Virus record (IMG/VR): IMGVR_UViG_3300014720_000001
Coordinates: 62,001 to 126,000 of that record
Strand: one strand, 5' to 3'
DNA: 64,000 bases
Shown: positions 1 to 64,000 of the stretch, one piece after another
How positions within the stretch are numbered: the first letter of the stretch is position 1
How the letters are laid out: each line of letters begins with the position of its first letter
Notes under the pieces: model-generated
Database searches by the model: none
Told to the model about the DNA's origin: nothing
What the model saw: the letters and a program-made list of their open reading frames with translations, nothing else
Program-made: the position numbers and the translations under genes

Positions 1-463
1 GATCATCAGACTCAAGCAGTCGGTTCAGTTTGCCGTACGCGTCGATAGAGTTGGCAACTTGTCGGCCACCGTACGCGCCGGCTCCGGCGCCAGCCAGATT
101 AAACAGCGCATTACTTGACGACCCGTCTTGATTCTTTACGGCAGCAATCGCGGGTGGCGGAGCCGTTTTTGTAAGCAGCATGTTCTTAGCCGCGGTTGCA
201 CCGAGGCCGCCGATGCCGCCCATGAGCGCGTAGTCCAACACGGCACGCCGTTTTTTCTTTCCTTGTAGCGCACCAATCAACCCGCCTGCGCCAGCACCGA
301 TAGCGGCGTTTTGGAGATACGGGTTGCTAAGCACCTGCGAAAGATCAGCTTGCTTCGTTAGCGCAGTGGTCACCGCAGCCACCTTCTCAACCGCCGCGTC
401 GGGGGTGCGGGTTGCGATAGCCGATAAACCGCGCGCTAATTCTTGTGCGTCAGTTGTATTCAT
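1..463 (-). CDS. Glycine-zipper membrane protein with K-x-A motifs (partial, runs off window start)
   Basis: ATG at 461-463, 2 nt downstream of the stop of the 457-aa ORF. My translation MNTTDAQELARGLSAIATRTPDAAVEKVAAVTTALTKQADLSQ...GAGAGGLIGALQG...GGIGGLGA stays open to position 1. Not in the ORF track. Confidence 0.75.
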   Translation of the reverse strand, partial: MNTTDAQELARGLSAIATRTPDAAVEKVAAVTTALTKQADLSQVLSNPYLQNAAIGAGAGGLIGALQGKKKRRAVLDYALMGGIGGLGATAAKNMLLTKTAPPPAIAAVKNQDGSSSNALFNLAGAGAGAYGGRQVANSIDAYGKLNRLLESDD

Positions 464-465
464 GA

Positions 466-1839
466 TTACAGCAACTCACGAGCTTTTTGCTGCGCTTCGA
501 GATTACTCTTTATGCTCTCGGCGCGGATCTTTTCCATTTCAATCAGCTGCTTGATATCAAAATCGGCGAGTTGGCCGGCTTCTAACCGTTTTCGCAACAG
601 CGCCTGCATCGCGGCGCCCGAGCCGGTGAAGTTCGGCGCAATTTCGGCGATCTGGTTGTATGCGGAAGCTACCTCGTGCGGGTCGTAGCCGGAGATAACC
701 GGGTCGTTCAGAATAAGATCGTTCAGCACGCCACGCGATTTGATTTGCTGTAGTTTGTTTTCGTGCTCCGCGTCGGACATGCGCATAAACGCTTTTTGTT
801 TTTGCTTAGTCGGGTCATTGGCCTTGCCAGCTTCCGTGTCCATTTCTCCGGCTAGACCCGCTGGGCTCATCAGTTTGCCGAGATGGCCCATCGTACCGCT
901 ATAGGATGTCAGGGGCGGGGCCGAGTCTTGTTTTTTTTTAACCGCCGCCACCTTTAAAGCTAGCGGCGCGGTTTTGGGGTCGTGAAGGATTGAGCCGGTT
1001 ACGGGTGTCGGAGCCGCTTTCTTTTCGTCTGCCGGCGCCGCGAATGCCGCAAGCTTATTCTGTGCGTCGTTATGCAGTTCTACCGCTTTGATAACGTTCT
1101 CTACCAACGTCACAACGGGCAGATTACCGAAGTAATCCTGCTTTGTGGTGGCCTGTTTTGTGAAGTGCGGGTAAACCGCTGCAATTTTATTAAGGGTTGA
1201 CGCGCCCATGTCGCCGAGCCGTAAACCAACTTCGCGCACAGCGTCGTTAAACGACATGTGACCCGGAACGCGGAAATACTGGGCCAGCTCTTCCATTGCG
1301 CTTGCCGCTTTGTGGTGCGCAACCGTAGCCTGCCGGCGCGTCTCTTCCATAGCCTGCTTGGCGGCTTGTTTCTGGCTGTATGTACGCATGACCGCTGAGT
1401 GCTCATCGCGGGGCGGCGGGGTGTACGTCTTTTCTGGTAATACACTCTTGGCGGCGGCCGCTTTGTTTAATGCGGCGTTGCGGCGGGATATAAACCCAGT
1501 TGGCGACACCGCGTACTCGGTTGATATAACGCTGTTTTGCGTTAGCTCGGCCGACGTCTTTACATGTTTTGGATACAACGCGTTCATAACAACGTCTGCA
1601 TCTGCCAGCTGAAAGTCGGCAGCTTTCTCAAGCGTCGTCTCGCCTAGCTCGCGCTGCTTATTGGTGCGGCCAGTGTTATAGGCGTGCACCATAAGATTGA
1701 TGTGCCCGGCCGGGATATTGGCGTCCGACGCGCTTTTGATAATTGCAGCGTTAGGTGTCTCGCCGCCGTTAACCAACGTCGCAGCGCGCTCGATGGCGCT
1801 TAACAGCTTTTGCTCAGCTTTTTTACTTAGTGCCCGCAT
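466..1839 (-). CDS. Hypothetical Ala/Lys-rich protein, probable virion protein
   Basis: 457-aa ORF tightly packed with its neighbours; several K-x-A motifs; no recognisable catalytic motif. Confidence 0.7.
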   Translation of the reverse strand: MRALSKKAEQKLLSAIERAATLVNGGETPNAAIIKSASDANIPAGHINLMVHAYNTGRTNKQRELGETTLEKAADFQLADADVVMNALYPKHVKTSAELTQNSVISTEYAVSPTGFISRRNAALNKAAAAKSVLPEKTYTPPPRDEHSAVMRTYSQKQAAKQAMEETRRQATVAHHKAASAMEELAQYFRVPGHMSFNDAVREVGLRLGDMGASTLNKIAAVYPHFTKQATTKQDYFGNLPVVTLVENVIKAVELHNDAQNKLAAFAAPADEKKAAPTPVTGSILHDPKTAPLALKVAAVKKKQDSAPPLTSYSGTMGHLGKLMSPAGLAGEMDTEAGKANDPTKQKQKAFMRMSDAEHENKLQQIKSRGVLNDLILNDPVISGYDPHEVASAYNQIAEIAPNFTGSGAAMQALLRKRLEAGQLADFDIKQLIEMEKIRAESIKSNLEAQQKARELL

Positions 1840-2770
1840 CGATTTTCTCCGGGTAGTGCAGTTCTTGAATCAGATTTTGATGCTGCAAAGAACCGCCAGC
1901 CGCAATAATCATCATTTCGTCATTGCGTAATTCTGCTGCGCCGTCATCAAAGGGTAACATTTTTACAGCTACGGAATCTAGTTTTGTCCCTACTTTAAAC
2001 GGCAGCGTAGCCAACATTGCGCCAATATTCTCGACGATAGTTGCCTGTGACTTCGAGGCGTTGTCGCTGTTTTTCTCGATCTCTACGTATTTTACAAAAG
2101 AATCGATCAGCGGTAACTGGGTATGGCTGTTGACCGGTACAGTAAGGCTGGCAATTGCCGCCTTGTATTTCATCGAGTGTACGGCGAAATCTTGGAAAAA
2201 CGCCGAGACGCCGCCCGCAGAATCTGGCTTTGGAATGACCAGCCCGCGATTAATAGCCGCGTCGAGAACGTGCTGGCCGCCGCGGTAGCCGAGCAGTTTC
2301 CACAGCAGGTCGTAGTGGCGCTCCTGTAGTCCGCGAGTTACCGCATCTGCCATCACCACGTTAACGACATAGTCAGTGTTTTGCAGTTTTGCGCGAACAT
2401 CAAAAAACGTGTTCGCGTACGCGTCGATGATGTCCGGTTCAGTACCTAGTTTATCGGCAATCTCTTGATTTGATTCGCCGGCTAAGATGCGCGCTTCGAT
2501 CGCCCAGCGGCTTGGCTTTTTATCGTCTGCCCATATGGCGTGCGCCCAGTACATCGGGCCGTCGCGCAGCATCGCGCCGTACAGCGCGTCCGGGTTATTA
2601 TTGGCGCGCTCAAAATGGCGCTTTAAACGTAACGAGCGTTGAATCCATGTGAAGCCTTCCGGGCCGTCAAACTGGCGGGACGGTTTTTTACCGCCGCTGT
2701 CGATTTGTACTGCCCGCAACCACCGCCAGTTGGGCGGGCGCAGCGGATTGGCGCAAAAAGCGTTCAACAT
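1823..2770 (-). CDS. Hypothetical protein
   Basis: 315-aa ORF overlapping its neighbours in operon fashion. Confidence 0.7.
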   Translation of the reverse strand: MLNAFCANPLRPPNWRWLRAVQIDSGGKKPSRQFDGPEGFTWIQRSLRLKRHFERANNNPDALYGAMLRDGPMYWAHAIWADDKKPSRWAIEARILAGESNQEIADKLGTEPDIIDAYANTFFDVRAKLQNTDYVVNVVMADAVTRGLQERHYDLLWKLLGYRGGQHVLDAAINRGLVIPKPDSAGGVSAFFQDFAVHSMKYKAAIASLTVPVNSHTQLPLIDSFVKYVEIEKNSDNASKSQATIVENIGAMLATLPFKVGTKLDSVAVKMLPFDDGAAELRNDEMMIIAAGGSLQHQNLIQELHYPEKIDAGTK

Positions 2771-3153
2771 TAGCGCAACGTCGGCGTGTCGACGGTCACA
2801 GTGAAGACCAGCGTCTTATTGGCCGACGGCGTGATCTTGAGATAAAGATATCTTTGCGGATTTGACGGCGAACCATCGCGATTGAGATACGACACGTTTA
2901 AATCGTTTTTGAACGGCGTCGTTTGATCAAACGACAGCACCTTAAACGTGTCAGCGGGTAGGTCGCTATTAGGCGCTTTATCCTGTTTGCTGGAGTAGAG
3001 CGCCGCGGTAAAGTTGCCGGTGGCGCCGCCAGCGGCCTCGACGAGGCTGTACCCCTTTAGCACACCACGATGCGGCATGGGCACAGCGACAGTTGTCGCG
3101 GAGCCGCTGTTGGCTGTAAACGTGACGCTACCGGACCATACTGTGCTGGGCAT
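2770..3153 (-). CDS. Hypothetical beta-rich protein, possibly structural
   Basis: 127-aa ORF; its stop overlaps the next start. Confidence 0.6.
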   Translation of the reverse strand: MPSTVWSGSVTFTANSGSATTVAVPMPHRGVLKGYSLVEAAGGATGNFTAALYSSKQDKAPNSDLPADTFKVLSFDQTTPFKNDLNVSYLNRDGSPSNPQRYLYLKITPSANKTLVFTVTVDTPTLR

Positions 3154-3162
3154 ATTTCACCT

Positions 3163-5580
3163 TTATGCGTTAGCGATAGCGCCAAGATCAACGTCCTGCG
3201 CGGCTTCTTCCGGATACGGCTCGATGGTCTTCTGCTTGAGGAACAGAATAACGTCGCCAAGCATTTCAAACGCGTTGCGCAGCGAGTCTTCCAGTTCCGG
3301 CATGTCCGACTTGCCGTAACGTTCAGCAAACCGGTCACCGTGCCAGTAGAACATAAACAAGATACGACCAAGCTTGTCGAGACCCTTGGTTAGCTCGCCC
3401 ATGTAACGATCAACGAGCGAGTCGTCGCGCACAGCGCGGAGCATGGCGCCCACCATGGCGGTATCAAACACTTCACGCTGCCCGCTCTGAGCGGCGTCAA
3501 TGACAGAGCGTACGTCGCGCTGATCGAGCAGCGTGTTCGGGTTGTATACGCTGCGGTCGGTTTGACTGGCGCTCATACCCGGGACAGGCACGCCAACGTC
3601 GATACCGAGCTGCGTCGGAACGCTGGTACCCATGATGCTCTCACCGCCCATCACCGGGCCGGGATCGCTTGGGGCAGACGGCGCGCCATTAATCATCATC
3701 GGACCGCCGTACGGGTCGGCATACTTCACGCGGCATTGAAACTTGCGTTTGGCGGCAGCTTGTTTCAGGATCTCGCGGGCTGCTTCTTCGCGCAGGCCGT
3801 GATGCTCAACAAGTGTTACAAGCGCTTTGATAGGCGTTAGCGCTGATTCTTTGTTAAGTGTTGGGTTGATGGACACGGTTGTTCCGGTGTGATAAACCGT
3901 CAACGACGCGGTCTTCTGCATTAGTGCTAGTTGTGCGTCGACAAGGTTGCCGGGCATCAGGGCCGGCGGATCGCTCTCGCCGCAACCACACGCGCCCTGA
4001 TCTTCTGCAGTTTCGGCGTCGTCTTCGCCCTTGGTGACCTTGAGCAGCTTGAACCCTTCCGGCACGTAGATGTCACCCATACTCGCGCGCAGGCTGGAGC
4101 CCTTCTTACCGTTGAGGTGGATACGCACGCCATCGCGGTATTTGTCGTAGTTCAGTGGGTCCGTGTAGCAGCAGGCGCCGATAGAGCCCTTGGGCGGATA
4201 CTTCGAGTGATCTTCGAGGTGCACTTCGTAAATCGTGCTGTCTTCGCTGTTACCGTACTCCTTGATCACGCGGAAAGGCGCTGTGGTGTCGCCGCGCTTG
4301 CTGAGGGCGATATAACGGGCGTCCTTGCTCGGTACGCTGTTGGCGTCCGGCAGGCCGTCAAACCACTTGTCAAACTCTTCCCCCTCGATCCGGGCCAACG
4401 CAAAAACTTGGTCGGCGCGGGTGTTGAGCCAGTTACGCGCACCGTCGACGCGCACGACCGTGATGAAGTTCTCGCGCTTGGCGGCGCCTTGCGGATGGAC
4501 AGCCACGTAACAACGCTCAATGTTGCCCGGCTTGACCAGAATCTCGTACAGGCCGCTTTCGGTCGGGTTGAACAGCTTCTTTTCAACCTGAATGTGGTAC
4601 GGCACCGAAACGTTATCGCGGTCACGCTCGTCTTGAATTAACACGCCGTCGCGCAGAAGCTTTTCCTGATCTTCTTCGCTGTGGCCGACCGGCGCCTTGG
4701 TCTGAATCGTGACGTCATACGTGATAACCGTCAGGCCCTTAACAGACGCCGGTTCCTTGGGCGCTTCGGACAGCACACTAGCAATCTTGGTGCTGGCGGC
4801 AACTTCGCGAGCCGCGGCTTCGGCGATGGCTTGCTTCACGATATCTAAACCGTGAAACTCGTCGAGAGCGGCGGCGAGCTGTGGGGCGTGTTTGCACGTG
4901 TTAATAAGCGTGCCGATCACTTCGCGCCCAGCCTGCTTTAAAAACGTCTGCAGATCCAGCGCTTCGCCCATCTCTTTGAACGCCTGCGCAGTATTTAACG
5001 TGGCGCTCTTGGCGAGGGCCGGCATAGCAGCCGTCATCATCTCTTTGAGCGTCGGCTGAGCTGAGCCGAACTTGGCCGGGCTGCGCGAAAGCTGTGTAAA
5101 GTCGGGCTGGCGCTGGCCTAAGCCCGACAGGTTGCGCTGCACGCCGCTGCCCAGAATGTTGGGCTTGCGGTTAATCAAGTAGTTAATCCAGTTTTCCTTG
5201 AGCGGCACGAACATGTCCTGATTCTTGATGTACAGGAGTTCGTGGCCCTTGAGGTCGCCGTTCAGGAAAAACACCGGCGCATACAGCCAGTTTGAACCGA
5301 CCTTAAACGCAAACACGCCGACCGCTTTGGTGTTTTCCCGGTTGCGGTCGAGGAGCTGGAAGCCGATTTCGTGGTCGAGCAGCTTGGGAGCCGAATCGCG
5401 CAGATAGGCGTGCGCCAGATTGCTAAACGACTGCTCGAAGGAAGTGTCGTCGCCTTTGCCGCCTAGATCGGCGTATTTGGTCTGAGTGCGGTCATACGAC
5501 TTCAGCACATTCAGCCAATGCTTAACAGACGACTCTTTCGCTTTTTTGTTATACACGGCCAGCCTCCATGCTGCGCTCAA
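3163..5580 (-). CDS. Large hypothetical protein, probable virion protein with many K-x-A motifs
   Basis: 805-aa ORF with TKYA, AKSA, LKQA, TKIA, QKTA, KESA and VKYA motifs. Confidence 0.75.
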   Translation of the reverse strand: MSAAWRLAVYNKKAKESSVKHWLNVLKSYDRTQTKYADLGGKGDDTSFEQSFSNLAHAYLRDSAPKLLDHEIGFQLLDRNRENTKAVGVFAFKVGSNWLYAPVFFLNGDLKGHELLYIKNQDMFVPLKENWINYLINRKPNILGSGVQRNLSGLGQRQPDFTQLSRSPAKFGSAQPTLKEMMTAAMPALAKSATLNTAQAFKEMGEALDLQTFLKQAGREVIGTLINTCKHAPQLAAALDEFHGLDIVKQAIAEAAAREVAASTKIASVLSEAPKEPASVKGLTVITYDVTIQTKAPVGHSEEDQEKLLRDGVLIQDERDRDNVSVPYHIQVEKKLFNPTESGLYEILVKPGNIERCYVAVHPQGAAKRENFITVVRVDGARNWLNTRADQVFALARIEGEEFDKWFDGLPDANSVPSKDARYIALSKRGDTTAPFRVIKEYGNSEDSTIYEVHLEDHSKYPPKGSIGACCYTDPLNYDKYRDGVRIHLNGKKGSSLRASMGDIYVPEGFKLLKVTKGEDDAETAEDQGACGCGESDPPALMPGNLVDAQLALMQKTASLTVYHTGTTVSINPTLNKESALTPIKALVTLVEHHGLREEAAREILKQAAAKRKFQCRVKYADPYGGPMMINGAPSAPSDPGPVMGGESIMGTSVPTQLGIDVGVPVPGMSASQTDRSVYNPNTLLDQRDVRSVIDAAQSGQREVFDTAMVGAMLRAVRDDSLVDRYMGELTKGLDKLGRILFMFYWHGDRFAERYGKSDMPELEDSLRNAFEMLGDVILFLKQKTIEPYPEEAAQDVDLGAIANA

Positions 5581-5637
5581 AATTGGGCCCAGTATTAATT
5601 TACTGCGCCGAAGTCTCTATATCCTACAAAAACAGGC

Positions 5638-7518
5638 TCACGGCTTCCACCCGCTTGTTGTGCCGATGACGCCAAACTGCTCGCCCTGCGCTAATGCCGG
5701 CACATAACTACTGCCAGCTGTATCGCTACTTAAGCCGCGCTGGACGCTATTCATCAGCCCTTTTTCCTGATAGGACCCCAACATTCGAGTCATCCAGTCG
5801 GGGTCGTTTGAAATGTTTGCCATACCCCGTACCATCTCCGGCTGAAACGGTGGCGGCTCTTTATGCGCCTGTACTGTTTTCACGCCGTATTTATTCAAGT
5901 TACTGAGCACGTTTTTACCGATCTTCGTGCCAATTGAGTAGTGCAGTACGGGTTTTTCTAGATAATGTCCGGAAAGCGAGCTAGGTGCGGCAGCTACACT
6001 TCCCTCGCGCGGAGTCCAGTTGCGCTCGATTGCGGAGTACGGCACAACGTCGTCAGGCACGTAATCGCCGTACTCGTCCGTCAGGCGCACGTGATTTACA
6101 AGTCCGCGCGCCAGTAGCTCGATGTTGCGCCGATGGGCTGTAATTCCGCTGTTACCCATTACCTGCCGCATGGCTTGCACAAAGTAGCGCCGGCCTTCGC
6201 CGATTCCTTTGTGCCTGACAATTTCTGAAGGATTTGGCATACCGTCTGATAGAACGTCGCCAGCTTCCAGCTCGTCGCCTTTTTTAATAGAAAGCGCGCG
6301 CTCGGTCGGGACGTAGTGGTCTTGTCCGTTAATTTGGACATAGTGCCCGCCTTGGGGAGCCGGGCGAATTTCTTGTACGCGGCCGTCGATTTGAGCGTGC
6401 GCGGCCCCGTCTGGATATTTTTTTGGCACCTGCACGAGCGCGTTGAGAGCTTTAAACCCCGAAATCGCCCCCGCGCCGCCGACACCGCCCGAGTGTTTCG
6501 AGCTGATCTGGCTTTGCGTGACGGGCTCGGACAGGGCTTGCGCCGCTGCGATGCCCACATAATCGCCAACAGGCGGTAAACGCCCTTTCTCTCGATAGCC
6601 GACGTCTCTTGCATAAACTCCGCCGTCTCCGGGACCGCCTACAATTGGGCTACGAACTAAAATATCTTTAGCGCCACTTTCTTTCAGGTCGCGCAGAATT
6701 TTGGGCGTTAATATCGTGTTTCGCTTGTACGGCCCCACCGCGCGCGCCAGTAACGCGCCTTCATTGTCGGGGTCATCTACGTCGGTCGGGTAGCCGCGTT
6801 CTTCTGCGGCCATACGGCGCTCTTCGTCGGTGTCGTCGTCATCGTCGGCTGTGACCAACAAACGGTGCGTCATCTGCGCCAACTGCTTGCCGTAGAAACC
6901 AGCGTCGGCCGTCGCGGTCTTCAGGTCGATCACGCCTTTACGGGTACCGAACGCGCCGGCAAAGTACTCCACCGGGCGTAAACCTTGGCTGTAACCGCGC
7001 AACACCGGAATTGGAATCGGTTCGCCGCGGTGATCTAGGTACTGCATGTCGGCGCCGAGAATTGAATTCAACTGAAACTTGTTGCCGACGCCAGACCCGG
7101 CGATTTGATGGACGAGGGGGTTATCCTGCCCTTCCGCTTCTTTGTAGACCTTGTCGAGAAGTTCTTGCTGGGCTGTTTGAGCAAGTTCAAGCAGTTTGAC
7201 GTTGCGTTGCTTTTCGTCGAGCCGTCTGTCGGCAAAAATGTCGCGCATCTGGTTTTGTACGCGCAACTGAACGTGCCGAGCCGCCAGCGTCGGTTTGATA
7301 TCTTTAAGCCCGAACGACAGGCCGTTAGTCGTGTACCCAGCATCACGGCCAATATCGTGCAACCGCTTCATAACCTCGCGATACTTTTCCGGGTGGGTTT
7401 TCGCCAGCTCGGTTGCGAGGCCCGACATTGTCTTCTTAGTTAAAACGCGGTCATAGTCGCGCATTTCTGGCGGCAGTGCTTCGTTTACCAGAAGTTGACC
7501 GAGCGTCGTTTTGAGCAT
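5638..7518 (-). CDS. rpoC: DNA-directed RNA polymerase beta' subunit, C-terminal half
   Basis: Begins TTLGQ (cf. E. coli TTVGR). Bridge helix GLRPVEYFAGAFGTRKGVIDLKTATADAGFYGKQL; trigger-loop region AAAQALSEPVTQSQISSKHSGG; RRNIELLARGL-like C-terminal motif. Confidence 0.92.
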   Translation of the reverse strand: MLKTTLGQLLVNEALPPEMRDYDRVLTKKTMSGLATELAKTHPEKYREVMKRLHDIGRDAGYTTNGLSFGLKDIKPTLAARHVQLRVQNQMRDIFADRRLDEKQRNVKLLELAQTAQQELLDKVYKEAEGQDNPLVHQIAGSGVGNKFQLNSILGADMQYLDHRGEPIPIPVLRGYSQGLRPVEYFAGAFGTRKGVIDLKTATADAGFYGKQLAQMTHRLLVTADDDDDTDEERRMAAEERGYPTDVDDPDNEGALLARAVGPYKRNTILTPKILRDLKESGAKDILVRSPIVGGPGDGGVYARDVGYREKGRLPPVGDYVGIAAAQALSEPVTQSQISSKHSGGVGGAGAISGFKALNALVQVPKKYPDGAAHAQIDGRVQEIRPAPQGGHYVQINGQDHYVPTERALSIKKGDELEAGDVLSDGMPNPSEIVRHKGIGEGRRYFVQAMRQVMGNSGITAHRRNIELLARGLVNHVRLTDEYGDYVPDDVVPYSAIERNWTPREGSVAAAPSSLSGHYLEKPVLHYSIGTKIGKNVLSNLNKYGVKTVQAHKEPPPFQPEMVRGMANISNDPDWMTRMLGSYQEKGLMNSVQRGLSSDTAGSSYVPALAQGEQFGVIGTTSGWKP

Positions 7519-7519
7519 G

Positions 7520-7759
7520 TCACGGCGTCCACACTATGTTCTGCATCGACTTAGGTTGAAAGTCAGAGACAACTACTGTCTTTTCGATGCCGAGCGCACG
7601 CAACATAGGGTGAAAGTCTTTTTCACCTACAGTTGAATACACGATGGCTTCGTCAACCTGAATGGCCACAAAAAGCGGGTTGCCTTTGTCGTCTTCAACA
7701 ACAACGCTGTGCGCTTTTTGATCTGTCGGCTGCAGGCTGTGCTGCGTTTTAACCCGCAT
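7520..7759 (-). CDS. Small hypothetical protein between the RNAP genes
   Basis: 79 aa from MRVKTQH (ATG at 7757-7759); its stop lies 1 nt from the rpoC-C start. Confidence 0.6.
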   Translation of the reverse strand: MRVKTQHSLQPTDQKAHSVVVEDDKGNPLFVAIQVDEAIVYSTVGEKDFHPMLRALGIEKTVVVSDFQPKSMQNIVWTP

Positions 7760-8480
7760 TGTCCGCAATACTCCGAAGCATGGCTGCGATCGCGTTCGCC
7801 TTGATCTGCGTTGCTGTCGGAGCGTTTGGGTCTTGATAGCTGGGCCCAAACGGACGCCCGATCGACGCGGCCGCCTTCTCGGAACGGTCCCACCACGCGG
7901 CTGCCTTCGACGGGTCGGCTTCGGGCGGGGCGGCGTTCGGGGGCATGGGTCCGCCCGGAGGCGTCGGACCGCCCGGAGGTTGCATGCCGCCCTGCGCGTT
8001 CGGGTCTTGCGGCGGCGGCGCCATCGGGCCGCCCGGAAGCGCGGTTTCAGCCGGCGGGGCGCCAGTTGTGCCCGGCGGCAGCACCAGCGACTCGGGCGGC
8101 ACCTGAACGCCCATCGCATTCATAATGGCCGTGAGCTGCTGCTGCATGTTGTACAGCCGGTAGTCAAGCATCTGCATCATCTGCTCGGGCTTGAGCTTTT
8201 GCTGCGCGCCGGCAGGAGCTGCGCCCGGAGCGGCGGGTGCGGCGGGCGCTGCGGGAGGTGCAGCGGGAGGCGCCATTCCCATAGCCGCTGGATCCACTGG
8301 CGGTGCAGCTGCTGCAGCGACAGCAGACGGATCGGCCGGCGGTACAGCCCCCATGGCGGCTGGGTCAACCGGCGGAGCACCACCAGCAGCAGCGGGATCC
8401 ACCGCCGCTCCGGGCACTAATGCAGATTTTTCAAAGCGCGCTTTCGCGAGCGCGATAAGTTCGGGGTTGACCGTGAACAT
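7749..8480 (-). CDS. Pro/Ala-rich low-complexity protein
   Basis: 243-aa ORF with PPVDPAAMG repeats and an EKSA motif near the N-terminus; SD-like GGAGG upstream. Confidence 0.75.
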   Translation of the reverse strand: MFTVNPELIALAKARFEKSALVPGAAVDPAAAGGAPPVDPAAMGAVPPADPSAVAAAAAPPVDPAAMGMAPPAAPPAAPAAPAAPGAAPAGAQQKLKPEQMMQMLDYRLYNMQQQLTAIMNAMGVQVPPESLVLPPGTTGAPPAETALPGGPMAPPPQDPNAQGGMQPPGGPTPPGGPMPPNAAPPEADPSKAAAWWDRSEKAAASIGRPFGPSYQDPNAPTATQIKANAIAAMLRSIADNAG

Positions 8481-8500
8481 ACGACCTCCGTAGGTAAGAA

Positions 8501-11500
8501 TTACTTATTATCTTCCACAATATGCACCGGGGTGTCTACTTCAATTTCGCCGCGCCGGTACGCCTGCACGGCATCCTGCTTGCTACGAAACACCCGCGGT
8601 TTAGACTTTTTGTTAATCCGGCTCGACGCCAAGTATAGCCCGGTTTGGTAATCCTTGTTCGGCACGTAGTGCGCCCGGAACGTCGAGGCGGCAAACAAGT
8701 TCTTGCTCGGCAGCATCTTTTCGACGGCTTCTTGCGCGGCGTCGTCCGTGCTTGGCACGTGGTACTGCATGGCGTCGCCGTCGAAGTCGGCACCAAACCC
8801 CTTGGTGATTACGGGGTTTACTTCCATGACTTTGTTCTTAGTTAACTTGGGGTAGAACGCCATCATGCCGTAACGATGGAGTACCGGCGCGCGGTTAATC
8901 ACAATTGGGCGCGACGACATCTGCTTGTTTAACTCAGCCGCGGCTTCTTTGTTCTTGTCTTCTACCGCCTGCATAGCCTGCATGCGGGGAAGACCGCGGC
9001 GGACCAACCCGCGGACAACGAACGGTTTGTAAATATCCCACGCTTTCTCTTCCGGCAGCGCGACTTCGTCCATGTCCAAATCGGGATTCGGCGTGATCAC
9101 CGCGCGGCCGACGAGATCTACCGTCGAGCTGAGCAGCTTGCGCTGAACTGTGCCGTACTTGGGAGAGTTCCCAAACACGTGCCGCAAGAAACCCTTGACG
9201 TTGCGCTCGACGTTTTTGGGTTGTTGCGGTTCACCTAAGCCAGTCACCGCCTTCATCGAGTCGTACACACTCAGCCGCTCGTCGCCGTAATCTGCCAGCG
9301 CGCCCGATGCGTCTTTAAGCGTGTCGTTGGCGTCGAGCAATTCTTTGTACAAATAGTTTGCGTCAGCAACGAGCGGAAGCTTTTTGTTACCCATCGTGCT
9401 GACCGGGCGGAACATGGGTGGCAGGACCGGGACTTTACTAATCATCCAGTCCTTGGGGTGCACACCGGTTGTTTCGGCGCTCTTTAAAAAACCAAGCCGA
9501 CGCACTGCAGCATCGCGCAGGGTTTTACGCCCTGATTTAATATCTTCGCGCGCCTGCTCAATGGCTTTTGGTAAGTTAATGCGTTCCAGCGCGGCTTTGA
9601 TCGCCGTCGGTCCGGTTTTGTCGCCCAGCTGTTCACGCCCGGCCAGTATGCCTCGAAACTGCTTCTCCGTTAGGCCCAGCACGCGGCGGATCGGGTCTTC
9701 CATAACGGGGTTGGGCAGCGGCTCGTGCAGCGTGATCTTGCTCCACCGGTTACCGCCGTGACCACCTGTTAATGTTTCATCAAACAACCCACCAGCAATA
9801 GGTTTGAGGCGGCCCTTCCAGTCAACAGTTTCAGAACTCTTTAACTCGCGTGCGCCAGCCAGTTCATCGACGTCCTTGTCCGTCATGGCCATCAGATTTG
9901 AACGCGTACCTTTGCGCACAACGTTAATCCCAGACGCGCGAAGTTGATTTACAAACTTCTCGTAGACGTGCGGCACCTTGGGCAGCGGCGGTGTATACCC
10001 AGCCATGAACTGCGACCAGTATTCGGGATTGGCCTGCCCGCGCACCATTTTGGCGTCACGAATAACTTTGCCGGCCCCGTGCGACAGTAGCGCGCCGAGA
10101 TCGAGCATGCCGACGCGCTTAGCGCCCTCGCTGCCGCCCTTGGCCGGCGTGCCTTCAGCGGTATACGCGCCCATCGAGCGACCCTGCGCCTTCGACTCGC
10201 TGGTGTGGTGCAGTTTCATGAAAAACCGGCTGCCCGTCAGGACGCCGCCGATTTTGCGGCCGGTCTCTGGGTCGATAACGTCTTCGGTATCTGATAGCCC
10301 GTGCTTGGCCAGCTCTTTCTGCGCAAACTCAATCAAGTCGTTTTTGTTATCAAAGTCCTTGAGCTTGTACGGCGAACCGGTTTTCATCGCCACTTTACCC
10401 AGCGCAGCTTCGATCACCTGCGCGGGGTTAATGCGGCTGATTAGACCCAGCGGCGAGACAAGCACTTCAAACGGATTGCCGTCGCGGTCCTTGGGCATCT
10501 GGTCGTCCGGGACGATCTCTGCCACGACGCCCTTGTCGCCGAAACGCCCGGTGAGCTTATCGCCGACGTCCATGGGCGCTTGGTTTTTAACAACGACGCT
10601 CACGCCCTTTTTGGTGTGCATGACATCGGTTACAACCCCGGGCGCATGATGATCCCACGTGATCGTTTCGTTAGTGAAGCTGCCGGCACGCCCGCGATGC
10701 ACCTTGCCGTATACCGTGTCTTTTTTCTTTGCCACAAGCACGAGTGGATCGCCAAATTTAACCTCGGTACCTTTTTTAATCGCACCGTCGTCGTCAAACT
10801 TGTCGAGGTACTTTTTGTCGTACTCGGTCGGGAACAAACTCACGAACGCCTTCTTGCCAACGTGAGTGTTGTCGTCCCACTCGGCTTCGTGCTGATACAT
10901 GTGCTCAGACGTCAGCCGTTTGGATGCAGATTCAGAAATCACTACGGCGTCTTCGTAGTTTTTGCCGCGAAAAGGCAGATAAGCCGTGCGCAAGTTAAGT
11001 CCAAGAGCCGCGCTACCGTTTTGATCGGTAAAATTTGAGCGGGCTAACAACTGCCCCGGATTCACTACGTCGCCCGGTTTTACAAGCGGCGTCTGATGTA
11101 AGAACGTCTTACGGTTGTACGGCATCTCGTTGTACAGATCGATCGTCTTTTTGTTGCCGTCTTTGTCGCGCAGCACGATACCGTCCGGCGTAACATCAAC
11201 AACTTGCGCCCGCTCGGTGGCCCGCGTGGCGCCTAATTTCTCGCCCATTTCGTCTTCGTGCGACATGCTCTCGTCGTCAGCTTTGGCGGACTGCAGCAGC
11301 GGCGCCTCAGCGTTTACGAGCGGAAGCGCCTGCGTAAACATTCGACTACCCATGATCACGCGATGACCTTTGATCATGGACTTGATCGGCACCATGTTGG
11401 ACAGCGTCGAGAACGTTGTGTCCATGTTTGGCAGGCTGAACTGCGCTTCTTTTCGCGGCACGTACTTGAGCTTGCCGTTTACAAGCGCGGCTACGACAGG

Positions 11501-12919
11501 TAACCCGTTGTCTTCTTCGCCCGGAAACACGAGCGGGGTATCAGATAACTCTTGCGGCGTCTTGTACACCTTCTCGCCGGTTTTCATATCTACAACAGGC
11601 GTATAGACCTTGCCGTCCGCGCCTTTCATAGCGCCGCGGGCAAACCGCATGTCGACGCCCACTTTTCCAGACTCGGGCGTGCGGAGGTAGTCGATAAAGC
11701 CGAGATGGCTGGGTTGCACAGAACGCGACTCAGCGGGCACGGCGTCGAGCGAGCCGATGCCGCCCTCGCCCATGCGCGTTACGCGGGTCTGGTGGTCAAA
11801 GATCTCGGCCGGGTTGATCTCTTCTAAGCTCGACCCCAGCCCGCTGCCGATCAACGCCGCAGAAATAGCTTTGTCGAATACGCCGGACGGAATGTGGTCA
11901 ATCGACTTTTTAGCCGTGGCTTTCCAGAGCAGTTTATTTAGTGCTTGCCGATCTTTAGTAAACCGCTCAGCAATAAGGTCTTCCGGGCCGACAACTGACT
12001 GGTACACCATGTTGTCGCGGTCGTCGCTATCGGCCTCGCGGCGATTCACTGCGATTAATTTCTTAGTGATCGCCAGAATCGTCTCCGGCGTCATGTTCTT
12101 GTATTCAGACCCAAGCGTGCGGCGGGTAACTTCGGGGTCAAGTTCAGTCTTGGCAAACTCCGCGGCAATAGCCTGCGCTTTCGCAATCGGATCAGCGCCG
12201 GCAACCTGTTTATTCACCAGCCGGGCATAGATCTTGTCCATCGTGCCCGCGTCGCCCTTCTCCATGTTGACCGCGGTGATCTCGTTGCCCCACGCCGAGC
12301 GGATGTCCTGATCTGACACGCCCATCGACTTGAGCAGCGGCATGAGCGGAATCTGCGCCTGCCCAATGCTAATCTTGAACACGCCGGTTTTGGGGTCGAG
12401 GAAGTACCGATGCGAACGGCCTTTGCCCGGCAGCGTGTTTACGTGCGCTTCAATCTCGCCGTTGTCTTTCTCGCGGGTAAAAACGCCGGGGCGCAACCGC
12501 ATCTGGTGCGCAAGTGTGTACTCCACGCCCCCGTTTACGAACGTGCCGGAGTCGGTGAGATAGGGCACGTGCGCAATCGTGGCGCGCCGCTGGCCGACGG
12601 GCTGGCCGGTTTTGTTATCTGTAAGCGTCCACGTACCCTGCAGCCGCCGGGCAAGTGTCCCGCGGGAAAGGACAGCTTTCTTCTGATCTGCCCTTGTGAA
12701 ACGTTCGGGCCCCGTGTACCCGACGTCTTGAAGTTGCAGCGTATACAGGTCGTTCTGCAGCGGTTTAAGACCTTGCGCGCTGGTGAGCGCTTGGTTGAAG
12801 ATGTTGTCGCGCATCACACCAACGTCGCCGAACGAACGCATCGTCGGCGCAGCTGACTGCGCAGCTGACTGCGCAGACAACGACGGCGTCGTTTTAAGCG
12901 GTGGCAACTCGGGGGTCAT
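8501..12919 (-). CDS. rpoB: RNA polymerase beta subunit fused to the N-terminal half of beta'
   Basis: Beta motifs VPYLTDSGTFVNGGVEY, GDKLTGRFGDKGVV, KLHHTSESKAQGRS, GMLDLGALLSHGA. After about 9920 come beta' motifs GLFDETLTG, LLSSTVDLVGRAVI, NRAPVLHR and the catalytic GADFDGD (8774-8794). Confidence 0.93.
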   Translation of the reverse strand: MTPELPPLKTTPSLSAQSAAQSAAPTMRSFGDVGVMRDNIFNQALTSAQGLKPLQNDLYTLQLQDVGYTGPERFTRADQKKAVLSRGTLARRLQGTWTLTDNKTGQPVGQRRATIAHVPYLTDSGTFVNGGVEYTLAHQMRLRPGVFTREKDNGEIEAHVNTLPGKGRSHRYFLDPKTGVFKISIGQAQIPLMPLLKSMGVSDQDIRSAWGNEITAVNMEKGDAGTMDKIYARLVNKQVAGADPIAKAQAIAAEFAKTELDPEVTRRTLGSEYKNMTPETILAITKKLIAVNRREADSDDRDNMVYQSVVGPEDLIAERFTKDRQALNKLLWKATAKKSIDHIPSGVFDKAISAALIGSGLGSSLEEINPAEIFDHQTRVTRMGEGGIGSLDAVPAESRSVQPSHLGFIDYLRTPESGKVGVDMRFARGAMKGADGKVYTPVVDMKTGEKVYKTPQELSDTPLVFPGEEDNGLPVVAALVNGKLKYVPRKEAQFSLPNMDTTFSTLSNMVPIKSMIKGHRVIMGSRMFTQALPLVNAEAPLLQSAKADDESMSHEDEMGEKLGATRATERAQVVDVTPDGIVLRDKDGNKKTIDLYNEMPYNRKTFLHQTPLVKPGDVVNPGQLLARSNFTDQNGSAALGLNLRTAYLPFRGKNYEDAVVISESASKRLTSEHMYQHEAEWDDNTHVGKKAFVSLFPTEYDKKYLDKFDDDGAIKKGTEVKFGDPLVLVAKKKDTVYGKVHRGRAGSFTNETITWDHHAPGVVTDVMHTKKGVSVVVKNQAPMDVGDKLTGRFGDKGVVAEIVPDDQMPKDRDGNPFEVLVSPLGLISRINPAQVIEAALGKVAMKTGSPYKLKDFDNKNDLIEFAQKELAKHGLSDTEDVIDPETGRKIGGVLTGSRFFMKLHHTSESKAQGRSMGAYTAEGTPAKGGSEGAKRVGMLDLGALLSHGAGKVIRDAKMVRGQANPEYWSQFMAGYTPPLPKVPHVYEKFVNQLRASGINVVRKGTRSNLMAMTDKDVDELAGARELKSSETVDWKGRLKPIAGGLFDETLTGGHGGNRWSKITLHEPLPNPVMEDPIRRVLGLTEKQFRGILAGREQLGDKTGPTAIKAALERINLPKAIEQAREDIKSGRKTLRDAAVRRLGFLKSAETTGVHPKDWMISKVPVLPPMFRPVSTMGNKKLPLVADANYLYKELLDANDTLKDASGALADYGDERLSVYDSMKAVTGLGEPQQPKNVERNVKGFLRHVFGNSPKYGTVQRKLLSSTVDLVGRAVITPNPDLDMDEVALPEEKAWDIYKPFVVRGLVRRGLPRMQAMQAVEDKNKEAAAELNKQMSSRPIVINRAPVLHRYGMMAFYPKLTKNKVMEVNPVITKGFGADFDGDAMQYHVPSTDDAAQEAVEKMLPSKNLFAASTFRAHYVPNKDYQTGLYLASSRINKKSKPRVFRSKQDAVQAYRRGEIEVDTPVHIVEDNK

Positions 12920-12922
12920 GGC

Positions 12923-13777
12923 TCACCCCGCTTGCGACTGCTCGGCCTGCTGCTTCAACGCAATGATCTCGTCTGGGTCGACGTATGTCGGCAGAATGCC
13001 AGCGATACGCGCCTTGGATTTCGCAGCTTCTTCCACCGCTTTGGCGCGTGAACGATCGCGGGCGCGGTCGTACATCAGCTTGGCCGCCAACCCGCCCAGC
13101 CCAAGGCCCGCGCCGACGTATGCGCCGCCAACTGTTGCCGGAACACGCTTGGCTACGTCATACGCGTCAGTCAACCACTCAAACAGCGCTTTCTTCTCCG
13201 ACGCCGCTTTTTCGCTTGCGGCGTCATATGCGCTGTCTAACTTTTTACCCCCGCCACCAGTGAGCGCGTCGTAGTATTCTTTTTCAGCCGCGGAAATCTG
13301 ATCTTGCTGCTCACGCCGCTTTTTTCGCTTGTGCAATGCCTCGATAAGTTTGTACCCGCCAATACCGCCGAGCGCTCCAGCGCCCCACGTAGCCCCCGTA
13401 CCGAAAGACGACCGAATGATGTTTGGATCAAACGAGTTGGGCTGCTTCGGCGCAACGTCGGGCGTAAACGGGCGTAAAAAGCTGAGCACGGAATCCGGCA
13501 GCATCTTGCCGACACCCTCGGTTACGCTGTCGTAAATACCGGCGATTTTGGTTTCTGTAATCTTGGGCGTCTCTTCTTCCTCTTCCTCGCGGGGCTTGTT
13601 TAGCGCCTGAGACAATCCGCGGGCCAAATAATACAGGCTAGCAGCAGTAGCGCCAGCACCGAGCCCGCCGATACCAGTGCGCACAATACGATCGCCCCAG
13701 AAACGCTGGTAATCTTGGGGGGTAGGTTTGCCAACAGCGGCAGCGACTGGGACGGCATTGTTTGAGAGTTTTTCCAT
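12923..13777 (-). CDS. Glycine-zipper membrane protein with K-x-A motifs
   Basis: 284 aa; three Gly-rich hydrophobic segments; TKIA, EKAA and EKKA motifs. Confidence 0.75.
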   Translation of the reverse strand: MEKLSNNAVPVAAAVGKPTPQDYQRFWGDRIVRTGIGGLGAGATAASLYYLARGLSQALNKPREEEEEETPKITETKIAGIYDSVTEGVGKMLPDSVLSFLRPFTPDVAPKQPNSFDPNIIRSSFGTGATWGAGALGGIGGYKLIEALHKRKKRREQQDQISAAEKEYYDALTGGGGKKLDSAYDAASEKAASEKKALFEWLTDAYDVAKRVPATVGGAYVGAGLGLGGLAAKLMYDRARDRSRAKAVEEAAKSKARIAGILPTYVDPDEIIALKQQAEQSQAG

Positions 13778-13789
13778 GAGTAAGGCTCA

Positions 13790-14137
13790 CTAATGCTTGG
13801 GCGGAATCATGCCGTAAACCTGTGCCCACTCCAACCAGACGCGAAAGTGTTTGTGCTCGTCGTCCCAGTTGTCAGTGCGCTTTAACAGCCGATACCAACC
13901 GTTCACCATCTTATCATTTATGTTGTCAAATTCTGCTTTTTGCGCCGGATCCCACAGCTCGAACATTCGAGATTTGAAATCATACTGTAAATCGATATTT
14001 TCCAGCTCATCTTGCTTCAGGTCGGGGCGGTGACCCGCGCCGATTACTGGAAAGCCGTCGAGCGTGCCGGGCCAGTTCAACTGGGCGTTATTGTGCTGCG
14101 TGCCACCAATTTCGCCGTGATACTTGCGAAGGCTCAC
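13790..14137 (-). CDS. Hypothetical protein
   Basis: 115-aa ORF in the operon. Confidence 0.6.
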   Translation of the reverse strand: MSLRKYHGEIGGTQHNNAQLNWPGTLDGFPVIGAGHRPDLKQDELENIDLQYDFKSRMFELWDPAQKAEFDNINDKMVNGWYRLLKRTDNWDDEHKHFRVWLEWAQVYGMIPPKH

Positions 14138-14140
14138 AAA

Positions 14141-14497
14141 TTACCTTTCTGGGCGGTAAAGACGTAACTTCCTGTTGGTCTTTGCCCGGGCAGCGTACGC
14201 CTTGTACGCCGCAGCTAGTTCGCGGGCTTTGATATCTTCTTCGTCAACGTCTGGCTCGGTCATTTTGCCGGCCAGATGTCCGGCCAATCCGCCGCCAACC
14301 GTAGCCAGCATGAGCGGGGTATACGCCACATTACCGAGCGCCTTGAACGAGTCCGACAACGACGGCAGTTCCAGCGCGGCTTTTACAAACGCATCCGCTG
14401 CGTCGAGCCGCTGCGTCAGTGCCGAGCCGGTGAGTTGTTCTTCAGCGCACCGCTGGAGAAAACCCAGCTTAAAAGCTTCTTTTTCAGTGACATCCAT
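14141..14497 (-). CDS. Small glycine-zipper protein
   Basis: 118 aa; N-terminal EKEAFKLGF; VGGGLAGHLAG segment. Confidence 0.7.
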   Translation of the reverse strand: MDVTEKEAFKLGFLQRCAEEQLTGSALTQRLDAADAFVKAALELPSLSDSFKALGNVAYTPLMLATVGGGLAGHLAGKMTEPDVDEEDIKARELAAAYKAYAARAKTNRKLRLYRPER

Positions 14498-14498
14498 G

Positions 14499-14990
14499 TC
14501 AGAGGTCTCCGGGCAGAATAAGTTTCTTGGTGGGCGCGCCGACGGTAAAGTCGGGTGTTACATGCCGGCCGGTATCTTTACCCAGCGGTAAAGCACCCGG
14601 CAACGTCGATGTAAAATTAGCGCCGCTGGCCAGAGATATCTTACTCTTTCTGCCCGGGCGGTGTCGCTTAAACCACGCATCGACGGCCGGATCGTCGCGG
14701 TCGCCCTGCTCTTTTGCCTCTTTTGTCACCGCGACCATGTTTTCAATGGCCTGCTGTAACTCCACGCGGTCCGCAGAGAGCCACGCCGCTTTCGACGGAT
14801 TTTCGGCTGCCATGTGGCGCAACCGGCGGGCTTCGTCGCTAATGGCCTGCGCCCGCTGCAAGAACTCTTTGCGGGTCAGAACAAAAAATTCACCTGTCTG
14901 CTCGTCATGCAGACAGATGAAGCCATTTTGCGCGTAAAACTTGAGCCCACGATACGAATAGCATTTACCGGTCACACTGGCGGTGGACAT
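14499..14990 (-). CDS. Hypothetical protein
   Basis: 163-aa ORF in the operon. Confidence 0.65.
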   Translation of the reverse strand: MSTASVTGKCYSYRGLKFYAQNGFICLHDEQTGEFFVLTRKEFLQRAQAISDEARRLRHMAAENPSKAAWLSADRVELQQAIENMVAVTKEAKEQGDRDDPAVDAWFKRHRPGRKSKISLASGANFTSTLPGALPLGKDTGRHVTPDFTVGAPTKKLILPGDL

Positions 14991-14998
14991 TCAACACC

Positions 14999-15403
14999 TT
15001 ATTTACGGGTCGGACTGATCGGACGCGGCGCGGTTGCCGGTTTCGCGGTGCCAGAACCCAACGTCGGAAGCGGGCAGCCGTTTTCGTCACAGCCGTCCGC
15101 GCTGATCGGCGGCAACGGGCTCACCTGCAGCCGCATCGAAGGCTTCGGGCCTGTGTTCTGCATCTCGCCCGGTTTCGACTCGCAGTCCGGGCAGTCCGTC
15201 CACGGGTGATTGCTGTCGCCGGTTGGAATCTGCCCCTTGCCGTTACACTTTTTGCAGTCTTTGGTGTCGACAAGCGGTTTATCTACCGGCGTATCAGGTA
15301 GCAGAGAAGCATAAGCAACCTCTGCAGCGACCACCCCGACAAAGTCTTTTTTGGGCGGTTCGGCATGGGTCACCGGTAGCAGCGCTAACAACCATTCGAA
15401 CAT
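14999..15403 (-). CDS. Exported protein with a DnaJ-like CxxCxGxG zinc finger
   Basis: Hydrophobic N-terminus; CKKCNGKG...CPDC. Confidence 0.6.
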   Translation of the reverse strand: MFEWLLALLPVTHAEPPKKDFVGVVAAEVAYASLLPDTPVDKPLVDTKDCKKCNGKGQIPTGDSNHPWTDCPDCESKPGEMQNTGPKPSMRLQVSPLPPISADGCDENGCPLPTLGSGTAKPATAPRPISPTRK

Positions 15404-15430
15404 GTGTCACCTGTAAATTTTAGCAATTAA

Positions 15431-16456
15431 CTAGATGCGCCCGCGAGCGCCATAACTGCGCAGCTTTTTCGGCGGCCAACCATTTACGCCCGACACAGCC
15501 ACCATGTAGCGGTTTTTGATATCAGACCATTTCGCCCAGAAAGAGCCAACAGGAATATCGATGGTCGTGCCGAAAATACGCCGACCGCCGCCATTCCACG
15601 CGCCCCAGCTGTTTTGGACAAGCACCAGCGGCTCGCCGTAGCGCTGTTTAATAACGTCGCGGTCGTCTACGCCCAGATAGGCGAGGGCGTGCGCCCAAGA
15701 TCCTTTACGCTTACTTACACCGTTCTCGTCACGGTCAGAGGAGAAGCCCTCGCTCCCGCAGCTACTAACGCAGTAACCGTTAGCCAACAGGTCCCGGAGC
15801 GCTTCATACTCTTCGACTTCAGTAATCGTCTGTACAAGATGCAGCTTGCCGATAGTGCGCCACGTCTCCGGCGGCGTGCGCGAACCGTACAAGCCGGCAT
15901 TACGCGCCGAATACTGCGTGAAGTCGACGTTGATTTCGTCGTACTTTTTGCGCAGCCACAGTCCGCTATCGTTTAACATTACAGCCGCCGCTTCAGCGCA
16001 GCTCCAACCGTCGCCGCCGTGCCGCCGCCAGTTGTAAATCGCTTCGGTCGAAAGCACGCCGTTGAGACGAGCGGTGTCGCTGACTTCTGGCGCACCCTCA
16101 AGCCGGCCGCTGTTGGGATCTGGCAGCCCGCTAGTAATCTCGCAGCACATCGTTCCGAGTGCGGCGTTTCGGCTCGACCAGCTGACGCAGTCGCCGCGAC
16201 CTTGCGCTCCACCCGGCAGGCAATCCGGGTAGAGCTTCAAGATCTCAAGCACGGGAAGACTTAACTTATCTTTGCCTGTCTCTTCCAGTGCGTACGCGGA
16301 GCACGCCATGGCGCCGTCAGGAATACCACCAGCAGCTTTAATCTGGTCGCGGAGCGCAGACGCGGCTTCGGGGTTGCCGTAGGCGCCCACGAAGCCCGTT
16401 TCATACGCTGCCACAACGTCATAGACATTGTCAAAAAAATGCTCTGTGGTCGCCAT
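15431..16456 (-). CDS. Papain-like cysteine peptidase (C1 family)
   Basis: QGRGDCVSW (oxyanion Gln and catalytic Cys), WAHALAYLGVD (His), QNSWG (Asn). Confidence 0.85.
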   Translation of the reverse strand: MATTEHFFDNVYDVVAAYETGFVGAYGNPEAASALRDQIKAAGGIPDGAMACSAYALEETGKDKLSLPVLEILKLYPDCLPGGAQGRGDCVSWSSRNAALGTMCCEITSGLPDPNSGRLEGAPEVSDTARLNGVLSTEAIYNWRRHGGDGWSCAEAAAVMLNDSGLWLRKKYDEINVDFTQYSARNAGLYGSRTPPETWRTIGKLHLVQTITEVEEYEALRDLLANGYCVSSCGSEGFSSDRDENGVSKRKGSWAHALAYLGVDDRDVIKQRYGEPLVLVQNSWGAWNGGGRRIFGTTIDIPVGSFWAKWSDIKNRYMVAVSGVNGWPPKKLRSYGARGRI

Positions 16457-16474
16457 GACATTTCTCCGGCTTAA

Positions 16475-16801
16475 TCAAGCGGTCGGCTCTTCACCCTTGG
16501 TCTCGCTCACCAGCGTGACACCTAGCGCACCCGGCTGGGCCGGCGGCAGCGTGTCATTAGCCACGAACTCAAGCGTCGCCGGCTCCGAGCGATTGCCAGC
16601 GTCGTCAATGTCAACGACTTTGAGCACAACAGCGGAACCCTGCGTTACCAGCACGTCGCCCAGATCCGTTGTAGCCGGCTCGTAGGCACGCACTTCACGC
16701 GCTACGTCGGCGCCGTCAACGTATACCGACAACTCGCGGGTAACGACGTCGCCGTCGACAACCGGACCGACAGAAACACGATAGGTCAGAACGTCAGCCA
16801 T
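16475..16801 (-). CDS. Small FN3/Ig-like beta-sandwich protein
   Basis: Start reassigned to MADVLT (GGAG SD upstream); VVDIDDAGNRSEP is typical of FN3-like C-termini. Confidence 0.5.
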   Translation of the reverse strand: MADVLTYRVSVGPVVDGDVVTRELSVYVDGADVAREVRAYEPATTDLGDVLVTQGSAVVLKVVDIDDAGNRSEPATLEFVANDTLPPAQPGALGVTLVSETKGEEPTA

Positions 16802-16931
16802 AGTTAAATTACTCCTGATTTGAACCACACTTATTTCTGCTGGAGTCACTGGCGCTGCAAACGACAGCGCCATGACGGCCAGCAACCACAACACCAAACA
16901 CAGCAAAAACGCGGCAACGAATGTGCCCATG

Positions 16932-17384
16932 TCACTTCGCAGTCACGGCCGATGCCGCGATAACGTCGCACGCCTCCGTAAGTTTTTTGAGCGTCGCAGG
17001 CGTTCCGGGCATCACGTCATCCGTGCCGAGCGTAGTTTGAAACACCCGCTCGATCGCTTCGTCTAGGCCGGGATATTTGTTTACCTGCTCAATCGCCAGA
17101 TCCAGCGTATGGCCGTGCACTTCTTCCCACTTTTCAGTCGTCGTAATACGCTGCGGCGCCGTCGGGCGCTGGAGCACCGTCTTGAGTGACGTGTACACAT
17201 CGTAGATACGCGCACGGTCAGCCGGGTCGCTGCCGGTGAGCAGTTTTACGATCTCTGTATCAACGGCGGCTGTCGGTGCGACCGGGCGAACGACGGGTTT
17301 TGTGCCGACGTTCAGCTGCGGGCCGTTGGGGAACACCAGCGACACAAGCAGCAATAAACCGGCGGCAAGTACAAGCTTTTTCAT
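16932..17384 (-). CDS. Exported hypothetical protein
   Basis: Start MKKLVLAAGLLLLVSLVFP reads as a signal peptide or anchor. Confidence 0.65.
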   Translation of the reverse strand: MKKLVLAAGLLLLVSLVFPNGPQLNVGTKPVVRPVAPTAAVDTEIVKLLTGSDPADRARIYDVYTSLKTVLQRPTAPQRITTTEKWEEVHGHTLDLAIEQVNKYPGLDEAIERVFQTTLGTDDVMPGTPATLKKLTEACDVIAASAVTAK

Positions 17385-17659
17385 ACAACACCCTTTGACG
17401 GTTGTTCGTATTCCACGATCACACGCAGCAGCGCCGTGCACGCGTCGACGCCGTCTTTGCATCCTTCAGCGGCCAGCTTATCGCGCAGCTTCGTAACGGC
17501 CAAAATGTCATCCACCAACGGCACGGCAATCGACTCTTGAACAGCCGGACCAACCGCTGTACCGGTTGTCTTACGCAAACGGGCCAACAGTTCTTTGCGG
17601 TAGGTCACAAGTAAAAGCGCCACGAATACGCCGGCGCACACTAACTGAAAAGTAGTCAT
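17381..17659 (-). CDS. Small single-pass membrane protein
   Basis: MTTFQLVCAGVFVALLLVTY N-terminal TM segment; GGAG SD. Confidence 0.6.
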   Translation of the reverse strand: MTTFQLVCAGVFVALLLVTYRKELLARLRKTTGTAVGPAVQESIAVPLVDDILAVTKLRDKLAAEGCKDGVDACTALLRVIVEYEQPSKGVV

Positions 17660-17694
17660 GATTTCTCCTGTCTTACCGGTGAGCGAATATCTTA

Positions 17695-18531
17695 TCACGT
17701 TTGAGGAACAAGTACATACGGGCGGCCATTGATCACAAGTGTACCGTTAATATTTAAACCAGCGTCTTTGGTAATAGGATATGCCGTGGTGCGCTTGCCG
17801 TATAACTTAATTATTTCAGCGACGTCACCGTCTTGCGGTTTTGTCACGTTTGGATCGTAATACGGCGCCATGAGGTTACCATTCGCCAAGTGCGGCAAGC
17901 CGAGCGCGTGGCCGAGTTCGTGGCAAATGACGGCCACGGCCATGTTGAAGCTCCAGTCCTCCGCCTCGTCGAACATCTGGTCGAGCTGGATATTCTCGGC
18001 AACGCCGCACGGTAACTCGCTCCACGCGAGTGTGCCGCCTTTGCTATCTAAACCGTTTTTCTTACCCGAACCTGACCGCGCGTAGATGTTGGCTTTTTTG
18101 TGTGTGTCCACGCGCAACGGGTCAATCGCACACACTTCGGCCCACTGCGAAAACGCGATGTCGTATGCCTCGGCCACCTGCGCGTTGGTTAAGCCGGGCA
18201 GGTGCATCTCGTGGTAATAGGCGATGTTTGGCATCGGCCATTTGCACGGGTCGCCGCCGGGGGCCGTGATGTTGAAGTCCGGCAAGCCGCAGCGCCGGCG
18301 ATTGATGCGGTGCGCGGTCTTCGGCCCGACGGTGCCGGTCGGATTCAGGCCATTAAACTCTTGAAACGCACGAACTGCTTTTTGCAGCTCGGCACCCTTG
18401 ATCTTTTTGACCTGCGCCAACGTCTTGTCGCCAAAATACCCCAGCGCGTGCAGGCGCCGGAGAATTTCGCTGACGGGCAGAACATGAGTATCAGCCGGTT
18501 GATTTGTTGGCTTCCGTGCCATCGTGCGCAT
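17695..18531 (-). CDS. Peptidoglycan-binding domain plus matrixin-like (M10) metallopeptidase; candidate endolysin
   Basis: PG_binding_1-like LQKAVRAFQEFNGLNPTGTVG; cysteine-switch-like RRCGLPD; HELGHALGLPH; Met-turn LMAP. Confidence 0.8.
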   Translation of the reverse strand: MRTMARKPTNQPADTHVLPVSEILRRLHALGYFGDKTLAQVKKIKGAELQKAVRAFQEFNGLNPTGTVGPKTAHRINRRRCGLPDFNITAPGGDPCKWPMPNIAYYHEMHLPGLTNAQVAEAYDIAFSQWAEVCAIDPLRVDTHKKANIYARSGSGKKNGLDSKGGTLAWSELPCGVAENIQLDQMFDEAEDWSFNMAVAVICHELGHALGLPHLANGNLMAPYYDPNVTKPQDGDVAEIIKLYGKRTTAYPITKDAGLNINGTLVINGRPYVLVPQT

Positions 18532-18542
18532 CCTTGCAGAGG

Positions 18543-18947
18543 TTATTGCGCGGCAGCCAACTCCATTAGCCCAACCGCGGCATCATCCTCAATTGTATCA
18601 CTCAGGTGGTACACAGCGTTAACAACGGGGTTATCAGCCTTATACTGTGTGCCCGTTTTCGCGCAATGCTCGCGCCACACGTTATTTAAACGCCGCCGCA
18701 GACGCATGAGTTTACGCGGCGGTAACGTCCGCAGCTCGCGCATGCTCTGCTGAATCGTTTCTTCCGTGTTTTGCTCGCGGCAGTGAATGATCACCTGCAC
18801 GATGACCGAAATGATCATGATGATGGTGATCGGATCAAACTGAAACGAGTTATCACCCTGCGCAACAAGCTCATCCGTGAGCTTGTCACGTAGGGACGAC
18901 AGCGCAGGCGACTCGTTCACGCGACGCTGCAGTTCTTCGAGTGTCAT
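18543..18947 (-). CDS. Hypothetical membrane-associated protein
   Basis: 134 aa; hydrophobic ITIIMIISVIVQVII segment. Confidence 0.6.
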   Translation of the reverse strand: MTLEELQRRVNESPALSSLRDKLTDELVAQGDNSFQFDPITIIMIISVIVQVIIHCREQNTEETIQQSMRELRTLPPRKLMRLRRRLNNVWREHCAKTGTQYKADNPVVNAVYHLSDTIEDDAAVGLMELAAAQ

Positions 18948-19318
18948 TAGTTGGGCGTCCGTTCAGCACGCATTTTCTCAACCGCTACCGCTTCCATATA
19001 GCGGTACCGAGCGTCGATCATCTGAGCGCGCAACTCCGTACGACTGGCAATAAATTTCCAAACCAGCGCGCTGTTCAGCACCACAATCTGTGTCGCGCCA
19101 GCAATCGCGGTAATAGCCTTTGTCAGCACCTCGGCCTGCGTGCTGTCAACCCAGCCGATGAGCACGCCCACGGCAATCAAGTTTGTGCCGGCAACAGTTA
19201 CCATTGTCCAGAACTCGGGAGTGAGCCAATTGGAAGTGTCTACGTTGGCGTCGTCAGCCGCGGCGTTAAGCACGCGCAGCTCTTCCCGTACCGTTTCAAC
19301 GCTTTTCTTGTTAGCCAT
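18947..19318 (-). CDS. Holin-like membrane protein
   Basis: 123 aa; two TM segments after WLTPEFW; SD AAGGAG; close to the PG-binding peptidase gene. Confidence 0.5.
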   Translation of the reverse strand: MANKKSVETVREELRVLNAAADDANVDTSNWLTPEFWTMVTVAGTNLIAVGVLIGWVDSTQAEVLTKAITAIAGATQIVVLNSALVWKFIASRTELRAQMIDARYRYMEAVAVEKMRAERTPN

Positions 19319-19383
19319 GTTTTCTCCTTAAATACAGGGTACGCGTCGTATTGTAACGGACACAAAATATCGTGCAAGACAGC

Positions 19384-20394
19384 CTACCGCCCGAACAAAC
19401 TCGGGACGACGGCGTGCATCATGCCGCCCCACAAACCCAATTCTTGTAACTTATTTTGCCCTGCGGGCGTTAAGCCAGCCATGGCGGAGAGCGCTTTGCC
19501 GGCCACCGTCGCTGTAGCAAGACCCACGCCGGCAGACGCAATCCCGTTAATAACGTCCACGGGGCGGATAATCGGCGATCGCCGATTGGCGCTAATACCG
19601 GCCATAAGCCCCGTGGCCGCGGCGGCGTACTGGGGCGGCGTGTGATTCTGAAACCCGCGATACATACCCATGTTTACGTCCTGCCACGCGGCGCTATTGA
19701 ATTGCGGCACCGACACGGTCGGCGCAAATATCGGATTATTCGCGAACGACTTTTTTGTCATCTTCGCTTCGTACGGGTAAACAACAGGCGTTTTGTTGTG
19801 CGTCAGGAGTCCGCGCAACATGCTCGTACGAAGCGCGCGCGCATTGGCGTACGAGTTAATTCCGGCAACACCCACGCCCGACAGCGCACCCATTAATCCA
19901 AGCGTGCGCCGAAGTTTGCCGCGCTCCAAATAGCGCTCAGGAAAAAACTGTTCGGCTAGCGTCCCGGCGCCGTAGCCCAGCCCTCCCGCCAACAAACCGG
20001 TCATCAATCCGTTGGAAAGCGGCGTCGGCCCGCCAAGTAGTTTATTGCCCGTGTTCCAGACAGTCGGCAGTCCGGGGACAAGCGAGCCGGTTTTGATAAT
20101 AATTTCTTCGGTTACGTCAGGTTGCGCGGGACCGTACGTTACAACCGCCGCGCTGTACCCGGCAGCTTTCATCGCCGCGACGTAGGCGTCGCTGGCAGTT
20201 TTAGTCGTTTGCGCTGGCGCGTACAGCGTGACTAACCCAACCTCCGGTTCCCATGTCGCGACAGTCGTAGCCAGCAACGCATTGGCAGCCGCGACTTGTT
20301 CGTGAGCGACTTTGAGACGGACGGCGAGCGGAAAGAGCGCTGCGACACGCTCCGGCACTTTTTGCCACTCGTAGATAGTTGGCGCTGTAGTCAT
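19384..20394 (-). CDS. Glycine-zipper membrane protein with K-x-A motifs
   Basis: Start reassigned to MTTAPT; GLLAGGLGYGAG, GALSGVGVAG and GVGLATA segments. Confidence 0.7.
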   Translation of the reverse strand: MTTAPTIYEWQKVPERVAALFPLAVRLKVAHEQVAAANALLATTVATWEPEVGLVTLYAPAQTTKTASDAYVAAMKAAGYSAAVVTYGPAQPDVTEEIIIKTGSLVPGLPTVWNTGNKLLGGPTPLSNGLMTGLLAGGLGYGAGTLAEQFFPERYLERGKLRRTLGLMGALSGVGVAGINSYANARALRTSMLRGLLTHNKTPVVYPYEAKMTKKSFANNPIFAPTVSVPQFNSAAWQDVNMGMYRGFQNHTPPQYAAAATGLMAGISANRRSPIIRPVDVINGIASAGVGLATATVAGKALSAMAGLTPAGQNKLQELGLWGGMMHAVVPSLFGR

Positions 20395-20395
20395 G

Positions 20396-20668
20396 TTAAC
20401 GGGCGACACCCAGCATAAATTTTGCAAACAACGACAACCACGCCAGCACACCGCTGATAGCAAAAAAAACAATCACGCCGCTCAGGCTGACAACGCGCCC
20501 GAGCTTGTGAAACGGAATTTCCTTAAGCAGCCGCCACGCTTTGACGTAATCCACCACATTCGGCTGGTGCGGTGCGGCGGGAACAGGCGTCGGGGCGGGC
20601 TGGGGCGCGTCGGGCGTCTTTTTTTTCCGGATCCAGCCCGTCAATTTATCGAGCAGCGGTGTGGCCAT
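20396..20668 (-). CDS. Small membrane protein
   Basis: MATPLLDK start; C-terminal hydrophobic helix. Confidence 0.55.
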   Translation of the reverse strand: MATPLLDKLTGWIRKKKTPDAPQPAPTPVPAAPHQPNVVDYVKAWRLLKEIPFHKLGRVVSLSGVIVFFAISGVLAWLSLFAKFMLGVAR

Positions 20669-22094
20669 TGGTCTTCCCCCAATTTTGAATCGTGTCAAAG
20701 ATATCGTTGCCGTACAACTGCGTCGCCTTATCGAACATGTTCATCTGCGGTAGCGTGCCTGTCGCGGCCGCTTGCGCCATCTGATAGCGATACTGCGGAT
20801 CAAGTGTTGTGCGATAGATATGGGCTTTGTTGCGCGCAGCCAAAATGAAATCGCCGCGCTGCTTGGCCTTCAGCAAGTGGTCGGTCACGTTCGCGAACAC
20901 CGGTTTGTTGTGGTCATAAACAAACGGCGTGCGGAAATCGAGCAGATTGCGAAACTGCTGCGCATACACGCTGTTGGTCGCCGCCTTCACATGCGAACCA
21001 ATCACCTTAGCGGGCGCATGAAACCGAAACTTGGTCGGCGCATGGGTGATGCCTTTGTATTTAGGCTTCGGGTCGTCCACGTGCCAGTCTTGCGGTGATT
21101 GCGAGATTAATCGCCGCAGGATTTCGTGCTTGCGGTCGTATTCGCGGCGGTCTGAGTGGGTTTTTGCCGCACGCAGTTCGTCGAGAACGCCGGGCTTTTT
21201 GGACTTGGGCTCTTCTTCGGCGCCCTTCTCTATTTTTTCGATTTTTTCGTAGTACAGCGGGTCTTTTTGCAGATGATCCTTGGCAATTTCTTCGGCAACT
21301 TGGTCGTTTCTTGTGTGCTCGTGCTCATGTTTAGCTCCTTCAGCTAGCGCGGGGGCAGAAAAATCCCGATCGGGTAAATTATCAGCTTTTCCACCCGCTA
21401 ACAGGTCGTTTTGTCCCGAGCGGGAAAATTCGGCGGTGGCGGCTTTCAGTGACCCCCTGCTGATGGGGTTACTAAACCTATGCTCTTCCGTCGTTTCGGC
21501 AGAGGTTTCGTTACACTTCGACGTGCCGTTATCGAGCAAAACGCCTTTACGTCTGGCGGCAACGGTGATGTGAAACGGATGGTCATCATTGGGGAGCGCC
21601 GACAGGCCATAGCTCTTGCGGAGCGCCGAAAGTGCCGGGCTGCTGACCTGCACAGCCCAGACTTTGCTCACGCCATCGACGTTTTTGACGTCGATTTCTT
21701 TCAGCCCGCCCAGCGTGTAGCCGAACATATGGCCGCGCTCGCTGATCTTGTCAGCGCCGATAGATGCAACCTCGTCAGCCGTCATGACCGATATATGCGC
21801 ATTTACCAGATCGCCCTTAACGTTTGGAACGTTAAACACGCCGGCCGTCGGTAATTCCGCGCCGGGAGCAGTCAGCGCGTCAAACACGCCGCGGACCAGC
21901 GCGTTCGGTACAGATAACAAAAGCCAGCCAGATTTGGCGAGATACAGCCGGCCGGCAAGCGGATAATTCGTGGCCGCCTGTTTGTTGCCGCTGCAGTAAA
22001 GCCAGCCGAGCGCGTTACCGGCGGCGTAGGCGGGATGCTCGCGAAAGTACTGCGGGTCCCAAGCGAGCGGATCGAGTGCTGAGAGGCTGTCCAT
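20646..22094 (-). CDS. Multi-module protein: 2H phosphoesterase-like domain, DUF5661-like module and further modules
   Basis: Paired HxS/HxT motifs AHISVM and FHITVA; EGAKHEHEHT...AEEIAKDHL...YYEKI module; K-x-A motifs between modules. Confidence 0.65.
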   Translation of the reverse strand: MDSLSALDPLAWDPQYFREHPAYAAGNALGWLYCSGNKQAATNYPLAGRLYLAKSGWLLLSVPNALVRGVFDALTAPGAELPTAGVFNVPNVKGDLVNAHISVMTADEVASIGADKISERGHMFGYTLGGLKEIDVKNVDGVSKVWAVQVSSPALSALRKSYGLSALPNDDHPFHITVAARRKGVLLDNGTSKCNETSAETTEEHRFSNPISRGSLKAATAEFSRSGQNDLLAGGKADNLPDRDFSAPALAEGAKHEHEHTRNDQVAEEIAKDHLQKDPLYYEKIEKIEKGAEEEPKSKKPGVLDELRAAKTHSDRREYDRKHEILRRLISQSPQDWHVDDPKPKYKGITHAPTKFRFHAPAKVIGSHVKAATNSVYAQQFRNLLDFRTPFVYDHNKPVFANVTDHLLKAKQRGDFILAARNKAHIYRTTLDPQYRYQMAQAAATGTLPQMNMFDKATQLYGNDIFDTIQNWGKTNGHTAAR

Positions 22095-22108
22095 AGCGCG
22101 CTTTCAAA

Positions 22109-22180
22109 CTGCCTGAGTAGGACTCGAACCTACAACCCCAGCATTAACAGTGCCGTGCACTACCATTGTGCTATCAGGCA
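22109..22180 (-). tRNA. trnN: tRNA-Asn(GTT)
   Basis: TGCCTGA/TCAGGCA acceptor stem; anticodon arm CGGCA-CT GTT AA-TGCTG; GTTCGAGTC T-loop; no encoded CCA. Confidence 0.95.
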
Positions 22181-22317
22181 AGGTATGTCACGGGGTCGCG
22201 CTAATTGTTGGTGTCGTCATACCTCCGACCGCGTGATGTGCCACCGCCGCATATGCTGACACAAACAGCAAGAGGCAAAATACTGCGGAAGCGCCCCACG
22301 CGGCTACGCTCAATTGT

Positions 22318-22674
22318 TTACGGACGGTCATTGTCATGCTCGTGCTCCTGTTCGCGATCACGTTCGTGCACAATGGTTACTTTGATCCCGGCGCCAGACA
22401 ATAGCGATATTGCCAGATCCGTTAAAGTTGACCCGCCCATGCCTGCCAGCACGCAAATGCCAATCAGGCCGTAGACGTTTTCGGCTTTCCGGTAGTTTTG
22501 ATACCAAATCAAAGCGATGGCGAGGCCGAGGAACCCGGCGTTCAACATCGCACTGACCACCGCTAGTTTAGACAGTTTCTTGGCAAACCGCAAAAGCGTT
22601 GCCAGACCCGCGAACGCAGAAGCGCCAAACGCGCTCAAAAGCACCGACAACGAATGTAAATTTTCGTCGCCCAT
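22318..22674 (-). CDS. LydA-like holin candidate (about 3 TM helices)
   Basis: Start reassigned to MGDENL; three hydrophobic segments and a charged C-terminal tail. Confidence 0.55.
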   Translation of the reverse strand: MGDENLHSLSVLLSAFGASAFAGLATLLRFAKKLSKLAVVSAMLNAGFLGLAIALIWYQNYRKAENVYGLIGICVLAGMGGSTLTDLAISLLSGAGIKVTIVHERDREQEHEHDNDRP

Positions 22675-22708
22675 GATTTTAACCGCCTGTAATTGTTGAT
22701 GTTGTAAA

Positions 22709-22931
22709 TGTGTCAAAAGCCCCTGCGATCCCCTGTCCGCAGGACCTACCTCAACCGAAGTTGTGGTTCTGCAGCAACTTTCAAGGACATATATTTCGTC
22801 CCGTGTGGCATTTGCTGCTCCTCCGCCCGTGAGCCCGACAAAATCTGACCACGGAACCTGTAACCCCCGCGGCATCCCTGCCTTAGAAGCTACGCCTAAC
22901 CAGCCGACCACCACGGCTAACTTTTGACACA
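22709..22931 (-). ncRNA. Candidate structured RNA of unknown family
   Basis: Perfect 11-bp closing inverted repeat (22709-22719 / 22921-22931); inner 7-bp GCAGCAA/TTGCTGC stem; C(UUCG)G hairpin on the minus strand. Confidence 0.45.
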
Positions 22932-23015
22932 ACTCAAGTTTAACATGTTTTATCGGGCGCAAGGAACGCCAAATAAAACAGCGACAGCGGCAACAAATTG
23001 TCAAAGAGCGCAACG

Positions 23016-23471
23016 CTAAATGTAGCGTGACGGAAAATTGCTGCACAGGCCGGCCGGCTCAAATTTTTCGATCCAGCCGGGCGCGTCTTCCGGAAGAAAC
23101 GCGATTGAGCGTGGAGCGAGCGCGTGGGGAGCCGGCGTCCAGATAAACTGCGCGCTCGTCAACGTGGGCAAATTGTCAGTCGTAAAAAAAGCATGCGCGC
23201 CAACGTTGCATAGCGCGTCTAATGTTTCGCCGTCAAAGCAGCGCGACCAGACGCGCTGCTTGGAAAAAAAACCGGGCGGCGCAACATTGAAACCGCCGTC
23301 AAAGGGCAGCAAAAAACTGCCCTGATGAAACACGACATCGGCGCAGACGTGCCAGCCAGCCGCCAACGTAGCTTGTAAATAAGCCAGCCGGTTTTCCTTG
23401 TCCGGCCGCGGTCCGTCGATGTTGCCCAGATGCGCAATCAAGATGCCGTCGAACCGTGCGCCGCGCCCCAT
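23016..23471 (-). CDS. Glycerophosphodiester phosphodiesterase-like (PLC-like) protein
   Basis: LIAHLGNIDGP...ENRLAYL...GWHVCADV resembles the ISHRGN...EN...G.DVEIDV N-terminus, with several degenerate positions. Confidence 0.5.
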   Translation of the reverse strand: MGRGARFDGILIAHLGNIDGPRPDKENRLAYLQATLAAGWHVCADVVFHQGSFLLPFDGGFNVAPPGFFSKQRVWSRCFDGETLDALCNVGAHAFFTTDNLPTLTSAQFIWTPAPHALAPRSIAFLPEDAPGWIEKFEPAGLCSNFPSRYI

Positions 23472-23559
23472 ACACTTTTCCTTGACTTGTTAACAGCCGC
23501 CACGCGTTGTGCATGTGGCGTATCGTACCCGTGCCCACAAACCGTGTCCACGAGTTCGG

Positions 23560-24591
23560 TCAAAGAATCTTGGCGGCAATTAAGCACCCGCGGGCAACAG
23601 CATGCAACGGATCTTTGGCGTGACGAACTTCTTTCACAGGAAGTGGGAAGCCGTTCTCTTCCAGCTTCTTGGTAAACATGTCCACGAAGCCCTTGGCCCG
23701 TGTCGTGCCGCCGGCCACAGATATCAAAATCGGCTCTTTGAACTTGGGCAGCGCTTTGTGCCCGGCCAGTGCGTGCGCCAGCATCTTGGTCGTGTAGTCA
23801 ATCAGGCGCTCGTAGTACACGCTCACGGCGGCCAGAATCGTGTTGTCGTTCTTCTCGCCGATGACAAACGCGCCGTGCTCCTTTTCCGCCTGCACTACAG
23901 AGTCAGGCTCGTTCGTAGCCACTGCGGTCATGCGATCGACCCAGTCGCCCGACTTGGTCGTTGAGAACATCACGGTGGGCTCGCCGTTGAGCATCACGCA
24001 GACGTTCACCATACCGGCGCCCCACGACAGGCCGATGCCGGTGTAGTCGTCGTGCTCCAGCTCCGAGTAGCACAGCGCTTCAGCCTCGTTAATGGCCCGA
24101 GCGGCGTAGCCCTGTTCGGCCAGCACCGTGCGCACCACATCTTCGTGGTACGCCACGTCGAAGTCGTCGTCTTCGTGGTCGACGGGCTGCGCCGGAACGC
24201 AAAAGATCAGCTTCTCGTGGGGCTGGCTGGCGGTGCCGACCACTTCCTTGAGAATGAACGCCAGCACGCGCTTGGCTTCTTTTTCCTTGGGGCTGACAAC
24301 GCCGCGGTACATCGGCCGGCGCGCAGAGTCATTGCGCTCGACGGCTTTCTCAATGGCGTCTTGGCCGAGAATGATGAAGCTCCCGTCGGCGTCCTTGACG
24401 AAGACTTTGCCCTGCAGGCCCTTCTCAATCATCTTTGTAGCCACGGGCGTCGTCGGTTTGATGACGTAGAACGCGTCGCGGAAATCCTTGTATTCCACGT
24501 TGCCGACCGCGTGCGGATCGGTCGTGGAGTTGGCGGCCGCGGCCTGCGCGAGCACGATAAACGAGGTACCGACGTCGAGTCCCTTGGCCAT
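23560..24591 (-). CDS. Actin-like ATPase (MreB/MamK/ParM superfamily)
   Basis: Phosphate-1 GLDVGT, connect-1 INEAEA, phosphate-2 LSWGAGMVNV, adenosine VAGGTT, connect-2 AVARG. Confidence 0.85.
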   Translation of the reverse strand: MAKGLDVGTSFIVLAQAAAANSTTDPHAVGNVEYKDFRDAFYVIKPTTPVATKMIEKGLQGKVFVKDADGSFIILGQDAIEKAVERNDSARRPMYRGVVSPKEKEAKRVLAFILKEVVGTASQPHEKLIFCVPAQPVDHEDDDFDVAYHEDVVRTVLAEQGYAARAINEAEALCYSELEHDDYTGIGLSWGAGMVNVCVMLNGEPTVMFSTTKSGDWVDRMTAVATNEPDSVVQAEKEHGAFVIGEKNDNTILAAVSVYYERLIDYTTKMLAHALAGHKALPKFKEPILISVAGGTTRAKGFVDMFTKKLEENGFPLPVKEVRHAKDPLHAVARGCLIAAKIL

Positions 24592-24593
24592 GG

Positions 24594-24710
24594 TTACTTC
24601 CCTTTCTTCTTGAGCTTCTTTTCCAGCTGCTTGATGTACTTAGCTTGCGCGTGCAGCTTTTCGCACTGCTTCTTGACCTTCTTCTTCGTCCATTTGTCCC
24701 AGAAGCTCAT
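24594..24710 (-). CDS. Very small Lys-rich peptide
   Basis: MSFWDKWTKKKVKKQCEKLHAQAKYIKQLEKKLKKKGK; fills the gap between two genes exactly. Confidence 0.5.
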   Translation of the reverse strand: MSFWDKWTKKKVKKQCEKLHAQAKYIKQLEKKLKKKGK

Positions 24711-25048
24711 CACTTCGCCTTTAGCTGCGCGAGCTTGGACACGGACGAACTAATATCATCGTCGGTTTTTGTGGTTTTGCCAAGAGCGATGTCCTGCGTC
24801 TTTTGCATGCCGGTTGTGTTAATACCGCCGACGTATGTACCAGCGTCAATTTCAATTTTGTTTTTACTGGGCGCGCTCTCTTTCATGGCTGCGCGCAAAG
24901 TATTTGTTTTGGGCGCCGCAGTTGTAGCATCGTGCGAAACGCTGCCGGCTACACGCGCCACCAACCAGTCAAGCCGGCCGATGATATAGCCCAGCGCAAC
25001 ACTGCCGGCCACGAGGAGCACAAAAACAGAATAAGGCAGTACTAGCAT
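24710..25048 (-). CDS. Membrane-anchored hypothetical protein
   Basis: 112 aa; N-terminal TM segment. Confidence 0.6.
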   Translation of the reverse strand: MLVLPYSVFVLLVAGSVALGYIIGRLDWLVARVAGSVSHDATTAAPKTNTLRAAMKESAPSKNKIEIDAGTYVGGINTTGMQKTQDIALGKTTKTDDDISSSVSKLAQLKAK

Positions 25049-25746
25049 GTTTCAGGCTTGCGCCATCCCCGGTGTGATTTGATGCGCCCGGCGTTGACGC
25101 TACGCATATGGCAGTCGCTGAGCCCGTTGTGGCGGCAGAAGTCTTTGAGGTTGTGGATAATAACTAAATCGCCGTCCGGGTTGAGAAAATTGTACGTCTT
25201 GGAGTACTTCTCGCGGATCACTTCTCGGCCGCGTTGGCGCAGCTCTTCCATGCGTTTTTCAGGAATACCGTGCACGCCTGTTTTCAGCTCTAATGATTTG
25301 CTGCCCCCAATACTCGCCCACATTTGCCGGGTTTCAATGTCCATGCCCGCAAAGCCCGAGCCGCTGTCGTGCGAGCGCTGGCAGGCTAACTTGCGCTGTT
25401 CGGGCGTGAGTAAAAACCGACCGCCTGCGTTACGGTTGAGGCAGAGTTCAGGGCCCAAGTGTTCCGTGTTGGCGTGCGCGTCTTTGATCAGCGTAATTTC
25501 AGCCTTGGACAATTCTGTCGCGGCTTTCTTGGATTCCCGGCGATATTCCGCGCGCAAAACCACCTTGAGTGCGTCGGCCTGATACTCGGCGTGCTCCGGA
25601 TCGTTGTAGTGCGCGAATGTAACAGGCGAACCGAAATACTGGTGGTCATCTGCCGGCGCTTTGTCGGCGATGCGCGAGCCGTAATAGAACTTGTACCCCA
25701 GCGACGGGTACAGGATCACGTACAGATAGTACCAGCGTTTACGCAT
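25042..25746 (-). CDS. GIY-YIG (Seg-like) homing endonuclease with a NUMOD-type C-terminus
   Basis: YYLYVI...FYYGSR...YFGS...CLNRNAGG; C-terminal HNLKDFCRHNGL...SHRGW. Confidence 0.75.
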   Translation of the reverse strand: MRKRWYYLYVILYPSLGYKFYYGSRIADKAPADDHQYFGSPVTFAHYNDPEHAEYQADALKVVLRAEYRRESKKAATELSKAEITLIKDAHANTEHLGPELCLNRNAGGRFLLTPEQRKLACQRSHDSGSGFAGMDIETRQMWASIGGSKSLELKTGVHGIPEKRMEELRQRGREVIREKYSKTYNFLNPDGDLVIIHNLKDFCRHNGLSDCHMRSVNAGRIKSHRGWRKPETC

Positions 25747-25997
25747 ACACTGAATCCGTTCAGTGCTGGTTTTCAGCCAAATCCGTTTGGCTGCCGGTAA
25801 CTTATGTCACCAGTCTGCGTTATTGTAACAATTTACGCGCGATGATCGGAACCGTGGTGTACACAAGAATGACAGCCACGAGCCATAGAATAGACAAAAC
25901 AACGCGCCGAATGCGCATGTTTGTGTGCCAGTACCGCGCCCGAATCTCGTCCGGGTCGTGCAGCTGTAAACAACGCGCATTATGCTCAATGCGCTCT

Positions 25998-26237
25998 TCA
26001 ACCGTTCGAAAGACGGGCGGCTCCCAAGGCATGCTCCAACTCCTTGATGCGGGCCTGCAGCAGCGCCATCTGTCGCTTGGTCTCGCTGTGCGCCGTCGCG
26101 GCCTGCTCGGTCATGTACACAACCAGCGTATTTAACCGGTCCAGCTCATCGGCGGCTTCGTCTAGCGCGCGCCGGTTGACCAGTCCGGACATCGTGCGCA
26201 GCGCAAAACTCATATGGTGTCGCATGTCTTCACTCAT
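25998..26237 (-). CDS. Small coiled-coil protein
   Basis: 79-aa ORF coupled to the deaminase gene. Confidence 0.5.
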   Translation of the reverse strand: MSEDMRHHMSFALRTMSGLVNRRALDEAADELDRLNTLVVYMTEQAATAHSETKRQMALLQARIKELEHALGAARLSNG

Positions 26238-26731
26238 ACTTCGATGTGCTTTCCGTCACGGAGTACAAACGTGCCCAGCTTTTCTTCCAACCGATAAAAC
26301 TCAACACCAGCCTCACGAAACATCTCATCGCCCCGGTCGCAGCTTTCTTGCCACGCGCCGTGCGCCGGTGGAAACGCCAGCCCGATGACTTTAGTAATCC
26401 CGACGCAAATGATCGCCCGCGCACAATCGGCGCAGGCAAACCACGGGCAGTACAGCGTCGCGCGCTTGAGCAGTAAACCCTGCTGCGCCGCCGAATAAAT
26501 AACATTGCGCTCGGCGTGTTCGATGTAGCTGTACTTCTTGGGGCGCTCTAGCCGCTCATCGCTCAGCTGCACATAGGGTGGAAACCGGTTAGCGGCCGCG
26601 ACGATCAGGCCGTCTTCTGTGCGCAAGACAGCGCCGTTGTGCGTGCGCGTGTCATGCGAGTCAGTCTTGGCCACGTGGCAGGCCAGCCGAAGATAAAACC
26701 GCGCAGTTGAAAGTTCGTCAGCCATAGTCAT
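26234..26731 (-). CDS. dCMP deaminase-like protein
   Basis: HAERNVI and CPWFACADCARAI zinc motifs. Confidence 0.88.
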   Translation of the reverse strand: MTMADELSTARFYLRLACHVAKTDSHDTRTHNGAVLRTEDGLIVAAANRFPPYVQLSDERLERPKKYSYIEHAERNVIYSAAQQGLLLKRATLYCPWFACADCARAIICVGITKVIGLAFPPAHGAWQESCDRGDEMFREAGVEFYRLEEKLGTFVLRDGKHIEV

Positions 26732-26984
26732 AAAAACGGGTTGGATACTGGCAGCAGAACCGCTCGTGTTCCGCTTGTGCTCGTGTAACGTTGGGGCGAA
26801 GGAGGCGCTTGGAAACGTTTGAAACCCAGCAACCAGTATCCGGCACCACGGCTAACCAAGTGTGGTGCAAACACCGGGAGGACGACCGGTGTTCTGCGGC
26901 GTCACGTCCGGGCTGGCGCAGAACGGACGGGAGTGATCCGTTCGCAGCGCATTCCGGCCACCATGCCGCAACTCTCCCGCATGT

Positions 26985-27527
26985 TCAACTCCGTGGATCC
27001 ATGTTGTTTAACTTCCGCGCTTGCCGCAGATCGACGTCAGCCAGAATGCGCTGGATGTGCCGGGCGTCCTCGAAGCTGTCTTGCAGATGATCTTCGTAGA
27101 ACACTTCGAGATACGCCGCGGCGACCTTGTCATCGAGCGACTTAAGCTGTTCAAGCCGCTTGGCGTAGTTCGTGACGACTTGGCGTTCCAGCGTGTGCGC
27201 CTCGATTAAGATATCTTCAACGCGCGTGTACGTGGGGAACGGATGCCCGCCAGCGCAGGGCTGAACGAAGTCAAAACCGTACAGGCAGTCCAGAAACTGC
27301 TGCACGTGGTTTAGCTCGCTCTTCGCAGCCTCGGTCAGGAACTCTTTGTATTCCTCGGCGTGCAGGCCCGTGACCGCGCTGGCGTGATAGAGATAGAACT
27401 GCAGATGCGTCCATTCGTTCTGCAGATCTTCGTTAATTAGCGTGACAAACTCGGCCAGCGTGTATTTCCCCGGCTCGCCTTCTGGTCCGGGTTCGCCGCT
27501 GTGACTCGTTACTCCCTCGTGGGACAT
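26985..27527 (-). CDS. Ferritin/bacterioferritin-like protein
   Basis: E..H di-iron pattern (EW...Y; ELNH; LE...Y; EDARH) in a four-helix arrangement. Confidence 0.7.
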   Translation of the reverse strand: MSHEGVTSHSGEPGPEGEPGKYTLAEFVTLINEDLQNEWTHLQFYLYHASAVTGLHAEEYKEFLTEAAKSELNHVQQFLDCLYGFDFVQPCAGGHPFPTYTRVEDILIEAHTLERQVVTNYAKRLEQLKSLDDKVAAAYLEVFYEDHLQDSFEDARHIQRILADVDLRQARKLNNMDPRS

Positions 27528-27544
27528 AGCTACCGCTCCTTCAG

Positions 27545-27832
27545 TTACGGGACAAACTTAAACTGCGCCGCGCCAAACACAAGTTCAGCGCGACCAAATA
27601 GATTGTTACCGGCTGCCATTCTCGGTTCGCCGGGTTTAAACGCTTCGATGGCGACGTCCAGCGCCATTTCAATGTGCGGCGGAATGTGCACGTGTGTGGG
27701 TCCGACGCAATGGTCTTCGCCGTGTCGTAGCGGCTCTGACAAGTACCGCATGTGGGCGTAGTTGCACATCTGGTACACCGCCCAGCACGCTTCTTTGAAG
27801 TCTGTAGCCAAGACAGTTACTTCTTCGGACAC
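27545..27832 (-). CDS. Hypothetical protein
   Basis: 95-aa ORF in the operon. Confidence 0.5.
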   Translation of the reverse strand: MSEEVTVLATDFKEACWAVYQMCNYAHMRYLSEPLRHGEDHCVGPTHVHIPPHIEMALDVAIEAFKPGEPRMAAGNNLFGRAELVFGAAQFKFVP

Positions 27833-28356
27833 AGCAACTGCTCCTTCAGGTAGGCTGCAAGGCGTTGGGCCTGCGGCGTTTCTTCGCGAATGATCTGCTC
27901 GTAACAGACCGCGCCGTACTGCCGAAAGATCTGCACGTTATTGACGAACCAGCCCATATGGTAACCAGCCCGCATAAAGTTGACCAGATGATTTGTGGTT
28001 TCTTCGTCATACACATAGTTTTGGCAACCGAACTTATGCGCCCAGTATTCCTTGGGCTGGCAGTTAATGTGCCCGTGTCCGCCCTGTCCCGGAAGCGCCG
28101 CGCTAAAGATAATCGTGGGCGCTGTCTGAACTAACTTTTGCACAAACGCATCGGCCAGTTCCGGGTTAATGTGCTCGGCAACTTCGAGGCACAGGCAAAT
28201 ATCATAACCCCGGCACATGTCGAACTGCGGGTCGAACACGCTGAATTTATCGTGCGGGCATGCCGGGTCAGGGTCGATGCCGTCTACGATAAAGCCGGCG
28301 TCACGAAGGGCGTCGACGTAAATCCCGGGGCCGCAGCCGACATCTATGACACGCAT
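27817..28356 (-). CDS. Class I SAM-dependent methyltransferase
   Basis: VIDVGCGPG motif I; CLEVAEHI; FSAALPGQGGHGHINCQ. Confidence 0.85.
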   Translation of the reverse strand: MRVIDVGCGPGIYVDALRDAGFIVDGIDPDPACPHDKFSVFDPQFDMCRGYDICLCLEVAEHINPELADAFVQKLVQTAPTIIFSAALPGQGGHGHINCQPKEYWAHKFGCQNYVYDEETTNHLVNFMRAGYHMGWFVNNVQIFRQYGAVCYEQIIREETPQAQRLAAYLKEQLLCPKK

Positions 28357-28976
28357 GTTGCAGTCAGCGCCTCTCTAATTTGCTGCGCTTCTTCAAGCAA
28401 TAAATGAAAATCAGCGGCTGTTTGTGGTGGGGCAAACATACGGCCGTATTTTACGTTCCAACAATTCTCTTTGAAACAATACAAGTTGTGTGGGTTGTTT
28501 GGTTCTTCACGTTCGCCTTTGTATCCATAAAACGAAAACGCAACGAATAAATCTTTCGGCAGGGCCCCGCAAATGTACATTTTAGAAAAGTCTTCAAGCA
28601 CGCGACCGAAAAAAAACCAGTCACAGTCAGGTAATGCGCCCGATTTACGTTTGTCTGCGACAGAACCTAAAAAATTCAATTTTGGTTGTGACGTACACGT
28701 TTTTGCTTTGAATTCTGTGCGTCGCGTAAGTGGATGCACGCGATCACAGTCGTATATCTCGCGGCCAGTGCTTAGTCGCCAAATTTCGCGGCCGTAATAC
28801 TCGTCCATACCTACCTCAAAAAGCATTCCGTGCGGCGTGCTTTTACCGAGGGTAAATGAGTTGGGCAAATACGGTTCCCCGTGTATATCCTGACCTTTGG
28901 CTGCCAACTCTGCCGCCAGTTGTTTGGCGCGATTTTGAGCGGTTTGCGATGGAGTGACTTCGATAATCCGCGACAT
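28344..28976 (-). CDS. Hypothetical protein, possibly restriction-endonuclease-like fold
   Basis: EFKAKT...DCDWFFFGRV pattern; the region is visibly AT-richer than its flanks. Confidence 0.4.
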   Translation of the reverse strand: MSRIIEVTPSQTAQNRAKQLAAELAAKGQDIHGEPYLPNSFTLGKSTPHGMLFEVGMDEYYGREIWRLSTGREIYDCDRVHPLTRRTEFKAKTCTSQPKLNFLGSVADKRKSGALPDCDWFFFGRVLEDFSKMYICGALPKDLFVAFSFYGYKGEREEPNNPHNLYCFKENCWNVKYGRMFAPPQTAADFHLLLEEAQQIREALTATCVS

Positions 28977-29044
28977 GAATACGCGTCCTTTCACTTCGAG
29001 ATGGGCGAAGTGTAGCTCGTATATTCGCTGCGCGCAATCTGTCG

Positions 29045-29752
29045 TTACAGCTTTTTGAGCATGGCAGCGACGAGCGGATGGCGCACAACGTCACTGTGGG
29101 CAAACTGCACAACATCAATGCCCGAGATGCCCTTGAGTTTCGTCACCACTTCATTCATGGGTGGCGGCGAAATTGGCAAGTCCGTCTGCTGCGGATCACC
29201 CGTGACGATGATCTTTGCGTTCTGTCCTAAACGAGAGAGAAACAGCTTGAACTGCGTATACGTGGCGTTCTGGGCTTCGTCAAACACGCACACTGAATCA
29301 TTGAACGTCCGGCCGCGTAGATAACATAACGGCGCCAGCACCACGGCCCGATTCACAAACTCACGCTTGGGGCCGAACTTTCCCAAGAGCGTGTCCATAG
29401 CGTCGTACAGCGGCTGCATGTACGGATTGACCTTCTCGCCAAACGAGCCCGGGAGATAGCCAAGCTTTTCACCGGCATCGACAATGGGCCGGGTGAGCAC
29501 GATCGAGGTGGCGCGCTTAGCCAACACCTCATTGATAGCAAAAGCCATCGCCAGAAACGTCTTGCCCGAACCGGCCGAGCCGAGCAGGAACGTGATGTCG
29601 TTATCGTTTAATGTCTTCCACGCGCGGCGCTGAGTTTCCGTGCGCCATTCAATATCGCACGGCGTTAGCGGGGCTTTTGCTTTTTCCTGTTGTTCCTGTC
29701 GTTTTTTCGATTTCTTTTCGGCTCTCCGCACATTCCGTTGCTTGGGGGCCAT
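29045..29752 (-). CDS. phoH: PhoH family protein
   Basis: GSAGSGKTFLA, LTRPIV, LGYLPG, RGRTF, DEAQN, GDPQQTD, DVVRHPLV. Confidence 0.93.
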   Translation of the reverse strand: MAPKQRNVRRAEKKSKKRQEQQEKAKAPLTPCDIEWRTETQRRAWKTLNDNDITFLLGSAGSGKTFLAMAFAINEVLAKRATSIVLTRPIVDAGEKLGYLPGSFGEKVNPYMQPLYDAMDTLLGKFGPKREFVNRAVVLAPLCYLRGRTFNDSVCVFDEAQNATYTQFKLFLSRLGQNAKIIVTGDPQQTDLPISPPPMNEVVTKLKGISGIDVVQFAHSDVVRHPLVAAMLKKL

Positions 29753-29802
29753 AAAGTGTAGCCTTCCTTGAAGTAATGCGATCTCCGGGTTGTCTATTCA
29801 GC

Positions 29803-31632
29803 TCAGCGCGGCGCAATTGGCGAGCGGAACTGCACCGGTGATTGAAACTGCGGTTGGCCTGCGCCGTAGTACGCCGCCGCGCCAGCTACCGGAATAGCCG
29901 TAGCAGCGTGTTGCCCGGCGGCTTGCAGACCTTTACCGGCTAACTGCCCGACGCGCCCGGCACCACCAGCGGCGGCGCCAGCAAGCGTCCCGGTCGCACC
30001 AACAATATCTTTTGCGATCGATTTACCCGGCGCGTTAAGCATGTTTGCGCTGCCCCGCATAACCGCATCGCCACCGCGAGCCAGCGCGCCGCTCGCAGCG
30101 CCTAGTCCTTTACCGGCCGCAGTCACCGCGCCACGCGCTCCCGCAGCCAGCCCCCGCCCAACCATACCGCCAAACGCAGCTAAGTTAGGCGCGGATGTCT
30201 TCTCGTTCACACCGTAGTCTTGTTGAACGTTGCCCGCGCCAGTCGGCACCGGGCTATTAGCCTCGCGCTGCTTGTCGTCGATCGGCTTGCTGCTGCCGCG
30301 AGAGCTAGGCGTGCAGCTCATTTCCGTCTTGCCGCGGGGCGCACTGGAGACAGCTTTCTTTTCTTTCTTGGTTTTCTTCTTGCTGCCAACCGGTCGGCAC
30401 GAATCGTTGCTGTACGGCTTCTTGCCCGGCACGGCTTCGTAGCCTTCCCAACAGCGGGCGACCTTCATGCCGAACTCAAGCGCCGAGCCCTGTTTGACGC
30501 CAGTCACGCTAGCGTTCTGCAGCTGCGGCATGAGCTGTTCAATGATATTTTTGTTGTGGGTCAGAAAGTCGTACATTTGTCGCCCCTGTTCGCTGTTCAT
30601 GTTGGGATCACGGCCCATCAGCATCGTGGTACCAAACTCCGGGCTTAACTTACTGAGCGCGTTAATCTGGTCCATGGGGTTGCCGCCCTGTCCGCCGCCG
30701 ACCATGTTGTAAAGCGCATTGGCGCCTTGGCCAACCATGCGCCGCGGGCCGTCGCCAAACATGCCCGCCCCGGCCGCGCCCAGACCAGCAGCACCGAGAC
30801 CCAGCGCGCCCATCGCGCCGCCCAGACCGTAGTTGCCGCGGCCGCCCATGAACGCGCCGGCCAACGCCAGCGGAACACCAGCACCGATGGCGTAGCGCGC
30901 CTCCGTCGGCAGGCTGTTCCACATGCCCATCAAGCCGCCGTTGGCACCCGCAGCGTTGGGATTCGCCTCGCCGTGCTGCTGCGCCATCGCCTGCGTTGAC
31001 GCCTGCTGATTTTCAATCGCCTGCGCGGTGGGTTCAGCCGCACCGCCGCCCACAAGACCAGTGGCGCGACCAGCGCCATACATCGCGCCGGCACCAGTGG
31101 CCACGTTCAACGGATTGAGCTTGTCGCCAACCGGGCTCGTGCCAAACATGCGGCCAGCTTCCGTCTGCACGGGACGCACAACGCGGTCGCCGAGTTTGCC
31201 GCCGGTAGCCGCAGCACGACCGGGGCCGTTCATGGCATACCGTGCAGCGTCATCAGCGTAATTCAGACCGTGGCGCACAGCGTCTTGCGAAACTTGGCCG
31301 ACGCTCCCAACAAACTTCGCGCCCTGTACCGCCTTGTTTGCGACTGCTTGCCCGGCACCGCTGATGCGATTTCCTACCGCGTCGTCAACTTTGTTAAAGC
31401 CTTTTGCGACCGCAGCGCCGACGGGTTTGGCGCGGTCTGCCACGGCGGTAACAACCGGCTTGGCGCGTTCAACACCCTTGGACACGAGGCTTTTTGCAGC
31501 CGGCAGCGCGCGATTCGCGGCGTAGCGGGCAACATTACCAACCATGTTTTTTACGCCGTCTGCTACGCCGGCGTCTTTTTCCATGTCAGCGTTAGCAGCG
31601 AGAAACGCGCCAAAACGTTGTGCGTCATTCAT
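29803..31632 (-). CDS. Gly/Ala-rich multi-module probable virion protein
   Basis: 609 aa; N-terminal RFGAF...MEKDA; glycine zipper; internal ALEFGMKVA followed by a CWEGY...SCRP mini-module. Confidence 0.75.
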   Translation of the reverse strand: MNDAQRFGAFLAANADMEKDAGVADGVKNMVGNVARYAANRALPAAKSLVSKGVERAKPVVTAVADRAKPVGAAVAKGFNKVDDAVGNRISGAGQAVANKAVQGAKFVGSVGQVSQDAVRHGLNYADDAARYAMNGPGRAAATGGKLGDRVVRPVQTEAGRMFGTSPVGDKLNPLNVATGAGAMYGAGRATGLVGGGAAEPTAQAIENQQASTQAMAQQHGEANPNAAGANGGLMGMWNSLPTEARYAIGAGVPLALAGAFMGGRGNYGLGGAMGALGLGAAGLGAAGAGMFGDGPRRMVGQGANALYNMVGGGQGGNPMDQINALSKLSPEFGTTMLMGRDPNMNSEQGRQMYDFLTHNKNIIEQLMPQLQNASVTGVKQGSALEFGMKVARCWEGYEAVPGKKPYSNDSCRPVGSKKKTKKEKKAVSSAPRGKTEMSCTPSSRGSSKPIDDKQREANSPVPTGAGNVQQDYGVNEKTSAPNLAAFGGMVGRGLAAGARGAVTAAGKGLGAASGALARGGDAVMRGSANMLNAPGKSIAKDIVGATGTLAGAAAGGAGRVGQLAGKGLQAAGQHAATAIPVAGAAAYYGAGQPQFQSPVQFRSPIAPR

Positions 31633-31782
31633 GATCGTTGGTTCCTACTGAAGATTGTTCAGATTGTTCTTGCGGATATTCACACCTGCCGCCTTCGCAA
31701 CAGGTTTCTAGAATGATGCGGCAAAACGGACAGACCAGTTTGCCGCGGATCTCAACTGGCGGACTTTCGCACAGCGGACAGA

Positions 31783-32364
31783 TCACCACTCAAACTCCAC
31801 TGGATTGCGTGTCTGATAGTCGAAGTTAAAATCGACGGGCGAGCGAAACTTTACACCGGGCAGCGGCAGCTTCGGCGCCACTGTAGCCGTGCCGCCGAGC
31901 AGCCCGGCTGCCGCAAGCGTCGGTACGCCGTACGGTGTATCGGCCAGCCGCGACAGCCCGCGACCGCCAGCTTGCAACGCCCGGCCGGCATAATCTGTTA
32001 CGTGACCAGCGCCTCGCGCGGCGCGACCAGCAGCCCGGCCGCCATACCCGAGCGCCGACATCAGGTCGCCATAAAAGCCTGTGCTCTTGGCGCCGTGGTC
32101 GATCACGTTCTTGCCGCCCTTCATTGCTTCGCGGCCCAACCCCTTGGCGAGCCCGGCAGCACCACTGGTAGCTTGCCCCACACCTTCCGCTGCGCCGCCA
32201 AAGCCGCGCACAATGTGTTTCGCGCCCTGATTAATCGTCTTGGCGCCGCTGGCAATTCCGCGGCCCGCAGCACCGAGCCGCGCGAAGATAGAACCGAGGT
32301 TAATACTGGGCGCGGCAGATTTTTCTAGCTGCCCGACGGTATATCCAAACTCAAACGGCGTCAT
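31783..32364 (-). CDS. Gly/Ala-rich protein with an N-terminal FEFG...EKSA leader
   Basis: MTPFEFGYTVGQLEKSAA; GGAG SD. Confidence 0.75.
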   Translation of the reverse strand: MTPFEFGYTVGQLEKSAAPSINLGSIFARLGAAGRGIASGAKTINQGAKHIVRGFGGAAEGVGQATSGAAGLAKGLGREAMKGGKNVIDHGAKSTGFYGDLMSALGYGGRAAGRAARGAGHVTDYAGRALQAGGRGLSRLADTPYGVPTLAAAGLLGGTATVAPKLPLPGVKFRSPVDFNFDYQTRNPVEFEW

Positions 32365-32386
32365 TGGTAGCTCCTTTTGTTATGAA

Positions 32387-33043
32387 TTAAGGTGTGAACT
32401 GCTGCGATGCGATCTGCGCTGCGGTGTTTTGCGGCGGCGCAGAACTGGTGGTCATCGCCACGGTGTTAATCGGATTGCGAATCATGGCGTTCCCCAACGA
32501 CTTCAGCGGTGTCATCGGAATCGACAGGCCGCCCTCGCCAAGACCGGCGCGAAGTCCCGGAATCGGAACTTGTTTCCAGCTGGTTTGCATCAGCGGAATG
32601 TGTTTCTGAATCCCCTGCGACATGGCGGTGTTCAGCTGGGTCGCGCCGCGGTTTGCGGCAAGCATGCCGCGCGCGGCTTGTGTACCCGCGGCGCCTGTTG
32701 CCTGCAGACCTTTACCAACAGCCTGCGCCACGCGGCCGCCGCCCATGAGCGCTTTGCCGCCCCGCATCAGACCTTTCGCTGCGCCGCCGAGCAAACCCGC
32801 GCCCGGAATCAAACCCAGCGCCATCATGCCGGCCGAACCCAGCGAGCCGAGCACGTTACCTTGGCTCACATTGTGCATTAAGTCTTGCCCGGCCTGTACC
32901 GAGCTGAGCCCGGGAACAAAGTAACCGACGGTGCGGGCGAGCTGATTGTCTTGGTTCAGCGGGTTAAAACCACCCAAACTCGGCCCGAGCGCGCGTTTCT
33001 CAGTGGCTGCTCCAACACAATAACCAAACTCGTACGGCTGCAT
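32387..33043 (-). CDS. Gly/Ala-rich protein with an N-terminal YEFG...EKRA leader
   Basis: MQPYEFGYCVGAATEKRAL; GGAG SD. Confidence 0.75.
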   Translation of the reverse strand: MQPYEFGYCVGAATEKRALGPSLGGFNPLNQDNQLARTVGYFVPGLSSVQAGQDLMHNVSQGNVLGSLGSAGMMALGLIPGAGLLGGAAKGLMRGGKALMGGGRVAQAVGKGLQATGAAGTQAARGMLAANRGATQLNTAMSQGIQKHIPLMQTSWKQVPIPGLRAGLGEGGLSIPMTPLKSLGNAMIRNPINTVAMTTSSAPPQNTAAQIASQQFTP

Positions 33044-33060
33044 GATCCACTCCTACAATG

Positions 33061-33426
33061 TTATTTAAACTGAGTGCACCGGCGACGCGACATTTGGGCC
33101 CGAAACCGGCGAGCCATTTGGCGCACGTCTTTGTTGTAACAATGATAACTGAAAAAGTGCCCAAACATGAAGTGGCACGGGGTTGCGCATAACGTAATGA
33201 GGTTATTTTCCGTCAATTCCAGTTCCGGCGCAATGCTAACCGGAAAAATATGATGCACCTCAAGATTGGTCTTTCGGCCACAGACTTCACACGCCGGATG
33301 TTTCGCTAAATGTTCTGCCCGGACTCGCCGCCATTCTTTAGATCGCTGCCGCTGCTCAAAGATGTATCTGGGGCGCAACCAGCGCGGGAGGTACTGGGTG
33401 AGGACGGCAAGAAGTGTCGAAAACAT
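33061..33426 (-). CDS. HNH endonuclease
   Basis: CEVCG...LEVHHI...NLITLC...CH...GH. Confidence 0.85.
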   Translation of the reverse strand: MFSTLLAVLTQYLPRWLRPRYIFEQRQRSKEWRRVRAEHLAKHPACEVCGRKTNLEVHHIFPVSIAPELELTENNLITLCATPCHFMFGHFFSYHCYNKDVRQMARRFRAQMSRRRCTQFK

Positions 33427-33541
33427 GACCGCACCCCGCGACTTCCGCACACATGTTTTGGTTCATACGGGCAGTTTTGACAGCGGCGACCACAACACAT
33501 TTCTTGCTGCAATAAAAATTGCCACGACAACGGCGCCGGAC

Positions 33542-33895
33542 TCATAGCACCGTGGTAGCGTGGGTAAACTTCTTCTCGTAGTGCGAATAGATTTCCGCAA
33601 ACGCCACACCCCACGCAGCGTCATGCGCTAACTTGTTAAACGCCTCGTCTGTCTCGGCGTTGTCTAGCCTGTGGTTCCACGCACGCGCATGCGCCCACTC
33701 ATGGAGCAAGACGTCCATAGAGCGGGATTCATCCAGACTCTTGTCGATCTGGATGTGAAACTTCTTGCCCTGCTTCCAACAGCGGCCCTCTAGTTTAGAT
33801 AGCTTGACCCGGCGCACGCTCACGGGAAAAGCCGCGGGACACTCGTCTTTGAGCATCCGCAGGAGGGCGTGGTAATACTTAAAACGAGCCGCCAT
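33542..33895 (-). CDS. Zincin-like (HExxH) metalloprotein
   Basis: VLLHEWAHA plus a later H (AHDAAW), SprT-like spacing. Confidence 0.6.
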   Translation of the reverse strand: MAARFKYYHALLRMLKDECPAAFPVSVRRVKLSKLEGRCWKQGKKFHIQIDKSLDESRSMDVLLHEWAHARAWNHRLDNAETDEAFNKLAHDAAWGVAFAEIYSHYEKKFTHATTVL

Positions 33896-33970
33896 GCTCC
33901 GTCCTCCTGTAGGGCGTCCTTGCCACAACGGAGTGATTATACTGGAGCCGGCGAGCTTTGGCGGCAGTGA

Positions 33971-34798
33971 TTATTTTGCGTTCTTTTGCAGCTGCGCTAA
34001 CACCCGGGCAGCGCTTTCTTTAACTTCCTCGTCGCCCGCGTCTTCCGCCTTTTCTTCGGACTTTTCTTCCTTTTCGTCGCTCTCGGGTTTTTCTTTCTTT
34101 TTGCTAAAGCTCCGGCCGATGTCGGCGCCGATGTTGCCGCCCATGTGAGCGCCGGCACCCAGTCCAGCCGCCCCACCAGCGAGGAGGCCCATTCCCGCGC
34201 CCGGTGCGCCGCCCAATGCACCGCCGCCCAACGCGCCAAGAATACCGCCGCCTGCGCCGCCAGCTAAACCACCCAGACCACCGCCAGCGAGACCGCCGAG
34301 CACGGAGAGCACAGAAGCCTCTTTCTTTTCCCACGACGGCTTGCCCAGCGCGCTACCCGCGGCTGCATAGCCTAGACCACCGCCGCCAACTGCCCCGCCG
34401 ACACCGCCGGCTGCAAGCGTATTAAGTAGCTGCAGTTGCTGCTCAGGTCGAATGTGGCCGGGGCGCATCGCTTTTACAAACTTGCCGGAGCGCGCTAACT
34501 GCCGCACATAGTTCGCCAATTGTGTGCTCGACGGACCGAACACGGCCTTACCAACACGCGGATTCATGAGCGCAAGCGCGAGTGTGCCCACAGCGCCAAC
34601 TGGAGCGCCAATCGTCGCGCCAAGCCCGACGCCTGTGCCTTTTGCGGCGCCGCGGCCAGCGCCTTCCGCCCGATGACCAGACGGCGACGTGAGCGCGCCC
34701 AGACCCGCGCCGACACCGGCAGTTGCAGGAATCGTCACAAACGATTTCTTGATCTGCTGGCCCATCTGCATGCCGAATTGCTGCGGCGTAACACTCAT
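33971..34798 (-). CDS. Glycine-zipper membrane protein with a QFG...KKS leader
   Basis: Start reassigned to MSVTPQQFG; long GxxxG tracts; KEAS and KESA motifs. Confidence 0.75.
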   Translation of the reverse strand: MSVTPQQFGMQMGQQIKKSFVTIPATAGVGAGLGALTSPSGHRAEGAGRGAAKGTGVGLGATIGAPVGAVGTLALALMNPRVGKAVFGPSSTQLANYVRQLARSGKFVKAMRPGHIRPEQQLQLLNTLAAGGVGGAVGGGGLGYAAAGSALGKPSWEKKEASVLSVLGGLAGGGLGGLAGGAGGGILGALGGGALGGAPGAGMGLLAGGAAGLGAGAHMGGNIGADIGRSFSKKKEKPESDEKEEKSEEKAEDAGDEEVKESAARVLAQLQKNAK

Positions 34799-34901
34799 GC
34801 GATCACCCGTGGCTTGAATAGAGTTTTGAATCTTGCGTGTGGCGACGTGTTGCACGATTTTCTCGAACAGCTTGCGCCGAGATAACGCCAACGCCATCAG
34901 T

Positions 34902-37085
34902 TTATTTGGCGGAATCGGCGGCATCGTCGTCGTCCAGAATGCTCTTGCTGGCTTGGGGTTTGGCGTCTGGATATTTTAACAGCCGGCGCTTCTTTTTTGA
35001 AAGCGGGCGTTTCGGGGTGTCCGGCGTGAGTTTAAGCGACTGAAATACCGCGCTTTCTTTCTCTTGACTGTCGTCTTGTAGTAACAATTTGCGTCGGCGT
35101 TTGAGATACTTTTGTAACTCTTGCTCCTGATACGCTTCGAGCATAGTTTTAACGCGATCAGACCTAGCCGGTGCGACTAACTTAGTGGGATCAATCGCCC
35201 AGTGTTGCAGCGCCCAGCCGCGTCTTGGCGTGGGATTGGTCATGAACGGCCCGCCATGGCGCGCCTTGAAGCTCGCCCAGCGCTTAATTTGCCGCGCATC
35301 TTCGTCGGGGATCCGGCGGCCTGAGTTATAGTTCTGGTACCACTCCAGCCAGCCCTTCGGATCATGCTCGGTGACCCATTCCGGCTTCCACTCTCCCAGA
35401 CTGGCTAAGCGCGGGCCTTCTTTCTCATACAGCGACTTGTACACACCCATGCGATGCAGCTGGCCGGGTGTAAAGTCAGGCTGAAAAGCGGGCAGCTCGG
35501 CGCCCTGCTTCTCTTGTTCTTTCTGCTTGCGGTACTTGTCGCCCTCTTCTTTCAAGATCTTGCGGAAGATCTCGTTGAGCTGTTCTTTCTCGGCGGTGAG
35601 GTGTTCGAGCACTTCGTCGCCGGTGCGCTCGCGCTTGTAGCCCATGAGCTTGCCCACCATGCTCGGGGCTTGGCTGGCGCTTAGATATCTTTGCACTTGG
35701 ACGTTCTTGAGTTCTTCTGGCAGATCACGGTGCGAGTCAAAACGTAAGCCGCGGCCACGAGCTTGCTGGCTGCGTGACTCGTGCCAGTGCGGGTCTAAGA
35801 GCTGGATAAGACTCGTGCCCTTGGTAGACAAGCCCTCGGCGCCAGCAGGGCCAATGAGTAACGCCCGGAGCTTGCCTTGGTTGTATGCGTCCACAGCGGC
35901 TTGGCGCGCCTTTGAGCTAACGCCGCCATGGAAAAACGCATGCGGGATCTTGGCTTTCTCTAGGCCCGCAGCATAAGGGGCCAAGCCAGAGTCAATGAAA
36001 TTGGAGTAGATAATAGCTTTCTTGCGCTTGTCTTCGCCCAGCGTCTTCTGCAAGTTCTGAAAGGCTGTCTGAAGCTTGGCGCTCTGCTGAAACGCTTTGG
36101 CCGGGTCTTTGTCGGCACGAAACGGCTGCGTGGATAAGCTCACTTGGCGCAGACCAGTTAAGAAGCTATTTAACTTCGCCAGCTCGTCTTTAGATAGCGG
36201 AAACTCTTGGTCCAGCTTCCAGAGAAACCCGGGCGGAATCTTGGTACGAATAGCTTTTTGAATCTTGTCTTGCGCAGGAGACAGGGGCACGCGCACGACT
36301 TCTTCTTTGACGTCCACTCCTTCGGGCGTCTTGCTGGGCTGGTAATCCACTTTGCCCTGTAGAAGCTGGCGCAGTTCCTTCTCGTTCTTGACGACTGGCT
36401 TCACACCCGGCTTCACGCCCCGCAGCCAGCCAAACAAACCCGGTTTAACAGTCTTGTAGTCGATGTAGCGCTTTTCGAACTCTTCCGGCGTGATCGATTT
36501 GTTGTGCAGCATGGACAGCAAATTCGCCAGATCCGTGGGCGAATTCGTGATCGGCGAACCAGTAAGTAACATTAAACGGTTCGCTTGGGCAGCAGCTTCG
36601 GCAGCTCCGGCAGAACTGGCGCTCCCCGGATTGCGTAATCTATGCGCCTCGTCCATAATCAGCGTCTTGGGCGGCTTCTGGAACTTCTTGCCCAGCGCCA
36701 ATCCCGTGTAGCTCATGATCTCAGGATTAGAGTTACGCGTGAACTTCTTGATCTCTTTGTCGAAGTTGCCACGTAAACTGGCCGGGACCACCACGCCGTA
36801 CTCTTCGCCGTCCTGCTCTTTGGCGGCTTCTGCAGCAGCCAATGAAGACAGCGATTTGCCGGACCCTAGGCCGTGATAGACAAGTAATCTGGGATCGGGG
36901 CCCGCGATCCTGTCGGCAATGCGTTGCTGGTGCTCTTGCAGTTGAATATCGGGCAGAAGTTCGGCTTGTTTACTGCTGCCAAATTGGCGCTCAGAATTTC
37001 CGGCTGCCAATTCGGCCACTTTAGTCCAGACGCTCTCGGGCAGCGCGGACTTGTGGGGCGCAGAATCGTCGAGAATGCTGTTCAT
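34902..37085 (-). CDS. SNF2-like superfamily 2 helicase with an added C-terminal module
   Basis: HGLGSGKS, IMDEAH, LLTGSPITN, GAEGLSTKG, QARGRGLR; second module GWLEWY..Y..GRR..DEDARQIKRW. Confidence 0.85.
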   Translation of the reverse strand: MNSILDDSAPHKSALPESVWTKVAELAAGNSERQFGSSKQAELLPDIQLQEHQQRIADRIAGPDPRLLVYHGLGSGKSLSSLAAAEAAKEQDGEEYGVVVPASLRGNFDKEIKKFTRNSNPEIMSYTGLALGKKFQKPPKTLIMDEAHRLRNPGSASSAGAAEAAAQANRLMLLTGSPITNSPTDLANLLSMLHNKSITPEEFEKRYIDYKTVKPGLFGWLRGVKPGVKPVVKNEKELRQLLQGKVDYQPSKTPEGVDVKEEVVRVPLSPAQDKIQKAIRTKIPPGFLWKLDQEFPLSKDELAKLNSFLTGLRQVSLSTQPFRADKDPAKAFQQSAKLQTAFQNLQKTLGEDKRKKAIIYSNFIDSGLAPYAAGLEKAKIPHAFFHGGVSSKARQAAVDAYNQGKLRALLIGPAGAEGLSTKGTSLIQLLDPHWHESRSQQARGRGLRFDSHRDLPEELKNVQVQRYLSASQAPSMVGKLMGYKRERTGDEVLEHLTAEKEQLNEIFRKILKEEGDKYRKQKEQEKQGAELPAFQPDFTPGQLHRMGVYKSLYEKEGPRLASLGEWKPEWVTEHDPKGWLEWYQNYNSGRRIPDEDARQIKRWASFKARHGGPFMTNPTPRRGWALQHWAIDPTKLVAPARSDRVKTMLEAYQEQELQKYLKRRRKLLLQDDSQEKESAVFQSLKLTPDTPKRPLSKKKRRLLKYPDAKPQASKSILDDDDAADSAK

Positions 37086-37099
37086 GGCGGCCGGGCGAG

Positions 37100-37966
37100 T
37101 TATTTTGACGCGCTGTTATCTAAATCAGCGACTGGAGTCGGCCCCAGTGTAGCCTGTGCCGCCAGCTCGCGCTCCTGCTGCTGGATCTGCAATTCTACCC
37201 AATCCCGGTACAAACTCACACGGACAAATGCCGCCTCGTCGGCGTAGTTGCCGTTGGGCGTCTTGTCGTCGTGCATCAGAAACGAGTTAATCCCCGCTAA
37301 CTTATTGCCGATGAACATCCCGCCCCCTGAGTCGCCGGGCGCAATGAGAAATTCCAGCGGCATGCGCCCTTTGCCGGCCGTGGGCTTGCAGAACAAGACT
37401 GCATCCGCCGAGCTTTCAATGACGTTGTGCCCCGCCCGCCGTTTGCCGTCGGAGTCTTGAGTGACGCCAGTTGTAAACGTGCCGTGCGAACCAAAGCCGG
37501 CAATCGTGATCGCTTTGCCCAGCTCGTCTTGGTCTGTGTACAGCGGCGTATAGAACTCTAGCTTGAAGTCTTCCGGGCTATAGCACAGCGCCAGATCATG
37601 CCAGCCCACGCGGTTCTCTTCATAGTCTTTGTGCCGGACCATGCGCGCGACGGGATATTCTTTGCCCTCTGCCGTGATCACCGTCTGCTCAAACGTGTTA
37701 TTTACAACGTGCGCTGCTGTTAAGACCCAGTGCGGGCGAATGACCACCGCCGAGCCCAGCTGCGTGTGTTCTTTTTGCGGGCAGTCGGGATTCGAGCACT
37801 TCACTTTGGCCCGCAGCCGCACCACGCTGGGAAACTGCTTGCCGAACTCCAGATACTTCTCGTCTGGCGTACCGGGGTCGCGGGTGCCGGCCAGCGCCAC
37901 ACGTGACGCGACGAGCAGAATGATCACAAAGCGCAGCAGGCGGGCAAATAGTTCTTGCACGTTCAT
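37100..37966 (-). CDS. Trypsin-like serine protease (S1), exported
   Basis: WVLTAAHV, HDLAL and GDSGGG catalytic triad; N-terminal hydrophobic segment. Confidence 0.9.
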   Translation of the reverse strand: MNVQELFARLLRFVIILLVASRVALAGTRDPGTPDEKYLEFGKQFPSVVRLRAKVKCSNPDCPQKEHTQLGSAVVIRPHWVLTAAHVVNNTFEQTVITAEGKEYPVARMVRHKDYEENRVGWHDLALCYSPEDFKLEFYTPLYTDQDELGKAITIAGFGSHGTFTTGVTQDSDGKRRAGHNVIESSADAVLFCKPTAGKGRMPLEFLIAPGDSGGGMFIGNKLAGINSFLMHDDKTPNGNYADEAAFVRVSLYRDWVELQIQQQERELAAQATLGPTPVADLDNSASK

Positions 37967-38009
37967 GGCAAGCCCCCAGTCTTTTTAGATATGTAAGTAG
38001 TGTGCTATC

Positions 38010-39824
38010 TCATACTTGTTGTGGTTGCAGGAGTTTCATTGACTTCGCGAACATGTGTGGATCAAGCTTGGGTGGCAGCGGCTTGGCGGGCGGAGCTTTG
38101 AGCGAGTTACCAACTGCCCCGGCGCCGTAACCAGCCGCGCCCATGAGCCCCGCGGCGCCAAGGCCCAGCAGCGTCCGGTTGCGGGCCATGAGATTCAGAC
38201 CCTTCTGGACGAGCGGCTTGTTGGTAATGCCAAGAATCTTCACGCCCGGCCGTGTTAATAGCGTGCTCGGCAAGACATCCATGTGCGAGAGCTGCGGTTT
38301 CACGGCGCCCACATCGTCAAGCACCTTTGAGACCATCGAGCCGCAGTGGTTGCCCCAGCAGGTCGAGCCTTGGCCGCGGCCGCCAATAAACGGAATCTTC
38401 TGCAGCCACGGAAACTTCCGGCGCAGCATGTTAATGCCCAGCACTTCTTTGGCTCCGGCACCAATGGCGGCCGTACTGGCGTAGCCCTTGTTCGTCTCTT
38501 TGTTTAATGACTTGATCAGCTGGTCGGTATCAATGTGATCGCCGGCCCGCGCATAGATCGTGCCGCGGGGCTTGCCGGAGTAATAACCGTCCGGAAACAG
38601 CTGCGACTTGTCGCGCATAGCATCGTCGTACACGTTATCAATGCCCAGAATCGAGTCGCCAGCGTTGAACTTGAACGGGCGTTTCTTGGCGTCGAGCCTG
38701 CCGGCCGCCATAGCGCGCCTGTTCTCCGCCAGCGCTTTTTGCAACACACTCAGACTGACTCCGTTTCGGGATGCAATCTCTTTTTGTGTAGCTTCCGGCA
38801 GCGTGTGCAGGATCTTGAATATCGGATCGTGCACCTCGTCGAGCATTGCGCCGCCGTGATGCAATGTCGGAATCAGCCGCTCGAACGCCTTGGGTTTAAA
38901 TAACTTTGAGCGGCGCAGCGCATTCGTCGGCATGCCCACTTCATCAATCGCTTTGGTAATTTCTTCAGCCAGCGCCGGCGAAGCTTTGGTGCCCCGCTGC
39001 CGAAATAAATCAGCCAATGCTTTGAGCCGGTCTTTCTTGGCCAGACTCTCGGGCGTATTAGGATTCACACCCAGCGCCCGCACGTTGTCCATGACTTTGC
39101 GCGCCTTGGCCTGCGGTGTGTTCTCAAAGAACTCGCGCAGGCGGCCTTTGGCTGGATATGTGCCGCCTGTGGGTGTCGTGCGCTCCGGCGTCAGAAACGT
39201 CTTGAAGTTTTTGACTAACTTATCGCGCTGGGCGACTAATTTACTGGTGTCAGCGCCCGTGGCTTTAGCTTCTTGGATCTGCCGCGACAGCGCCCACAGC
39301 CGGGCTTTCATCAGGCCGTACTTGTCGCCGCCGCCCTCGAAAGCCGTGTAGCGTGCGGTACGTTTTGCGGCGTCACGAATAAACTTGCGCCGATTACGGG
39401 CCAACGCCGGGCTGTAGACTTCGCCAGCGTCGTTGACCAAGAATGACAAGGCGGGTGGCCGGCCCCCTTCGGGCGTGTTCGTGAGCTTGAAAGGAGCTTG
39501 AATGTGCGGGCCGACCATTTGGCCGTGCATGCCCGGGCCGCCAGATGCTGCGCCTGAGCCCTGAATCAAGAAGTTCACCAAGCCGCCGTCGTTACTCTGC
39601 TGTAATCCAGACAGCCCAAAGTCACCGGGGCGAAGGGTCTTGAGCGCCTGCGCAACGTCTACATTGCCGTTGCCGAGCGTCCAGTCCGGCGCGTCTTTCA
39701 GCGCCTTGCGGTACTTGGGAAGCGTGCTGAGCAGGTATTCCAACAGGCTGAGCGTAGGTAGAGCTGCGCCCGCCGTGGCACCAATGGGCCGCAGATCGAC
39801 GCCGTTTTCGTCGCTTGGGGGCAT
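38010..39824 (-). CDS. Membrane-associated protein with a possible permuted papain-like (YiiX/YaeF-type) amidase domain
   Basis: LRPGDF...MHGQMV near the N-terminus; HCGSMVSKVL...VLPSTLL near the C-terminus; hydrophobic Gly-rich ends. Confidence 0.45.
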   Translation of the reverse strand: MPPSDENGVDLRPIGATAGAALPTLSLLEYLLSTLPKYRKALKDAPDWTLGNGNVDVAQALKTLRPGDFGLSGLQQSNDGGLVNFLIQGSGAASGGPGMHGQMVGPHIQAPFKLTNTPEGGRPPALSFLVNDAGEVYSPALARNRRKFIRDAAKRTARYTAFEGGGDKYGLMKARLWALSRQIQEAKATGADTSKLVAQRDKLVKNFKTFLTPERTTPTGGTYPAKGRLREFFENTPQAKARKVMDNVRALGVNPNTPESLAKKDRLKALADLFRQRGTKASPALAEEITKAIDEVGMPTNALRRSKLFKPKAFERLIPTLHHGGAMLDEVHDPIFKILHTLPEATQKEIASRNGVSLSVLQKALAENRRAMAAGRLDAKKRPFKFNAGDSILGIDNVYDDAMRDKSQLFPDGYYSGKPRGTIYARAGDHIDTDQLIKSLNKETNKGYASTAAIGAGAKEVLGINMLRRKFPWLQKIPFIGGRGQGSTCWGNHCGSMVSKVLDDVGAVKPQLSHMDVLPSTLLTRPGVKILGITNKPLVQKGLNLMARNRTLLGLGAAGLMGAAGYGAGAVGNSLKAPPAKPLPPKLDPHMFAKSMKLLQPQQV

Positions 39825-40006
39825 AGTCTGTCTGCCGTTTTGCTAACAATATCTCGCCCATTCTACTGCGCTTTATTCTATTACAACAGCGCCGCCGGGC
39901 AGAAAACAGTTATTGGCGGGGCAAAATAGTTACCAGAGCGCTGATAGCTAAAAAAACGCTTACGCGTGCGGAGCCGTCGCCTCCGCTGCCTACAAATTAT
40001 TAACGC

Positions 40007-40306
40007 TCAGAACCACCGATTCAGGCAGTCTTCCAAGGAGCGTGTAATCGTCGTGCCGTGGATCACACGCTCCCACGCGATTCCATATTCGCGTGTATCG
40101 CCGCGAAGATCGGCAGACTTGGCAATCGTCTCTTCGCATCGCACACATGTACGCACACAGTCCAGCGTCTCGGCGAAAATTCGCTTGACTGTCTCGCTGG
40201 AGCCGAAATTGCGGTGGCATTCCATTGCGTGCGTCTCCATCGCAAACAGGTCGTTAGCAAAACGCTCTTCGTCCGCACGCTGCAGGGTGCCGGTCATCGT
40301 CGTCAT
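40007..40306 (-). CDS. Hypothetical protein
   Basis: 99 aa; SD AAGGAG. Confidence 0.6.
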   Translation of the reverse strand: MTTMTGTLQRADEERFANDLFAMETHAMECHRNFGSSETVKRIFAETLDCVRTCVRCEETIAKSADLRGDTREYGIAWERVIHGTTITRSLEDCLNRWF

Positions 40307-40361
40307 GTTATTACTCCTTAAAACGGGGTGAAAGAAAGAATGCCACGAACGCGGACGAACA

Positions 40362-40643
40362 CTACTCCGGAGTGTAGAAAAACTGCTCTACCATCCGGGT
40401 GTGTTCGCCGTCGTGACGCACCAGCTGAATGATGTACACATCAGCGGCGGGGTTCTTGGGGTCGCGGCACTCCGGGCGGTACGTGGCATACAGACGGAAA
40501 CCAGCCGTCAGCGACACCGCGTCCATGTAGTCCCGATCGTCGATCAGCCGCTCGATGTCGTCTGCTTCGAACCCGTGCGCCGCCATCTTCCAGTCAGCGG
40601 CATTGTAGTTCAGAACTTCGACGTCCATGGTGACAGTGTTCAT
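40362..40643 (-). CDS. Hypothetical protein
   Basis: 93 aa; SD AAGGAG; downstream of promoter-motif copy 1. Confidence 0.65.
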   Translation of the reverse strand: MNTVTMDVEVLNYNAADWKMAAHGFEADDIERLIDDRDYMDAVSLTAGFRLYATYRPECRDPKNPAADVYIIQLVRHDGEHTRMVEQFFYTPE

Positions 40644-40720
40644 GCGATACTCCTTGGGTAGAACAATACGGCTGGAGACACAACACGTGGCTTACCAGCA
40701 AAGAGCTAGGCTCCTTACTA

Positions 40721-40750
40721 GATATACCCGGGTTTTGCCCGATATTTAGC
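40721..40750 (-). promoter_or_regulatory. Phage promoter-like motif, copy 1
   Basis: Minus strand GCTAAATATC-GGGCAAAACC-CGGGTATATC. Confidence 0.7.
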
Positions 40751-40776
40751 TCCGGGCTTTGATAGCTAAACAAAAG

Positions 40777-40817
40777 CCTGCAGCCCCGGGGCTTGGGCGG
40801 CACCCGGGGTCTGCAGG
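40777..40817 (-). terminator. Intrinsic terminator
   Basis: CCTGCAG...CTGCAGG hairpin followed by CTTTTGTTT on the minus strand; lies after 40832..41539. Confidence 0.6.
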
Positions 40818-40831
40818 ACTTTGTTACTGCA

Positions 40832-41539
40832 CTAGGCAGCGGCCACGGCGGCCTTGGCGCGCAGCGCCTTCACCTTCGCCTCGACGGCGGGGAGGATCCG
40901 CGCCAGCGTGCTCTCCTGCACGCCGCCCTCGAACAGCCCGTAGAGAGCGCCCGAGGTGCAACCACCGGAGACCGCGGCGAACAACAGCGCCGTGGCCTTG
41001 GTGATCGTCTCACCAGCGCCGAGGCTGGCTGCGAGGCTGCCCGTCGTGACACCGACCGCGAGGCCGACCGTCGCGCCCACGCCGATCGCAGCGGCAGCCG
41101 CGACCAGCTTGAGCATGCCGGCGTTGATGTCACTCACGTTCATGGAGCTAACCAGCGCATGAACGGCGGTCAGCGCCTTCTTGGCCCGACCGTAGGCCGC
41201 GTTGGCCATCTCCTTGACCCACGCCACCATCGCCGCCACGGCTTCCGCGAACGCGTTGTACACGCGGCCGAGGAACGCCCAGACACCGCTGGCGATCTTC
41301 TGGATCGCATCAGCGAGCGTGCTGAGCACCGAGGAGACACCGGCGCCGAGGACCGACACGGTGTCGACCGCCAGCGCGCTGGCGCGGCTCAGCAGGCTCT
41401 CGTCGGCGAGGGCCTGCTGAACGATCGCGTCGATCTCAGCGTCGGTCAGCTCGGGCTTCTTGACCCGGTTGACCTTGCCGACCTTGACCTTCGCCTTAAC
41501 GCCGCGGGTCTTGGCGGGGATCTTCTTCGTCGCACTCAT
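40832..41539 (-). CDS. Ala-rich membrane protein with a Lys-rich N-terminus
   Basis: 235 aa; AAGGAG SD; GC-rich coding sequence. Confidence 0.7.
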   Translation of the reverse strand: MSATKKIPAKTRGVKAKVKVGKVNRVKKPELTDAEIDAIVQQALADESLLSRASALAVDTVSVLGAGVSSVLSTLADAIQKIASGVWAFLGRVYNAFAEAVAAMVAWVKEMANAAYGRAKKALTAVHALVSSMNVSDINAGMLKLVAAAAAIGVGATVGLAVGVTTGSLAASLGAGETITKATALLFAAVSGGCTSGALYGLFEGGVQESTLARILPAVEAKVKALRAKAAVAAA

Positions 41540-41627
41540 CTGATCAGCTCCTTAAACATGAGGACATCGATTGCGCAGAAACCCATGCAATCCGTCTGGG
41601 GACGCCAATAACACATTGGCATCATTA

Positions 41628-41657
41628 GATATACCCGGCTTTTCGGCTTTATTTAGC
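41628..41657 (-). promoter_or_regulatory. Phage promoter-like motif, copy 2
   Basis: Minus strand GCTAAATAAA-GCCGAAAAGC-CGGGTATATC. Confidence 0.7.
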
Positions 41658-41659
41658 TA

Positions 41660-42751
41660 TCAGCCGTTATTCCGGGTTTTCACCACCATCTGCTGCCGGG
41701 AGGGCCACAATACCATCTGTTGCATTGTGTCCTCGTCGGTTGCGTCGGCCAGTAACTGCAGAGCTGTCACGGGCCGCTGCGCAATACTTTCTTTGCGCTC
41801 GTCGGTCAGGCTGTTGCGCAGCACAGCCTTGAGCGCGTCATACCGGGGATACGTCACCCATCCTTCAGCTTTGTCCGGGTTGTACTCTTCGTACTTCCTG
41901 TGGACATAGTGATTGGTTTGCACCAGCCCGTTACGTCTGGTGCGGATGGCGTCGTCATCTCCGACATGCGTTACAACAGTGTGTTCGTGGGCTTTGGAGC
42001 CGACCACGTGCGCAAAGAACGGCACGATGGTTTCATAACTCCGTAATCCCAGTACCAGACTGTTGTAACTCTTTGGCAACAGGTCGCACGCTGCTCGGAC
42101 TCCCTGTAACACGGGCCATTTAAAGAGCAGCTTGGGCGCCCGCAACCAATTAAACACACTGTCAAACAGGTTCAGCGGTTTGTAAACAACCGGAGCCTGA
42201 TTGACAGTAACCGCCCATGAATCACCCATGGCAGAGATCACGCCCACCATGCCCGCCACGCCTACAGATGTATAGGCTTGCCGACCACGATGAAAGCGAA
42301 AGATCCGCGTGTGCCGGCCAGTACTGCGCGGCACAACCCAGTCCATGTTGCGGACCAGCACGGGGGACTTGTCGACCTCGAAGCTGATGCTGGAGCACCC
42401 ACAACCGTACATCTCAGCTAGAGACGTAAAGTCATAGATGAGGTTTCCCAGCATGAGCTTACCCACAGGAACTTCTGCGTGCTTGGCAATGCACGCTAAC
42501 TCCTGTGTGTAATCTTCGCCAAACATGTCCACGATTTGGCGAAGTAACCAACCGCCGCCATTGGCCAACATGTGCACAGCCGCCATGAGCGGACCGGGCA
42601 AGTTTGGCGCCAATGTCTCCTCGATTTCTGTTTCCACGTCGTCGAGAAGGGACTGAATGGCGTCTCCGTTTTGGATAGCAAAATCAGTCCAGCGCGTATC
42701 AGCCGGCTCGTCGAGGTCGATGTCCCAGACCTTGCCTGTGTAGAGCTTCAT
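41660..42751 (-). CDS. Ntn-hydrolase (peptidase C45 / acid ceramidase-like)
   Basis: Internal nucleophile CSSI, VRNMDW, GMVGVISAM, QTNHY. Confidence 0.75.
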   Translation of the reverse strand: MKLYTGKVWDIDLDEPADTRWTDFAIQNGDAIQSLLDDVETEIEETLAPNLPGPLMAAVHMLANGGGWLLRQIVDMFGEDYTQELACIAKHAEVPVGKLMLGNLIYDFTSLAEMYGCGCSSISFEVDKSPVLVRNMDWVVPRSTGRHTRIFRFHRGRQAYTSVGVAGMVGVISAMGDSWAVTVNQAPVVYKPLNLFDSVFNWLRAPKLLFKWPVLQGVRAACDLLPKSYNSLVLGLRSYETIVPFFAHVVGSKAHEHTVVTHVGDDDAIRTRRNGLVQTNHYVHRKYEEYNPDKAEGWVTYPRYDALKAVLRNSLTDERKESIAQRPVTALQLLADATDEDTMQQMVLWPSRQQMVVKTRNNG

Positions 42752-42928
42752 CTGGGCACCTCCTCCTGTGCGCGCCAGAGAATCCTGACACGCACGGGCT
42801 TGGCGGGTATTGGCGGCACATGAAGAAGCAGACGCCGCTCAATGCGGGCAATCCGTTTTTCCACGCTGGCCATCGCTCGCTCAAACCGCTGCTCAGGCGG
42901 GACAGGGAACAGGAACAGCATGATGCGC

Positions 42929-43162
42929 TTAACCATTGCGCACCGCCTGTTCCAGCAGCTCGACACGCCTGTACAGCACGTCGAAAGACTGCGCCCGGAT
43001 TTTGTCCATCTCGACGATCTTTTCCATCAGGTCGAGCAGGCGCAGCTGGGCTTTCTCTAGCTGCGCGACCCGATTACGCAGGTCAACGATCCGTCCCTTG
43101 TCGGTCTGCGGTAGATCGACGGGGAACAGGGACCCAATGTCGGTCTCAAACATCTGACTCAT
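42929..43162 (-). CDS. Small coiled-coil protein
   Basis: 77 aa; downstream of promoter-motif copy 3. Confidence 0.55.
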   Translation of the reverse strand: MSQMFETDIGSLFPVDLPQTDKGRIVDLRNRVAQLEKAQLRLLDLMEKIVEMDKIRAQSFDVLYRRVELLEQAVRNG

Positions 43163-43235
43163 CGGTCATTCTCCTTGGCCGCGCAGAAGCGGCAGAGAGG
43201 GTTCAGAACCACCCAATACACTATGGGCGTCACTG

Positions 43236-43265
43236 AATATGACCGGAATCAGGCTTTTATTTAGC
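43236..43265 (-). promoter_or_regulatory. Phage promoter-like motif, copy 3
   Basis: Minus strand GCTAAATAAA-AGCCTGATTC-CGGTCATATT; overlaps the AK-stop of 43257..44297. Confidence 0.7.
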
Positions 43266-44297
43266 TATCAGCGCATTGGCTAACTTAGCGCCAAATTCCA
43301 TCGCACTGGAGCACTTGCAGTTCCATTTGCGCAGGGATTTGTTAATGCGCGAGTCAGGGTCACTTTTGGTTTTTGCGCCGGTGTTAACACGTTTCATGCC
43401 GCACATCCGGGAGCAAAAAGAGTTCTGGCGCTTGGCTCGTTCGCCCTTGGGTTTACTCTCAGTCACGGGCGCTTTTAAGTTCCCGCCAGTCTCGCGCTCG
43501 TAGCTTTTGCGTCCCTTTTCGTTAAGCCCGCCTTCAGGATTCTTGCCAGCAGAACGTTGCCAAGCCGGAGTGCTGCCTAACTTCTCGCCGCCTACAGAGT
43601 TTGCCGTCCCAAACGCTGCGTTGCCTGTAATATCACCCGATGACGAGATGGCGCCATATGAATTAATCGGGTTGGCATTCGGAGAAGATCCGCCGCCTAC
43701 TGGAGGAAGCTGCCCGGAGGGTGCCGGCGAGCCCATATTCGGAGGCTGCGCGGCGGGGGCTTGCGCTTGACCTTGCGGGGCGGGAGCCTGCATCCCCATC
43801 GGCAGGGGAGTACCAGCGGCAGGCATGGCATAGCGTTTAATGCCGACGTTTGCAGGCTGCATGGCGGCCTCTCGGGCCTCCAGTTCAGCTCTTTCATTCT
43901 CTATGGCCTGCATTATGGGTTGCGACAAGACAGCAGAAAGCTTCGCCATCAGCTTGTTTACACCATAATTTGGCTTTGTTTCTGCATTACACCGCTCGCT
44001 CTTGGTCTTGGTGACTTGGGGTGGATTTTCGCCGGCTACAGTGGGCTTATCACTGTGCGGCTGAGTGATATACACCTCTTTGGTATCCGCTTTCTTGGAG
44101 AATTTCCTGTAAATATCGAGGGCGACAGAGTTTACAGCCGATTGTTTACTATTTGTTTCGGCTTTTTCAGGCTTCTTTTTGTCATATGCGTACATAGGAA
44201 GTTTCTTTTTGGTTGGATACTCGTGTGCCCAGCGTTTAGCAATGTCTGGATGCGCGGCCCAGAGGAACCGACGCTGTTTTTCTGATTGGAATGGCAC
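43257..44297 (-). CDS. Multi-module basic protein with a DUF6321-like C-terminal module
   Basis: N-terminal MPFQSEKQRRFLWAAHP module; C-terminal AWQRSAGKNPEGGLNEKGRKSY...FCSRM...SRINKSLRKWNC (family name recalled from memory). Confidence 0.65.
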   Translation of the reverse strand: MPFQSEKQRRFLWAAHPDIAKRWAHEYPTKKKLPMYAYDKKKPEKAETNSKQSAVNSVALDIYRKFSKKADTKEVYITQPHSDKPTVAGENPPQVTKTKSERCNAETKPNYGVNKLMAKLSAVLSQPIMQAIENERAELEAREAAMQPANVGIKRYAMPAAGTPLPMGMQAPAPQGQAQAPAAQPPNMGSPAPSGQLPPVGGGSSPNANPINSYGAISSSGDITGNAAFGTANSVGGEKLGSTPAWQRSAGKNPEGGLNEKGRKSYERETGGNLKAPVTESKPKGERAKRQNSFCSRMCGMKRVNTGAKTKSDPDSRINKSLRKWNCKCSSAMEFGAKLANALIAK

Positions 44298-44512
44298 GGC
44301 GTAGCTCGAAAGATAGTGAACTCAGCGGGATTTCCGGATAGTTGGGGTTTGAACTAGTCGGAAAAACCTATGAGTTGGTCGGCGCTATGTGTTCCCAAGC
44401 TGAATACGCCTCATTTTGGCAGAAGGGCCGCGAGAAGAAAAGGGCGCATGGGCGTCTGGTACACTGAAATGACGTTGTTAGTGGCTTCGGGCGTTTCGAC
44501 AAGGAGGTCGCC

Positions 44513-44842
44513 ATGAAATCTCTACGGATTCTAGCGTTTAGCCTGCTGTGCGTGATCTGGGCGGGGAAGGTTTGCGCCGATACTGTGCTCATGTTCTCTG
44601 CTGAATGGTGCAAATACTGCCAGACAGCCAAAAAGGATTTACTGGAGCGTAAAGAAGAAGTAGCCGAGTGGAATGTCGCGGTTGTAGATACCGACGAGAG
44701 CCGGGACATGGTGAAAGAATACGGCGTGAAGAGCTTGCCGACGTTTATTTATCTAAATGACGAGGGCAAAGAGGTCGATCGGCTGACGGGCTACAAAGGC
44801 TATCACCGGTTGCGGCGCTGGGTTGAGAAAAACAAGCGCTGA
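44513..44842 (+). CDS. Exported thioredoxin-like protein
   Basis: WCKYC motif; cis-Pro LPTF; signal peptide; AAGGAGG SD. The only convincing plus-strand gene. Confidence 0.85.
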   Translation: MKSLRILAFSLLCVIWAGKVCADTVLMFSAEWCKYCQTAKKDLLERKEEVAEWNVAVVDTDESRDMVKEYGVKSLPTFIYLNDEGKEVDRLTGYKGYHRLRRWVEKNKR

Positions 44843-44847
44843 TAGCT

Positions 44848-44890
44848 AAAAAAAGCGCATGCAGGGTCAGGGTTGAATACCTGCATGCGC
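44848..44890 (-). terminator. Intrinsic terminator between convergent genes
   Basis: 11-bp stem GCGCATGCAGG/CCTGCATGCGC with a T7 tract on the minus strand. Confidence 0.75.
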
Positions 44891-44895
44891 TCCGC

Positions 44896-45120
44896 CTACT
44901 GGGGCGCCGAGAGGGTGGTCCACTCGCCGCTGTAGGTCTGTTCCAACGGATTGACGATCCGTGGCTTCTGCTCAGGGGCGGGGCGTGGAGCCGGGGCGGG
45001 CCCAGTGACGGGCTGTTGCCAGCGCGTCATGAACTCGTCCCAGCCTTTCGGGGCTTGAGCGCTTTCCGAAACCCACCCGATGAGCGCAAGCCCACCAAGG
45101 ACCATGAGAACCGTGGTCAT
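44896..45120 (-). CDS. Small membrane-anchored protein
   Basis: 74 aa; N-terminal hydrophobic segment; downstream of promoter-motif copy 4. Confidence 0.6.
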   Translation of the reverse strand: MTTVLMVLGGLALIGWVSESAQAPKGWDEFMTRWQQPVTGPAPAPRPAPEQKPRIVNPLEQTYSGEWTTLSAPQ

Positions 45121-45186
45121 GCTATTTCCTTTCTATACATCGTGACGGGCAAGACGTAATTTTTGGCTTACGCCTATCCGTCACTA

Positions 45187-45216
45187 AATATGACCGGAAA
45201 TAGCAGGTTATTTAGC
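45187..45216 (-). promoter_or_regulatory. Phage promoter-like motif, copy 4
   Basis: Minus strand GCTAAATAAC-CTGCTATTTC-CGGTCATATT. Confidence 0.7.
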
Positions 45217-45300
45217 GCGCAGCCAGACGATAATGTCAAAGCCCCAGTCGTCGTCTTCGTCGTAGTCGGTAAAGATATTAATGGAGCTGGCGGCGCGCAT
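45208..45300 (-). CDS. 30-aa acidic micro-protein
   Basis: MRAASSINIFTDYDEDDDWGFDIIVWLRAK; GGAGG SD 5 nt upstream; below the ORF-track cutoff. Confidence 0.45.
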   Translation of the reverse strand: MRAASSINIFTDYDEDDDWGFDIIVWLRAK

Positions 45301-45501
45301 ATGTACCTCCCGACGACAGGCGTTGAAAACGTGTCGCAATTATACGATTTTGATAACAAGTCCCCTATTCGGTAAGAAAAAGCGGTTGAATTTCTTACAG
45401 CCAAACAACGTAACATATTGCTACACATAGACTTACGACAAATGCGGAATTCCGGCGCGGCGTAAGTCTTTGTGCAGCAACATGTTACGCCTAATAGCTA
45501 A

Positions 45502-45539
45502 GAAAAAGCGCGGTCAGGGTCCGAAGACCACTGCCGCGC
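45502..45539 (-). terminator. Intrinsic terminator
   Basis: GCGCGG...CCGCGC hairpin followed by TTTTTCTT on the minus strand. Confidence 0.55.
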
Positions 45540-45545
45540 ATAGAG

Positions 45546-45776
45546 TCAGGTGACCGGCTCGAATTTGACGTCGATCACATTGGTGGCGTCGAACCCGTCG
45601 TCCTCCAGAATCGCGCGCTCGCCGGGAATGCACTCGCAGACCCCGATCGACCGCAAACAGTGACAGCAGCGCTCGGTGTCGGCGTCCGGCACCGGCACCA
45701 CGAGCACAACCATCAGATCCCGGTACTGATCGATGTCCACGAGCACTGCCGGGTTGTTGCGAAGTTGACCACTCAT
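45546..45776 (-). CDS. Hypothetical protein
   Basis: Start MSGQLRN with AAGGAGG SD; downstream of promoter-motif copy 5. Confidence 0.6.
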   Translation of the reverse strand: MSGQLRNNPAVLVDIDQYRDLMVVLVVPVPDADTERCCHCLRSIGVCECIPGERAILEDDGFDATNVIDVKFEPVT

Positions 45777-45954
45777 CTCGTCCTCCTTGAAGAGAAATAA
45801 AACTGCCACCGTTCTCGTTGGTGGCCTACGCTTGCAGGTCGTCTGCAAGGCCGTCCTGTTAGCCCCGAACAGGAAACGGGAAGGGATTGCTTAGCGCATA
45901 CGAGAGGACGCTGGATATACCAGCGACGTAGCATGAGCTATAGGTCCCTTACTA

Positions 45955-45984
45955 GATATGCCCGCTTTTTTGGGTTTATTTAGC
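45955..45984 (-). promoter_or_regulatory. Phage promoter-like motif, copy 5
   Basis: Minus strand GCTAAATAAA-CCCAAAAAAG-CGGGCATATC. Confidence 0.7.
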
Positions 45985-46234
45985 CCACAGCAGTGGCGGT
46001 ATTGCTGTTGTGATAGAGTTGTACAAGGTGTTCTTGCAGCTCCATAAACCCGCGACGGTCTCCAGCTTCAAGTGTCGTGTGACACGTCCCTTTGTGGGCG
46101 TGTAGTGCCCGGCTCGCGGGGTAGTTTTCATCTACAAACGCAACTGCCAGCGCAGCGTCACGAATAGGCTGCTGGCAATGATCACAAAGCACACACGACT
46201 GCCGCCGGCCATCAAGTTTTACAATCGCAATCAT
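45980..46234 (-). CDS. Small Cys/His-containing protein
   Basis: Start MIAIVK with AAGGAG SD; CDHC...HKGTCH. Confidence 0.6.
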   Translation of the reverse strand: MIAIVKLDGRRQSCVLCDHCQQPIRDAALAVAFVDENYPASRALHAHKGTCHTTLEAGDRRGFMELQEHLVQLYHNSNTATAVG

Positions 46235-46270
46235 CGCGTTCTCCTTAAAGTGATAGACAGGTACCCACAG

Positions 46271-46300
46271 GATATGCCCGGGTTTTGATAGATATTTAGC
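46271..46300 (-). promoter_or_regulatory. Phage promoter-like motif, copy 6
   Basis: Minus strand GCTAAATATC-TATCAAAACC-CGGGCATATC. Confidence 0.7.
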
Positions 46301-46315
46301 TGGGCTGGAATAGCT

Positions 46316-46350
46316 AAAAAAAAAGCCGGCAGGGGAGCGCACCCCTGCCG
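46316..46350 (-). terminator. Intrinsic terminator downstream of the candidate ncRNA
   Basis: 9-bp stem CGGCAGGGG/CCCCTGCCG followed by T9 on the minus strand. Confidence 0.8.
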
Positions 46351-46411
46351 ACTAATGACGAATTAACGAGTCGCCACCCGTGCCGAAGCGACCAATCGGT
46401 CGCCAAAAGAG

Positions 46412-46761
46412 CGTTAGCACATGGCATGCCTGTAAGGACAGGTATCACTACCCGCCTACGTCCTGCAGCCGTTTGTTAGGTCACAGACAAGCGCGCAGTG
46501 TACGGCCGCGTGCTTTTGTTATTTAAAACTAGTCTGACAGGGCTTTCACCTGCACCGCCCGCTCCCCTAGCCATAATGTAGCGTAGTCGAGCGGAGTCGC
46601 TTGTAGTAGCCACGAGGCCCGGGCGGGGCTGCCCGCTACTACTTAATCTACCCTAACGGTTCCTGCAAAACATTTCACCACGCCTGCTCGTTACAAACGC
46701 GTACGTGCACCTAGAGATAGGTTCATACACACGCTTCTTACAGGCATGCCATGTGCCAACG
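46412..46761 (-). ncRNA. Candidate large structured RNA of unknown family (about 350 nt)
   Basis: Perfect 20-bp inverted repeat 46417-46436 / 46737-46756, extending to 25 bp with one G-U on the minus strand; several internal stems; no ORF; terminator downstream. Confidence 0.6.
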
Positions 46762-46785
46762 TCGGGATTCTAGCGTCCCTGTTGG

Positions 46786-46989
46786 CTATGTCAACGTGTC
46801 GATATAGTGCTGGATGGCACATATCTTTCTCAGCAGCGCCTCTTCGGCCTCGGGGCCAATATCTTGCGCGTCCATGTCGTTCACCAGCCCGACCAGCGAG
46901 TTTTTGATATTTAACAGCCCGCGGCGAAGTTGTTTAACTTCCACCTCAGTTTCTGTCTTATACCTCGTCCCGGCTTTCGTCGTCACCAT
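46786..46989 (-). CDS. Small hypothetical protein
   Basis: Likely start MVTTKAG; helical. Confidence 0.45.
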   Translation of the reverse strand: MVTTKAGTRYKTETEVEVKQLRRGLLNIKNSLVGLVNDMDAQDIGPEAEEALLRKICAIQHYIDTLT

Positions 46990-47239
46990 CGGTTCCAGCG
47001 CCTCCTTCTTGTGTACTACTTCGGTCCACCACTGGTTGTTCCACGTCACTGCTGTCGAACTCGCTGCCATTGGCTTCCTTTTCTAGCACATCAAACGCTA
47101 CGGCTGTGACGCGATCGACAAGCTCGTTCGCAAGCCCGTCGACCGTGCGGCGAAGATAGTTGATCTTTGTCTCCATCTCCGCCAGCTCGTCTCTCGTTTT
47201 AATCAGACTTCTGACCAAGTCAAGCGTGTACTTGCTCAC
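46958..47239 (-). CDS. Small coiled-coil protein
   Basis: 93-aa ORF coupled to the upstream gene. Confidence 0.5.
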   Translation of the reverse strand: MSKYTLDLVRSLIKTRDELAEMETKINYLRRTVDGLANELVDRVTAVAFDVLEKEANGSEFDSSDVEQPVVDRSSTQEGGAGTDGDDESRDEV

Positions 47240-47523
47240 ATTACCATCCTTTCCGGGACCGCGTCCCGCTCCAGCTGCATACGGATCTGGTACATCCGGT
47301 CCAGCAGCAAATCGGCCAGAGTGTTCTCGTGCGTCAGCATCTGCAGAAAATCAAGGATCTCGGGCATCATCACGACGAATGCCAGCGTGGCCTCGTTCAC
47401 CGTGCAGGTGTTACTGAACTCCATCAGCATATCGTCCGTCTTGGGGTCGTTCACCCAACCACGCAGGTGCGCCGGCGTAGCCTGACTACCCAGCGGCTTC
47501 AGCGTCACGTTGAGCATGGTCAC
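47236..47523 (-). CDS. Hypothetical protein
   Basis: 95 aa; AAGGAG SD. Confidence 0.55.
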   Translation of the reverse strand: MTMLNVTLKPLGSQATPAHLRGWVNDPKTDDMLMEFSNTCTVNEATLAFVVMMPEILDFLQMLTHENTLADLLLDRMYQIRMQLERDAVPERMVM

Positions 47524-47535
47524 TCCTTTGTGAAA

Positions 47536-48192
47536 TCACTCAATCGGTCCAATTGCCCGCTGCACGCGAGGGGGCAACACGACATACTTCAGCTTATTGA
47601 TAGCTTTGTAGTCGTAGTCCTTTTTCTTCGTCTCCGAATAGTTCAACAGCCACAGAAAGGGTTGATGAAACCAATTGGGCAGAAAATGCCCGTGCTCGCG
47701 CAACTGCTTGAGATGCGTGAGCAGACCTTCCCTGCCGTCATAATGCCCGGCCCAAACCATCGTGCCGTCTGCCATCGCGTCATACCCGCCGGACGACGTG
47801 CACTGGTGCGCGTTGTCCAGACTGGTCGGCACCCAGTTGTAATACACCTGAATCATATTCACGTTGCGCTTGCCGCCCGTGTACGACTCAGAAGTTAACA
47901 ACAGCCCGGCCGCATGCCACCAGATCTCGTACACGTCGTTGCTCTCGCCGTGCGTCTCGTGGTAGATCTTCTCGAATCCTGCTCGCTCTAGCACTCGCAC
48001 GCACTCGTCGTAGAGCATGTTGAAGTGTGTGTCACCCAACACGGAAAGCGCGTCTTCTTTATCGCGCGACACCTGCTGCATCAAAGCGATGCCCAGTTTC
48101 GTGGCGTGATCTCCGGTTCCAAGAATTTTTTCTGCCTCGGCGAGCGTGTCGCGCTTCAAAAGGCCAAGCGCGTGGTTTTCCAGTGCGTTCAC
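47536..48192 (-). CDS. Hypothetical protein
   Basis: 218-aa ORF; AAGGAG SD. Confidence 0.65.
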   Translation of the reverse strand: MNALENHALGLLKRDTLAEAEKILGTGDHATKLGIALMQQVSRDKEDALSVLGDTHFNMLYDECVRVLERAGFEKIYHETHGESNDVYEIWWHAAGLLLTSESYTGGKRNVNMIQVYYNWVPTSLDNAHQCTSSGGYDAMADGTMVWAGHYDGREGLLTHLKQLREHGHFLPNWFHQPFLWLLNYSETKKKDYDYKAINKLKYVVLPPRVQRAIGPIE

Positions 48193-48195
48193 TTT

Positions 48196-48414
48196 CTACT
48201 CCTTTGTGAAAAGAAACGTATCGTTCACCAATTCAATCTTTGACGGCGTGTTAGAGTTATTAACAAGCCGCGTACTCGGGTCATCAACGATCTGCCCGTT
48301 GATCTTGCACCGACCTGTCACGATCTCACGCCGGATCAACGACTCCGGCATATCCGTCTTTGTCGCCAGCCAGTCCACCAGCGACACACCCACAATTGGT
48401 TCTGCTTCGCTCAT
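48196..48414 (-). CDS. S4-like RNA-binding domain protein
   Basis: LVDWLA...SLIRREIVTGRCKINGQIVDDPSTRL matches the S4 pattern. Confidence 0.6.
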   Translation of the reverse strand: MSEAEPIVGVSLVDWLATKTDMPESLIRREIVTGRCKINGQIVDDPSTRLVNNSNTPSKIELVNDTFLFTKE

Positions 48415-48416
48415 GG

Positions 48417-49031
48417 TTAATCCCAAAGGGCTTGATAGTACTTACCGAACAGAGTCGTCCCACGACGGATACGCTCCTCGTGGGCTTTCAAACCTGCGAT
48501 ATCGACCTTCAAATTGCTGTAGTGCTTTTCAAAGTTATCAATATCGGCTAGCTCTTCACGGCCCGTGTAGAACTGATCTTCACTGTCTGGGTCGTTCAAC
48601 TGCTCAAACGCCCAGATCATTTCACCTAAGATCCAGTTCCACCGTGCCTCGTGGTTCGTGTCGGTCGGATCGTAGCGCTGTTCTTTGGCCGTACGCGGCG
48701 TTGCGGCTGTCGAACGAAGTTCCTCGGGCACGTCTTCGTCATCCGTGAACGGGCTGCCGGGCTGAGTATCCCGCAGCTGCTTAAGCAGCGGCAAGATAAT
48801 CGGCGCGAGCGTACCGTCTACACTCCACGTGTCGTAGTAGTGGATTTTGATAACTTTCTTCTGCGTGCGGAACCGGCCGTGGAACCACTCGCAAAAGTCA
48901 CCCAAACCTTTTTTGTCTAACCACTTACCGATCTGGTCGCAACGGTCTTCCGAGAAACCGACACGTTGCAGCAAATTGGCGATCTGATACGGACCCCACC
49001 ACTTCTTAGGCGGACCGATGTATACCTTCAT
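48417..49031 (-). CDS. Phage hypothetical protein
   Basis: 204 aa; KIHYYDTWSVDGTLAPIILPLLKQL. Confidence 0.65.
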   Translation of the reverse strand: MKVYIGPPKKWWGPYQIANLLQRVGFSEDRCDQIGKWLDKKGLGDFCEWFHGRFRTQKKVIKIHYYDTWSVDGTLAPIILPLLKQLRDTQPGSPFTDDEDVPEELRSTAATPRTAKEQRYDPTDTNHEARWNWILGEMIWAFEQLNDPDSEDQFYTGREELADIDNFEKHYSNLKVDIAGLKAHEERIRRGTTLFGKYYQALWD

Positions 49032-49330
49032 CTTGCACTCCTTGCGGATTTACGAAACCGGGGAAACTGGTGTTTACAATCCGGACACTCCCAGTAACTC
49101 ACTCCGTCGTAATGGTCCGGGTGGGTATATGGAAGCTCGACGCCAACGAGCCGCGAGAACTTATACGGCGGCGAATAAAACGTTTTAATATGCTCAAACA
49201 GTTCGGCGTCGCTTTTGTCTTTGCACCAGTCTTGAGGGCGCAAAGTGTCAAAGATGTTGCCCGCGCACCAGTCGGCTTTGCACGCCGGGCAATGGCCGTG
49301 ATGATCAAGATTTCGGTACTCTTCATCCAT
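49028..49330 (-). CDS. Small Cys-containing protein
   Basis: 100 aa; CPAC and CPDC motifs. Confidence 0.55.
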   Translation of the reverse strand: MDEEYRNLDHHGHCPACKADWCAGNIFDTLRPQDWCKDKSDAELFEHIKTFYSPPYKFSRLVGVELPYTHPDHYDGVSYWECPDCKHQFPRFRKSARSAR

Positions 49331-49571
49331 TTAACACCTCATATGAATCGACCTCCGGCAGCAGCATCAACCGCCGCCCGTTGTCCCAGTTCACGCCGAT
49401 CTGCTGCCATTGCGCCGGCCCAGACAGATTGACGTATGTAATCGTGCCCTCCAACCCGGCCGGCATATCTTCTTCTTTCGGCATGCGGTCGGATTTAGGG
49501 TTTGTCATCTCTTTCGTCAGCCGCACGCGCCGACCCACCAGCGGATGAACTTTTTCGTCAGTCACAATCAC
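49323..49571 (-). CDS. DUF4314-like protein
   Basis: GRRVRL..M..P...GLEGT...IGVNWDNGRRLML...D; GTG start with AAGGAG SD. Confidence 0.6.
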   Translation of the reverse strand: MIVTDEKVHPLVGRRVRLTKEMTNPKSDRMPKEEDMPAGLEGTITYVNLSGPAQWQQIGVNWDNGRRLMLLPEVDSYEVLNG

Positions 49572-49582
49572 GATGCGCTCCT

Positions 49583-49882
49583 TTACTCGGTTTCGCCAAA
49601 GTTGCACAGATCTTCTAACGGCACACGCGCGCCGTAGCCGTTTTCCCGCGTGAGATCTTCGGTGATACCCACGTCGCCAAAGCGCGAGACCATCACGATC
49701 CTGACGCGAGTACCAGCCGGACACATGACCTTATCAAACTGCGGTTCGTTACCAACCCACCGCTGTTTGTAGTGCCACATCTCGACAGGTTTGCGCAGGT
49801 CAGCAAACTTGTACTGCCACGTTTCGGGCTTGTGCGGCACCCAGCCTTGATCCATCGCATGCCCTTCAAGCGTTTCAACCAT
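49583..49882 (-). CDS. Hypothetical protein
   Basis: 99-aa ORF; GGAG SD. Confidence 0.55.
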   Translation of the reverse strand: MVETLEGHAMDQGWVPHKPETWQYKFADLRKPVEMWHYKQRWVGNEPQFDKVMCPAGTRVRIVMVSRFGDVGITEDLTRENGYGARVPLEDLCNFGETE

Positions 49883-49910
49883 GACTGGCTCCTACAGGGT
49901 TTTCATAGCA

Positions 49911-49965
49911 AAAAGAATAGCGACGTGCCGTGCTGGGTTACGGCACACCATAACCCAGCACGGCA
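49911..49965 (-). terminator. Long-stem terminator-like hairpin
   Basis: 15-bp perfect stem 49926-49940 / 49951-49965; T-rich tract downstream on the minus strand. Confidence 0.6.
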
Positions 49966-49985
49966 ACGTCTCACAACATTAGCGC

Positions 49986-50606
49986 CTACTTCTTGATCAC
50001 CGTCGCGCCGTTCCACTTTATTCGCGTATTGCGCAAAACAGTACGCGTAGGAGCCGCCCGCGCAGCCGATCGCCGCTTCTTCGGCTTTCGAATGACGTCA
50101 AAACCGCGCTCTGACGACTCTGCAAAACTTTGCCACCGAGCCGTAACGCGCGACTTTTTCTTCTTATCCTCTGCGCGCTTGCGACTACGAAGAATCGGCG
50201 TCATGGGGTTGAGCTTGTACATATTCGGGGGCAGCGGCCACGGCTTGTTTTTATCGAACATGCCGGCTGCCCGCGATAACGTACTGGGGCAGTGCCATCG
50301 AATCTCGATTTTGTTGACAAAATCCCAGATTTTGATGATGCCTTTCCCCACCTGAAACGAGTAGTTCTTTCCCCAAAACGCTTTCAACGCTAGCGCCAAA
50401 ACACAGTGCTCCGGCGAACCCGGAATCGCGCTGTCGATCATCTTTTGCGTGATGTGGATATACAGCGGATCACGACTTAGAACGACGGTCCAGTCGTGCA
50501 GCGCCGGATAAGACGGCCCACACTGTTTAAACGGATGCTGCGTACCAGCCTTCGGGCGGCCGGCAGATTTCGAATTCTTTTCGATATTGCCTGATTTCCT
50601 CGTCAT
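49986..50606 (-). CDS. Basic hypothetical protein
   Basis: Start MTRKSG; Arg/Lys-rich C-terminus. Confidence 0.55.
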   Translation of the reverse strand: MTRKSGNIEKNSKSAGRPKAGTQHPFKQCGPSYPALHDWTVVLSRDPLYIHITQKMIDSAIPGSPEHCVLALALKAFWGKNYSFQVGKGIIKIWDFVNKIEIRWHCPSTLSRAAGMFDKNKPWPLPPNMYKLNPMTPILRSRKRAEDKKKKSRVTARWQSFAESSERGFDVIRKPKKRRSAARAAPTRTVLRNTRIKWNGATVIKK

Positions 50607-50817
50607 AGAACGATTCCCTTCGTTATGGAACCAACGGAACAACCCGTAACAACGTGTTACAGGCAAGAAGAAAAAACCGGGCTGGGCCATTTACGCCCCG
50701 GCCCATTATCTAAGCCCAGCTGCAGCTGTTCTTAGTACTCCCCCACGCCGAAGATCACGCCACGAGATTCCCCGCAGCGGTAGTCGGAGGCAAGGAGCGC
50801 CCGGTTAAAACAACGTT

Positions 50818-51008
50818 GCGCTCGGGTATGCTAGCCGAGCGCGGGATATAGGACCTCGGGTTCGCGCATACCATTCCACCCGAGTTTGTGTCCTACATCG
50901 GAACGTTGCGTGTTCTAAATGCCGATGCTGGGCACTACTCCAGCAGTTTTGGTCGCGTGCTCGGCATTCACACACGCGACGAGAGAAGGCACGCTAGCTA
51001 GTCGTGCC
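50818..51008 (-). ncRNA. Candidate structured RNA of unknown family
   Basis: Six consecutive stems with two loop-complementarity pairs in an ORF-free interval; strand inferred only from context. Confidence 0.45.
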
Positions 51009-51011
51009 CTC

Positions 51012-51042
51012 AAAGAAGCGCACAGGGGTCGAGCCTGTGCGC
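51012..51042 (-). terminator. Intrinsic terminator
   Basis: 9-bp stem GCGCACAGG/CCTGTGCGC followed by TTCTTT, directly after the stop of 51044..51451. Confidence 0.65.
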
Positions 51043-51043
51043 C

Positions 51044-51451
51044 TCATCGTGTGCAATGGCCAAGCTGGTGATGCACTTTGTAATAGGGCTGGTTGTGTTC
51101 CAGCATTACAATTTCTCGCCGCGCGGCAATTAGCACTGACTTGACCCACTCAGCCGACGGTAGTGTGCTGAATTCCGGCCGCAGATGATCAATTAACATA
51201 TCAATGCGTGCCGTAATTTCAGTGTTAGCGTCGTTGGGTTCTGGCAAGTCGTGGCGAGTAAACGTATTGTCGGATGCCGTAACATACGTTGTTGTCTTTG
51301 TTGGTACACCAGCGGCCGCAAATACGCTAGCTACCGCAGCTTTTCTCAGCGCTGTGTTTTCAGTCTTTAGCTCGTGTAATGCGACGCGTTGCATTGCGAC
51401 GATCAACCCGAGTGACGCTACACCAAACAACCCAAAAACCCAACCCCGCAT
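51044..51451 (-). CDS. Membrane-anchored hypothetical protein
   Basis: 135 aa; N-terminal TM segment. Confidence 0.6.
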   Translation of the reverse strand: MRGWVFGLFGVASLGLIVAMQRVALHELKTENTALRKAAVASVFAAAGVPTKTTTYVTASDNTFTRHDLPEPNDANTEITARIDMLIDHLRPEFSTLPSAEWVKSVLIAARREIVMLEHNQPYYKVHHQLGHCTR

Positions 51452-51486
51452 AAAGAGTCCTTTCTTTTTAAACGTTACATAACCAG

Positions 51487-51838
51487 TGGAGGCGGCGGGA
51501 ATCGAACCCGCGTCCTGTGATGTTTCCGTTCAGACGTCTACGTGTGTATCTGGTGAATTTGGTCTCACCTGAGTGTCACCCTACCAGCGCGGTAACAGTA
51601 CAGGCCAGCCCTGAACGAATTTAACCTGCGTAACAGAGCAATGGGCAGGCGAGTCGGATTTGGCGACCGCTAGACACTCCAACCGACTAGGAGTGGTTCG
51701 CGGGCTGCTGGTTTTACTCAGGCAGCGATGGCAAGAGTGTTGCCTACTAACATTTGATCGAGTTTTAACGTGGCCACCCGATCAACCACGACACGCAATC
51801 ATGAACTTCTACCATCCAGTCGATACCAGTACGCCCCC
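51487..51838 (-). ncRNA. ssrA: tmRNA
   Basis: 5' GGGGGCG pairs with 3' CGCCTCC-A including the G3-U alanine determinant; T-arm GCGGG-TTCGATT-CCCGC; pk1 (CGTGG/CCACG, TTGATCGGG/CTCGATCAA); tag ORF GNTLAIAA-stop at 51718-51744. Confidence 0.95.
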
Positions 51839-51847
51839 GTCAACGCA

Positions 51848-52030
51848 TTACGCCACTGCCTCTTCAGTAACCGGCGTTTCGCGCATTTTAACAAGCGCCT
51901 CCCGCCGATCAACCAGCGGAAGCGTGAAAAGCGCGTTGTACTCTTTCTTAGTGAGTTCCGTGTCACCAAAGAACTTAATTCCGTACATCAGCATGCCGCG
52001 GGAATCAAGCCAGTAACCAGTCGGCGCCAT
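51848..52030 (-). CDS. Small hypothetical protein
   Basis: 60 aa; GGAG SD. Confidence 0.45.
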   Translation of the reverse strand: MAPTGYWLDSRGMLMYGIKFFGDTELTKKEYNALFTLPLVDRREALVKMRETPVTEEAVA

Positions 52031-52112
52031 ACAGACTCCTTTCGTGAAAAGATATCAAAAAGTCTCGCCGCAAGGATGTGGTGATCGCACGTATTGCTAC
52101 GCTCCCACGCAC

Positions 52113-52280
52113 ATTAAGGCTCGTAACTTCCCCTTGCATTTCGCAACGCTGTACACACGCTGCCGAGACAAGAATTAAAAGCGCCCAACTGGGTGCGGTG
52201 ATGACGGCTTACGCGCTTGCCGCGTTGCGTCGCCTACGTTTCAGCCGATTCCCGCGGAGATTAAGGCTCGTAATTTCCCC
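52113..52280. repeat. 21-bp direct repeat, two copies
   Basis: ATTAAGGCTCGTAA(C/T)TTCCCC at 52113-52133 and 52260-52280. Confidence 0.8.
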
Positions 52281-52316
52281 CAGCCGGGCTTTTTGTTGTG
52301 CGGTTTATTGTACAAA

Positions 52317-52390
52317 TAACCCGGGTGGGAGTCGAACCCACAACAAGTAGATCCTAAATCTACCGCCTCTGCCAATTGGGCTACCGAGTT
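52317..52390 (-). tRNA. trnL: tRNA-Leu(TAG), short variable loop
   Basis: AACTCGG/CCGGGTT acceptor stem; GTAGA-TT TAG GA-TCTAC; 5-nt variable loop. Confidence 0.9.
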
Positions 52391-52510
52391 GAACGTGGTT
52401 TATTCCGGTTGCACCACCACAAGGTTTTTTATCACACCGGACCTTTGCCTGCTGTATATCGTAGGGAGCGCAGCAGGCCGCGGATTCCCTTGAACGTGCC
52501 CTTGCGGGCA

Positions 52511-52583
52511 TGACCCCACGGGGATTCGAACCCCGGTAAACGGAACGAAAATCCGTTGTCCTAGACCTCTAGACGATGGGGCC
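52511..52583 (-). tRNA. trnE: tRNA-Glu(TTC)
   Basis: GGCCCCA/TGGGGTC acceptor stem; ACGGA-TT TTC GT-TCCGT. Confidence 0.95.
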
Positions 52584-52590
52584 GCCTCAG

Positions 52591-52902
52591 TTATTTAGCA
52601 GCTTCTTGGCTCCAAAACAACTGGGCGCGTTCAATGGCGGCCAGCATGCGCTTTCGCCCGACCGGGTTGGCCGAATGAATGCGCACCTCGATTGGCGACA
52701 GGCTACCCTTGTAGGCCGCTTCCTCGATGAACTTTGCGACGTCGTAACCCGTGCCGTTCTCTTCTGGGCCAAGATCGTGGTCCAGCGAAATCAGCGTGAT
52801 ACCGCCCACACGCAAAAGCCGAATGGCCGTTTCTGCTGTTTTGACGCAGCAGTCAAAGTCAGCCGGCTTGGGTCGCTCATCATCGAGCCAGAGTTTAACC
52901 AT
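52591..52902 (-). CDS. Cyclic-phosphate-processing receiver-like domain protein
   Basis: LWLDDERP...ISLDHDLG...TGYDVAKFI...IHSANPVG. Confidence 0.75.
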   Translation of the reverse strand: MVKLWLDDERPKPADFDCCVKTAETAIRLLRVGGITLISLDHDLGPEENGTGYDVAKFIEEAAYKGSLSPIEVRIHSANPVGRKRMLAAIERAQLFWSQEAAK

Positions 52903-53035
52903 AGTTAGCGCATTCCTTCTTTTCAAGCGTCCGCTCGGTCTTCCAAAACAAACGTTTTCCGAACTTTTTCATGTGCTTGTTCCAGCCCATGATCTTTGGT
53001 CGCACGTGCAGCAGTCCGCGCTTCTTCGTGGTCAT
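52895..53035 (-). CDS. Small basic protein
   Basis: 46 aa from MTTKKRG; AAGGAG SD. Confidence 0.5.
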   Translation of the reverse strand: MTTKKRGLLHVRPKIMGWNKHMKKFGKRLFWKTERTLEKKECANYG

Positions 53036-53060
53036 GTTGCTCCTTTGATAACAAAACCAA

Positions 53061-53133
<73 letters not shown>

Positions 53134-53198
53134 TCGCGTGGGTGGGGCGCCAAAGGCTTGGGCTACCTCCAGCGCCCCACCGTCAGCGAGTCTACGCT

Positions 53199-53549
53199 TC
53201 AGCGGTAGCGCTTGCACGCATACCACCGGCCATCCCTGCCACGCGCGACCCCTTGGTCTACGACCGCTCTGCCGCTATTGCTGTAGCAACAGTTGCCCAG
53301 CGCCTCGTCAGGCGAACGGCCCATGCCAACACCTTCCAGCCCTGAGTTACCGCCGTGGTGACCCATGCTGCAGCGGCTGGCCTGCAGCTCGGCTACGCCC
53401 TGTGCCGTGGCCGTAGATCCGCTGTAGGCGTACCCAGAATGAGTAGGCGTCGAGACCATTGGTGTCGTGTAGTAGCGACGACGTGGGGCAGCATGCGCAA
53501 CGCTGGCCAGCATCAAAACTGCAACGACACACGTGGAAAAACGGAACAT
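53199..53549 (-). CDS. Secreted minimal CAP/SCP-like protein
   Basis: Signal peptide; MGH...EGVG...C...GVA...WYAC pattern. Confidence 0.5.
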   Translation of the reverse strand: MFRFSTCVVAVLMLASVAHAAPRRRYYTTPMVSTPTHSGYAYSGSTATAQGVAELQASRCSMGHHGGNSGLEGVGMGRSPDEALGNCCYSNSGRAVVDQGVARGRDGRWYACKRYR

Positions 53550-53616
53550 AACGATCCTCCGTGACCCCGCTGCTGGTGTGCGCAGCGTGAAAAGAAACTA
53601 GCCCCACACCGGGCAG

Positions 53617-53690
53617 TAGGCGCAAAGGGACTCGAACCCCTAACCCCCTGCGTGTAAAGCAGGTGCTCTGACCAATTGAGCTATGCGCCT
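53617..53690 (-). tRNA. trnV: tRNA-Val(TAC)
   Basis: AGGCGCA/TGCGCCT acceptor stem; CCTGC-TT TAC AC-GCAGG. Confidence 0.95.
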
Positions 53691-53695
53691 AGGTT

Positions 53696-54081
53696 TTATT
53701 TGTACTTGCCGCGCCACTTGTCGAAGCGCAGCCTGTACCAATTCCACCTGTCGTACACCCGCAACCGCTGCCGGCGGAACCAGCGGCGGAACCGCAACCC
53801 CGGCGTGTTCAGGCCGTTCTCGTTGAGGTACTTCCTGTACGACCACTGAACAGCCTCGTCTGACCCGGCGTCGGTAACCGCGATGTCACACGCATCGCAG
53901 CGCAGGCAGGGCACGCCGTATACCGGCACCTGATGCACTTTGCCGTCAATGCGCATGTCGTACACGTCTTTAAACGTATACGCACGAAACGGCTCGCCAC
54001 ACTGATAACAACAAATCGGCCTGTATACGCAAGCCGGATTTTTTAACAGATTAGGCGACAGAATATTGTTGTCGGTCAACA
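53696..54081 (-). CDS. YgiT/MqsA-type zinc-finger protein (start uncertain)
   Basis: CYQCGE...VPCLRCDAC; Arg-rich C-terminus. Confidence 0.5.
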
Positions 54082-54102
54082 GAAACTCCTTTCTACTGCG
54101 AC

Positions 54103-54175
54103 TAGGACCGGTGGGACTCGAACCCACACTTGAAGGATTTTAAGTCCTTTGCCTCTGCCATTGGGCTACGATCCC
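54103..54175 (-). tRNA. trnL: tRNA-Leu(TAA), short variable loop
   Basis: GGGATCG/CGGTCCT acceptor stem; AAGGA-CT TAA AA-TCCTT; 5-nt variable loop. Confidence 0.92.
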
Positions 54176-54185
54176 CCGATGCTTT

Positions 54186-54557
54186 TCACACCAGCTCGGC
54201 TTTTTTCTCTTCCGGCGCAGGATACTGCTCAGGATGCGCGATGTGCCGAAACCGGGCTTGCCCTGTGCGGCTGTGCATGCCGAGGATATCTCTGCTGACA
54301 ACGGCTTTCTCGAAATACTCAAACGCCCGTTCCACTTTCAAGAAATCGGCGTAAGACACAGATCCGCCGTCGTCGATCTTACGCCGGAGTTCTTGGCCGA
54401 TCTCGATCAGCTTGTTTAAGTCTTCGCCGATACGGCCGTCGTAGTACTCCGCAGAACTCTCGTTTTCATCGTGTCCGTGTGTTCCCATTCCAAGCGTACC
54501 TCTGATTGCCCATTTGGCACCACCACTGCTGCCCGTCGTTCCAATAAACGGGTACAC
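54186..54557 (-). CDS. Hypothetical protein (start may be at about 54488)
   Basis: ORF between tRNAs; overlaps the upstream gene. Confidence 0.45.
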   Translation of the reverse strand: MYPFIGTTGSSGGAKWAIRGTLGMGTHGHDENESSAEYYDGRIGEDLNKLIEIGQELRRKIDDGGSVSYADFLKVERAFEYFEKAVVSRDILGMHSRTGQARFRHIAHPEQYPAPEEKKAELV

Positions 54558-54789
54558 CAGCCGTAGCGGGATTCATCTCGTCGTTCCCGGTCCACATGTA
54601 CCATTGCCCCTGCTCACAGCGCCACCAACGACCTTCGTGATACACCACGTAAGCCTGCTGCTGGGGTTGCTGCATTTGCTGCACACGTGCCTGAACACGA
54701 TCTCGTAGCTGCTCGACGCCCGTTTGAATAACAGGTTGCACGACCGGCGTCAAAATACCAACAAGCAGCGCGATTAGCCAATTCATCAT
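54466..54789 (-). CDS. Small Trp/Gln-rich exported protein
   Basis: MMNWLIALLVGIL signal; two similar YxxGxWW repeats; AAGGAGG SD. Confidence 0.55.
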   Translation of the reverse strand: MMNWLIALLVGILTPVVQPVIQTGVEQLRDRVQARVQQMQQPQQQAYVVYHEGRWWRCEQGQWYMWTGNDEMNPATAGVPVYWNDGQQWWCQMGNQRYAWNGNTRTR

Positions 54790-54826
54790 TTCCTCCTTGA
54801 AAGATGACAATTAAACAATCGACCAC

Positions 54827-54899
54827 TGGGCCCTGTGGGACTCGAACCCACGACCAAAGGATTAAAAGTCCCTTGCTCTACCAACTGAGCTAAAGGCCC
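54827..54899 (-). tRNA. trnK: tRNA-Lys(TTT)
   Basis: GGGCCTT/AGGGCCC acceptor stem; AGGGA-CT TTT AA-TCCTT. Confidence 0.95.
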
Positions 54900-54932
54900 G
54901 ACGCGTTTTTACCGTACGCTAACGGTGACCAT

Positions 54933-55643
54933 TTATTTCATGGTCATGCGCGGCCGTGCCGCAGGAGTTGCCGGCCACTGATTCGGGCATGTACCATCTG
55001 GACAGCTGTCTTCTGTCTGTACAGGTTGTACTGCCTTACCCGCGACTTTGCGCTTTCCTTTTGCCGATGTCGGTTTTGTAACTTCGGCAACTGGGCGCGC
55101 AGGCAGTGCGGCCTCTTCAGGCCACAACGCCTCCGACATGTTCCCATTGATTACATGGGCTTTCCACTGACCATGCTCGACGCGGGCGAACAGCTGATAT
55201 TCGCAAAGTTCCCATTCGGGCAGAAGTCCCGAACGGTGGCGATATTCAGTGTATTCCACGTCGTCGTCCTTGGGCATGGTCCACTGTGTAATCTGCACAG
55301 CGGCCCACAGCCCATTGGAATCTTCCCAGCTCGTAATCCAGCGGCAGTCGACGAGCCTGATGTAGACGTCAGTGTCGTCAAACATCTTCTGGCACTCCCG
55401 CATAAACTGCACACGATCCGGGCAGTTCGATGTCATCGTCGCCATCACTGCCTTCAGGTTTTCCGTAGAGCACGCCTGAAAGTTCTGCTCCATGACTTCC
55501 CTGATCGCCGCAGTGGCCGCTTCAATATACGCAGGGTCATGGGTATTACTGACGCGATTCCACTTTCCGGTCTTTGCGTTGTGCTGCGCTTGCGCGACAA
55601 CACAAACAAAACACAACACTAACGACAAAAAGAACTTATTCAT
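54933..55643 (-). CDS. Secreted protein, possibly NTF2/SnoaL-like
   Basis: Signal peptide; helix-then-strands pattern (ENLKAVMATM...). Confidence 0.5.
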   Translation of the reverse strand: MNKFFLSLVLCFVCVVAQAQHNAKTGKWNRVSNTHDPAYIEAATAAIREVMEQNFQACSTENLKAVMATMTSNCPDRVQFMRECQKMFDDTDVYIRLVDCRWITSWEDSNGLWAAVQITQWTMPKDDDVEYTEYRHRSGLLPEWELCEYQLFARVEHGQWKAHVINGNMSEALWPEEAALPARPVAEVTKPTSAKGKRKVAGKAVQPVQTEDSCPDGTCPNQWPATPAARPRMTMK

Positions 55644-55827
55644 CTCGCTGACTTTCTCTGATTAAGCACGCGTAAGCAAAACCGCCAAAAAGCGACCAGC
55701 CCACGAATGCGCCTGTAACGTTTACTGCTTCTCCCATCTGGAGCGAGCGTGCAGCCATTAGCCCAATCACTGCACCCAGCACAGTACACGTCACAAGCAA
55801 GAACTCACGCAGAATCGGGTGGCGCAT
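55636..55827 (-). CDS. Small two-TM protein
   Basis: MRHPILREF; AAGGAGG SD; downstream of promoter-motif copy 7. Confidence 0.6.
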   Translation of the reverse strand: MRHPILREFLLVTCTVLGAVIGLMAARSLQMGEAVNVTGAFVGWSLFGGFAYACLIRESQRDE

Positions 55828-55893
55828 GGTATCCTCCTTGCTTTGCCCGACCGTGTGCCAAGATCCGCAAACACGTATTTGCGGGGCACAAGA

Positions 55894-55923
55894 AATATGC
55901 CCGGATATTGCCAAAAATTTAGG
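55894..55923 (-). promoter_or_regulatory. Phage promoter-like motif, copy 7 (variant)
   Basis: Minus strand CCTAAATTTT-TGGCAATATC-CGGGCATATT. Confidence 0.55.
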
Positions 55924-55926
55924 CAA

Positions 55927-57069
55927 TTAAGAGTGGGCGCAAACGGGCCCAAAGCAGCGTTTATCGTTGCCCAAATCTGTCGGCAACGTATACCAGCCTT
56001 TGTCATAGAGCTGATAGATCTTTTGAAACGCTTCATCGTACATGGCGCCACAGGCTTCAAGGCTATACGTACGCCGGGCGTTCTTGGCGATAGCGGCCCG
56101 ATCCAGCGAATGTACCCGTTTGAGCGCGTGCAGCCAGTCCGCCAGTGTTTTGCAGCGGAAACCATTGACGCCATGCTGGACGGTCTCAGTGAATGCGCCG
56201 TAGTCAGTAGAGATGAGCGGCGTCCCACACAGCAGGCCCTCGACGCCCGACCCACCAAATGGCTCGATAAAGTCTGTGGGCATCAACGAGCAAATGGCGT
56301 TGCGCATAAACTCGCTGCGCTCGGTGCCGGCAATCGGGCCCCTGTAGATGATGTTGGGGTGCGCCCAGCGTTCGTGGTCGCCTTGGCCCGCCAGCACGAT
56401 CTTCGCCTGCTTGTCTACAAGATGCAGATTCTTGGCTAGCTCATAGATCGTGTCCAGCCCTTTGCACTTATCAATGCGGCCGAGGAACGCATAGTACTTT
56501 CCGGGTGCAAAGCTGGGTTGCCAGTCTTCGATATCAAAATAATTGGGGATCACGAACTCATAGTGCGCACCCTGTCGGCCGTCTTTACCGGCGTGATAGT
56601 GCCGCCACGCATAGCTTTCAAATATCTTAATCGTGCCGTCTACCAGCGCCGGATATCCGATGCCAGTTTCAACGTGAGTGTTAGCGGGGAAATCGGCCAG
56701 CAAGCGCGAATGTGCGTGCCCGAACGGGTGGCAAATAATGTCTCGCGGCTTGACGCGCTGCTGCATAGCGGGCACAAGCCTGTCTTCAAATAACTTGTGG
56801 TGCGGCGCGCCGACTGTAGCGTTGTCGCCGTGAAACGCTTTCTTGTCGCGGTTGCCCAGCATGTTTTCAAACTCGTCATGCGCGAGCATTTCTACTTTTT
56901 CATCAGCAAGACTTTCACTCCCGGCGTTGGCGTACTCAATGACGCGGTAGCCGTACATGCGCATCATCTTGGAAAAGCGCAGGGCTTTACCGGTGAACGC
57001 GCAGTGCGAATACGCAGCTGTGTGCCGCGTGTGAAAGATACCAACCAGATGAAGTGTCGGCCGTGACAT
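55927..57069 (-). CDS. GT-B glycosyltransferase (GT4-like)
   Basis: FLGRIDKCKG; EPFGGSGVEGLLCGTPLISTDYGAFTETVQHGVNGF. Confidence 0.88.
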   Translation of the reverse strand: MSRPTLHLVGIFHTRHTAAYSHCAFTGKALRFSKMMRMYGYRVIEYANAGSESLADEKVEMLAHDEFENMLGNRDKKAFHGDNATVGAPHHKLFEDRLVPAMQQRVKPRDIICHPFGHAHSRLLADFPANTHVETGIGYPALVDGTIKIFESYAWRHYHAGKDGRQGAHYEFVIPNYFDIEDWQPSFAPGKYYAFLGRIDKCKGLDTIYELAKNLHLVDKQAKIVLAGQGDHERWAHPNIIYRGPIAGTERSEFMRNAICSLMPTDFIEPFGGSGVEGLLCGTPLISTDYGAFTETVQHGVNGFRCKTLADWLHALKRVHSLDRAAIAKNARRTYSLEACGAMYDEAFQKIYQLYDKGWYTLPTDLGNDKRCFGPVCAHS

Positions 57070-57077
57070 TTTGGTTC

Positions 57078-57515
57078 CTATTGATCGAACGGCAAGTACT
57101 GCTGTTCTGGGCCAGCGACTGGGGTGACTTTTTTCTTGAGCTGTTTGCCGGCCGAAATCAGGCTTGCGCTCAGCTGTTCTCGCGCCTCGTCAGTGACCGC
57201 GGGAATAAACAGCGTGTATTCGCTGTGCGGCCCGAAAGAGATCGTTACGCCGGCATCCTCGACTTTAGCCTTGCCGGGCGGAAACAGCCCAAAGAGCGTT
57301 TTTAGGTTGTTATTCTCCGCCACGAGCGCCGAGATCACAGCGGCTAGCTCGTTCAGATTGTCGTTTTTGAAACCGACAAAGCGACTGCCGCCCTTGGCGA
57401 TATCGAGCAGCTTGCTCAAGACCCACGAACCGTCGCCGACTAATGCCAGCAGCGCGTCGGACCCCAGCATTTCTTCCCTTGGCCGGTCGCAGGTTTTGTT
57501 GCCACAGCAACCCAT
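57078..57515 (-). CDS. Hypothetical protein
   Basis: 145 aa; AAGGAG SD. Confidence 0.6.
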   Translation of the reverse strand: MGCCGNKTCDRPREEMLGSDALLALVGDGSWVLSKLLDIAKGGSRFVGFKNDNLNELAAVISALVAENNNLKTLFGLFPPGKAKVEDAGVTISFGPHSEYTLFIPAVTDEAREQLSASLISAGKQLKKKVTPVAGPEQQYLPFDQ

Positions 57516-57619
57516 GTCGTCTCCTTTGATAATGATATGTATCTCGATACGCGACGTACAAAATAAACGCGGCCCAGACGACTATTACGCTAATGAAGAT
57601 AGTCCACTTTATGAGCATG

Positions 57620-57829
57620 TCAATCCAGTCTCATAAGGCGACGAGCCGGGTGAAACTCGACGCGACACGGGCAACGGTCAGTAAGCAGTTCTTCAGAGAT
57701 TGGCACGTACACCACGTTTGTCTTGTATACGCAACGCCGGGCGGTTTCACTGGGTGACCAGCCCCGCCGTATTTCTCGCGCGCGAATGGCAATCTCTTCT
57801 TTTGTTGGCGGCGGTACCTTAGCGGCCAT
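57620..57829 (-). CDS. Small hypothetical protein
   Basis: 69 aa; AAGGAG SD. Confidence 0.5.
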   Translation of the reverse strand: MAAKVPPPTKEEIAIRAREIRRGWSPSETARRCVYKTNVVYVPISEELLTDRCPCRVEFHPARRLMRLD

Positions 57830-57838
57830 GGCAGCTCC

Positions 57839-58201
57839 TTACCCGTAGAGTTTAAATATCTTGCGCTGTTTGGGTGTCGTATCCAACGTTGTGCGGGGAG
57901 CCGGCTGTGGCTGCGCCGGCGGTATTACGCGCGTCACGTGCGCAGCCAGCCGCTCGCGAAACTGCAGGCTGACTATCTCGTCATGCCGCCTACGCGCTTC
58001 GGCGCGAAAGTGCTCCATTCGATTCTTTCGCTCTGCCAGCCACTGCCGTTCGCGCATGAAGTCAAAGCGGAGCCACAAGAAATACAGCGCGATAAGAACC
58101 ATCGCGCCAATAAACCCAACAGGGTCAGGTGTTCTGGCCGGCGTGGTTGGCAACGGCTGCTCAACGCGCGCGACTGTTGCTGAGTCCGTGTTTAGTTGCA
58201 T
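57839..58201 (-). CDS. Membrane-anchored hypothetical protein
   Basis: 120 aa; one TM segment. Confidence 0.55.
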   Translation of the reverse strand: MQLNTDSATVARVEQPLPTTPARTPDPVGFIGAMVLIALYFLWLRFDFMRERQWLAERKNRMEHFRAEARRRHDEIVSLQFRERLAAHVTRVIPPAQPQPAPRTTLDTTPKQRKIFKLYG

Positions 58202-58769
58202 AACACGCGGCGCAGGCCGGTAGATACTTTTCTTCGCAACCGAGTTCTACAGATGGGCCGGCGAGAGTTGGCTGCCCGTCGCACATTTTAAGATTGAACA
58301 CAGCTTTTCGCAAGCAGAATGTACAGATTGTTTTGATTTCTTCAATAGCGTCTGCCAACTCCAAAAGGCGCTGTGAAGCTGGGAAGAGTTGGCGACGAAA
58401 GTCTGTTCGCAGGCCGTAGCAAATAACCGGGATTCCGTCTCGGTTATACGGCGGATACGTGCAAGCGTGGGCGACGTTATGCAGCTGGTCGACGGCTTCT
58501 ACTGATAAGAACTGCGCCTCGTCTACCAGCAGGCATACGACGTCGTTAAGGTCGGGTAACTGGCATGGCCCGCTGGCTGGAACAAGTATGTCAGCCGGGG
58601 CCTCCAGCCCTGCGCGCGTTTTAATGACATCTTTGCCGAAACGCACATCCAGCTCGGGCTTCAGTAGTAGCACCTTTTTGTTTTGCTGCCGGTAGTTGTG
58701 AGCTACAGCCAGCAGATTCATTGTCTTTGCGCTACCGACGGTCCCGTATCGAAAATAAAGCTTGGCCAT
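58161..58769 (-). CDS. tdk: Thymidine kinase
   Basis: YGTVGSAKT, VDEAQF, YGLRTDF, C..C...KY..C..C. Confidence 0.93.
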   Translation of the reverse strand: MAKLYFRYGTVGSAKTMNLLAVAHNYRQQNKKVLLLKPELDVRFGKDVIKTRAGLEAPADILVPASGPCQLPDLNDVVCLLVDEAQFLSVEAVDQLHNVAHACTYPPYNRDGIPVICYGLRTDFRRQLFPASQRLLELADAIEEIKTICTFCLRKAVFNLKMCDGQPTLAGPSVELGCEEKYLPACAACYATKHGLSNSRAR

Positions 58770-58772
58770 AAA

Positions 58773-59258
58773 TTACGGATTTGAGGTATCTGGGCACACA
58801 TTTATTGCAACAGGAGATTCGCCCGCAGTTCCGTCAAACAAAATTTCGCCTGTCGTCGGGCGTGTAACTTTGAGTTTTGCAATTCCGCGATGGCAGTCCG
58901 AGTATACGCAGTCAAGTTGTGCATAAAGAATGCAGCAGTCTTCAGCGTCTTTGGTAATGTCTTCTGCTTGTTGTTTGCTGATTGTGTGTCGCGAGAATTT
59001 TCGTAAACCGTCGCTGCCGTTGTTAAGATTGACATTGCCGATCTCAACACGTTCTCCGCCTTGAGCAAAAATGTAAAGCGTAAAACTTGCGCGATCGCAA
59101 ATGTGGCCCTCTTCGGGGCCGGCGGAGTACTCTAGCTCGACGCCTTCAATACCGCAACCACAACAGCAATCTTTGTCGCTTAGTTCGCCCACAATGAGCG
59201 TCGGCGAGCTGCAATCTGTCACGCGCAGTCGCCCGCCTATAGTAATTAACTTTGCCAT
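58773..59258 (-). CDS. Cys-rich hypothetical protein, possibly tail-associated
   Basis: Start MAKLITIGG overlaps the stop of the LamG gene (TAATG). Confidence 0.6.
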   Translation of the reverse strand: MAKLITIGGRLRVTDCSSPTLIVGELSDKDCCCGCGIEGVELEYSAGPEEGHICDRASFTLYIFAQGGERVEIGNVNLNNGSDGLRKFSRHTISKQQAEDITKDAEDCCILYAQLDCVYSDCHRGIAKLKVTRPTTGEILFDGTAGESPVAINVCPDTSNP

Positions 59259-62200
59259 TAGATGATCGTCAAAAGCGCTGCGCGGCTGTATCCAATGTTT
59301 GTCGTGCCGCAGCCCGCGCGGACACGATATTGATTTCCGTTGTCGGCACCGGGAGTGAGCGCTGTATCTGTAACTGACGCGCCAGTTGCAAACGGAATAT
59401 CTTGCCAACCACCATCAAGGCCCTTCTTTTGCCATTGATATGTAAACGACGAATAGGTTTGCCCAGTTGTTCGCCCAATACCGGTAGCGGACGCCGTAAA
59501 TGTAACCGAACCCGTGACACTAGAATCAATCACCGTATCTTGCGGCTCTGTGGTAAACGAAATGCTCAACGGTTCGACCGTTAACAAAGCGGCGTCGCTG
59601 ACGGCTGTTTGAAAACCGCTTTTTGCTTCAATGCGGTAATACGTTGCATTGTCTGCAAACGTCAAATTTGTTAGCGCAAGTGTAACGCTCAGAGGCTGCG
59701 CAAACTGCAGCGGATATGTTTGAATGGTTTTCCAGTTGTAACCGTCGTTGTAGTACTGCCACGAGCCGGCTGGATTTCCGGCGCCATCAGCTTCATGAAT
59801 AATCCAATAGCCGTCATACCAAAACAAACAATACATATTGTCAGCTTTGCGATAAAACTGTTTACCGTTGTACGCGTTGTTTGAGCTAACCGACGGATAA
59901 TACGTGCCATTGATAGCGCGTTTACCAGCTGCTGTTACTTGCAACGCGTACAGGTTTGTGCCATTGTTTAATGCACTTGGCGGCGTGAAATTTGCCGTAT
60001 ATCTTGCCGCGCGGGTAATCCGCAATTCGTCGGTGTAATCGTTGGCCGCGGCAAAAATAGTTGTGGTACGTTCTGTAGTAGTGTCGCCGACTTGTCCGGA
60101 GTATGTGAAATCGCCAATGGACAAGCCATTAACATAACAACGAATAACAGAAGACGAAGACGCCACATTGCGCACAAGCGCTATGTGTGTCCATGTCTGC
60201 GCGCTGACATGTTGCGCGCCCGTCAGCGTTTGCGGAGAACCGCCGTTGATCTGCAGATACAGTTTTGAGTTCTCTAAATACAAGTCAGTTAAATTGACGC
60301 CCAGCGTGCCGCTAGAGAACAAATAACGTTTTGTTGTTGTGGCGTTGAAATAAAACCACGCTTCAACGGTAAAACTACTCGGCAGAGTAATGTCGCCGGA
60401 AAAATTGACAGATGCGTTTGAAAGACTGTACGTGCCATACTTTTTATTTGCTGACGTCAATCCGCCCGGGCCGTTGATTACCCCATAAAATCGATTGTTA
60501 CTGATATCACTCAAGCCGGTTTCAAAATTAGTAAATAGCGCGACAGCACTTGCCAGCGCGTCTGGGTCAGCCCACGTAAGCTGAGCGCCCAGTGTCGGTG
60601 GCGTAAAATTTGCGGTGTAACGACATACGCCGTTTGTAATTCTGACTTGCGCCATCTGCCCTTCAAAACCACGACTGGTGGCGCCCCATACGCCAGCGTA
60701 ATCGCCAATTTCTAGCGTGTTACCGGCAGTTACAGGATTTGTATATGTCGTACCGTAAACGACCTGTCCGTTAAAAAAAATTTGAAAAACAGCTCCGCTG
60801 CGTGTTACCGCAATGTGCACCCACGTATTTAACGGCGGCGTAATACCGGTGTCGGCACCCATGGCCCAATAATTGCCGCCCCACCAATACGACATTGGCG
60901 AATAAAAGTACAGCCGATTGTTACTTTCCAAAAGAAGAATCCAACCAGTTACGTCACTGTTGGAATGCGTCATTACAAGCGCTTGATACCCTTTGCTATT
61001 GTTTGAAAATTTAAACCAACCCTCGATCGTAAAATCGCCGTTAAACGTGAAGTTTGAGCCGCTGGATACTGTCAATGCGTCGTCTGTGCCGTCAAAAGTA
61101 CCCGCTCCGCCGTTGCTGCCGTCAGGTAGAACAGTTGTTGTTACCTTTAAATTGCCGCCGCGCACTAACGTGTTTGGCGCTGGTGACACATCTGTAAACG
61201 TCAAAGAGTTATTGGACCCGGTCATTGGTACCAGTAATGCAACTTGATTAAAAGCCGGGTCAAGATTGCTGGTCGGGAACGCGGCGGTTGGCGGAGAAAA
61301 CGACGCCGGATAACGCGCCACGCCGATTGTCAACCGTAAGTCGTCGATGTAGCCGTCAAAATACGGATTTGAGCCGGCGTTGTCCCAACGTTTTCCGACG
61401 TTGAAGTTAAGCGTCGGGCTGTTGATGCTGCTACCCGTTACACCAAAACCAACCACTACGCCGTCGTAAAACAGATAAAAAAAGTTTCCCTCGCGCACAA
61501 CAGCGACGTGCACCCATTGATTCAACGGCAAATCTGTTCCGGCTGTGATATGAATGTGCCACCAACTGCCGTTGTAGCTTGCAAAAAACAATCGGCGACC
61601 TAGGTCTTCAAAGCCGTTTGGGCCGTGAAAGCCGAACGCAATACTAATAGGCGTGCCGGCGTGTTGTTCGCTGATGATGCACCCGCTCATTGTATCCGAC
61701 CGCATGTACACCCACGCTTCAATCGTGAACGGGGCGTCGCTCAGCGCCATATTGTTATTTGTAGCTGTCGTAACGACGCCGGTGCTACCGTTAAATTCAG
61801 CGCTGGCGGCCCCGTACTTTTTAAAGTTTGTGCGAATATTTGCACCCGACGTCGCCTGCAGTGCGCGCGCGTTCACAGATAAATCCACAAACCCGGTATC
61901 CATCGTCATCAACAGGGCGACATTTTTGAAGTACGGGTCGCCTGATGAGTTTGTTGGAACCGCCGTCGTTACTTGCTTGAGATACGGTACAGGCGCCGGA
62001 GCGTTTGCATACTGCGGATCGCCCCACCCCGTTTGCGGATCATCGGCGATCCACGGGTTGCCGGTAATAGGCGTGTCAGAGTTTTTATCGGCCTTTTGCC
62101 ACGAGACCGTAATCGGATCTTCCCAACGGCCGGTTCTATAGGCATTAGCCGTAAATGTCGCGCTAAACGTGCACGACGCGTTTACGTCTGACGGATTTTG

Positions 62201-62365
62201 CCCGATGCCAAAACCAGTCGTTTCGGGCGCGAGTACTGTCGGCCAGCTGGAACGAAGAAGGGCGTCGTTCGCTTCTTGCAGACCCCATACGCCGTTCGCG
62301 CCAGAACGTTTCGGCAACGAGGTATCACGCGCACCGAAGCGCCCGCCAACACGACCGCGACTCAT
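59258..62365 (-). CDS. Tail-fibre/receptor-binding-like protein with three LamG (concanavalin A-like) domains and a C-terminal Ig-like domain
   Basis: Three FT(I/V)E(A/G)W...W(V/T)H(V/I)A(V/L)(V/T)R...R repeats; FTTEPQD...YQWQK...YRVR Ig-like domain. Confidence 0.85.
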   Translation of the reverse strand: MSRGRVGGRFGARDTSLPKRSGANGVWGLQEANDALLRSSWPTVLAPETTGFGIGQNPSDVNASCTFSATFTANAYRTGRWEDPITVSWQKADKNSDTPITGNPWIADDPQTGWGDPQYANAPAPVPYLKQVTTAVPTNSSGDPYFKNVALLMTMDTGFVDLSVNARALQATSGANIRTNFKKYGAASAEFNGSTGVVTTATNNNMALSDAPFTIEAWVYMRSDTMSGCIISEQHAGTPISIAFGFHGPNGFEDLGRRLFFASYNGSWWHIHITAGTDLPLNQWVHVAVVREGNFFYLFYDGVVVGFGVTGSSINSPTLNFNVGKRWDNAGSNPYFDGYIDDLRLTIGVARYPASFSPPTAAFPTSNLDPAFNQVALLVPMTGSNNSLTFTDVSPAPNTLVRGGNLKVTTTVLPDGSNGGAGTFDGTDDALTVSSGSNFTFNGDFTIEGWFKFSNNSKGYQALVMTHSNSDVTGWILLLESNNRLYFYSPMSYWWGGNYWAMGADTGITPPLNTWVHIAVTRSGAVFQIFFNGQVVYGTTYTNPVTAGNTLEIGDYAGVWGATSRGFEGQMAQVRITNGVCRYTANFTPPTLGAQLTWADPDALASAVALFTNFETGLSDISNNRFYGVINGPGGLTSANKKYGTYSLSNASVNFSGDITLPSSFTVEAWFYFNATTTKRYLFSSGTLGVNLTDLYLENSKLYLQINGGSPQTLTGAQHVSAQTWTHIALVRNVASSSSVIRCYVNGLSIGDFTYSGQVGDTTTERTTTIFAAANDYTDELRITRAARYTANFTPPSALNNGTNLYALQVTAAGKRAINGTYYPSVSSNNAYNGKQFYRKADNMYCLFWYDGYWIIHEADGAGNPAGSWQYYNDGYNWKTIQTYPLQFAQPLSVTLALTNLTFADNATYYRIEAKSGFQTAVSDAALLTVEPLSISFTTEPQDTVIDSSVTGSVTFTASATGIGRTTGQTYSSFTYQWQKKGLDGGWQDIPFATGASVTDTALTPGADNGNQYRVRAGCGTTNIGYSRAALLTII

Positions 62366-63369
62366 TAGGCGATCTCCTCATACGAGCAAATGTAGTCGAG
62401 CCGGTTATCCGCACTGGCAAAACAACTGATGCGGTCACCTTCTTCTAAATAAAGCGGATTCTCTTTTGATAATACAGCTAACGTGCCGCCGGCCGGAACT
62501 GTGATTCTGTGCGCTATACGGCTTTCCGCGCCGATGAACGCACTCTGCGACGTTTTGATAACAGCCCCGCCAATACCTGTAATTGCATGCGGCGTCAACA
62601 CGCTGTCCGTAAATGTCGTGGACCCATTTGCGCCGTCGGCGTGCATAAGCAGCACAGTGTTGGCGTTGTTATCTGGAAACGGCGCTGCCGGCGGCGTAAA
62701 GTCACCGGAGTAGCGCGCAATCGTGCTGACGCGCAACTCTTCAAGATAACCATTCGCGTATTGTCCGTCCATGAGGCGGCCAATACGTGGATTATTATTG
62801 TTTGCCGTGACTGTGCTTGTATTAACAAACGACACGCCGGTATCACGTATGCCGTCAACATAAAAACTTATGATGTTACTGGCACGACAAATAGCGACAT
62901 GCGTCCAACGCTGCAGAAAGATTGGGATTGTTGAGTATTGTGTGCCGGGCGCATCAATCCACGCAAGGCGATAAAACCCGTTGTTTGTTACGTAAAATAA
63001 ATAACCCGTTTGATTTGCTGCCGCACGTGTTTCAAGCAAACAAAAATGATTAGGAAGTGAATCTAAGTACACCCATCCTTCAATTGTGAAATCGCCGGTA
63101 AACGTAAGCCCGGTATTGCTGTTCATCGTTAGATATCCGCTGTAGCCGTCAAAATACGCGGATGATGCGCCAGTAACGCCGCCGCGGCGCAGAACGGCAA
63201 TGACATCAGCATTTGCGGTGCCCGTAGTGTTACTGATTAACAGCGTGCCGACACGGAGCGATTTAAAACTGCCGCTTGGATTCAACAGCACATCAACGCC
63301 GTCAGCCGGAATTCTGCCTGTTACTGTCTTACCGTAAATCGCTGTTGTAGAAACAATGTTTGTCGGCAT
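62365..63369 (-). CDS. LamG domain-containing protein
   Basis: Start MPTNIVST (AGGA SD); FTIEGW, WTHVAICR, YLEELRVS. Confidence 0.8.
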   Translation of the reverse strand: MPTNIVSTTAIYGKTVTGRIPADGVDVLLNPSGSFKSLRVGTLLISNTTGTANADVIAVLRRGGVTGASSAYFDGYSGYLTMNSNTGLTFTGDFTIEGWVYLDSLPNHFCLLETRAAANQTGYLFYVTNNGFYRLAWIDAPGTQYSTIPIFLQRWTHVAICRASNIISFYVDGIRDTGVSFVNTSTVTANNNNPRIGRLMDGQYANGYLEELRVSTIARYSGDFTPPAAPFPDNNANTVLLMHADGANGSTTFTDSVLTPHAITGIGGAVIKTSQSAFIGAESRIAHRITVPAGGTLAVLSKENPLYLEEGDRISCFASADNRLDYICSYEEIA

Positions 63370-63370
63370 G

Positions 63371-64000
63371 TCATCCTCCGAGAATAAGTGCAGCCCAAAT
63401 TGAAGGCGGTCCGGGCGGGCCTGATGGGCCGCCGCTAGGACCTGTTGGCCCGGCAGGTCCTGTTGGACCAATCGGCCCAGACTCACCGGTTAAACCGCGT
63501 GCGGCATATACAGGAACACCGCCAATTAAAATAACAGAAGGGTCAGTAGTGGCTTCAACCTCGGGTGGCGGGCCTGCGACGCCTGTCGCGCCCGTTGGAC
63601 CAGTGGGTCCGGTAGCGCCTTGCGCAGCATATACCAACACGCCGTCAACATAAATAGAATCGGACGTCGGGCCTGCTGTAACTGTAAGCCCGGGACCTGT
63701 CGCGCCGGTCGCTCCGGTCGGGCCGTCGATGCCTGTAGCGCCAGTTACACCTGCACCTGTGGCGCCGGTCGCCCCGGCCACACCTGTTGAACCGCGTAAA
63801 CCGCTCGGACCAATTAATCCTGATGGTCCTGTTACGCCAGTCGCGCCTTTCGTACCGGTGGCGCCGATAGCGCCGGATATACCTATAGGCCCGCTGGGTC
63901 CAGCCGGACCTGTCGCGCCGCGCTCACCTTGAATGCCTTGCGGACCAGCTGGCCCAACAATACCGGTCGCACCAACGGGGCCTTGAATGCCGATAACGCC
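63371..64000 (-). CDS. Collagen-like (Gly-X-Y) fibre protein, partial (start beyond the window)
   Basis: The frame is open to 64000 with continuous GXY triplets (GATGATG, GPTGPTG). Confidence 0.85.

What the first reader, a model, noticed from the sequence alone, without database searches (positions are those of the whole stretch)
1..44297. Pervasive (E)K-x-A motif with an F-x-x-G/F-G leader: a candidate polyprotein-cleavage or capsid-loading code
Seen: adjacent genes start with near-identical leaders, MTPFEFGYTVGQLEKSA (31783-32364), MQPYEFGYCVGAATEKRA (32387-33043), MNDAQRFGAFLAANADMEKDA (29803-31632) and MSVTPQQFGMQMGQQIKKS (33971-34798). Variants occur internally (ALEFGMKVA; AMEFGAKLA in 43257-44297) and in EKEAFKLGF (14141-14497). 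K-x-A also falls at module boundaries. In 20646-22094 the order is KQA, 2H domain, KAA, DUF5661-like module, EKGA, module, KAA. In 34902-37085 it is KQA, helicase, EKQGA, second module, EKESA. In 29803-31632 the CWEGY module sits between MKVA and EKKA. By eye the motif is not enriched in the metabolic genes or the 45-59 kb small genes. Known: T4 and phiKZ head proteases cut internal head proteins at short motifs ending in Glu. Inference: this phage packages and matures a large internal proteome with a Lys-x-Ala-specific protease or targeting signal instead.
Basis: partly seen in the sequence, partly recalled or inferred. Interest (0 to 1): 0.85.

Follow-up and report, generated by a model that had tools for sequence, protein, structure and literature searches.

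The report
E-K-x-A motif marking phage head proteins
A strict four-residue motif, Glu-Lys-any-Ala, recurs in the head-assembly and probably packaged proteins of this ~200-kb phage and its cultured relatives, most likely as the cutting or docking site of the head-maturation protease, which would be a new specificity for a familiar kind of system.

Summary
Plain K-x-A is at chance (95 observed, 98 expected). E-K-x-A ranks first of 5,183 'ab.c' patterns for over-representation (25 vs 6.2, z 7.9). It also ranks first for being a conserved island in variable sequence. It is not pervasive over 1-44297. It concentrates in the four-gene leader cluster (29.8-34.9 kb), a few other N-terminal leaders, and above all the head-morphogenesis module. 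That module starts at 466-1839 and continues just beyond the window's low edge, next to an HK97-fold capsid protein and a homolog of head-maturation proteases. Nine of 56 proteins carry the motif within their first ~40 residues (0.85 expected). The cultured relatives Salmonella phage Arash and Vibrio phage D69 show the same enrichment. In Arash, 29 of 34 sites lie in proteins detected in virions by mass spectrometry. The M-x-P-[FY]-E-F-G...E-K-x-A leader is real and conserved, but it is lineage-specific and found only on Gly/Ala-rich paralogs. One copy is internal. Best reading: a maturation-protease recognition motif with a new specificity. Cleavage itself is unproven. The helicase 'boundary' sites are not supported.

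The parts
32314..32364 (-). Leader of protein C (31783-32364): aa 1-17, canonical M-x-P-F-E-F-G-x3-G-x2-E-K-x-A.
   Evidence: (37.7 bits).
32990..33043 (-). Leader of protein B (32387-33043): aa 1-18, canonical with one extra residue before E-K-x-A.
   Evidence: (35.6 bits).
31570..31632 (-). Variant leader of protein D (29803-31632): aa 1-21, ending E-K-D-A. Orthologs in other genomes carry the canonical leader.
   Evidence: E-K conservation is 0.91 against a protein mean of 0.52.
34742..34798 (-). Leader-like element inside protein A (33971-34924): aa 43-61, ending K-K-S. It is internal, preceded by 42 conserved residues.
   Evidence: A-like bodies in other genomes carry the canonical leader at the true N-terminus.
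29803..34924 (-). Leader cluster: four Gly/Ala-rich paralogs A-D (17-20% Gly, weak glycine-zipper hydrophobic segments). Interspersed with them are a SprT-like zincin peptidase (33542-33928), an HNH nuclease (33061-33450) and a small Zn-ribbon ORF (31625-31789).
   Evidence: E-K-x-A is 4 vs 0.5 expected in this block.
8421..8480 (-). N-terminal 20-aa leader ending F-E-K-S-A in the Pro/Ala-rich 243-aa protein encoded between the RNAP genes (7749-8480). A second conserved site lies at aa 201-204 (7869-7880).
14474..14497 (-). N-terminal M-D-V-T-E-K-E-A of the 118-aa protein (14141-14497), followed by the conserved F-K-L-G-F.
   Evidence: (0.92 vs 0.73).
13187..13213 (-). Tandem E-K-A-A-S-E-K-K-A in 12923-13777, at a long-indel junction.
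21219..21230 (-). E-K-G-A at the C-terminal edge of the DUF5661 module of the 2H-SAK polyvalent-type protein (20646-22094). Orthologs gain or lose modules right after it.
30352..30363 (-). E-K-K-A closing the poly-Lys tail of the CW-x-GYEPVPG mini-module in protein D. Recurs after this module in many related proteins.
466..1839 (-). First gene of the motif-dense head block that is inside the window (457 aa). It has a conserved L-E-K-A-A at aa 71-74 (1618-1629). The block continues beyond window position 1 with a 321-aa protein, the 485-aa head-maturation protease homolog, a 447-aa scaffold-like protein, 141-aa and 192-aa proteins, the 313-aa HK97-fold capsid protein and a 129-aa protein.
   Evidence: locus L089, same contig.
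37100..37966 (-). Trypsin-like serine peptidase with a signal-peptide-like N-terminus and a conserved D-E-K-Y-L-E-F-G-K-Q-F-P. A secondary candidate protease, or another EFG-motif carrier.

Best explanation
E-K-x-A, usually preceded by a hydrophobic residue and followed by a small one, is the recognition motif of this phage clade's head-maturation protease. I think it is most likely the cleavage motif.

The protease is the 485-aa protein encoded 0.5-2 kb beyond the window's low edge, between the portal-side genes and the scaffold-like and capsid genes. The motif marks the ends of short N-terminal propeptides (8-41 residues). It also marks internal processing sites in scaffold-like, head-accessory and packaged proteins, and in the protease's own C-terminal part.

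The window's four adjacent Gly/Ala-rich proteins (A-D) are paralogs. I infer that they are packaged head-internal or ejection proteins. Their 17-21-residue leader has two parts. The first is a family-specific segment with alternating hydrophobic residues ([FY]-E-F-G-x3-G), plausibly a docking or targeting strand. The second is the general E-K-x-A site.

Shown: the motif's over-representation, strict conservation, location and clade-wide recurrence; the protease homology; and virion residence of motif-bearing proteins in Arash.

Inferred: that the motif is cut, where the scissile bond lies, and that A-D are packaged.
For: (1) Unbiased scan of 53 proteins: E-K-x-A ranks 1 of 5,183 for over-representation (25 vs 6.2, z 7.9). 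It ranks 1 of 105 for conserved-island score (0.243, next best 0.129).
(2) Position profile: E +0.13, K +0.18, x -0.13, A +0.11, with flanks at -0.1 to -0.24. Permuted controls show nothing of the kind.
(3) Strictness: K is kept in 0.90 of ortholog residues against 0.66 background. K-to-R is 0.015 against 0.062. Changes at A go to S or G 48% of the time against 26% background.
(4) Localisation: head module 14 vs 1.9, leader cluster 4 vs 0.5, other blocks at expectation.
(5) Nine of 56 proteins have the motif in their first ~40 residues, against 0.85 expected.
(6) Context: the 313-aa protein matches a solved HK97-fold capsid protein (6wkk, E 2e-4), and the 447-aa protein is scaffold-like.
(7) The N-domain of the 485-aa protein is homologous to genes lying between portal and capsid genes in phages Arash and G and in a cluster-C mycobacteriophage, and in a syntenic position in D69, whose genes are unannotated. 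His103 and Ser164 are invariant. Four of seven members hit PHROG 18299, head maturation protease, at 8e-20.
(8) The protease carries conserved sites 66-80 residues from its C-terminus. Most homologs have L-[EQ]-K-x-A-[SN] at the end of the protease domain. This parallels the C-terminal self-cleavage of SPN3US gp245 (PMC10052503).
(9) Independent replication: Arash head block 16 vs 2.0, rank 1; D69 16 vs 2.6.
(10) In Arash, 29 of 34 in-CDS sites are in MS-detected virion proteins. None is in the capsid protein, the major tail protein or the 2,548-aa gp229.
(11) At long-indel junctions E-K-x-[AS] exceeds a local-composition null: 5 vs 1.06, P about 0.001.
Against: No cleavage product has been observed for any member of the clade. 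The Arash paper reports 80-100% tryptic coverage for gp218-gp225, including proteins with the motif near the N-terminus. So propeptides are not obviously lost, and a cut after Ala is not obviously complete. The enzyme settings of that search are not stated and the preparation is only gradient-purified.

The protease assignment rests on transitive homology. The window-lineage protein itself hits only an unannotated PHROG. Its N-domain did not fold (pLDDT below 50). The profile search against PDB sequences found nothing.

Two conserved sites (aa 94 and 153) lie within the presumed protease domain, where cutting would be odd. Proteins A-D have no detectable homolog in Arash, so their packaging is inferred from composition and the leader alone. 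One conserved site sits in the actin-like protein (23560-24591), probably by chance. The numbers inside the window proper are small.
Confidence: 0.55

Rival explanations
1. E-K-x-A is a docking or loading motif that is not cleaved. It would be a short linear motif through which head-internal proteins bind a common partner (scaffold, portal, capsid interior or the protease acting as a carrier) during prohead assembly. The A-D leader would be a retained N-terminal targeting peptide, comparable in logic to encapsulin cargo-loading peptides.
For: All the enrichment, conservation and virion-association evidence fits this equally well. Arash's 80-100% coverage of motif-bearing proteins suggests that segments upstream of the motif remain in particles. 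Sites inside the protease domain (aa 94, 153) and in RNAP subunits are easier to accept as binding sites than as cut sites.
Against: The motif sits preferentially at the ends of short N-terminal leaders and at hinges or indel junctions. It occurs several times in small scaffold-like proteins, for example three times in a 129-aa protein. It also recurs near the end of the protease domain and in its C-terminal tail. The small-residue requirement at the fourth position is typical of a protease P1 pocket. Every characterised precedent in large myoviruses involves cleavage.
Confidence: 0.25
2. The motif is cleaved, but by another peptidase encoded in the window and not by the head protease. Candidates are the SprT-like zincin (33542-33928), the trypsin-like enzyme (37100-37966), the M10 peptidase (17695-18531) or the Ntn-hydrolase-like protein (41660-42751). 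This would be the processing of polyvalent or injected proteins that Iyer et al. 2017 proposed for zincin peptidases.
For: The SprT-like gene lies inside the leader cluster. The 2H-SAK and DUF5661 protein has the motif at a module junction. The trypsin-like enzyme has an intact triad and its own conserved EFG motif. A cut after Lys would be invisible in tryptic data, which fits Arash's full coverage. Iyer et al. predict peptidase processing of polyvalent proteins.
Against: The densest motif clusters flank the head protease and the capsid gene, not these peptidases. The trypsin-like protein has a signal-peptide-like N-terminus, so it is probably exported. It also lacks an acidic residue at the position six residues before the catalytic Ser. 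I did not test whether these peptidases are conserved in Arash or D69, which share the motif.
Confidence: 0.1
3. No dedicated function. The leaders reflect paralogy of a tandemly duplicated gene family, and E-K-x-A reflects the Glu/Lys/Ala-rich helical linkers and coiled coils typical of scaffold-like proteins.
For: Plain K-x-A at junctions is fully explained by local composition. A-D are distant paralogs (hhalign B-C 96.8%, A-C 78%). The leader occurs only on this family. Many sites lie in Ala-rich helical proteins.
Against: Per-protein and local shuffles keep composition and still give z 7.9 and P about 0.001. Order-reversed and substituted motifs (A.KE, KE.A, EA.K, ER.A, DK.A) show neither enrichment nor the island pattern. 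K-to-R and E-to-D exchanges, which are neutral for helices, are depleted. The same four-residue motif is top-ranked in phages with only 25-38% protein identity to this one.
Confidence: 0.05

Closest known systems
Prohead-protease maturation in giant myoviruses (phiKZ gp175, SPN3US gp245, 201phi2-1), cleaving after [S/A/G]-x-E
   Same: A short P3-x-P1-type motif recurs in many head and ejection proteins. N-terminal propeptides range from about 20 to more than 200 residues. Paralogous internal proteins sit in adjacent genes. The protease removes its own C-terminal part. The virion carries an RNA polymerase (PMC10052503; Arash paper).
   Different: The motif here is E-K-x-A, with Lys and a small residue as the fixed positions, and does not end in Glu. 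The protease groups with a different PHROG and with phage G and cluster-C mycobacteriophage proteins. The capsid protein is small (313 aa) and carries no motif or long propeptide. Cleavage here is predicted, not shown.
T4 gp21 protease ([L/I]-x-E) and the capsid targeting sequence of the T4 internal proteins (Mullaney and Black 1996)
   Same: Several adjacent genes for internal proteins share a leader of about 10-20 residues that ends in the protease motif. The leader combines a targeting part with a cut site (this is my own knowledge of T4; the reference is cited in PMC10052503).
   Different: The T4 sequence is portable to foreign cargo. Here the leader is found in nature only on one family of Gly/Ala-rich bodies. 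One copy is internal. The sequence and motif are unrelated.
HK97-type prohead serine proteases (HK97 gp4, Pfam Peptidase_S78/U35, PHROG 'head maturation protease')
   Same: Position between portal and scaffold or capsid genes. Invariant His and Ser in conserved blocks. Homologs hit PHROG 18299, and one member has a weak Peptidase_S78_2 hit at E 0.16.
   Different: No direct Pfam hit. A Cys-cluster insertion (C174, C177, C188) and a helical C-terminal domain of about 220 residues. The catalytic assignment has not been tested.
Herpesvirus assemblin maturation and release sites ([V/L/I]-x-A followed by S)
   Same: A small residue (Ala) at the last fixed position with P3 as the other determinant. 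A small residue often follows (Ala 0.24, Ser 0.08). This resemblance comes from my own knowledge.
   Different: P3 is Lys and P4 is Glu here. No homology was tested. Resemblance only.
Polyvalent proteins of phages and conjugative elements (Iyer et al. 2017, PMC5512222)
   Same: 20646-22094 combines 2H-SAK and DUF5661 with optional modules. D and related proteins carry mobile mini-modules. Such proteins are predicted to be packaged and sometimes processed by peptidases.
   Different: That work does not describe a delimiter motif. Most module junctions here (51 of 60) lack K-x-A.

Membership tests
Head-maturation protease / propeptide systems of tailed phages | A head-maturation protease gene in the head-morphogenesis module | tested here: met
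   The 485-aa protein lies next to the scaffold-like and HK97-fold capsid genes. It is homologous to Arash gp222, phage G gp19 and a mycobacteriophage protein located between portal and capsid genes. His103 and Ser164 are invariant. Four of seven homologs hit PHROG 18299. The link is transitive, and the gene lies just outside the window.
Head-maturation protease / propeptide systems of tailed phages | A short sequence motif that recurs in head proteins and not in other proteins | tested here: met
   E-K-x-A: head module 14 vs 1.9, non-head blocks at expectation. Rank 1 of 5,183. Replicated in Arash and D69.
Head-maturation protease / propeptide systems of tailed phages | Motif-bearing proteins are prohead or virion components | tested here: inconclusive
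   Met in the relative Arash: 29 of 34 sites are in MS-detected virion proteins. No virion data exist for the window's uncultured phage, and A-D have no Arash homolog.
Head-maturation protease / propeptide systems of tailed phages | Demonstrated cleavage at the motif (neo-termini, size shift) | not testable with these tools
   Only tryptic coverage values are published for Arash (80-100%), and the search specificity is not stated.
T4 / phiKZ-type cleavage code (motif ending in Glu) | P1 = Glu with P3 = L/I or S/A/G | tested here: not met
   The fixed residues are E, K and A, with A/S/G at the last position. So this is a different specificity and not a member of that code.
T4-like capsid targeting sequence | A shared N-terminal leader of about 10-20 residues on several internal proteins, ending in the protease motif | tested here: met
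   B, C and D (and D's orthologs) have leaders of 17-21 residues ending E-K-x-A.
T4-like capsid targeting sequence | The leader occurs on, or works with, unrelated cargo | tested here: not met
   All 18 pattern matches in IMG/VR are on C-, D- or A-like Gly/Ala-rich bodies of one phage lineage. Experimental portability was not tested.
Polyvalent proteins (Iyer et al. 2017) | Several unrelated effector-type domains in one polypeptide, with variable architecture between relatives | tested here: met
   20646-22094 has 2H-SAK, DUF5661, an optional module and a C-terminal domain. Orthologs insert Cys-rich modules or, in one case, a roughly 140-residue segment of unidentified type.
Polyvalent proteins (Iyer et al. 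2017) | Modules delimited by a processing motif | tested here: inconclusive
   E-K-x-[AS] is at 5 of 60 junctions against about 1 expected, but 51 of 60 junctions lack K-x-A.

The most novel reading that the evidence does not exclude
A whole clade of RNAP-carrying phages of about 180-205 kb uses E-K-x-A as a maturation and loading code. The clade comprises an abundant uncultured freshwater lineage plus the cultured Salmonella phage Arash and Vibrio phage D69. A serine head protease of previously unknown specificity cuts at this motif, either after the small residue or after Lys. The [FY]-E-F-G leader is a dedicated capsid-targeting strand that loads membrane-active glycine-zipper ejection proteins alongside the virion RNA polymerase. 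If the leader is portable, it would offer a way to package chosen cargo into these capsids.
Probability: 0.3. Interest if true: 0.7.

Novelty: new variant of a known kind. Interest (0 to 1): 0.55.

Why it matters
Maturation-protease specificities are known experimentally for only a few phage groups, such as T4 and the phiKZ/SPN3US group, and those motifs end in Glu. This analysis finds a different, strict motif from sequence alone. It pinpoints the probable protease and predicts about 25 processing or docking sites and the set of packaged proteins in an abundant but uncultured freshwater phage lineage (more than 1,000 protein clusters for the protease).

The same motif occurs in two cultured relatives, and one of them already has virion mass-spectrometry data. 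So the prediction can be tested immediately. Because trypsin cuts at the motif's own Lys, standard tryptic proteomics could well have missed such processing, which is a practical caution for phage proteomics. If the motif is confirmed, it would annotate otherwise featureless head proteins and define propeptide boundaries for structural work.

Tried and rejected
(1) Megablast of 24.5 kb against cultured phages found no match. tblastn of protein D found none either.
(2) Pfam and PHROG scans of the leader proteins, the isolated leader and the CW module found no family.
(3) A strict leader HMM over all six frames found only B and C, so I dropped the idea of a 'pervasive leader'.
(4) A homolog search with protein C returned 19 hits, all from the same lineage and none named.
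(5) The first junction test was inflated by nested gaps and was redone with de-duplicated junctions. The K-x-A enrichment was then rejected under local shuffling.
(6) AlphaFold2 of the 2H-SAK protein gave mean pLDDT 50, usable only as a rough domain map.
(7) AlphaFold2 of the 485-aa protease failed for the N-domain. The Foldseek PDB search that followed gave no match below E 0.1.
(8) A profile search of the protease alignment against PDB sequences found nothing. Phmmer of the trypsin-like protein against the PDB also found nothing.
(9) A profile search of the big protein database with the protease alignment returned more than 1,000 unnamed close relatives and no annotation.
(10) PHROG and Pfam scans of the head-block proteins were almost empty.
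(11) I considered the trypsin-like enzyme as the Lys-specific protease. I set it aside because of its signal-peptide-like N-terminus and the absence of an acidic residue at the position six residues before the catalytic Ser.
(12) I considered a DNA-level repeat as the cause of the leader similarity and rejected it because of the synonymous differences.
(13) A literature search for the motif string failed on a time-out. A broader search found no description of it.
(14) The single large HMMER job, the metagenome and genome scans and the viral fold library were not used.

Full report
WHAT THE WINDOW IS. All real genes lie on the minus strand. The window is part of a 204.6-kb viral contig, IMGVR_UViG_3300014720_000001. 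It belongs to a lineage of uncultured phages of about 200 kb with dozens of relatives at 64-94% protein identity.

The window encodes:
- a multisubunit RNA polymerase, with beta fused to the N-terminal part of beta-prime (8501-12919) and a separate C-terminal part of beta-prime (5638-7518)
- a 2H-SAK/DUF5661 polyvalent-type protein (20646-22094)
- an actin-like 'volactin' (23560-24591)
- dCMP deaminase, a ferritin-like protein, a methyltransferase and PhoH (26.2-29.8 kb)
- an SNF2 helicase (34902-37085)
- four peptidase-like proteins: M10 with a PG-binding domain (17695-18531), SprT-like (33542-33928), trypsin-like (37100-37966) and Ntn-hydrolase-like (41660-42751)

The nearest cultured phages, Vibrio phage D69 and Salmonella phage Arash, share only about 25% identity in the RNAP.

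CHECKING THE OBSERVATION: THE LEADER. The quoted leaders are present. B (32387-33043) and C (31783-32364) start with a near-identical motif of 17-18 residues, M-x-P-[FY]-E-F-G-x3-G-x2-3-E-K-x-A. Both have good ribosome-binding sites. Their codons differ at synonymous positions, so the similarity is selected at the peptide level.

Across orthologs the leader stays nearly invariant while the bodies fall to about 30% identity. Indels occur right after E-K-x-A. D (29803-31632) has a looser leader in the window, but several of its orthologs carry the canonical one.

In A (33971-34924) the leader-like stretch is internal. The 42 codons upstream are conserved in frame, including an in-frame 9-codon indel, and no SD precedes the internal ATG. 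In some genomes an A-like body carries the canonical leader at its true N-terminus.

A strict profile finds only B and C in the window. A back-translated pattern finds only 18 stretches in all of IMG/VR. They come from 16 contigs, at least nine of which I had already fetched as relatives, so I take them to be this one lineage. All sit on C-, D- or A-like Gly/Ala-rich bodies. The bodies are only distant paralogs. They contain 17-20% Gly and have weak glycine-zipper hydrophobic segments. So the leader is real and functional-looking, but it is a family-specific N-terminal motif and not a general code.

CHECKING THE OBSERVATION: K-x-A. Plain K-x-A is at chance (95 vs 97.9). [EQTV]K.[AS] is mildly raised (44 vs 31). 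E-K-x-A is 13 vs 5.3 in the window's 1-44 kb genes. K-x-A and [QTV]K.[AS] sites are no better conserved than their proteins, and the helicase sites EKQGA and EKESA are poorly conserved.

In the 2H-SAK protein the four K-x-A sites do coincide with an N-terminal segment boundary, two linkers and a helix end. Orthologs gain and lose modules right after '...LKAA', 'IEK-x-A' and 'VKA'. Over 60 de-duplicated long-indel junctions, K-x-A is 9 vs 3.7 against random positions. Against local shuffles it is 9 vs 7.8, so it reflects composition. Only the ordered E-K-x-[AS] survives, at 5 vs 1.06, P about 0.001. 'ALEFGMKVA' belongs to a separate, very conserved mobile mini-module (K-x-A-(G)-R-CW-x-GYEPVPGK-x-PYS-x-x-SCRP, then poly-Lys, then E-K-x-A) that is inserted in many different proteins of this lineage.

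THE REAL SIGNAL. I walked beyond the window's low edge on the same contig. The genes downstream of the RNAP turned out to be dense in E-K-x-A.

I then ran an unbiased scan of every 'ab.c' pattern over 53 proteins with ortholog alignments (14,758 aa). E-K-x-A ranked first of 5,183 for over-representation (25 vs 6.2, z 7.9). It also ranked first of 105 for a 'conserved island' score (0.243; the next best was 0.129).

E, K and A are more conserved than the protein mean, while the x position and both flanks are less conserved. No permuted or substituted control behaves this way. Across orthologs K is kept in 0.90 of residues (background 0.66). K-to-R is four times rarer than background, and changes at A go preferentially to Ser or Gly.

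By block: head module 14 vs 1.9; leader cluster 4 vs 0.5; RNAP block 5 vs 2.1; and 20.6-29.8 kb, 34.9-44.3 kb and 44.3-64 kb all at expectation. Nine of 56 proteins have the motif within their first ~40 residues, against 0.85 expected. These are B, C, D, the 243-aa protein between the RNAP genes (7749-8480), the 118-aa protein (14141-14497) and four head-block proteins.

WHAT THE MOTIF-DENSE GENES ARE. The 313-aa protein matches a solved HK97-fold major capsid protein (6wkk, E 2e-4) and carries no motif. The 447-aa protein upstream of it is charged, low-complexity and helical, with a conserved basic C-terminal helix, which is scaffold-like. It has the motif at residue 29. A 129-aa protein after the capsid gene has three conserved sites.

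The 485-aa protein is the best-conserved gene of the region. Its N-terminal 260 residues are homologous to Arash gp222 (detected in virions by MS), a D69 protein, Bacillus phage G gp19 and a cluster-C mycobacteriophage protein. In Arash, phage G and the mycobacteriophage the homolog lies between annotated portal and capsid genes; D69 has the same gene order, but its genes are all annotated as hypothetical. Across these homologs His103, Ser164, an N-x-N-x-D block, a Cys cluster and Asp236 are invariant. Four of the seven match PHROG 18299, 'head maturation protease', at 8e-20.

I therefore take the 485-aa protein to be the head-maturation protease. It has five motifs itself. Two are conserved at 66-80 residues from the C-terminus. 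A conserved L-[EQ]-K-x-A-[SN] sits at the end of the protease domain in most homologs. That recalls the self-removal of a 64-residue C-terminal propeptide by SPN3US gp245. Structure prediction of this protein failed for the N-domain.

INDEPENDENT REPLICATION. In Arash's syntenic head block E-K-x-A is again the top pattern (16 vs 2.0, z 10.3). It is typically [LMIV]-E-K-x-A-[AS]. In D69 it is 16 vs 2.6. Phage G and the mycobacteriophage, whose proteases are much more distant, show no enrichment.

The Arash paper found 116 proteins in virions, with the RNAP subunits among the most abundant. It mentions neither cleavage nor a protease. Over the whole Arash genome, 29 of 34 in-CDS sites lie in 18 virion proteins: 19 in gp213-gp225, and the rest in the portal, both RNAP subunits (near residues 50-60), gp97, gp100, gp202, gp242 and a few more. 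None lies in the capsid protein, the major tail protein or the 2,548-aa gp229. Arash virions also contain Gly/Ala/Lys-rich proteins similar in character to the window's C and D.

HOW IT MOST LIKELY WORKS. I think E-K-x-A is the recognition motif, and most likely the cut site, of the head-maturation protease. It would delimit short N-terminal propeptides and internal sites in scaffold-like, accessory and packaged proteins. The A-D leader would combine a family-specific docking strand with alternating hydrophobic residues and this general site.

The position of the scissile bond is open. A cut after the small residue would parallel the P3-x-P1 logic of T4, phiKZ and the herpesvirus assemblins. 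A cut after Lys would be invisible in tryptic data and would fit Arash's high coverage.

The main rival is a docking or loading motif that is not cleaved, which the Arash coverage values favour somewhat. Cleavage by another encoded peptidase and a purely compositional origin are less likely, and the controls argue against the compositional origin.

COMPARISON AND NOVELTY. This is the familiar logic of head-protein maturation in large myoviruses, but with a different, strict motif and a protease from a different subgroup. I found no description of it in the searchable literature (the literal-string search timed out). I rate it a new variant of a known kind, with moderate interest. It is directly testable in two cultured phages and by re-analysis of existing data.

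VERDICT ON THE FINDING. The leader family is real, and a narrower motif is strongly real. Plain K-x-A, the helicase boundaries and the word 'pervasive' are not supported.

Noticed in passing
window 30364-30483 (aa 384-423 of protein D); also L015-L062: A very conserved mobile mini-module, K-x-A-(G)-R-CW-x-GYEPVPGK-x-PYS-x-x-SCRP-x-G followed by a poly-Lys tail and usually E-K-x-A. It is inserted in at least six different protein architectures of this lineage. In some genomes it follows DUF6321. It has no Pfam match.
   Followed up: partly
window 8501-12919 and 5638-7518: The RNA polymerase has an unusual split. Beta is fused to the N-terminal half of beta-prime in one 1,472-aa protein, and the C-terminal half of beta-prime is a separate 626-aa protein. 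A conserved Pro/Ala-rich 243-aa gene lies between them. In the relative Arash the RNAP subunits are among the most abundant virion proteins.
   Followed up: partly
window 23560-24591: A full-length match to Pfam 'Volactin' (E 1.5e-62), an actin-fold family I recall being described from haloarchaea, encoded by a bacterial-type jumbo phage and conserved in 18 orthologs.
   Followed up: no
window 37100-37966: A trypsin-like serine peptidase with an intact triad and a signal-peptide-like N-terminus. A nearly invariant D-E-K-Y-L-E-F-G-K-Q-F-P follows the hydrophobic segment. E-F-G as a tripeptide is itself over-represented (6 vs 1.7).
   Followed up: partly
window 33971-34924 / 34902-37085: Gene A starts 23 nt before the helicase stop codon, so the two genes overlap.
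   Followed up: yes
window 20646-22094 and its orthologs (alignment A1): Orthologs of the 2H-SAK protein insert different modules at the same two junctions: a Cys-rich C-x-C-S-G...C-P-x-x-C-x-C-K module, a segment of about 140 residues in one genome, Pro/Thr-rich linkers, or an optional ~70-residue module. This is a clear case of in-place module shuffling.
   Followed up: partly
window 17695-18531: A PG-binding domain fused to an M10 (matrixin-like) metallopeptidase. It is flanked by small proteins with single transmembrane segments (16475-17462, 18543-19318). This could be a lysis or virion-associated cell-wall cassette.
   Followed up: no
window 12923-13777, 14141-14497; L089 9033-9998: Several small or medium proteins near the head block have glycine-zipper hydrophobic segments. 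One has a weak hit to Gly-zipper_YMGG. Several also start with or contain E-K-x-[AS]. These may be further packaged membrane-active proteins.
   Followed up: partly
(proteins P0011, P0075, P0107): Proteins of this phage lineage are deposited at NCBI under bacterial MAG names (Oxalobacteraceae, Alphaproteobacteria, 'bacterium'). That suggests phage contigs mis-binned into MAGs. The protease family has more than 1,000 clusters, so the lineage is abundant.
   Followed up: no
Arash record about 172.5-173.5 kb, minus strand: An unannotated 174-codon open frame in a gap between gp240 and gp241 of phage Arash contains M-M-E-K-V-A-S. It may be a missed gene.
   Followed up: no
window 31625-31789: A 54-codon Cys-rich ORF with a weak Trm112p-like zinc-ribbon hit lies between leader genes C and D and overlaps both ends by a few bases.
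   Followed up: no

What the first reader, a model, noticed from the sequence alone, without database searches (positions are those of the whole stretch)
5638..9900. Both beta' zinc-binding sites appear lost and the trigger loop is altered
Seen by comparison with E. coli RpoC recalled from memory. The N-terminal zinc ribbon between GLFC..IFG and MGHIEL is deleted (here GLFDETLTGGHGGNRWSKITL). The second site has no cysteines: LVTADDDDD for VVTEDDCG, and VRSPIVGGPGDGGVYARDVG for VRSVVSCDTDFGVCAHCYG. The trigger loop keeps His but reads SQISSKH for LTMRTFH. Inference: a zinc-independent, streamlined RNAP with possibly different promoter contacts, termination behaviour and inhibitor sensitivity.
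Basis: partly seen in the sequence, partly recalled or inferred. Interest (0 to 1): 0.6.

Follow-up and report, generated by a model that had tools for sequence, protein, structure and literature searches.

The report
Cysteine-free, zinc-site-less phage RNA polymerase
A 205-kb freshwater jumbo phage encodes its own bacterial-type RNA polymerase that has lost both zinc-binding sites and contains no cysteine in 2,098 residues, so it probably works without zinc, a metal thought to be part of every multisubunit RNA polymerase.

Summary
All three sequence observations are confirmed. The beta' N-terminal zinc ribbon is replaced by five residues (GHGGN). The four Cys of the second site are D/G/Y/D. 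The trigger loop reads I-S-S-K-H where E. coli has M-R-T-F-H.

The enzyme is not a cellular polymerase. The window is part of a complete 204.6-kb phage genome with terminal repeats, found in lake-water metagenomes. The polymerase is made of two minus-strand ORFs. One is a fusion of beta with the N-half of beta' (1472 aa). The other is the C-half of beta' (626 aa). Two small conserved genes lie between them.

It is the genome's only RNAP. No alpha or omega homologue was found, but a sigma70-like gene is present.

Both polypeptides contain zero cysteines. So do the sigma-like protein and an SNF2 ATPase. About 50 relatives (49-95% identity) share the Cys-free state under strong purifying selection (dN/dS 0.03-0.05). 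The zinc ribbon is missing across the whole family. The second site was lost once: outgroups (Salmonella phage Arash, Vibrio phage D69, locus L075) keep its four Cys.

In Arash the homologous polymerase is the most-detected virion protein. The likeliest reading is a virion-packaged, zinc-independent polymerase. I rate it a new variant of a known kind.

The parts
8501..12919 (-). Fused RNAP beta + beta' N-half, 1472 aa, 0 Cys. Beta is about aa 50-1000. The beta/beta' junction is at about aa 998-1034 (window 9818-9928). The beta' N-half runs to aa 1472.
   Evidence: Pfam Rpb2_6 (170 bits), Rpb2_3, Rpb1_1 and Rpb1_2. PHROGs phrog_24349 plus phrog_25354. NCBIfam rpoB and rpoC models. PDB beta' chains at E 3e-49. 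0 Cys. dN/dS 0.03-0.05.
9728..9790 (-). Scar of the deleted zinc ribbon (Zn1, E. coli beta' about 64-100): GLFDETLTG-GHGGN-RWSKITL.
   Evidence: Alignments. All 51 phage sequences in that alignment have gaps at the columns of C70/C72/C85/C88.
8768..8794 (-). Catalytic Mg-binding motif GADFDGDAM (E. coli NADFDGDQM).
   Evidence: coordinates.
10529..10564 (-). Beta active-site motif GDKLTGRFGDKG (E. coli GDKMAGRHGNKG, K1065/K1073).
   Evidence: coordinates.
7749..8480 (-). Conserved 243-aa Pro/Ala-rich protein between the two RNAP genes, with a GGAGG Shine-Dalgarno sequence. 0 Cys. Function unknown; candidate accessory protein.
   Evidence: tblastn finds it in 70 related loci, always between the RNAP genes. 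dN/dS 0.03. No Pfam or PHROG hit.
7520..7759 (-). Conserved protein of about 79 aa. Its start overlaps the end of the previous ORF by 11 nt. Its stop lies 1 nt before the beta' C-half ATG.
   Evidence: Conserved in 55 related loci. dN/dS 0.07. Junction sequence read. No Pfam hit.
5638..7518 (-). RNAP beta' C-half, 626 aa, 0 Cys. It starts at about E. coli beta' residue 569. It holds the bridge helix, the former Zn2 region, a trigger loop without an insertion, and a family-specific C-terminus.
   Evidence: Pfam Rpb1_5. NCBIfam rpoC_TIGR positions 548-1048. PDB beta' chains at E 1.5e-36. 0 Cys. dN/dS 0.03-0.05.
6820..6861 (-). Former first ligand of Zn2: LLVTADDDDDTDEE. D227 stands in place of C814.
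   Evidence: The column is variable among relatives (D/E/S/A/G/R).
6598..6657 (-). Former Zn2 cluster: VRSPIVGGPGDGGVYARDVG. G295, Y302 and D305 stand in place of C888, C895 and C898.
   Evidence: The clade motif is VRSP..GGP.DGG[VIL][YF].[KRN]D[VL]G.
6475..6531 (-). Trigger loop SEPVTQSQISSKHSGGVGG (I338, S339, K341, H342).
   Evidence: Q, H and GG are invariant across 53 sequences; K at the F935 position occurs in 52 of 53.
34902..37085 (-). SNF2-family ATPase, 727 aa, 0 Cys. Homologue of Arash gp217, which is abundant in Arash virions. Likely RNAP-associated.
   Evidence: Pfam SNF2-rel_dom plus Helicase_C. tblastn Arash gp217 E 1e-65. Arash virion MS.
3163..5580 (-). 805-aa ORF directly downstream of the beta' C-half. 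Weak homologue of Arash gp218 and Vibrio D69_0266, which sit just after the RNAP genes in those phages.
   Evidence: tblastn (E 2.5e-4 to 1.5e-6).

Best explanation
This is the single, phage-encoded, bacterial-type multisubunit RNA polymerase of a 204.6-kb freshwater jumbo phage.

It is built from two polypeptides: a beta/beta'-N-half fusion and a separate beta' C-half. The catalytic apparatus is intact. This covers the DFDGD motif, the beta lysine motif, the bridge helix and a trigger loop with its His.

Both structural zinc sites of beta' are gone and every cysteine has been removed, so the enzyme folds and works without zinc. The zinc ribbon is a dispensable regulatory docking module in E. 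coli. It was deleted in the ancestor of the whole phage family. The second site is an assembly or folding clamp in E. coli. It was replaced once, in the ancestor of this freshwater clade, by a Cys-less motif with an aromatic Y/F, an invariant Asp and a Lys/Arg (inferred to fill the former metal cavity).

The beta/beta' fusion probably substitutes for the missing alpha2/omega assembly platform (inferred). Promoter recognition is most likely by the phage's own sigma70-like protein (inferred, weakly supported).

By homology with Salmonella phage Arash, the polymerase, the sigma-like factor and an SNF2 ATPase are probably packaged in the virion and delivered with the DNA to start transcription. 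The purge of cysteine and zinc would then make enzymes that survive outside a cell and need no cofactor on arrival (inferred).
For: Shown directly:
- Phage origin and genome completeness.
- Only one Rpb2_6 and one Rpb1_2 locus in the genome. No hits to the alpha or omega Pfam models.
- Fusion and split architecture, conserved in 70 IMG/VR loci and in phages Arash and D69.
- Zn1 deletion and Zn2 substitutions.
- 0 Cys in 1472 + 626 aa. Other ORFs of at least 200 aa in this genome average 1.3% Cys, giving P about 1e-12 for zero.
- Relatives have 0-2 Cys unless they carry inteins.
- dN/dS is 0.03-0.05.
- Catalytic motifs are kept.

Polarity of the losses: Arash gp216, D69 and L075 keep exactly the four Zn2 Cys but lack the zinc ribbon.

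Sigma-like gene: Pfam Sigma70_r3 scores 38 bits against a cut-off of 25.3, and it is a homologue of Arash gp10.

Virion link:
- In Arash virion MS, gp206 gave 3516 spectra (the top protein), gp216 1210, gp217 1148 and gp10 467 (PMC10585845).
- The RNAP genes lie next to homologues of Arash structural genes gp218, gp222, the major capsid protein, gp233 and gp236, in the same order as in Arash.
- The sigma-like protein (280 aa) and the SNF2 ATPase (727 aa) are also Cys-free. The major capsid protein, the portal and other structural homologues in this phage have 0.7-2% Cys.

Complex prediction: sigma-like protein with beta' N-half residues 1060-1472 gave weak support, score 0.59 against a best control of 0.00.
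- The mark was reached by 51 of 78 solved complexes and 2 of 108 mismatched pairs.
- At 0.60 or under, only 5 of the 78 solved complexes passed, as did all 4 mismatches that passed.
- The runs agree in at least 31% of contacts, and partner pLDDT is at least 62.
- Sigma-core complexes are solved, so this pass may only reflect likeness.

From the literature: an E. coli RNAP lacking the zinc ribbon can be purified (PMC8501970). The ribbon's known roles are regulatory (PMC9378689 and PMC8501970).
Against: - There is no metal analysis, structure or activity assay for any member of the clade.
- Virion packaging is shown only for Arash (about 24-33% identity), and that MS list of 116 proteins includes probable contaminants.
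- In this phage the portal gene is far from the RNAP genes.
- The AlphaFold2 model of the beta' C-half alone was poor (mean pLDDT 58; the Zn2 and trigger-loop regions were below 50), so the local fold without zinc is not shown.
- The sigma-like factor could serve the host polymerase instead.
- The link between virion packaging and low cysteine is weak outside this family: the phiKZ virion RNAP has 16 Cys in 2614 aa against 33 in 2850 aa for the non-virion enzyme.
- The background Cys frequency comes from a crude ORF call.
Confidence: 0.7

Rival explanations
1. The enzyme is an intracellular (non-virion) phage polymerase for middle or late genes. Loss of the zinc sites and of cysteine is compensated drift with no link to packaging.
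For: No proteomics exists for this clade. The portal gene is distant from the RNAP genes. AR9's non-virion RNAP also lacks the zinc ribbon. Vibrio phage 1.031.O beta' lacks the Zn2 Cys but keeps the ribbon, so such losses recur in phage enzymes.
Against: It is the only RNAP in the genome. Its Arash homologue is the most-detected virion protein. Zero Cys in 3,105 aa across the polymerase, the sigma-like protein and the SNF2 ATPase, held over about 50% sequence divergence, is hard to explain by drift.
Confidence: 0.2
2. Zinc, or another metal, is still bound through non-Cys ligands (His/Asp/Glu) at or near the old sites.
For: A His is conserved within the clade in the GHGGN linker. D305 is invariant, D226 is invariant and H218 lies nearby.
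Against: The linker offers one His and is GPEGQ in Arash. At the second site one former ligand is an invariant Gly. One is Tyr or Phe. One column varies among D/E/S/A/G/R. That leaves at most one conserved carboxylate among the four former ligand positions.
Confidence: 0.06
3. The gene pair is a decaying or inactive relic.
For: Loss of features held to be universal in these enzymes. R933 of the trigger loop is replaced.
Against: dN/dS is 0.03-0.05. The catalytic motifs are intact. The genes are conserved in 70 loci. Inteins sit in its conserved motifs in relatives. The Arash homologue is abundantly expressed.
Confidence: 0.02
4. It is a streamlined cellular (bacterial) polymerase.
For: About 30% identity to bacterial beta and beta', far closer than phiKZ-type enzymes.
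Against: The record is a complete 204.6-kb virus genome with direct terminal repeats. It has terminase, portal and capsid homologues. The only similar genes in named phages are in Arash and Vibrio phages D69, D148 and D181.
Confidence: 0.01

Closest known systems
RNA polymerase of Salmonella phage Arash (gp206 + gp216; PMC10585845) and of Vibrio phages D69, D148 and D181
   Same: Same architecture: a beta/beta'-N-half fusion of about 1525 aa plus a separate beta' C-half of about 606 aa. The zinc ribbon is deleted. The trigger loop ends in K-H. The enzyme is almost Cys-free. A sigma70-like gene and an SNF2-type helicase gene accompany it, and the RNAP genes sit beside the structural genes.
   Different: Only 24-33% identical. 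Arash and D69 keep all four Cys of the second zinc site, and the window clade has none. The genes between the two RNAP genes differ. Arash is annotated but not biochemically studied.
phiKZ and AR9 jumbo-phage multisubunit RNAPs (PMC7598289, PMC7618050, PMC9209446)
   Same: Phage-encoded beta/beta' homologues without alpha or omega. Beta' is split after the catalytic double-psi barrel. A helicase gene follows the beta' C-half gene (phiKZ gp74-gp75). AR9 nvRNAP also lacks the zinc ribbon. A virion-packaged form exists.
   Different: In those phages beta is also split and is never fused to beta'. Two enzyme sets are encoded. No sigma homologue is present; gp68 or gp226 takes that role. Similarity to bacterial RNAP is far lower. 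phiKZ nvRNAP keeps the zinc ribbon. The phiKZ subunits contain Cys.
Bacterial RNAP core (E. coli/Salmonella RpoB and RpoC; best PDB matches are beta' chains 8i23_D, 6wvj_D and 5tw1_D)
   Same: About 30% identity across the catalytic core: DFDGD, beta GDK..KG, bridge helix, trigger-loop His, and a continuous alignment through the clamp-helix and flap regions.
   Different: No Zn1, no Zn2 and no Cys. No SI3. No alpha or omega homologue detected in the genome. Beta is fused to beta' and beta' is split. The C-terminus is family-specific.
Natural beta-beta' fusions (the beta/beta' fusion models NCBIfam NF007172 and NF011417; Helicobacter and Wolbachia from my own knowledge) and split beta' of cyanobacteria and plastids (rpoC1/rpoC2)
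   Same: The fusion joins the beta C-terminus to the beta' N-terminus, as in those bacteria. Beta' is encoded in two pieces, as in cyanobacteria.
   Different: Here both changes occur at once. The split lies at about E. coli residue 560-570, roughly 60 residues before the end of cyanobacterial gamma. The bacterial examples keep the zinc sites (from my own knowledge, not tested here).
Unsplit phage beta' of Rhizobium phage RHph_Y65 and Vibrio phage 1.031.O
   Same: Phage-encoded, bacterial-like beta'. 1.031.O independently lacks the Zn2 cysteines.
   Different: RHph_Y65 keeps both sites and 1.031.O keeps the zinc ribbon. Both are Cys-containing (16 and 23 Cys) and neither is fused or split.

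Membership tests
Multisubunit (double-psi beta-barrel) RNAP, bacterial beta/beta' type | Beta' catalytic DxDxD (NADFDGD) and the beta lysine motif | tested here: met
   GADFDGDAM and GDKLTGRFGDKG. Pfam Rpb1_2 and Rpb2_6 score above their cut-offs.
Multisubunit (double-psi beta-barrel) RNAP, bacterial beta/beta' type | Bridge helix and trigger loop with the catalytic His | tested here: met
   GTRKGVIDLKTATADAGFYGKQL is the bridge helix. The trigger loop keeps Q929, H936 and GG. M932 is I and R933 is S.
Multisubunit (double-psi beta-barrel) RNAP, bacterial beta/beta' type | [quoted passage not shown] | tested here: not met
   Replaced by GHGGN; gaps in all 51 phage sequences of the alignment.
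Multisubunit (double-psi beta-barrel) RNAP, bacterial beta/beta' type | Second beta' zinc site (C814/C888/C895/C898) | tested here: not met
   D/G/Y/D at those positions; 0 Cys in the protein.
Multisubunit (double-psi beta-barrel) RNAP, bacterial beta/beta' type | Alpha2 and omega assembly subunits | tested here: not met
   No hit to PF01000, PF01193 or PF01192 in the complete genome, although all 14 control genomes were hit. Highly divergent analogues cannot be excluded.
phiKZ/AR9-type jumbo-phage RNAP | Beta split into two or more polypeptides; two paralogous sets (virion and non-virion) | tested here: not met
   Beta is one piece and is fused to the beta' N-half. There is a single set in the genome.
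phiKZ/AR9-type jumbo-phage RNAP | No sigma homologue; a gp68/gp226-type fifth subunit | tested here: not met
   A sigma70-like gene is present. A gp68-like protein was not searched for.
Arash-type phage RNAP (no formal family; PHROGs phrog_24349 + phrog_25354) | Beta/beta'-N-half fusion plus a separate beta' C-half, with the zinc ribbon deleted | tested here: met
Arash-type phage RNAP (no formal family; PHROGs phrog_24349 + phrog_25354) | Presence in virions | not testable with these tools
   Shown by MS only for Arash. For this phage it is inferred from homology, shared gene order and the Cys-free pattern.
Sigma70 family (280-aa protein, genome 35826-36668, outside the window) | Regions 2, 3 and 4 | tested here: inconclusive
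   Region 3 scores 38.3 bits, above the 25.3 cut-off. The region 4 helix-turn-helix scores 17-18 bits, below its cut-off. Region 2 is seen only in the Arash homologue, at 17.5 bits. NCBIfam RpoD_Cterm covers aa 115-267 at E 2e-7.

The most novel reading that the evidence does not exclude
Removing every cysteine, and with it both zinc sites, is an adaptation of a transcription kit that is ejected from the virion. The kit would be the polymerase, the sigma-like factor and the SNF2 ATPase (3,105 aa, 0 Cys). These proteins are stored in oxic lake water and must pass the tail and refold in the host. They would therefore be built to need no thiol chemistry and no metal cofactor. The family would record the steps: the zinc ribbon lost first, then the last four cysteines (the Zn2 ligands still present in Arash, D69 and L075) replaced by an aromatic/Asp/Lys motif. 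If so, Cys-free status could be used to predict which phage proteins are ejected. The enzyme would also be a natural zinc-free, label-ready minimal multisubunit RNAP.
Probability: 0.3. Interest if true: 0.75.

Novelty: new variant of a known kind. Interest (0 to 1): 0.62.

Why it matters
RNA polymerase is a textbook example of an essential zinc enzyme (PMC11112998). The beta' zinc ribbon is described as common to all multisubunit RNAPs (PMC7618050).

A naturally zinc-site-less and cysteine-free enzyme kept under strong selection in a widespread lake-phage clade shows that neither site is needed for the core mechanism. It also shows one way evolution replaced the second site.

The family as a whole is a phage RNAP type not covered by the reviews of jumbo-phage RNAPs read here:
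- bacterial-like;
- beta fused to the beta' N-half;
- a single enzyme set;
- accompanied by a sigma70-like factor;
- probably packaged in the virion.

In practical terms, a two-polypeptide, Cys-free RNAP would be convenient for site-specific labelling, for oxidative or metal-free conditions, and for structural work on minimal RNAP assembly without alpha and omega.

Tried and rejected
- AlphaFold2 of the beta' C-half with a 27-sequence alignment. Mean pLDDT was 58 and pTM 0.49. The bridge-helix, Zn2 and trigger-loop segments scored below 50. It says nothing about the local fold, so no fold search was run on it.
- Complex prediction for the sigma-like protein with the beta' N-half gave only weak support. 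It is reported with its controls and not relied on.
- PHROG and Pfam scans of about 25 neighbouring ORFs were almost all blank. The virion context therefore rests on homology to Arash.
- Gene order around the portal is not shared with Arash.
- The test of whether virion RNAPs in general avoid cysteine, done on phiKZ, gave only a two-fold difference. phiKZ gp55 and gp178 were too divergent to align, so zinc-ribbon status in the phiKZ virion RNAP stays open.
- The 'moraphage' lineage paper describes a different clade without an RNAP.
- Markov et al. 1999, on the role of the second site in assembly, could not be opened. Only its title, from a reference list, and my own recollection support that role.
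- The PF00940 search for a T7-type RNAP was uninformative because its controls did not ring.
- Not used: read laying, the search for homologous proteins and the search of protein representatives. The claims do not rest on absence of relatives.

Full report
**What is at the coordinates**

The finding lies on the minus strand. ORF 8501-12919 (1472 aa) carries Pfam Rpb2 domains followed by Rpb1 domains. It is therefore RNAP beta fused to the N-terminal half of beta'. ORF 5638-7518 (626 aa) is the C-terminal half of beta': Pfam Rpb1_5, and NCBIfam rpoC_TIGR positions 548-1048.

Two tightly packed small ORFs lie between them. One is a 243-aa Pro/Ala-rich protein (7749-8480). The other is a protein of about 79 aa (7520-7759) whose stop lies 1 nt before the beta' C-half start codon.

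The window is bases 62001-126000 of a complete 204,621-bp virus record with direct terminal repeats. It has terminase, portal and capsid homologues. The same locus is held by several lake-water and freshwater metagenome runs from different studies. This is a freshwater jumbo-phage enzyme, not a cellular one.

**Checking the observation**

I used Salmonella RpoC as the reference. It is the same length as E. coli RpoC and has Cys at 70, 72, 85, 88, 814, 888, 895 and 898.

- **Zinc ribbon.** The phage sequence GLFDETLTG-GHGGN-RWSKITL aligns with GLFCARIFG...RMGHIEL. The 37 residues that hold the zinc ribbon are replaced by five.
- **Second site.** The second site reads D227, G295, Y302 and D305 in place of the four Cys. 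This comes from HMMER against M. smegmatis beta' and from MAFFT.
- **Trigger loop.** It has no insertion and keeps Q929, H936 and G938-G939. It has I for M932, S for R933 and K for F935.

All three observations are confirmed. Neither polypeptide contains any cysteine. The only His in the linker is not conserved in Arash. At the second site one former ligand is an invariant Gly and another column is variable.

**Beyond the observation: a cysteine-free enzyme under selection**

There are zero Cys in 2,098 aa. Other ORFs of at least 200 aa in this genome average 1.3% Cys (median 1.1%). That gives a probability of about 1e-12 to 1e-10 for zero by composition alone (the ORF call is crude).

A scan of IMG/VR found 70 related loci at 43-95% identity, mostly in contigs of about 180-235 kb. 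They have the same gene order. Their RNAP polypeptides have 0-2 Cys, with two kinds of exception: some of my ORF calls are over-extended, and some genes carry large insertions.

The insertions examined in the beta' C-half genes are inteins:
- Pfam finds Hint plus LAGLIDADG domains.
- They sit in the trigger loop and the bridge-helix region.
- They would be spliced out of the mature protein.

The insertions in the beta part are similar in size. The one I scanned (L015) gave no Pfam hit.

dN/dS against three relatives is 0.03-0.05 for both genes, and the catalytic motifs are intact. The enzyme is functional and the Cys-free state is maintained.

**Order of the losses**

Three outgroups lack the zinc ribbon but keep all four Cys of the second site:
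- Salmonella phage Arash (gp206/gp216);
- Vibrio phage D69;
- the most divergent IMG/VR relative, L075.

In Arash gp216 those four are the only cysteines in the protein. So the ribbon was lost in the family's ancestor. The second site was lost once, at the base of the freshwater clade. There it was replaced by VRSP..GGP.DGG[VIL][YF].[KR]D[VL]G.

I infer that the aromatic residue and an Asp-Lys/Arg pair fill the former metal cavity. This is not shown, because the AlphaFold2 model of the isolated subunit was too poor.

Other phage beta' proteins vary:
- Rhizobium phage RHph_Y65 keeps both sites.
- Vibrio phage 1.031.O keeps the ribbon but lacks the second site.
- AR9 nvRNAP lacks the ribbon, while phiKZ nvRNAP keeps it (PMC7618050).

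**How it probably works**

The genome has one RNAP set. It has no detectable alpha or omega homologue. I infer that covalent fusion of beta to the beta' N-half substitutes for the alpha2 platform.

The phage encodes a 280-aa sigma70-like protein (genome 35826-36668). Its region 3 scores above the Pfam cut-off, it has a C-terminal helix-turn-helix, and it is a homologue of Arash gp10. Sequence aligning to the beta flap region and the beta' clamp helices is present.

A complex prediction of the sigma-like protein with beta' N-half residues 1060-1472 gave weak support: 0.59 against a best control of 0.00.
- The mark was reached by 51 of 78 solved complexes and 2 of 108 mismatched pairs.
- At 0.60 or under, only 5 of the 78 solved complexes passed, as did all 4 mismatches that passed.
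- The runs agree in at least 31% of contacts, and partner pLDDT is at least 62.
- Sigma-core complexes are already solved, so the pass may only reflect likeness.

In E. coli the zinc ribbon is a docking site. It binds HK022 put RNA, activates RapA, and has been reported to act in termination, antitermination and upstream-DNA contacts. An RNAP lacking the ribbon can be purified (PMC9378689 and PMC8501970). Its deletion therefore fits an enzyme that does not answer to host regulators.

The second site is linked to enzyme assembly. I have this only from the title of Markov et al. 1999 and from my own recollection of its content.

**Virion link**

In Arash virion mass spectrometry (PMC10585845):
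- the fused subunit gp206 was the most-detected protein (3516 spectra, 128 unique peptides);
- gp216 gave 1210 spectra;
- the adjacent helicase gp217 gave 1148;
- the sigma factor gp10 gave 467.

The authors themselves caution that abundant intracellular proteins may carry over.

In the window phage the RNAP genes sit next to homologues of Arash structural genes gp218, gp222, the major capsid protein, gp233 and gp236, in the same order. The gp217 homologue is an SNF2-family ATPase (window 34902-37085). It and the sigma-like protein are also Cys-free. The capsid, portal and other structural homologues of this phage have 0.7-2% Cys.

The Cys-free set is therefore the transcription kit, not the virion shell. 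This fits proteins that are stored in particles and ejected. It remains an inference.

In phiKZ the virion RNAP has about half the Cys density of the non-virion one (16 in 2614 aa against 33 in 2850 aa). That is a weak trend only.

**Comparison and novelty**

The enzyme is about 30% identical to bacterial beta and beta'. That is far closer than the phiKZ/AR9 type, and it fails the defining features of that type: a split beta, two enzyme sets and no sigma homologue.

Two reviews read here divide jumbo phages into two groups (PMC7598289 and PMC13282480). One group has split RNAPs and no sigma. The other has sigma factors and no RNAP. This family has both an RNAP and a sigma-like factor.

Only the Arash isolation paper touches the family, and it annotates the genes without analysis. 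I found no description of a multisubunit RNAP lacking both zinc sites or lacking all cysteines. My literature search was limited to open-access text.

I rate it a new variant of a known kind.
- Zinc independence is the best reading of the sequence.
- The cellular framing is wrong.
- The functional predictions are untested.

The rifampicin pocket is partly changed: Q513S, F514S, D516E and S531T, with L511, H526 and R529 kept.

**Limits**

There is no biochemistry, no usable structure model of the former zinc regions, no proteomics for this clade and no host assignment. The steps that would settle the matter are listed under decisive next steps.

Noticed in passing
window 7749-8480 (-) and 7520-7759 (-): Two small genes always sit between the two RNAP genes in this clade. 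One is a 243-aa Pro/Ala-rich protein and the other is about 79 aa. Both are under purifying selection (dN/dS 0.03 and 0.07), are tightly spaced with the RNAP genes, and have no family hit. They may be accessory subunits or assembly factors.
   Followed up: partly
L064:8816-10018, L063:8840-10027, L069:7634-10021 (beta' C-half); L015:4865-5977 (beta): Several relatives carry insertions of 300-800 aa in the trigger loop, the bridge-helix region and conserved beta motifs. The three scanned in beta' C-half genes are inteins with Hint plus LAGLIDADG homing-endonuclease domains. The L015 insert gave no Pfam hit. L069 appears to hold two or more. They account for the Cys counts in those ORFs.
   Followed up: partly
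L051:11840-14353, L056, L077, L072:11888-12751: In some relatives the beta' C-half ORF continues for another 290-840 aa with no Pfam match. This is a C-terminal fusion of unknown function.
   Followed up: no
window 34902-37085 (-): SNF2-family ATPase (727 aa, 0 Cys), homologous to the virion-abundant Arash gp217. In Arash, and in phiKZ (gp74-gp75), a gene annotated as a helicase directly follows the beta' C-half gene. It may be a RapA-like partner of phage RNAPs.
   Followed up: partly
genome 39618-44282 (-) = L007:9618-14282, outside the window: A 1554-aa protein with no cysteine and no family match lies near the sigma-like gene. Further Cys-free ORFs flank the RNAP genes (window 466-1839, 12923-13777, 13790-14137, 33971-34924). 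They are candidates for other ejected proteins.
   Followed up: no
genome 35826-36668 (-) = L007:5826-6668, outside the window: Sigma70-like protein (280 aa, 0 Cys) in a phage that also encodes its own multisubunit RNAP. The jumbo-phage RNAP reviews read here do not describe this combination.
   Followed up: partly
window 59258-62365 (-): 1035-aa protein with three repeated domains. It matches PHROGs annotated as virion structural protein or baseplate wedge subunit (up to 259 bits).
   Followed up: no
window 17695-18531 (-): 278-aa ORF with a weak endolysin-type N-terminal domain (PHROG E about 5e-6).
   Followed up: no
L080 (Vibrio phage 1.031.O beta', locus 5752-9543): This unsplit phage beta' keeps the zinc-ribbon cysteines but lacks those of the second site. 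That looks like an independent loss in a different phage RNAP lineage.
   Followed up: partly

What the first reader, a model, noticed from the sequence alone, without database searches (positions are those of the whole stretch)
5638..12919. Re-partitioned phage RNA polymerase: beta fused to beta'-N, with beta'-C separate
Seen: one 1472-aa ORF runs from beta motifs through the beta C-terminus (GMLDLGALLSHGA...ASGINV, about 9920) directly into beta' motifs up to the catalytic loop. That loop reads GADFDGD rather than the canonical NADFDGD. The rest of beta' (from TTLGQ, including bridge helix and trigger loop) is a separate 626-aa gene. Known: full rpoBC fusions (Helicobacter, Wolbachia) and beta' splits (cyanobacteria, plastids) exist separately, and phage lineages with bacterial-like multi-subunit RNAPs (mReC) have been described. 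Inference: this combination puts both catalytic double-psi barrels in one chain. No alpha, omega or sigma gene is visible in the window, and the position among K-x-A virion-type genes suggests a packaged enzyme.
Basis: partly seen in the sequence, partly recalled or inferred. Interest (0 to 1): 0.8.

Follow-up and report, generated by a model that had tools for sequence, protein, structure and literature searches.

The report
Phage RNA polymerase with re-cut subunits
A 205-kb lake-water phage encodes a bacterial-type RNA polymerase whose two big subunits are re-cut into one fused chain (all of beta plus the first 40% of beta') and one separate chain (the rest of beta'); this real but so far unremarked layout is shared by a very large group of uncultured phages and by two cultured ones.

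Summary
ORF 8501-12919(-) (1472 aa) is a complete bacterial-type beta joined by about 8 residues to beta' up to E. coli residue ~545. It carries both catalytic barrels and the loop GADFDGD. ORF 5638-7518(-) (626 aa) is the rest of beta', with bridge helix and trigger loop.

- The junction and the TAATAA stop are intact in independent contigs of four lake-water runs.
- All 69 informative related IMG/VR loci share the layout, as do 148 of 150 50%-identity cluster representatives, Salmonella phage Arash and Vibrio phages D69/D148/D181.
- The split lies only 12-20 residues upstream of the cyanobacterial/plastid split.
- Both chains have no cysteine, so both beta' zinc sites are gone.
- The whole genome has no alpha or omega homologue and only one RNAP set.
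- It does encode a sigma-70-family protein, outside the window.
- Virion packaging is suggested only by published Arash virion mass spectrometry.

No paper I could search describes this partition, and Arash gp206 is annotated simply as "beta". Verdict: a real, conserved, new variant of phage multisubunit RNAP, not unique to this genome. Interest 0.6.

The parts
8501..12919 (-). Fused RNAP gene (1472 aa): beta joined to the N-terminal ~40% of beta'. It ends in a double stop, TAATAA.
   Evidence: ORF. Pfam Rpb2_6/3/2 plus Rpb1_1/2. PDB phmmer. Stop context. Intact in independent contigs and in 69 of 69 related loci.
9911..12919 (-). Beta part (residues 1-1003). It is colinear with bacterial beta but lacks the E. 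coli lineage inserts SI1 and SI2. The first ~55 residues are a variable N-terminal extension. The beta barrel lysines are kept (GDK...GDKG).
   Evidence: blastp against E. coli: residues 57-206 = beta 81-220, 276-727 = beta 420-884, 756-1000 = beta 1040-1337. Cyanobacterial beta aligns over residues 61-1026 in one stretch.
9890..9910 (-). Junction of about 7-8 residues (1004-1010) between the last beta strand (GINVVRK) and the first conserved beta' strand (LMAMTD). AlphaFold2 models it as a beta-hairpin.
   Evidence: Family HMM against E. coli: beta 1304-1339 aligns to residues 967-1002 and beta' 23-64 to residues 1011-1053. Junction alignment is conserved in 23 family members. AF2 strands fall at model residues 119-124 and 127-132, pLDDT 68-90.
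8504..9889 (-). Beta'-N part (residues 1011-1472), equivalent to E. coli beta' ~20-545. It holds the clamp N-terminal region, the sigma-docking coiled-coil region and the catalytic double-psi barrel.
   Evidence: Foldseek best matches of the AF2 model are cyanobacterial gamma, plastid beta' and bacterial beta' (E ~1e-28).
9671..9763 (-). Site of the deleted N-terminal zinc ribbon of beta'. Thirty residues (1053-1083) stand in for E. coli beta' 64-160, and none of the four cysteines is present.
   Evidence: no cysteine in the whole protein. A weak colinear C. thermocellum alignment agrees.
8774..8794 (-). Catalytic loop G-ADFDGD (residues 1376-1382). The aspartate triad is intact; G replaces the canonical N.
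   Evidence: Family variation at the first position is G, N or A.
7749..8480 (-). Intervening gene 1: a 243-aa Pro/Ala-rich protein of unknown function with a GGAGG ribosome-binding site. It is conserved upstream of beta'-C in 62 of 70 related loci.
   Evidence: No Pfam, PHROG or Atlas lead.
7520..7759 (-). Intervening gene 2: a 79-aa protein of unknown function. Its TGA stop lies one base before the beta'-C ATG. It is conserved in 49 of 70 related loci.
   Evidence: The Atlas gave no informative hit.
5638..7518 (-). Beta'-C gene (626 aa), equivalent to E. coli beta' ~569 to the C-terminal region. It starts at TTLGQ and holds the bridge helix (~nt 6865-6972) and the trigger loop with its conserved His (~nt 6484-6543). 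SI3 and the second zinc site are absent.
   Evidence: Pfam Rpb1_5. PDB alignments. blastp against E. coli: residues 136-345 = beta' 722-939 and 396-498 = beta' 1180-1286. No cysteine.
3163..5580 (-). Conserved 805-aa gene just downstream of beta'-C, function unknown. It is a candidate accessory factor by synteny only.
   Evidence: Present downstream in 68 of 70 related loci. Weak similarity to Vibrio phage D69 gene 0266, which also lies downstream of beta'-C. No Pfam, PHROG or Atlas lead. AF2 model poor and no fold match.

Best explanation
These are the catalytic genes of a phage-encoded, bacterial-type multisubunit RNA polymerase. Its core is built from two polypeptides instead of beta plus beta'.

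- Chain 1 (1472 aa) is the whole beta subunit tied by about 8 residues to beta' residues ~20-545. It therefore carries both double-psi barrels, and with them the whole active centre (beta lysines plus the beta' Asp triad).
- Chain 2 (626 aa) supplies the bridge helix, the trigger loop, the jaw and the C-terminal clamp part.

The tether joins two strands that already pair in bacterial RNAP. The break lies in a surface linker that is also used as a split point by cyanobacteria, plastids and phiKZ/AR9-type phages.

Inferred, not shown: the enzyme works with the phage's own sigma-70-family factor and without alpha or omega. The covalent beta-beta'N link would take over the assembly role of the alpha dimer. 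As suggested by Arash virion proteomics, the enzyme may be carried in the virion to transcribe phage genes independently of the host polymerase.

The confidence of 0.7 applies to the statement as a whole. The identity and the two-chain layout are near certain. The alpha-independent and packaged parts are much less sure.
For: **Identity and domain order.** Pfam, PDB phmmer, E. coli mapping.

**Catalytic residues kept.** The GDK...GDKG lysines, the DFDGD triad, the bridge helix and the trigger-loop His are all present.

**Structure.** The AF2 model of residues 880-1472 (pLDDT 77.8) shows a hairpin at the junction. Its best matches are the gamma and beta' subunits.

**Sequence is real.** Contigs of four independent runs show no indels.

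**Layout conserved.**
- 69 of 69 IMG/VR loci have beta and beta'N contiguous in frame, with beta'C 860-5315 bp downstream on the same strand. The open frames are 1461-1512 aa.
- 148 of 150 50%-identity representatives end within 15 aa of the beta'N end, and 139 of 150 contain beta.
- More than 120 close clusters are 1455-1485 aa long.
- The cultured phages Arash and Vibrio D69 share the layout.

**Translated as one chain.** In-frame inteins at 15 or more sites across both halves show the ORF is read as one protein and is under strong selection.

**Other subunits.** No alpha or omega and only one beta' barrel in the complete genome. A sigma-70-family gene is present.

**Packaging hint.** Arash gp206, gp216 and gp10 are abundant in virion mass spectrometry (PMC10585845).
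Against: - No biochemical data exist for any member of this clade.
- Independence from host alpha and omega is argued only from the absence of phage homologues by Pfam. Divergent analogues could hide among the conserved unknown genes (243 aa, 79 aa, 805 aa).
- The Arash preparation was sucrose-gradient material with 116 proteins detected, including ribonucleotide reductases. Virion association is therefore not proven.
- Genes around the RNAP genes in this window have no recognisable virion annotation.
- G in place of N at the start of the catalytic loop, and Ile and Ser at the positions of E. coli trigger-loop Met932 and Arg933, may alter substrate selection in ways not assessed here.
Confidence: 0.7

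Rival explanations
1. The phage supplies only the catalytic chains. The working enzyme borrows the host alpha dimer (and perhaps omega, or host sigma), as a hybrid polymerase.
For: The chains are clearly bacterial-type and colinear with beta and beta' over their whole length. No phage alpha or omega exists. Cellular RNAPs of this type all need alpha for assembly (established knowledge; Sokolova et al. 2020, PMC7598289).
Against: PhiKZ/AR9-type phage RNAPs work without alpha or omega (PMC7598289). A virion-carried enzyme would then have to package host alpha. Loss of both zinc sites and of lineage inserts, together with the tether, points to a self-contained, streamlined enzyme. None of this was tested.
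Confidence: 0.25
2. The polymerase is a purely intracellular (middle or late) enzyme and is not packaged. Its abundance in Arash 'virion' proteomics would then reflect carry-over of a highly expressed protein.
For: The Arash authors themselves raise this possibility, and they detected 116 proteins including metabolic enzymes. The RNAP genes in this window are not flanked by recognisable structural genes. Here the portal gene is about 72 kb away, unlike in Arash.
Against: In Arash, gp206 had the highest spectral count of all proteins, above the major capsid protein. The sigma-like gp10 lies among structural genes and was also detected. That gp10-gp13 neighbourhood is conserved in this genome.
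Confidence: 0.3
3. The fusion or the split is an assembly or frameshift artefact, or the genes are decaying pseudogenes.
For: None found.
Against: Four independent runs show no indels or joints. The layout is conserved from 95% down to ~43% identity in 69 loci. The gene ends in a double stop codon, and two conserved genes lie between the pieces. Catalytic residues are intact. In-frame inteins are present.
Confidence: 0.01
4. The two beta' pieces are rejoined after translation by a split intein, giving a full beta-beta' fusion like that of Helicobacter.
For: The family is unusually rich in inteins.
Against: Beta'N ends, and beta'C begins, directly in sequence that aligns with bacterial beta'. 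Neither end carries the extra ~100-aa or ~35-aa intein halves, and neither has a Cys, Ser or Thr nucleophile context. Both proteins contain no cysteine at all.
Confidence: 0.02

Closest known systems
Salmonella phage Arash gp206 + gp216 (OQ632216) and Vibrio phages D69/D148/D181
   Same: The partition is the same: a 1525-1527-aa beta-beta'N chain and a 606-609-aa beta'C chain on the same strand with genes in between. Identity is 33% for the fused chain and 24% for beta'C. They fall in the same clade in the beta' tree (SH-aLRT 100). A sigma-like gp10 homologue is present.
   Different: They are very divergent. Their catalytic loop reads AADYDGD. In Arash the gene follows the portal gene. In D181 and D148 a homing endonuclease interrupts the gene. 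Published annotation calls gp206 'beta' and gp216 'beta'' and does not note the fusion.
mReC-type phage RNAPs (Weinheimer & Aylward 2020). Taken here as likely representatives, with membership not checked: Rhizobium phage RHph_Y65, Vibrio phage Va2, Cobetia phage Carin-5
   Same: These are phage-encoded, bacterial-like beta and beta' that are recognisable by sequence. They sit on the phage side of the beta' tree. Carin-5 has a sigma gene next to its RNAP genes.
   Different: Their beta' is unsplit (1083-1192 aa) and their beta is a separate gene. RHph_Y65 and Va2 keep NADFDGD, while Carin-5 reads NLDYDGD. The mReC selection rule required separate COG0085 and COG0086 proteins of at least 800 aa and the NADxDGD motif, which would exclude the present gene.
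Cyanobacterial gamma/beta' and plastid beta'/beta'' split
   Same: Beta' is cut after the catalytic barrel. Residues 4-11 of cyanobacterial beta', and residue 10 of plastid beta'', align with position 22 of the phage beta'C profile. Gamma and plastid beta' are the best structural matches of the beta'N model.
   Different: The phage cut is 12-20 residues further upstream, before the TTxG motif rather than after it. No SI3 insert is present. Beta is not fused to gamma in cyanobacteria. Alpha and omega are present there (established knowledge).
Natural rpoB-rpoC fusions (Helicobacter, Wolbachia) and the engineered E. coli beta::beta' tether
   Same: The beta C-terminus is joined head-to-tail to the beta' N-terminus, exploiting their proximity in the clamp (from general knowledge, not tested here).
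   Different: Those fusions carry a complete beta' and still use alpha and omega. Here beta' is truncated at about residue 545 and its remainder is a separate gene.
phiKZ/AR9-type non-canonical multisubunit RNAPs of jumbo phages
   Same: The hosts are ~200-kb phages. There is no alpha or omega. Beta' is split after the barrel at the 'cyanobacterial' site (PMC7598289). One of their two enzymes is virion-packaged.
   Different: Their beta is split into two or three pieces rather than fused. They have two paralogous sets where this genome has one. They have no recognisable sigma where this genome has one. Their sequences are far more divergent from bacterial RNAP.

Membership tests
Bacterial-type RNAP beta (RpoB) | Rpb2 domain 6 / beta double-psi barrel with the two active-site lysines, and full-length colinearity with beta | tested here: met
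   PF00562 scores 170 bits against a cut-off of 23.4. Residues 61-1026 align with cyanobacterial beta 50-1079. GDK...GDKG aligns with E. coli K1065 and K1073.
Bacterial-type RNAP beta' (RpoC) | Catalytic DxDGD triad within the NADFDGD loop | tested here: met
   ADFDGD lies at residues 1377-1382 and PF00623 scores 85.6 bits. The preceding N is replaced by G, and the family carries G, N or A at that position.
Bacterial-type RNAP beta' (RpoC) | Two zinc-binding sites (E. coli C70/72/85/88 and C814/888/895/898) | tested here: not met
   There are no cysteines in either chain. The zinc-ribbon segment is deleted. The second-site cysteines are replaced or gapped.
Bacterial-type RNAP beta' (RpoC) | Bridge helix and trigger loop, in a single polypeptide with the barrel | tested here: not met
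   The elements are present (PF04998, 86.6 bits; alignment to E. coli 722-939). They lie on a separate 626-aa chain.
mReC as operationally defined (Weinheimer & Aylward 2020) | Separate COG0085 and COG0086 proteins of at least 800 aa each, with the NADxDGD motif | tested here: not met
   The selection rule is quoted. Here one protein holds both halves, the motif is GADFDGD, and neither beta' piece is a stand-alone protein of 800 aa or more.
mReC as a clade | Branches with mReC RNAPs, apart from cellular RNAPs, in a beta/beta' tree | tested here: inconclusive
   In the beta' tree of 37 rows, the fused-split clade (100) groups with three unsplit phage beta' against 17 bacteria (100). The branches are long, and the bacteria cover only Proteobacteria, Desulfobacterota, Myxococcota, one Staphylococcus contig and one unidentified gut contig. 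No original mReC sequences were included.
Full rpoBC fusion (Helicobacter/Wolbachia type) | Complete beta and complete beta' in one polypeptide | tested here: not met
   The fused ORF stops (TAATAA) at the equivalent of E. coli beta' ~545. This end is conserved in 148 of 150 representatives.
Cyanobacterial/plastid split beta' | Split at the gamma|beta' boundary, with an SI3 insert in the trigger loop | tested here: not met
   The split is 12-20 residues upstream of the cyanobacterial one. No SI3 is present: beta'C residues 345-396 span E. coli 939-1180.
phiKZ/AR9-type jumbo-phage RNAP | Beta split into two or more chains, two paralogous enzyme sets, and no sigma homologue | tested here: not met
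   Beta is intact and fused. The genome has a single beta' barrel. A sigma-70-family gene is present.
phiKZ/AR9-type jumbo-phage RNAP | No alpha or omega homologues in the phage genome | tested here: met
   PF01000, PF01193 and PF01192 give no match at E<=1 in the complete 204.6-kb genome, while the control genomes all match.
Sigma-70 family (the 280-aa protein at G000:35826-36668, outside the window) | Regions 2, 3 and 4 | tested here: inconclusive
   Sigma70_r3 scores 38.3 bits against a cut-off of 25.3. Region 4 is only weak at 16.8 bits. Region 2 is not detected by Pfam. phmmer aligns residues 48-267 with SigA regions 2-4 at E ~2e-4.
Virion-packaged RNAP | The protein is present inside purified particles | not testable with these tools
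   The only evidence is mass spectrometry of Arash homologues, from a preparation that also contained many non-structural proteins.

The most novel reading that the evidence does not exclude
This clade's enzyme is a minimal, self-assembling two-chain bacterial-type RNAP core: cysteine- and zinc-free, with no alpha and no omega. The beta-beta'N tether replaces the alpha-dimer assembly platform. The core is packaged in the capsid together with its own sigma factor and injected to start host-independent transcription. If so, it would be a structural intermediate between canonical bacterial RNAP and the phiKZ/AR9-type enzymes, with which it shares the beta' split site.
Probability: 0.3. Interest if true: 0.8.

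Novelty: new variant of a known kind. Interest (0 to 1): 0.6.

Why it matters
**Subunit boundaries.** RNAP subunit boundaries are among the most conserved features of cellular life. Here nature has moved both of them at once, fusing beta to beta' and cutting beta' after the barrel. The result is stable across a very large, mostly freshwater phage clade.

**Assembly without alpha.** The layout offers a simple test case for how a bacterial-type polymerase can assemble and work without alpha, omega or zinc sites.

**A recurrent break point.** The beta' break point near E. coli residues 545-590 is used repeatedly, by cyanobacteria and plastids, by phiKZ/AR9-type phages, and by this clade.

**Directly testable.** A cultured member on a laboratory Salmonella strain, phage Arash, has the same layout. 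Expression, in-vitro transcription, virion proteomics and cryo-EM are therefore all feasible.

**Annotation.**
- These genes are currently labelled 'beta subunit' or 'hypothetical'.
- The mReC survey's published selection rule (separate subunits, NADxDGD motif) would exclude them.
- The diversity of phage RNAPs is therefore probably undercounted.

Tried and rejected
1. **Assembly or frameshift artefact.** Rejected by contigs of four runs and by conservation in relatives.
2. **Stand-alone beta'N genes in the family.** The short hits P0265 and P0253 lie at the edges of 1.6-1.8-kb contigs, so they are fragments.
3. **Alpha or omega analogues among the conserved neighbours.**
   - Pfam and PHROGs find nothing for the 243-aa, 79-aa, 284-aa and 805-aa proteins.
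   - The ESM Atlas gives no usable lead.
   - AF2 of the 805-aa protein is poor (pLDDT 57, pTM 0.29), and Foldseek finds nothing at E<=0.001.
4. **A C-terminal extension of beta'C as a fusion with the 805-aa protein.** In locus L059 the extension is unrelated to it and holds a P-loop kinase-like domain.
5. **Split-intein rejoining of beta'.** There are no intein halves at the ends.
6. **Promoter and terminator scan around the genes.** Nothing above chance, apart from one strong hairpin at 14889-14921(-).
7. **Literature.** Five searches and six papers read found no description of this partition. The 'moraphage' lineage (PMC12619734) is unrelated and lacks RNAP.
8. **AF2 alignment with Arash and D69 rows.** The job was rerun without those rows.
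9. **Wider bacterial sampling for the tree.** The genome-contig scan returned only the 80 loci most like E. coli, so deep placement stays open.

Full report
**1. What is in the sequence**

The window is bases 62001-126000 of a complete 204,621-bp IMG/VR virus record with direct terminal repeats. It comes from lake-water metagenomes.

In the long protein Pfam finds RNA_pol_Rpb2_6 (1e-49), Rpb2_3 and Rpb2_2, followed by Rpb1_1 and Rpb1_2 (6e-24). In the short protein it finds Rpb1_5 (3e-24).

Against PDB sequences:
- Residues ~60-1026 of the long protein align with full-length bacterial beta.
- Residues 1073-1469 align with beta' (E. coli 143-530).
- Residues 1-498 of the short protein align with M. 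tuberculosis beta' 663-1187.
- In C. thermocellum beta' numbering the two pieces cover 165-561 and 577-1083, so the cut is clean and nothing is missing.

**2. Fine mapping**

*Beta part.* blastp against E. coli RpoB and RpoC (fetched) gives residues 57-206 = beta 81-220, 276-727 = beta 420-884 and 756-1000 = beta 1040-1337. The E. coli inserts SI1 and SI2 are therefore absent.

*Junction.* A family HMM of the junction region places E. coli beta 1304-1339 on residues 967-1002, beta' 23-64 on residues 1011-1053, and beta' 160-207 on residues 1083-1129. The first beta' segment is weak on its own (E 0.02), but it is colinear and agrees with an independent phmmer alignment to C. thermocellum beta' 49-76. 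It follows that:
- The last beta strand (GINVVRK) is linked by about 8 residues to the first conserved beta' strand.
- The first ~20 residues of beta' are gone.
- About 65 residues, including the N-terminal zinc ribbon, are deleted.

The junction sequence is well conserved in 23 diverse family members.

*Active centre.*
- The catalytic loop is G1376-ADFDGD.
- The beta-barrel lysines are kept (GDK...GDKG).
- The bridge helix is present.
- The trigger-loop His is kept, while the Met and Arg before it are Ile and Ser.
- The cysteines of the second zinc site are replaced.
- Both chains contain no cysteine at all in 2,098 residues.

*Structure model.* An AlphaFold2 model of residues 880-1472 has pLDDT 77.8 and pTM 0.56. 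It puts the junction in a beta-hairpin formed by model residues 119-124 and 127-132. Its best Foldseek matches are cyanobacterial gamma, plastid beta' and bacterial beta', at E ~1e-28.

**3. The split**

Beta'C starts exactly at the conserved TTLGQ motif (E. coli TTVGR at 572).

A profile of 12 beta'C N-termini was searched against PDB. Residues 4-11 of cyanobacterial beta' (8syi_Z, 8h3v_B, 8gzg_Z) and residue 10 of plastid beta'' align with profile position 22. The phage cut therefore lies only 12-20 residues upstream of the cyanobacterial/plastid cut.

Sokolova et al. (PMC7598289) report that phiKZ/AR9-type beta' subunits are also split after the barrel, at the 'cyanobacterial' site. This surface linker is thus a recurrent break point.

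The two RNAP genes are not adjacent:
- A 243-aa Pro/Ala-rich ORF (7749-8480) and a 79-aa ORF (7520-7759) lie between them.
- The fused gene ends in TAATAA, followed by a GGAGG ribosome-binding site for the next gene.
- The 79-aa gene's TGA stop is one base from the beta'C ATG.

**4. Is it real?**

Logan contigs of four lake-water runs were laid on 7300-10300. They show no indels and no joints. The only difference is T>C at 9649 (I1091V), and it appears in all four runs. Separate contigs in three low-depth runs, and one 63.5-kb contig at depth 106, cover both the junction and the stop.

**5. How widespread?**

*Close relatives.* More than 120 clusters at 90% identity, 76-100% identical to the fused protein, are 1455-1485 aa long. 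They sit on contigs of up to ~210 kb.

*Exhaustive search with beta'N.* A search of 1.84 billion representatives gave 150 best hits, with E from 1e-185 to 1e-123.
- 148 of them end within 15 residues of the beta'N end.
- 139 contain the beta part.
- Two short ones were checked and are contig-edge fragments.

*IMG/VR loci.* In 69 of 70 loci found with beta'C, beta and beta'N are contiguous in frame, and beta'C lies 860-5315 bp downstream on the same strand. The 70th locus has no upstream sequence. The open frames are 1461-1512 aa.

*GenBank phages.* Only Salmonella phage Arash (gp206 of 1525 aa plus gp216 of 606 aa) and Vibrio phages D69/D148/D181 share the layout.

*Other phage lineages.* Rhizobium RHph_Y65, Vibrio Va2 and Cobetia Carin-5 have an unsplit beta' of 1083-1192 aa and a separate beta.

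*Tree.* In a beta' tree (37 rows, 1026 columns, LG+C20) the fused-split group is one clade that includes Arash and D69 (SH-aLRT 100). It sits with the unsplit phage beta' on the opposite side from 17 bacterial rows. The branches are long and bacterial sampling is narrow, so the deep placement is open.

*Catalytic loop.* The first residue of the loop varies within the clade between G, N and A.

**6. Other subunits**

The whole genome has no match to the alpha families (PF01000, PF01193) or the omega family (PF01192) at E<=1, while all control genomes match. It has only one beta' barrel.

It does encode a 280-aa sigma-70-family protein at G000:35826-36668(-), outside the window:
- Sigma70_r3 scores 38 bits, above its cut-off. 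Region 4 is weak and region 2 is not detected.
- phmmer aligns it with SigA regions 2-4.
- It is homologous to Arash gp10 (29% identity, 2e-19).

**7. Function**

Shown: the two genes together encode every catalytic element of a bacterial-type RNAP, and they are under strong conservation.

Inferred:
- A two-chain core in which the tether stands in for alpha-mediated assembly.
- Use of the phage sigma factor.
- Possible packaging in the virion.

For packaging, the only data are from Arash. There gp206 had the highest spectral count in purified particles (3516). gp216 (1210) and gp10 were also detected. But 116 proteins were found in all, and the authors themselves allow for carry-over (PMC10585845).

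The neighbours of the RNAP genes in this window give no Pfam or PHROG hits.

**8. Novelty**

The mReC paper does not mention fusions or splits in its phages. Its filters (separate subunits of at least 800 aa, NADxDGD motif) would exclude this gene. Reviews of jumbo-phage RNAPs from 2020, 2021 and 2026 do not describe the layout. The Arash paper labels the proteins simply beta and beta'.

Within the searchable literature the partition is therefore undescribed, although the sequences are public. I rate it a new variant of a known kind, namely phage-encoded bacterial-like multisubunit RNAP. It is not unique to this genome.

**9. Side observations**

- The fused gene is a hot spot for inteins. Of 270 family proteins, 113 are 1700 aa or longer. 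They carry 148 inserts at 15 or more sites, most often at residue ~417 and inside the catalytic loop at ~1380.
- Three of four tested inserts have Intein_splicing and/or LAGLIDADG domains.
- Beta'C also carries inserts in some loci.
- One relative has a 749-aa kinase-like extension on beta'C.

Noticed in passing
Family members P0008, P0123, P0130, P0146 and others; insertion sites mapped to window residues ~160 to ~1390 of ORF 8501-12919: The fused RNAP gene carries an unusually heavy intein load across the family. Of 270 proteins, 113 are 1700-3350 aa long. They hold 148 inserts at 15 or more sites, most often at ~417 (RTPE|SGK) and inside the catalytic loop (~1380). The termini are of the Cys...His-Asn type, and LAGLIDADG and Intein_splicing domains are present. 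The window's own copy has no intein.
   Followed up: partly
L066, L067, L069, L072, L078 (beta'C matches split into 2-3 pieces): In some relatives the beta'C gene also carries large in-frame inserts, probably inteins.
   Followed up: no
L059:11858-14104: In one relative, beta'C has a 749-aa C-terminal extension with a P-loop kinase-like domain (AAA_18/AAA_33), an acylphosphatase-like segment and DUF5661. L075 has a 293-aa extension with no Pfam match.
   Followed up: partly
window 7749-8480(-) and 7520-7759(-): Two small genes of unknown function sit between the RNAP genes: a 243-aa Pro/Ala-rich, probably disordered protein, and a 79-aa protein. They are conserved in 62 and 49 of 70 related loci. 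They may be RNAP-associated or internal virion proteins.
   Followed up: partly
window 3163-5580(-): An 805-aa protein of unknown function lies directly downstream of beta'C in 68 of 70 related loci. It has weak similarity to the gene downstream of beta'C in Vibrio phage D69. No family or fold could be assigned.
   Followed up: yes
G000:C1:35826-36668(-) (outside the window; locus L007): A sigma-70-family protein of 280 aa, homologous to Arash gp10. It lies next to a homologue of the Arash structural protein gp13.
   Followed up: partly
window 40722-46301, minus strand; also G000:14997: A promoter-like motif occurs in six copies in a 5.6-kb stretch, plus one copy elsewhere in the genome. It reads AGCTAAATA, then 11-12 nt, then CCGGGTATATCTAGT, with a -35/-10-like geometry and an 18-nt spacer. 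None of the copies lies near the RNAP genes.
   Followed up: partly
window 22108-22181 and 52317-54899, minus strand: Seven tRNA genes: Asn, Leu-TAG, Glu, Met, Val, Leu-TAA and Lys.
   Followed up: no
window 9649: All four sequencing runs read C where the window has T. This changes I1091 to V in the fused protein. The window record carries a minority or private variant at this base.
   Followed up: yes
window 12844-12881: A 12-nt tandem repeat lies in the 5' end of the fused gene and encodes the repeated SAQSAA in the variable N-terminal extension. Relatives differ over the first ~25 residues.
   Followed up: no
Vibrio phages D181 and D148 (OZ196140, OZ196545), about 144.2-149.6 kb: The fused gene matches in two pieces spanning 5.4 kb, with an annotated homing endonuclease under the match. 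The gene there is interrupted by a mobile element.
   Followed up: no
window 14889-14921, minus strand: A strong terminator-like hairpin (13 bp stem followed by a T run) lies upstream of the co-directional gene array that contains the RNAP genes.
   Followed up: no
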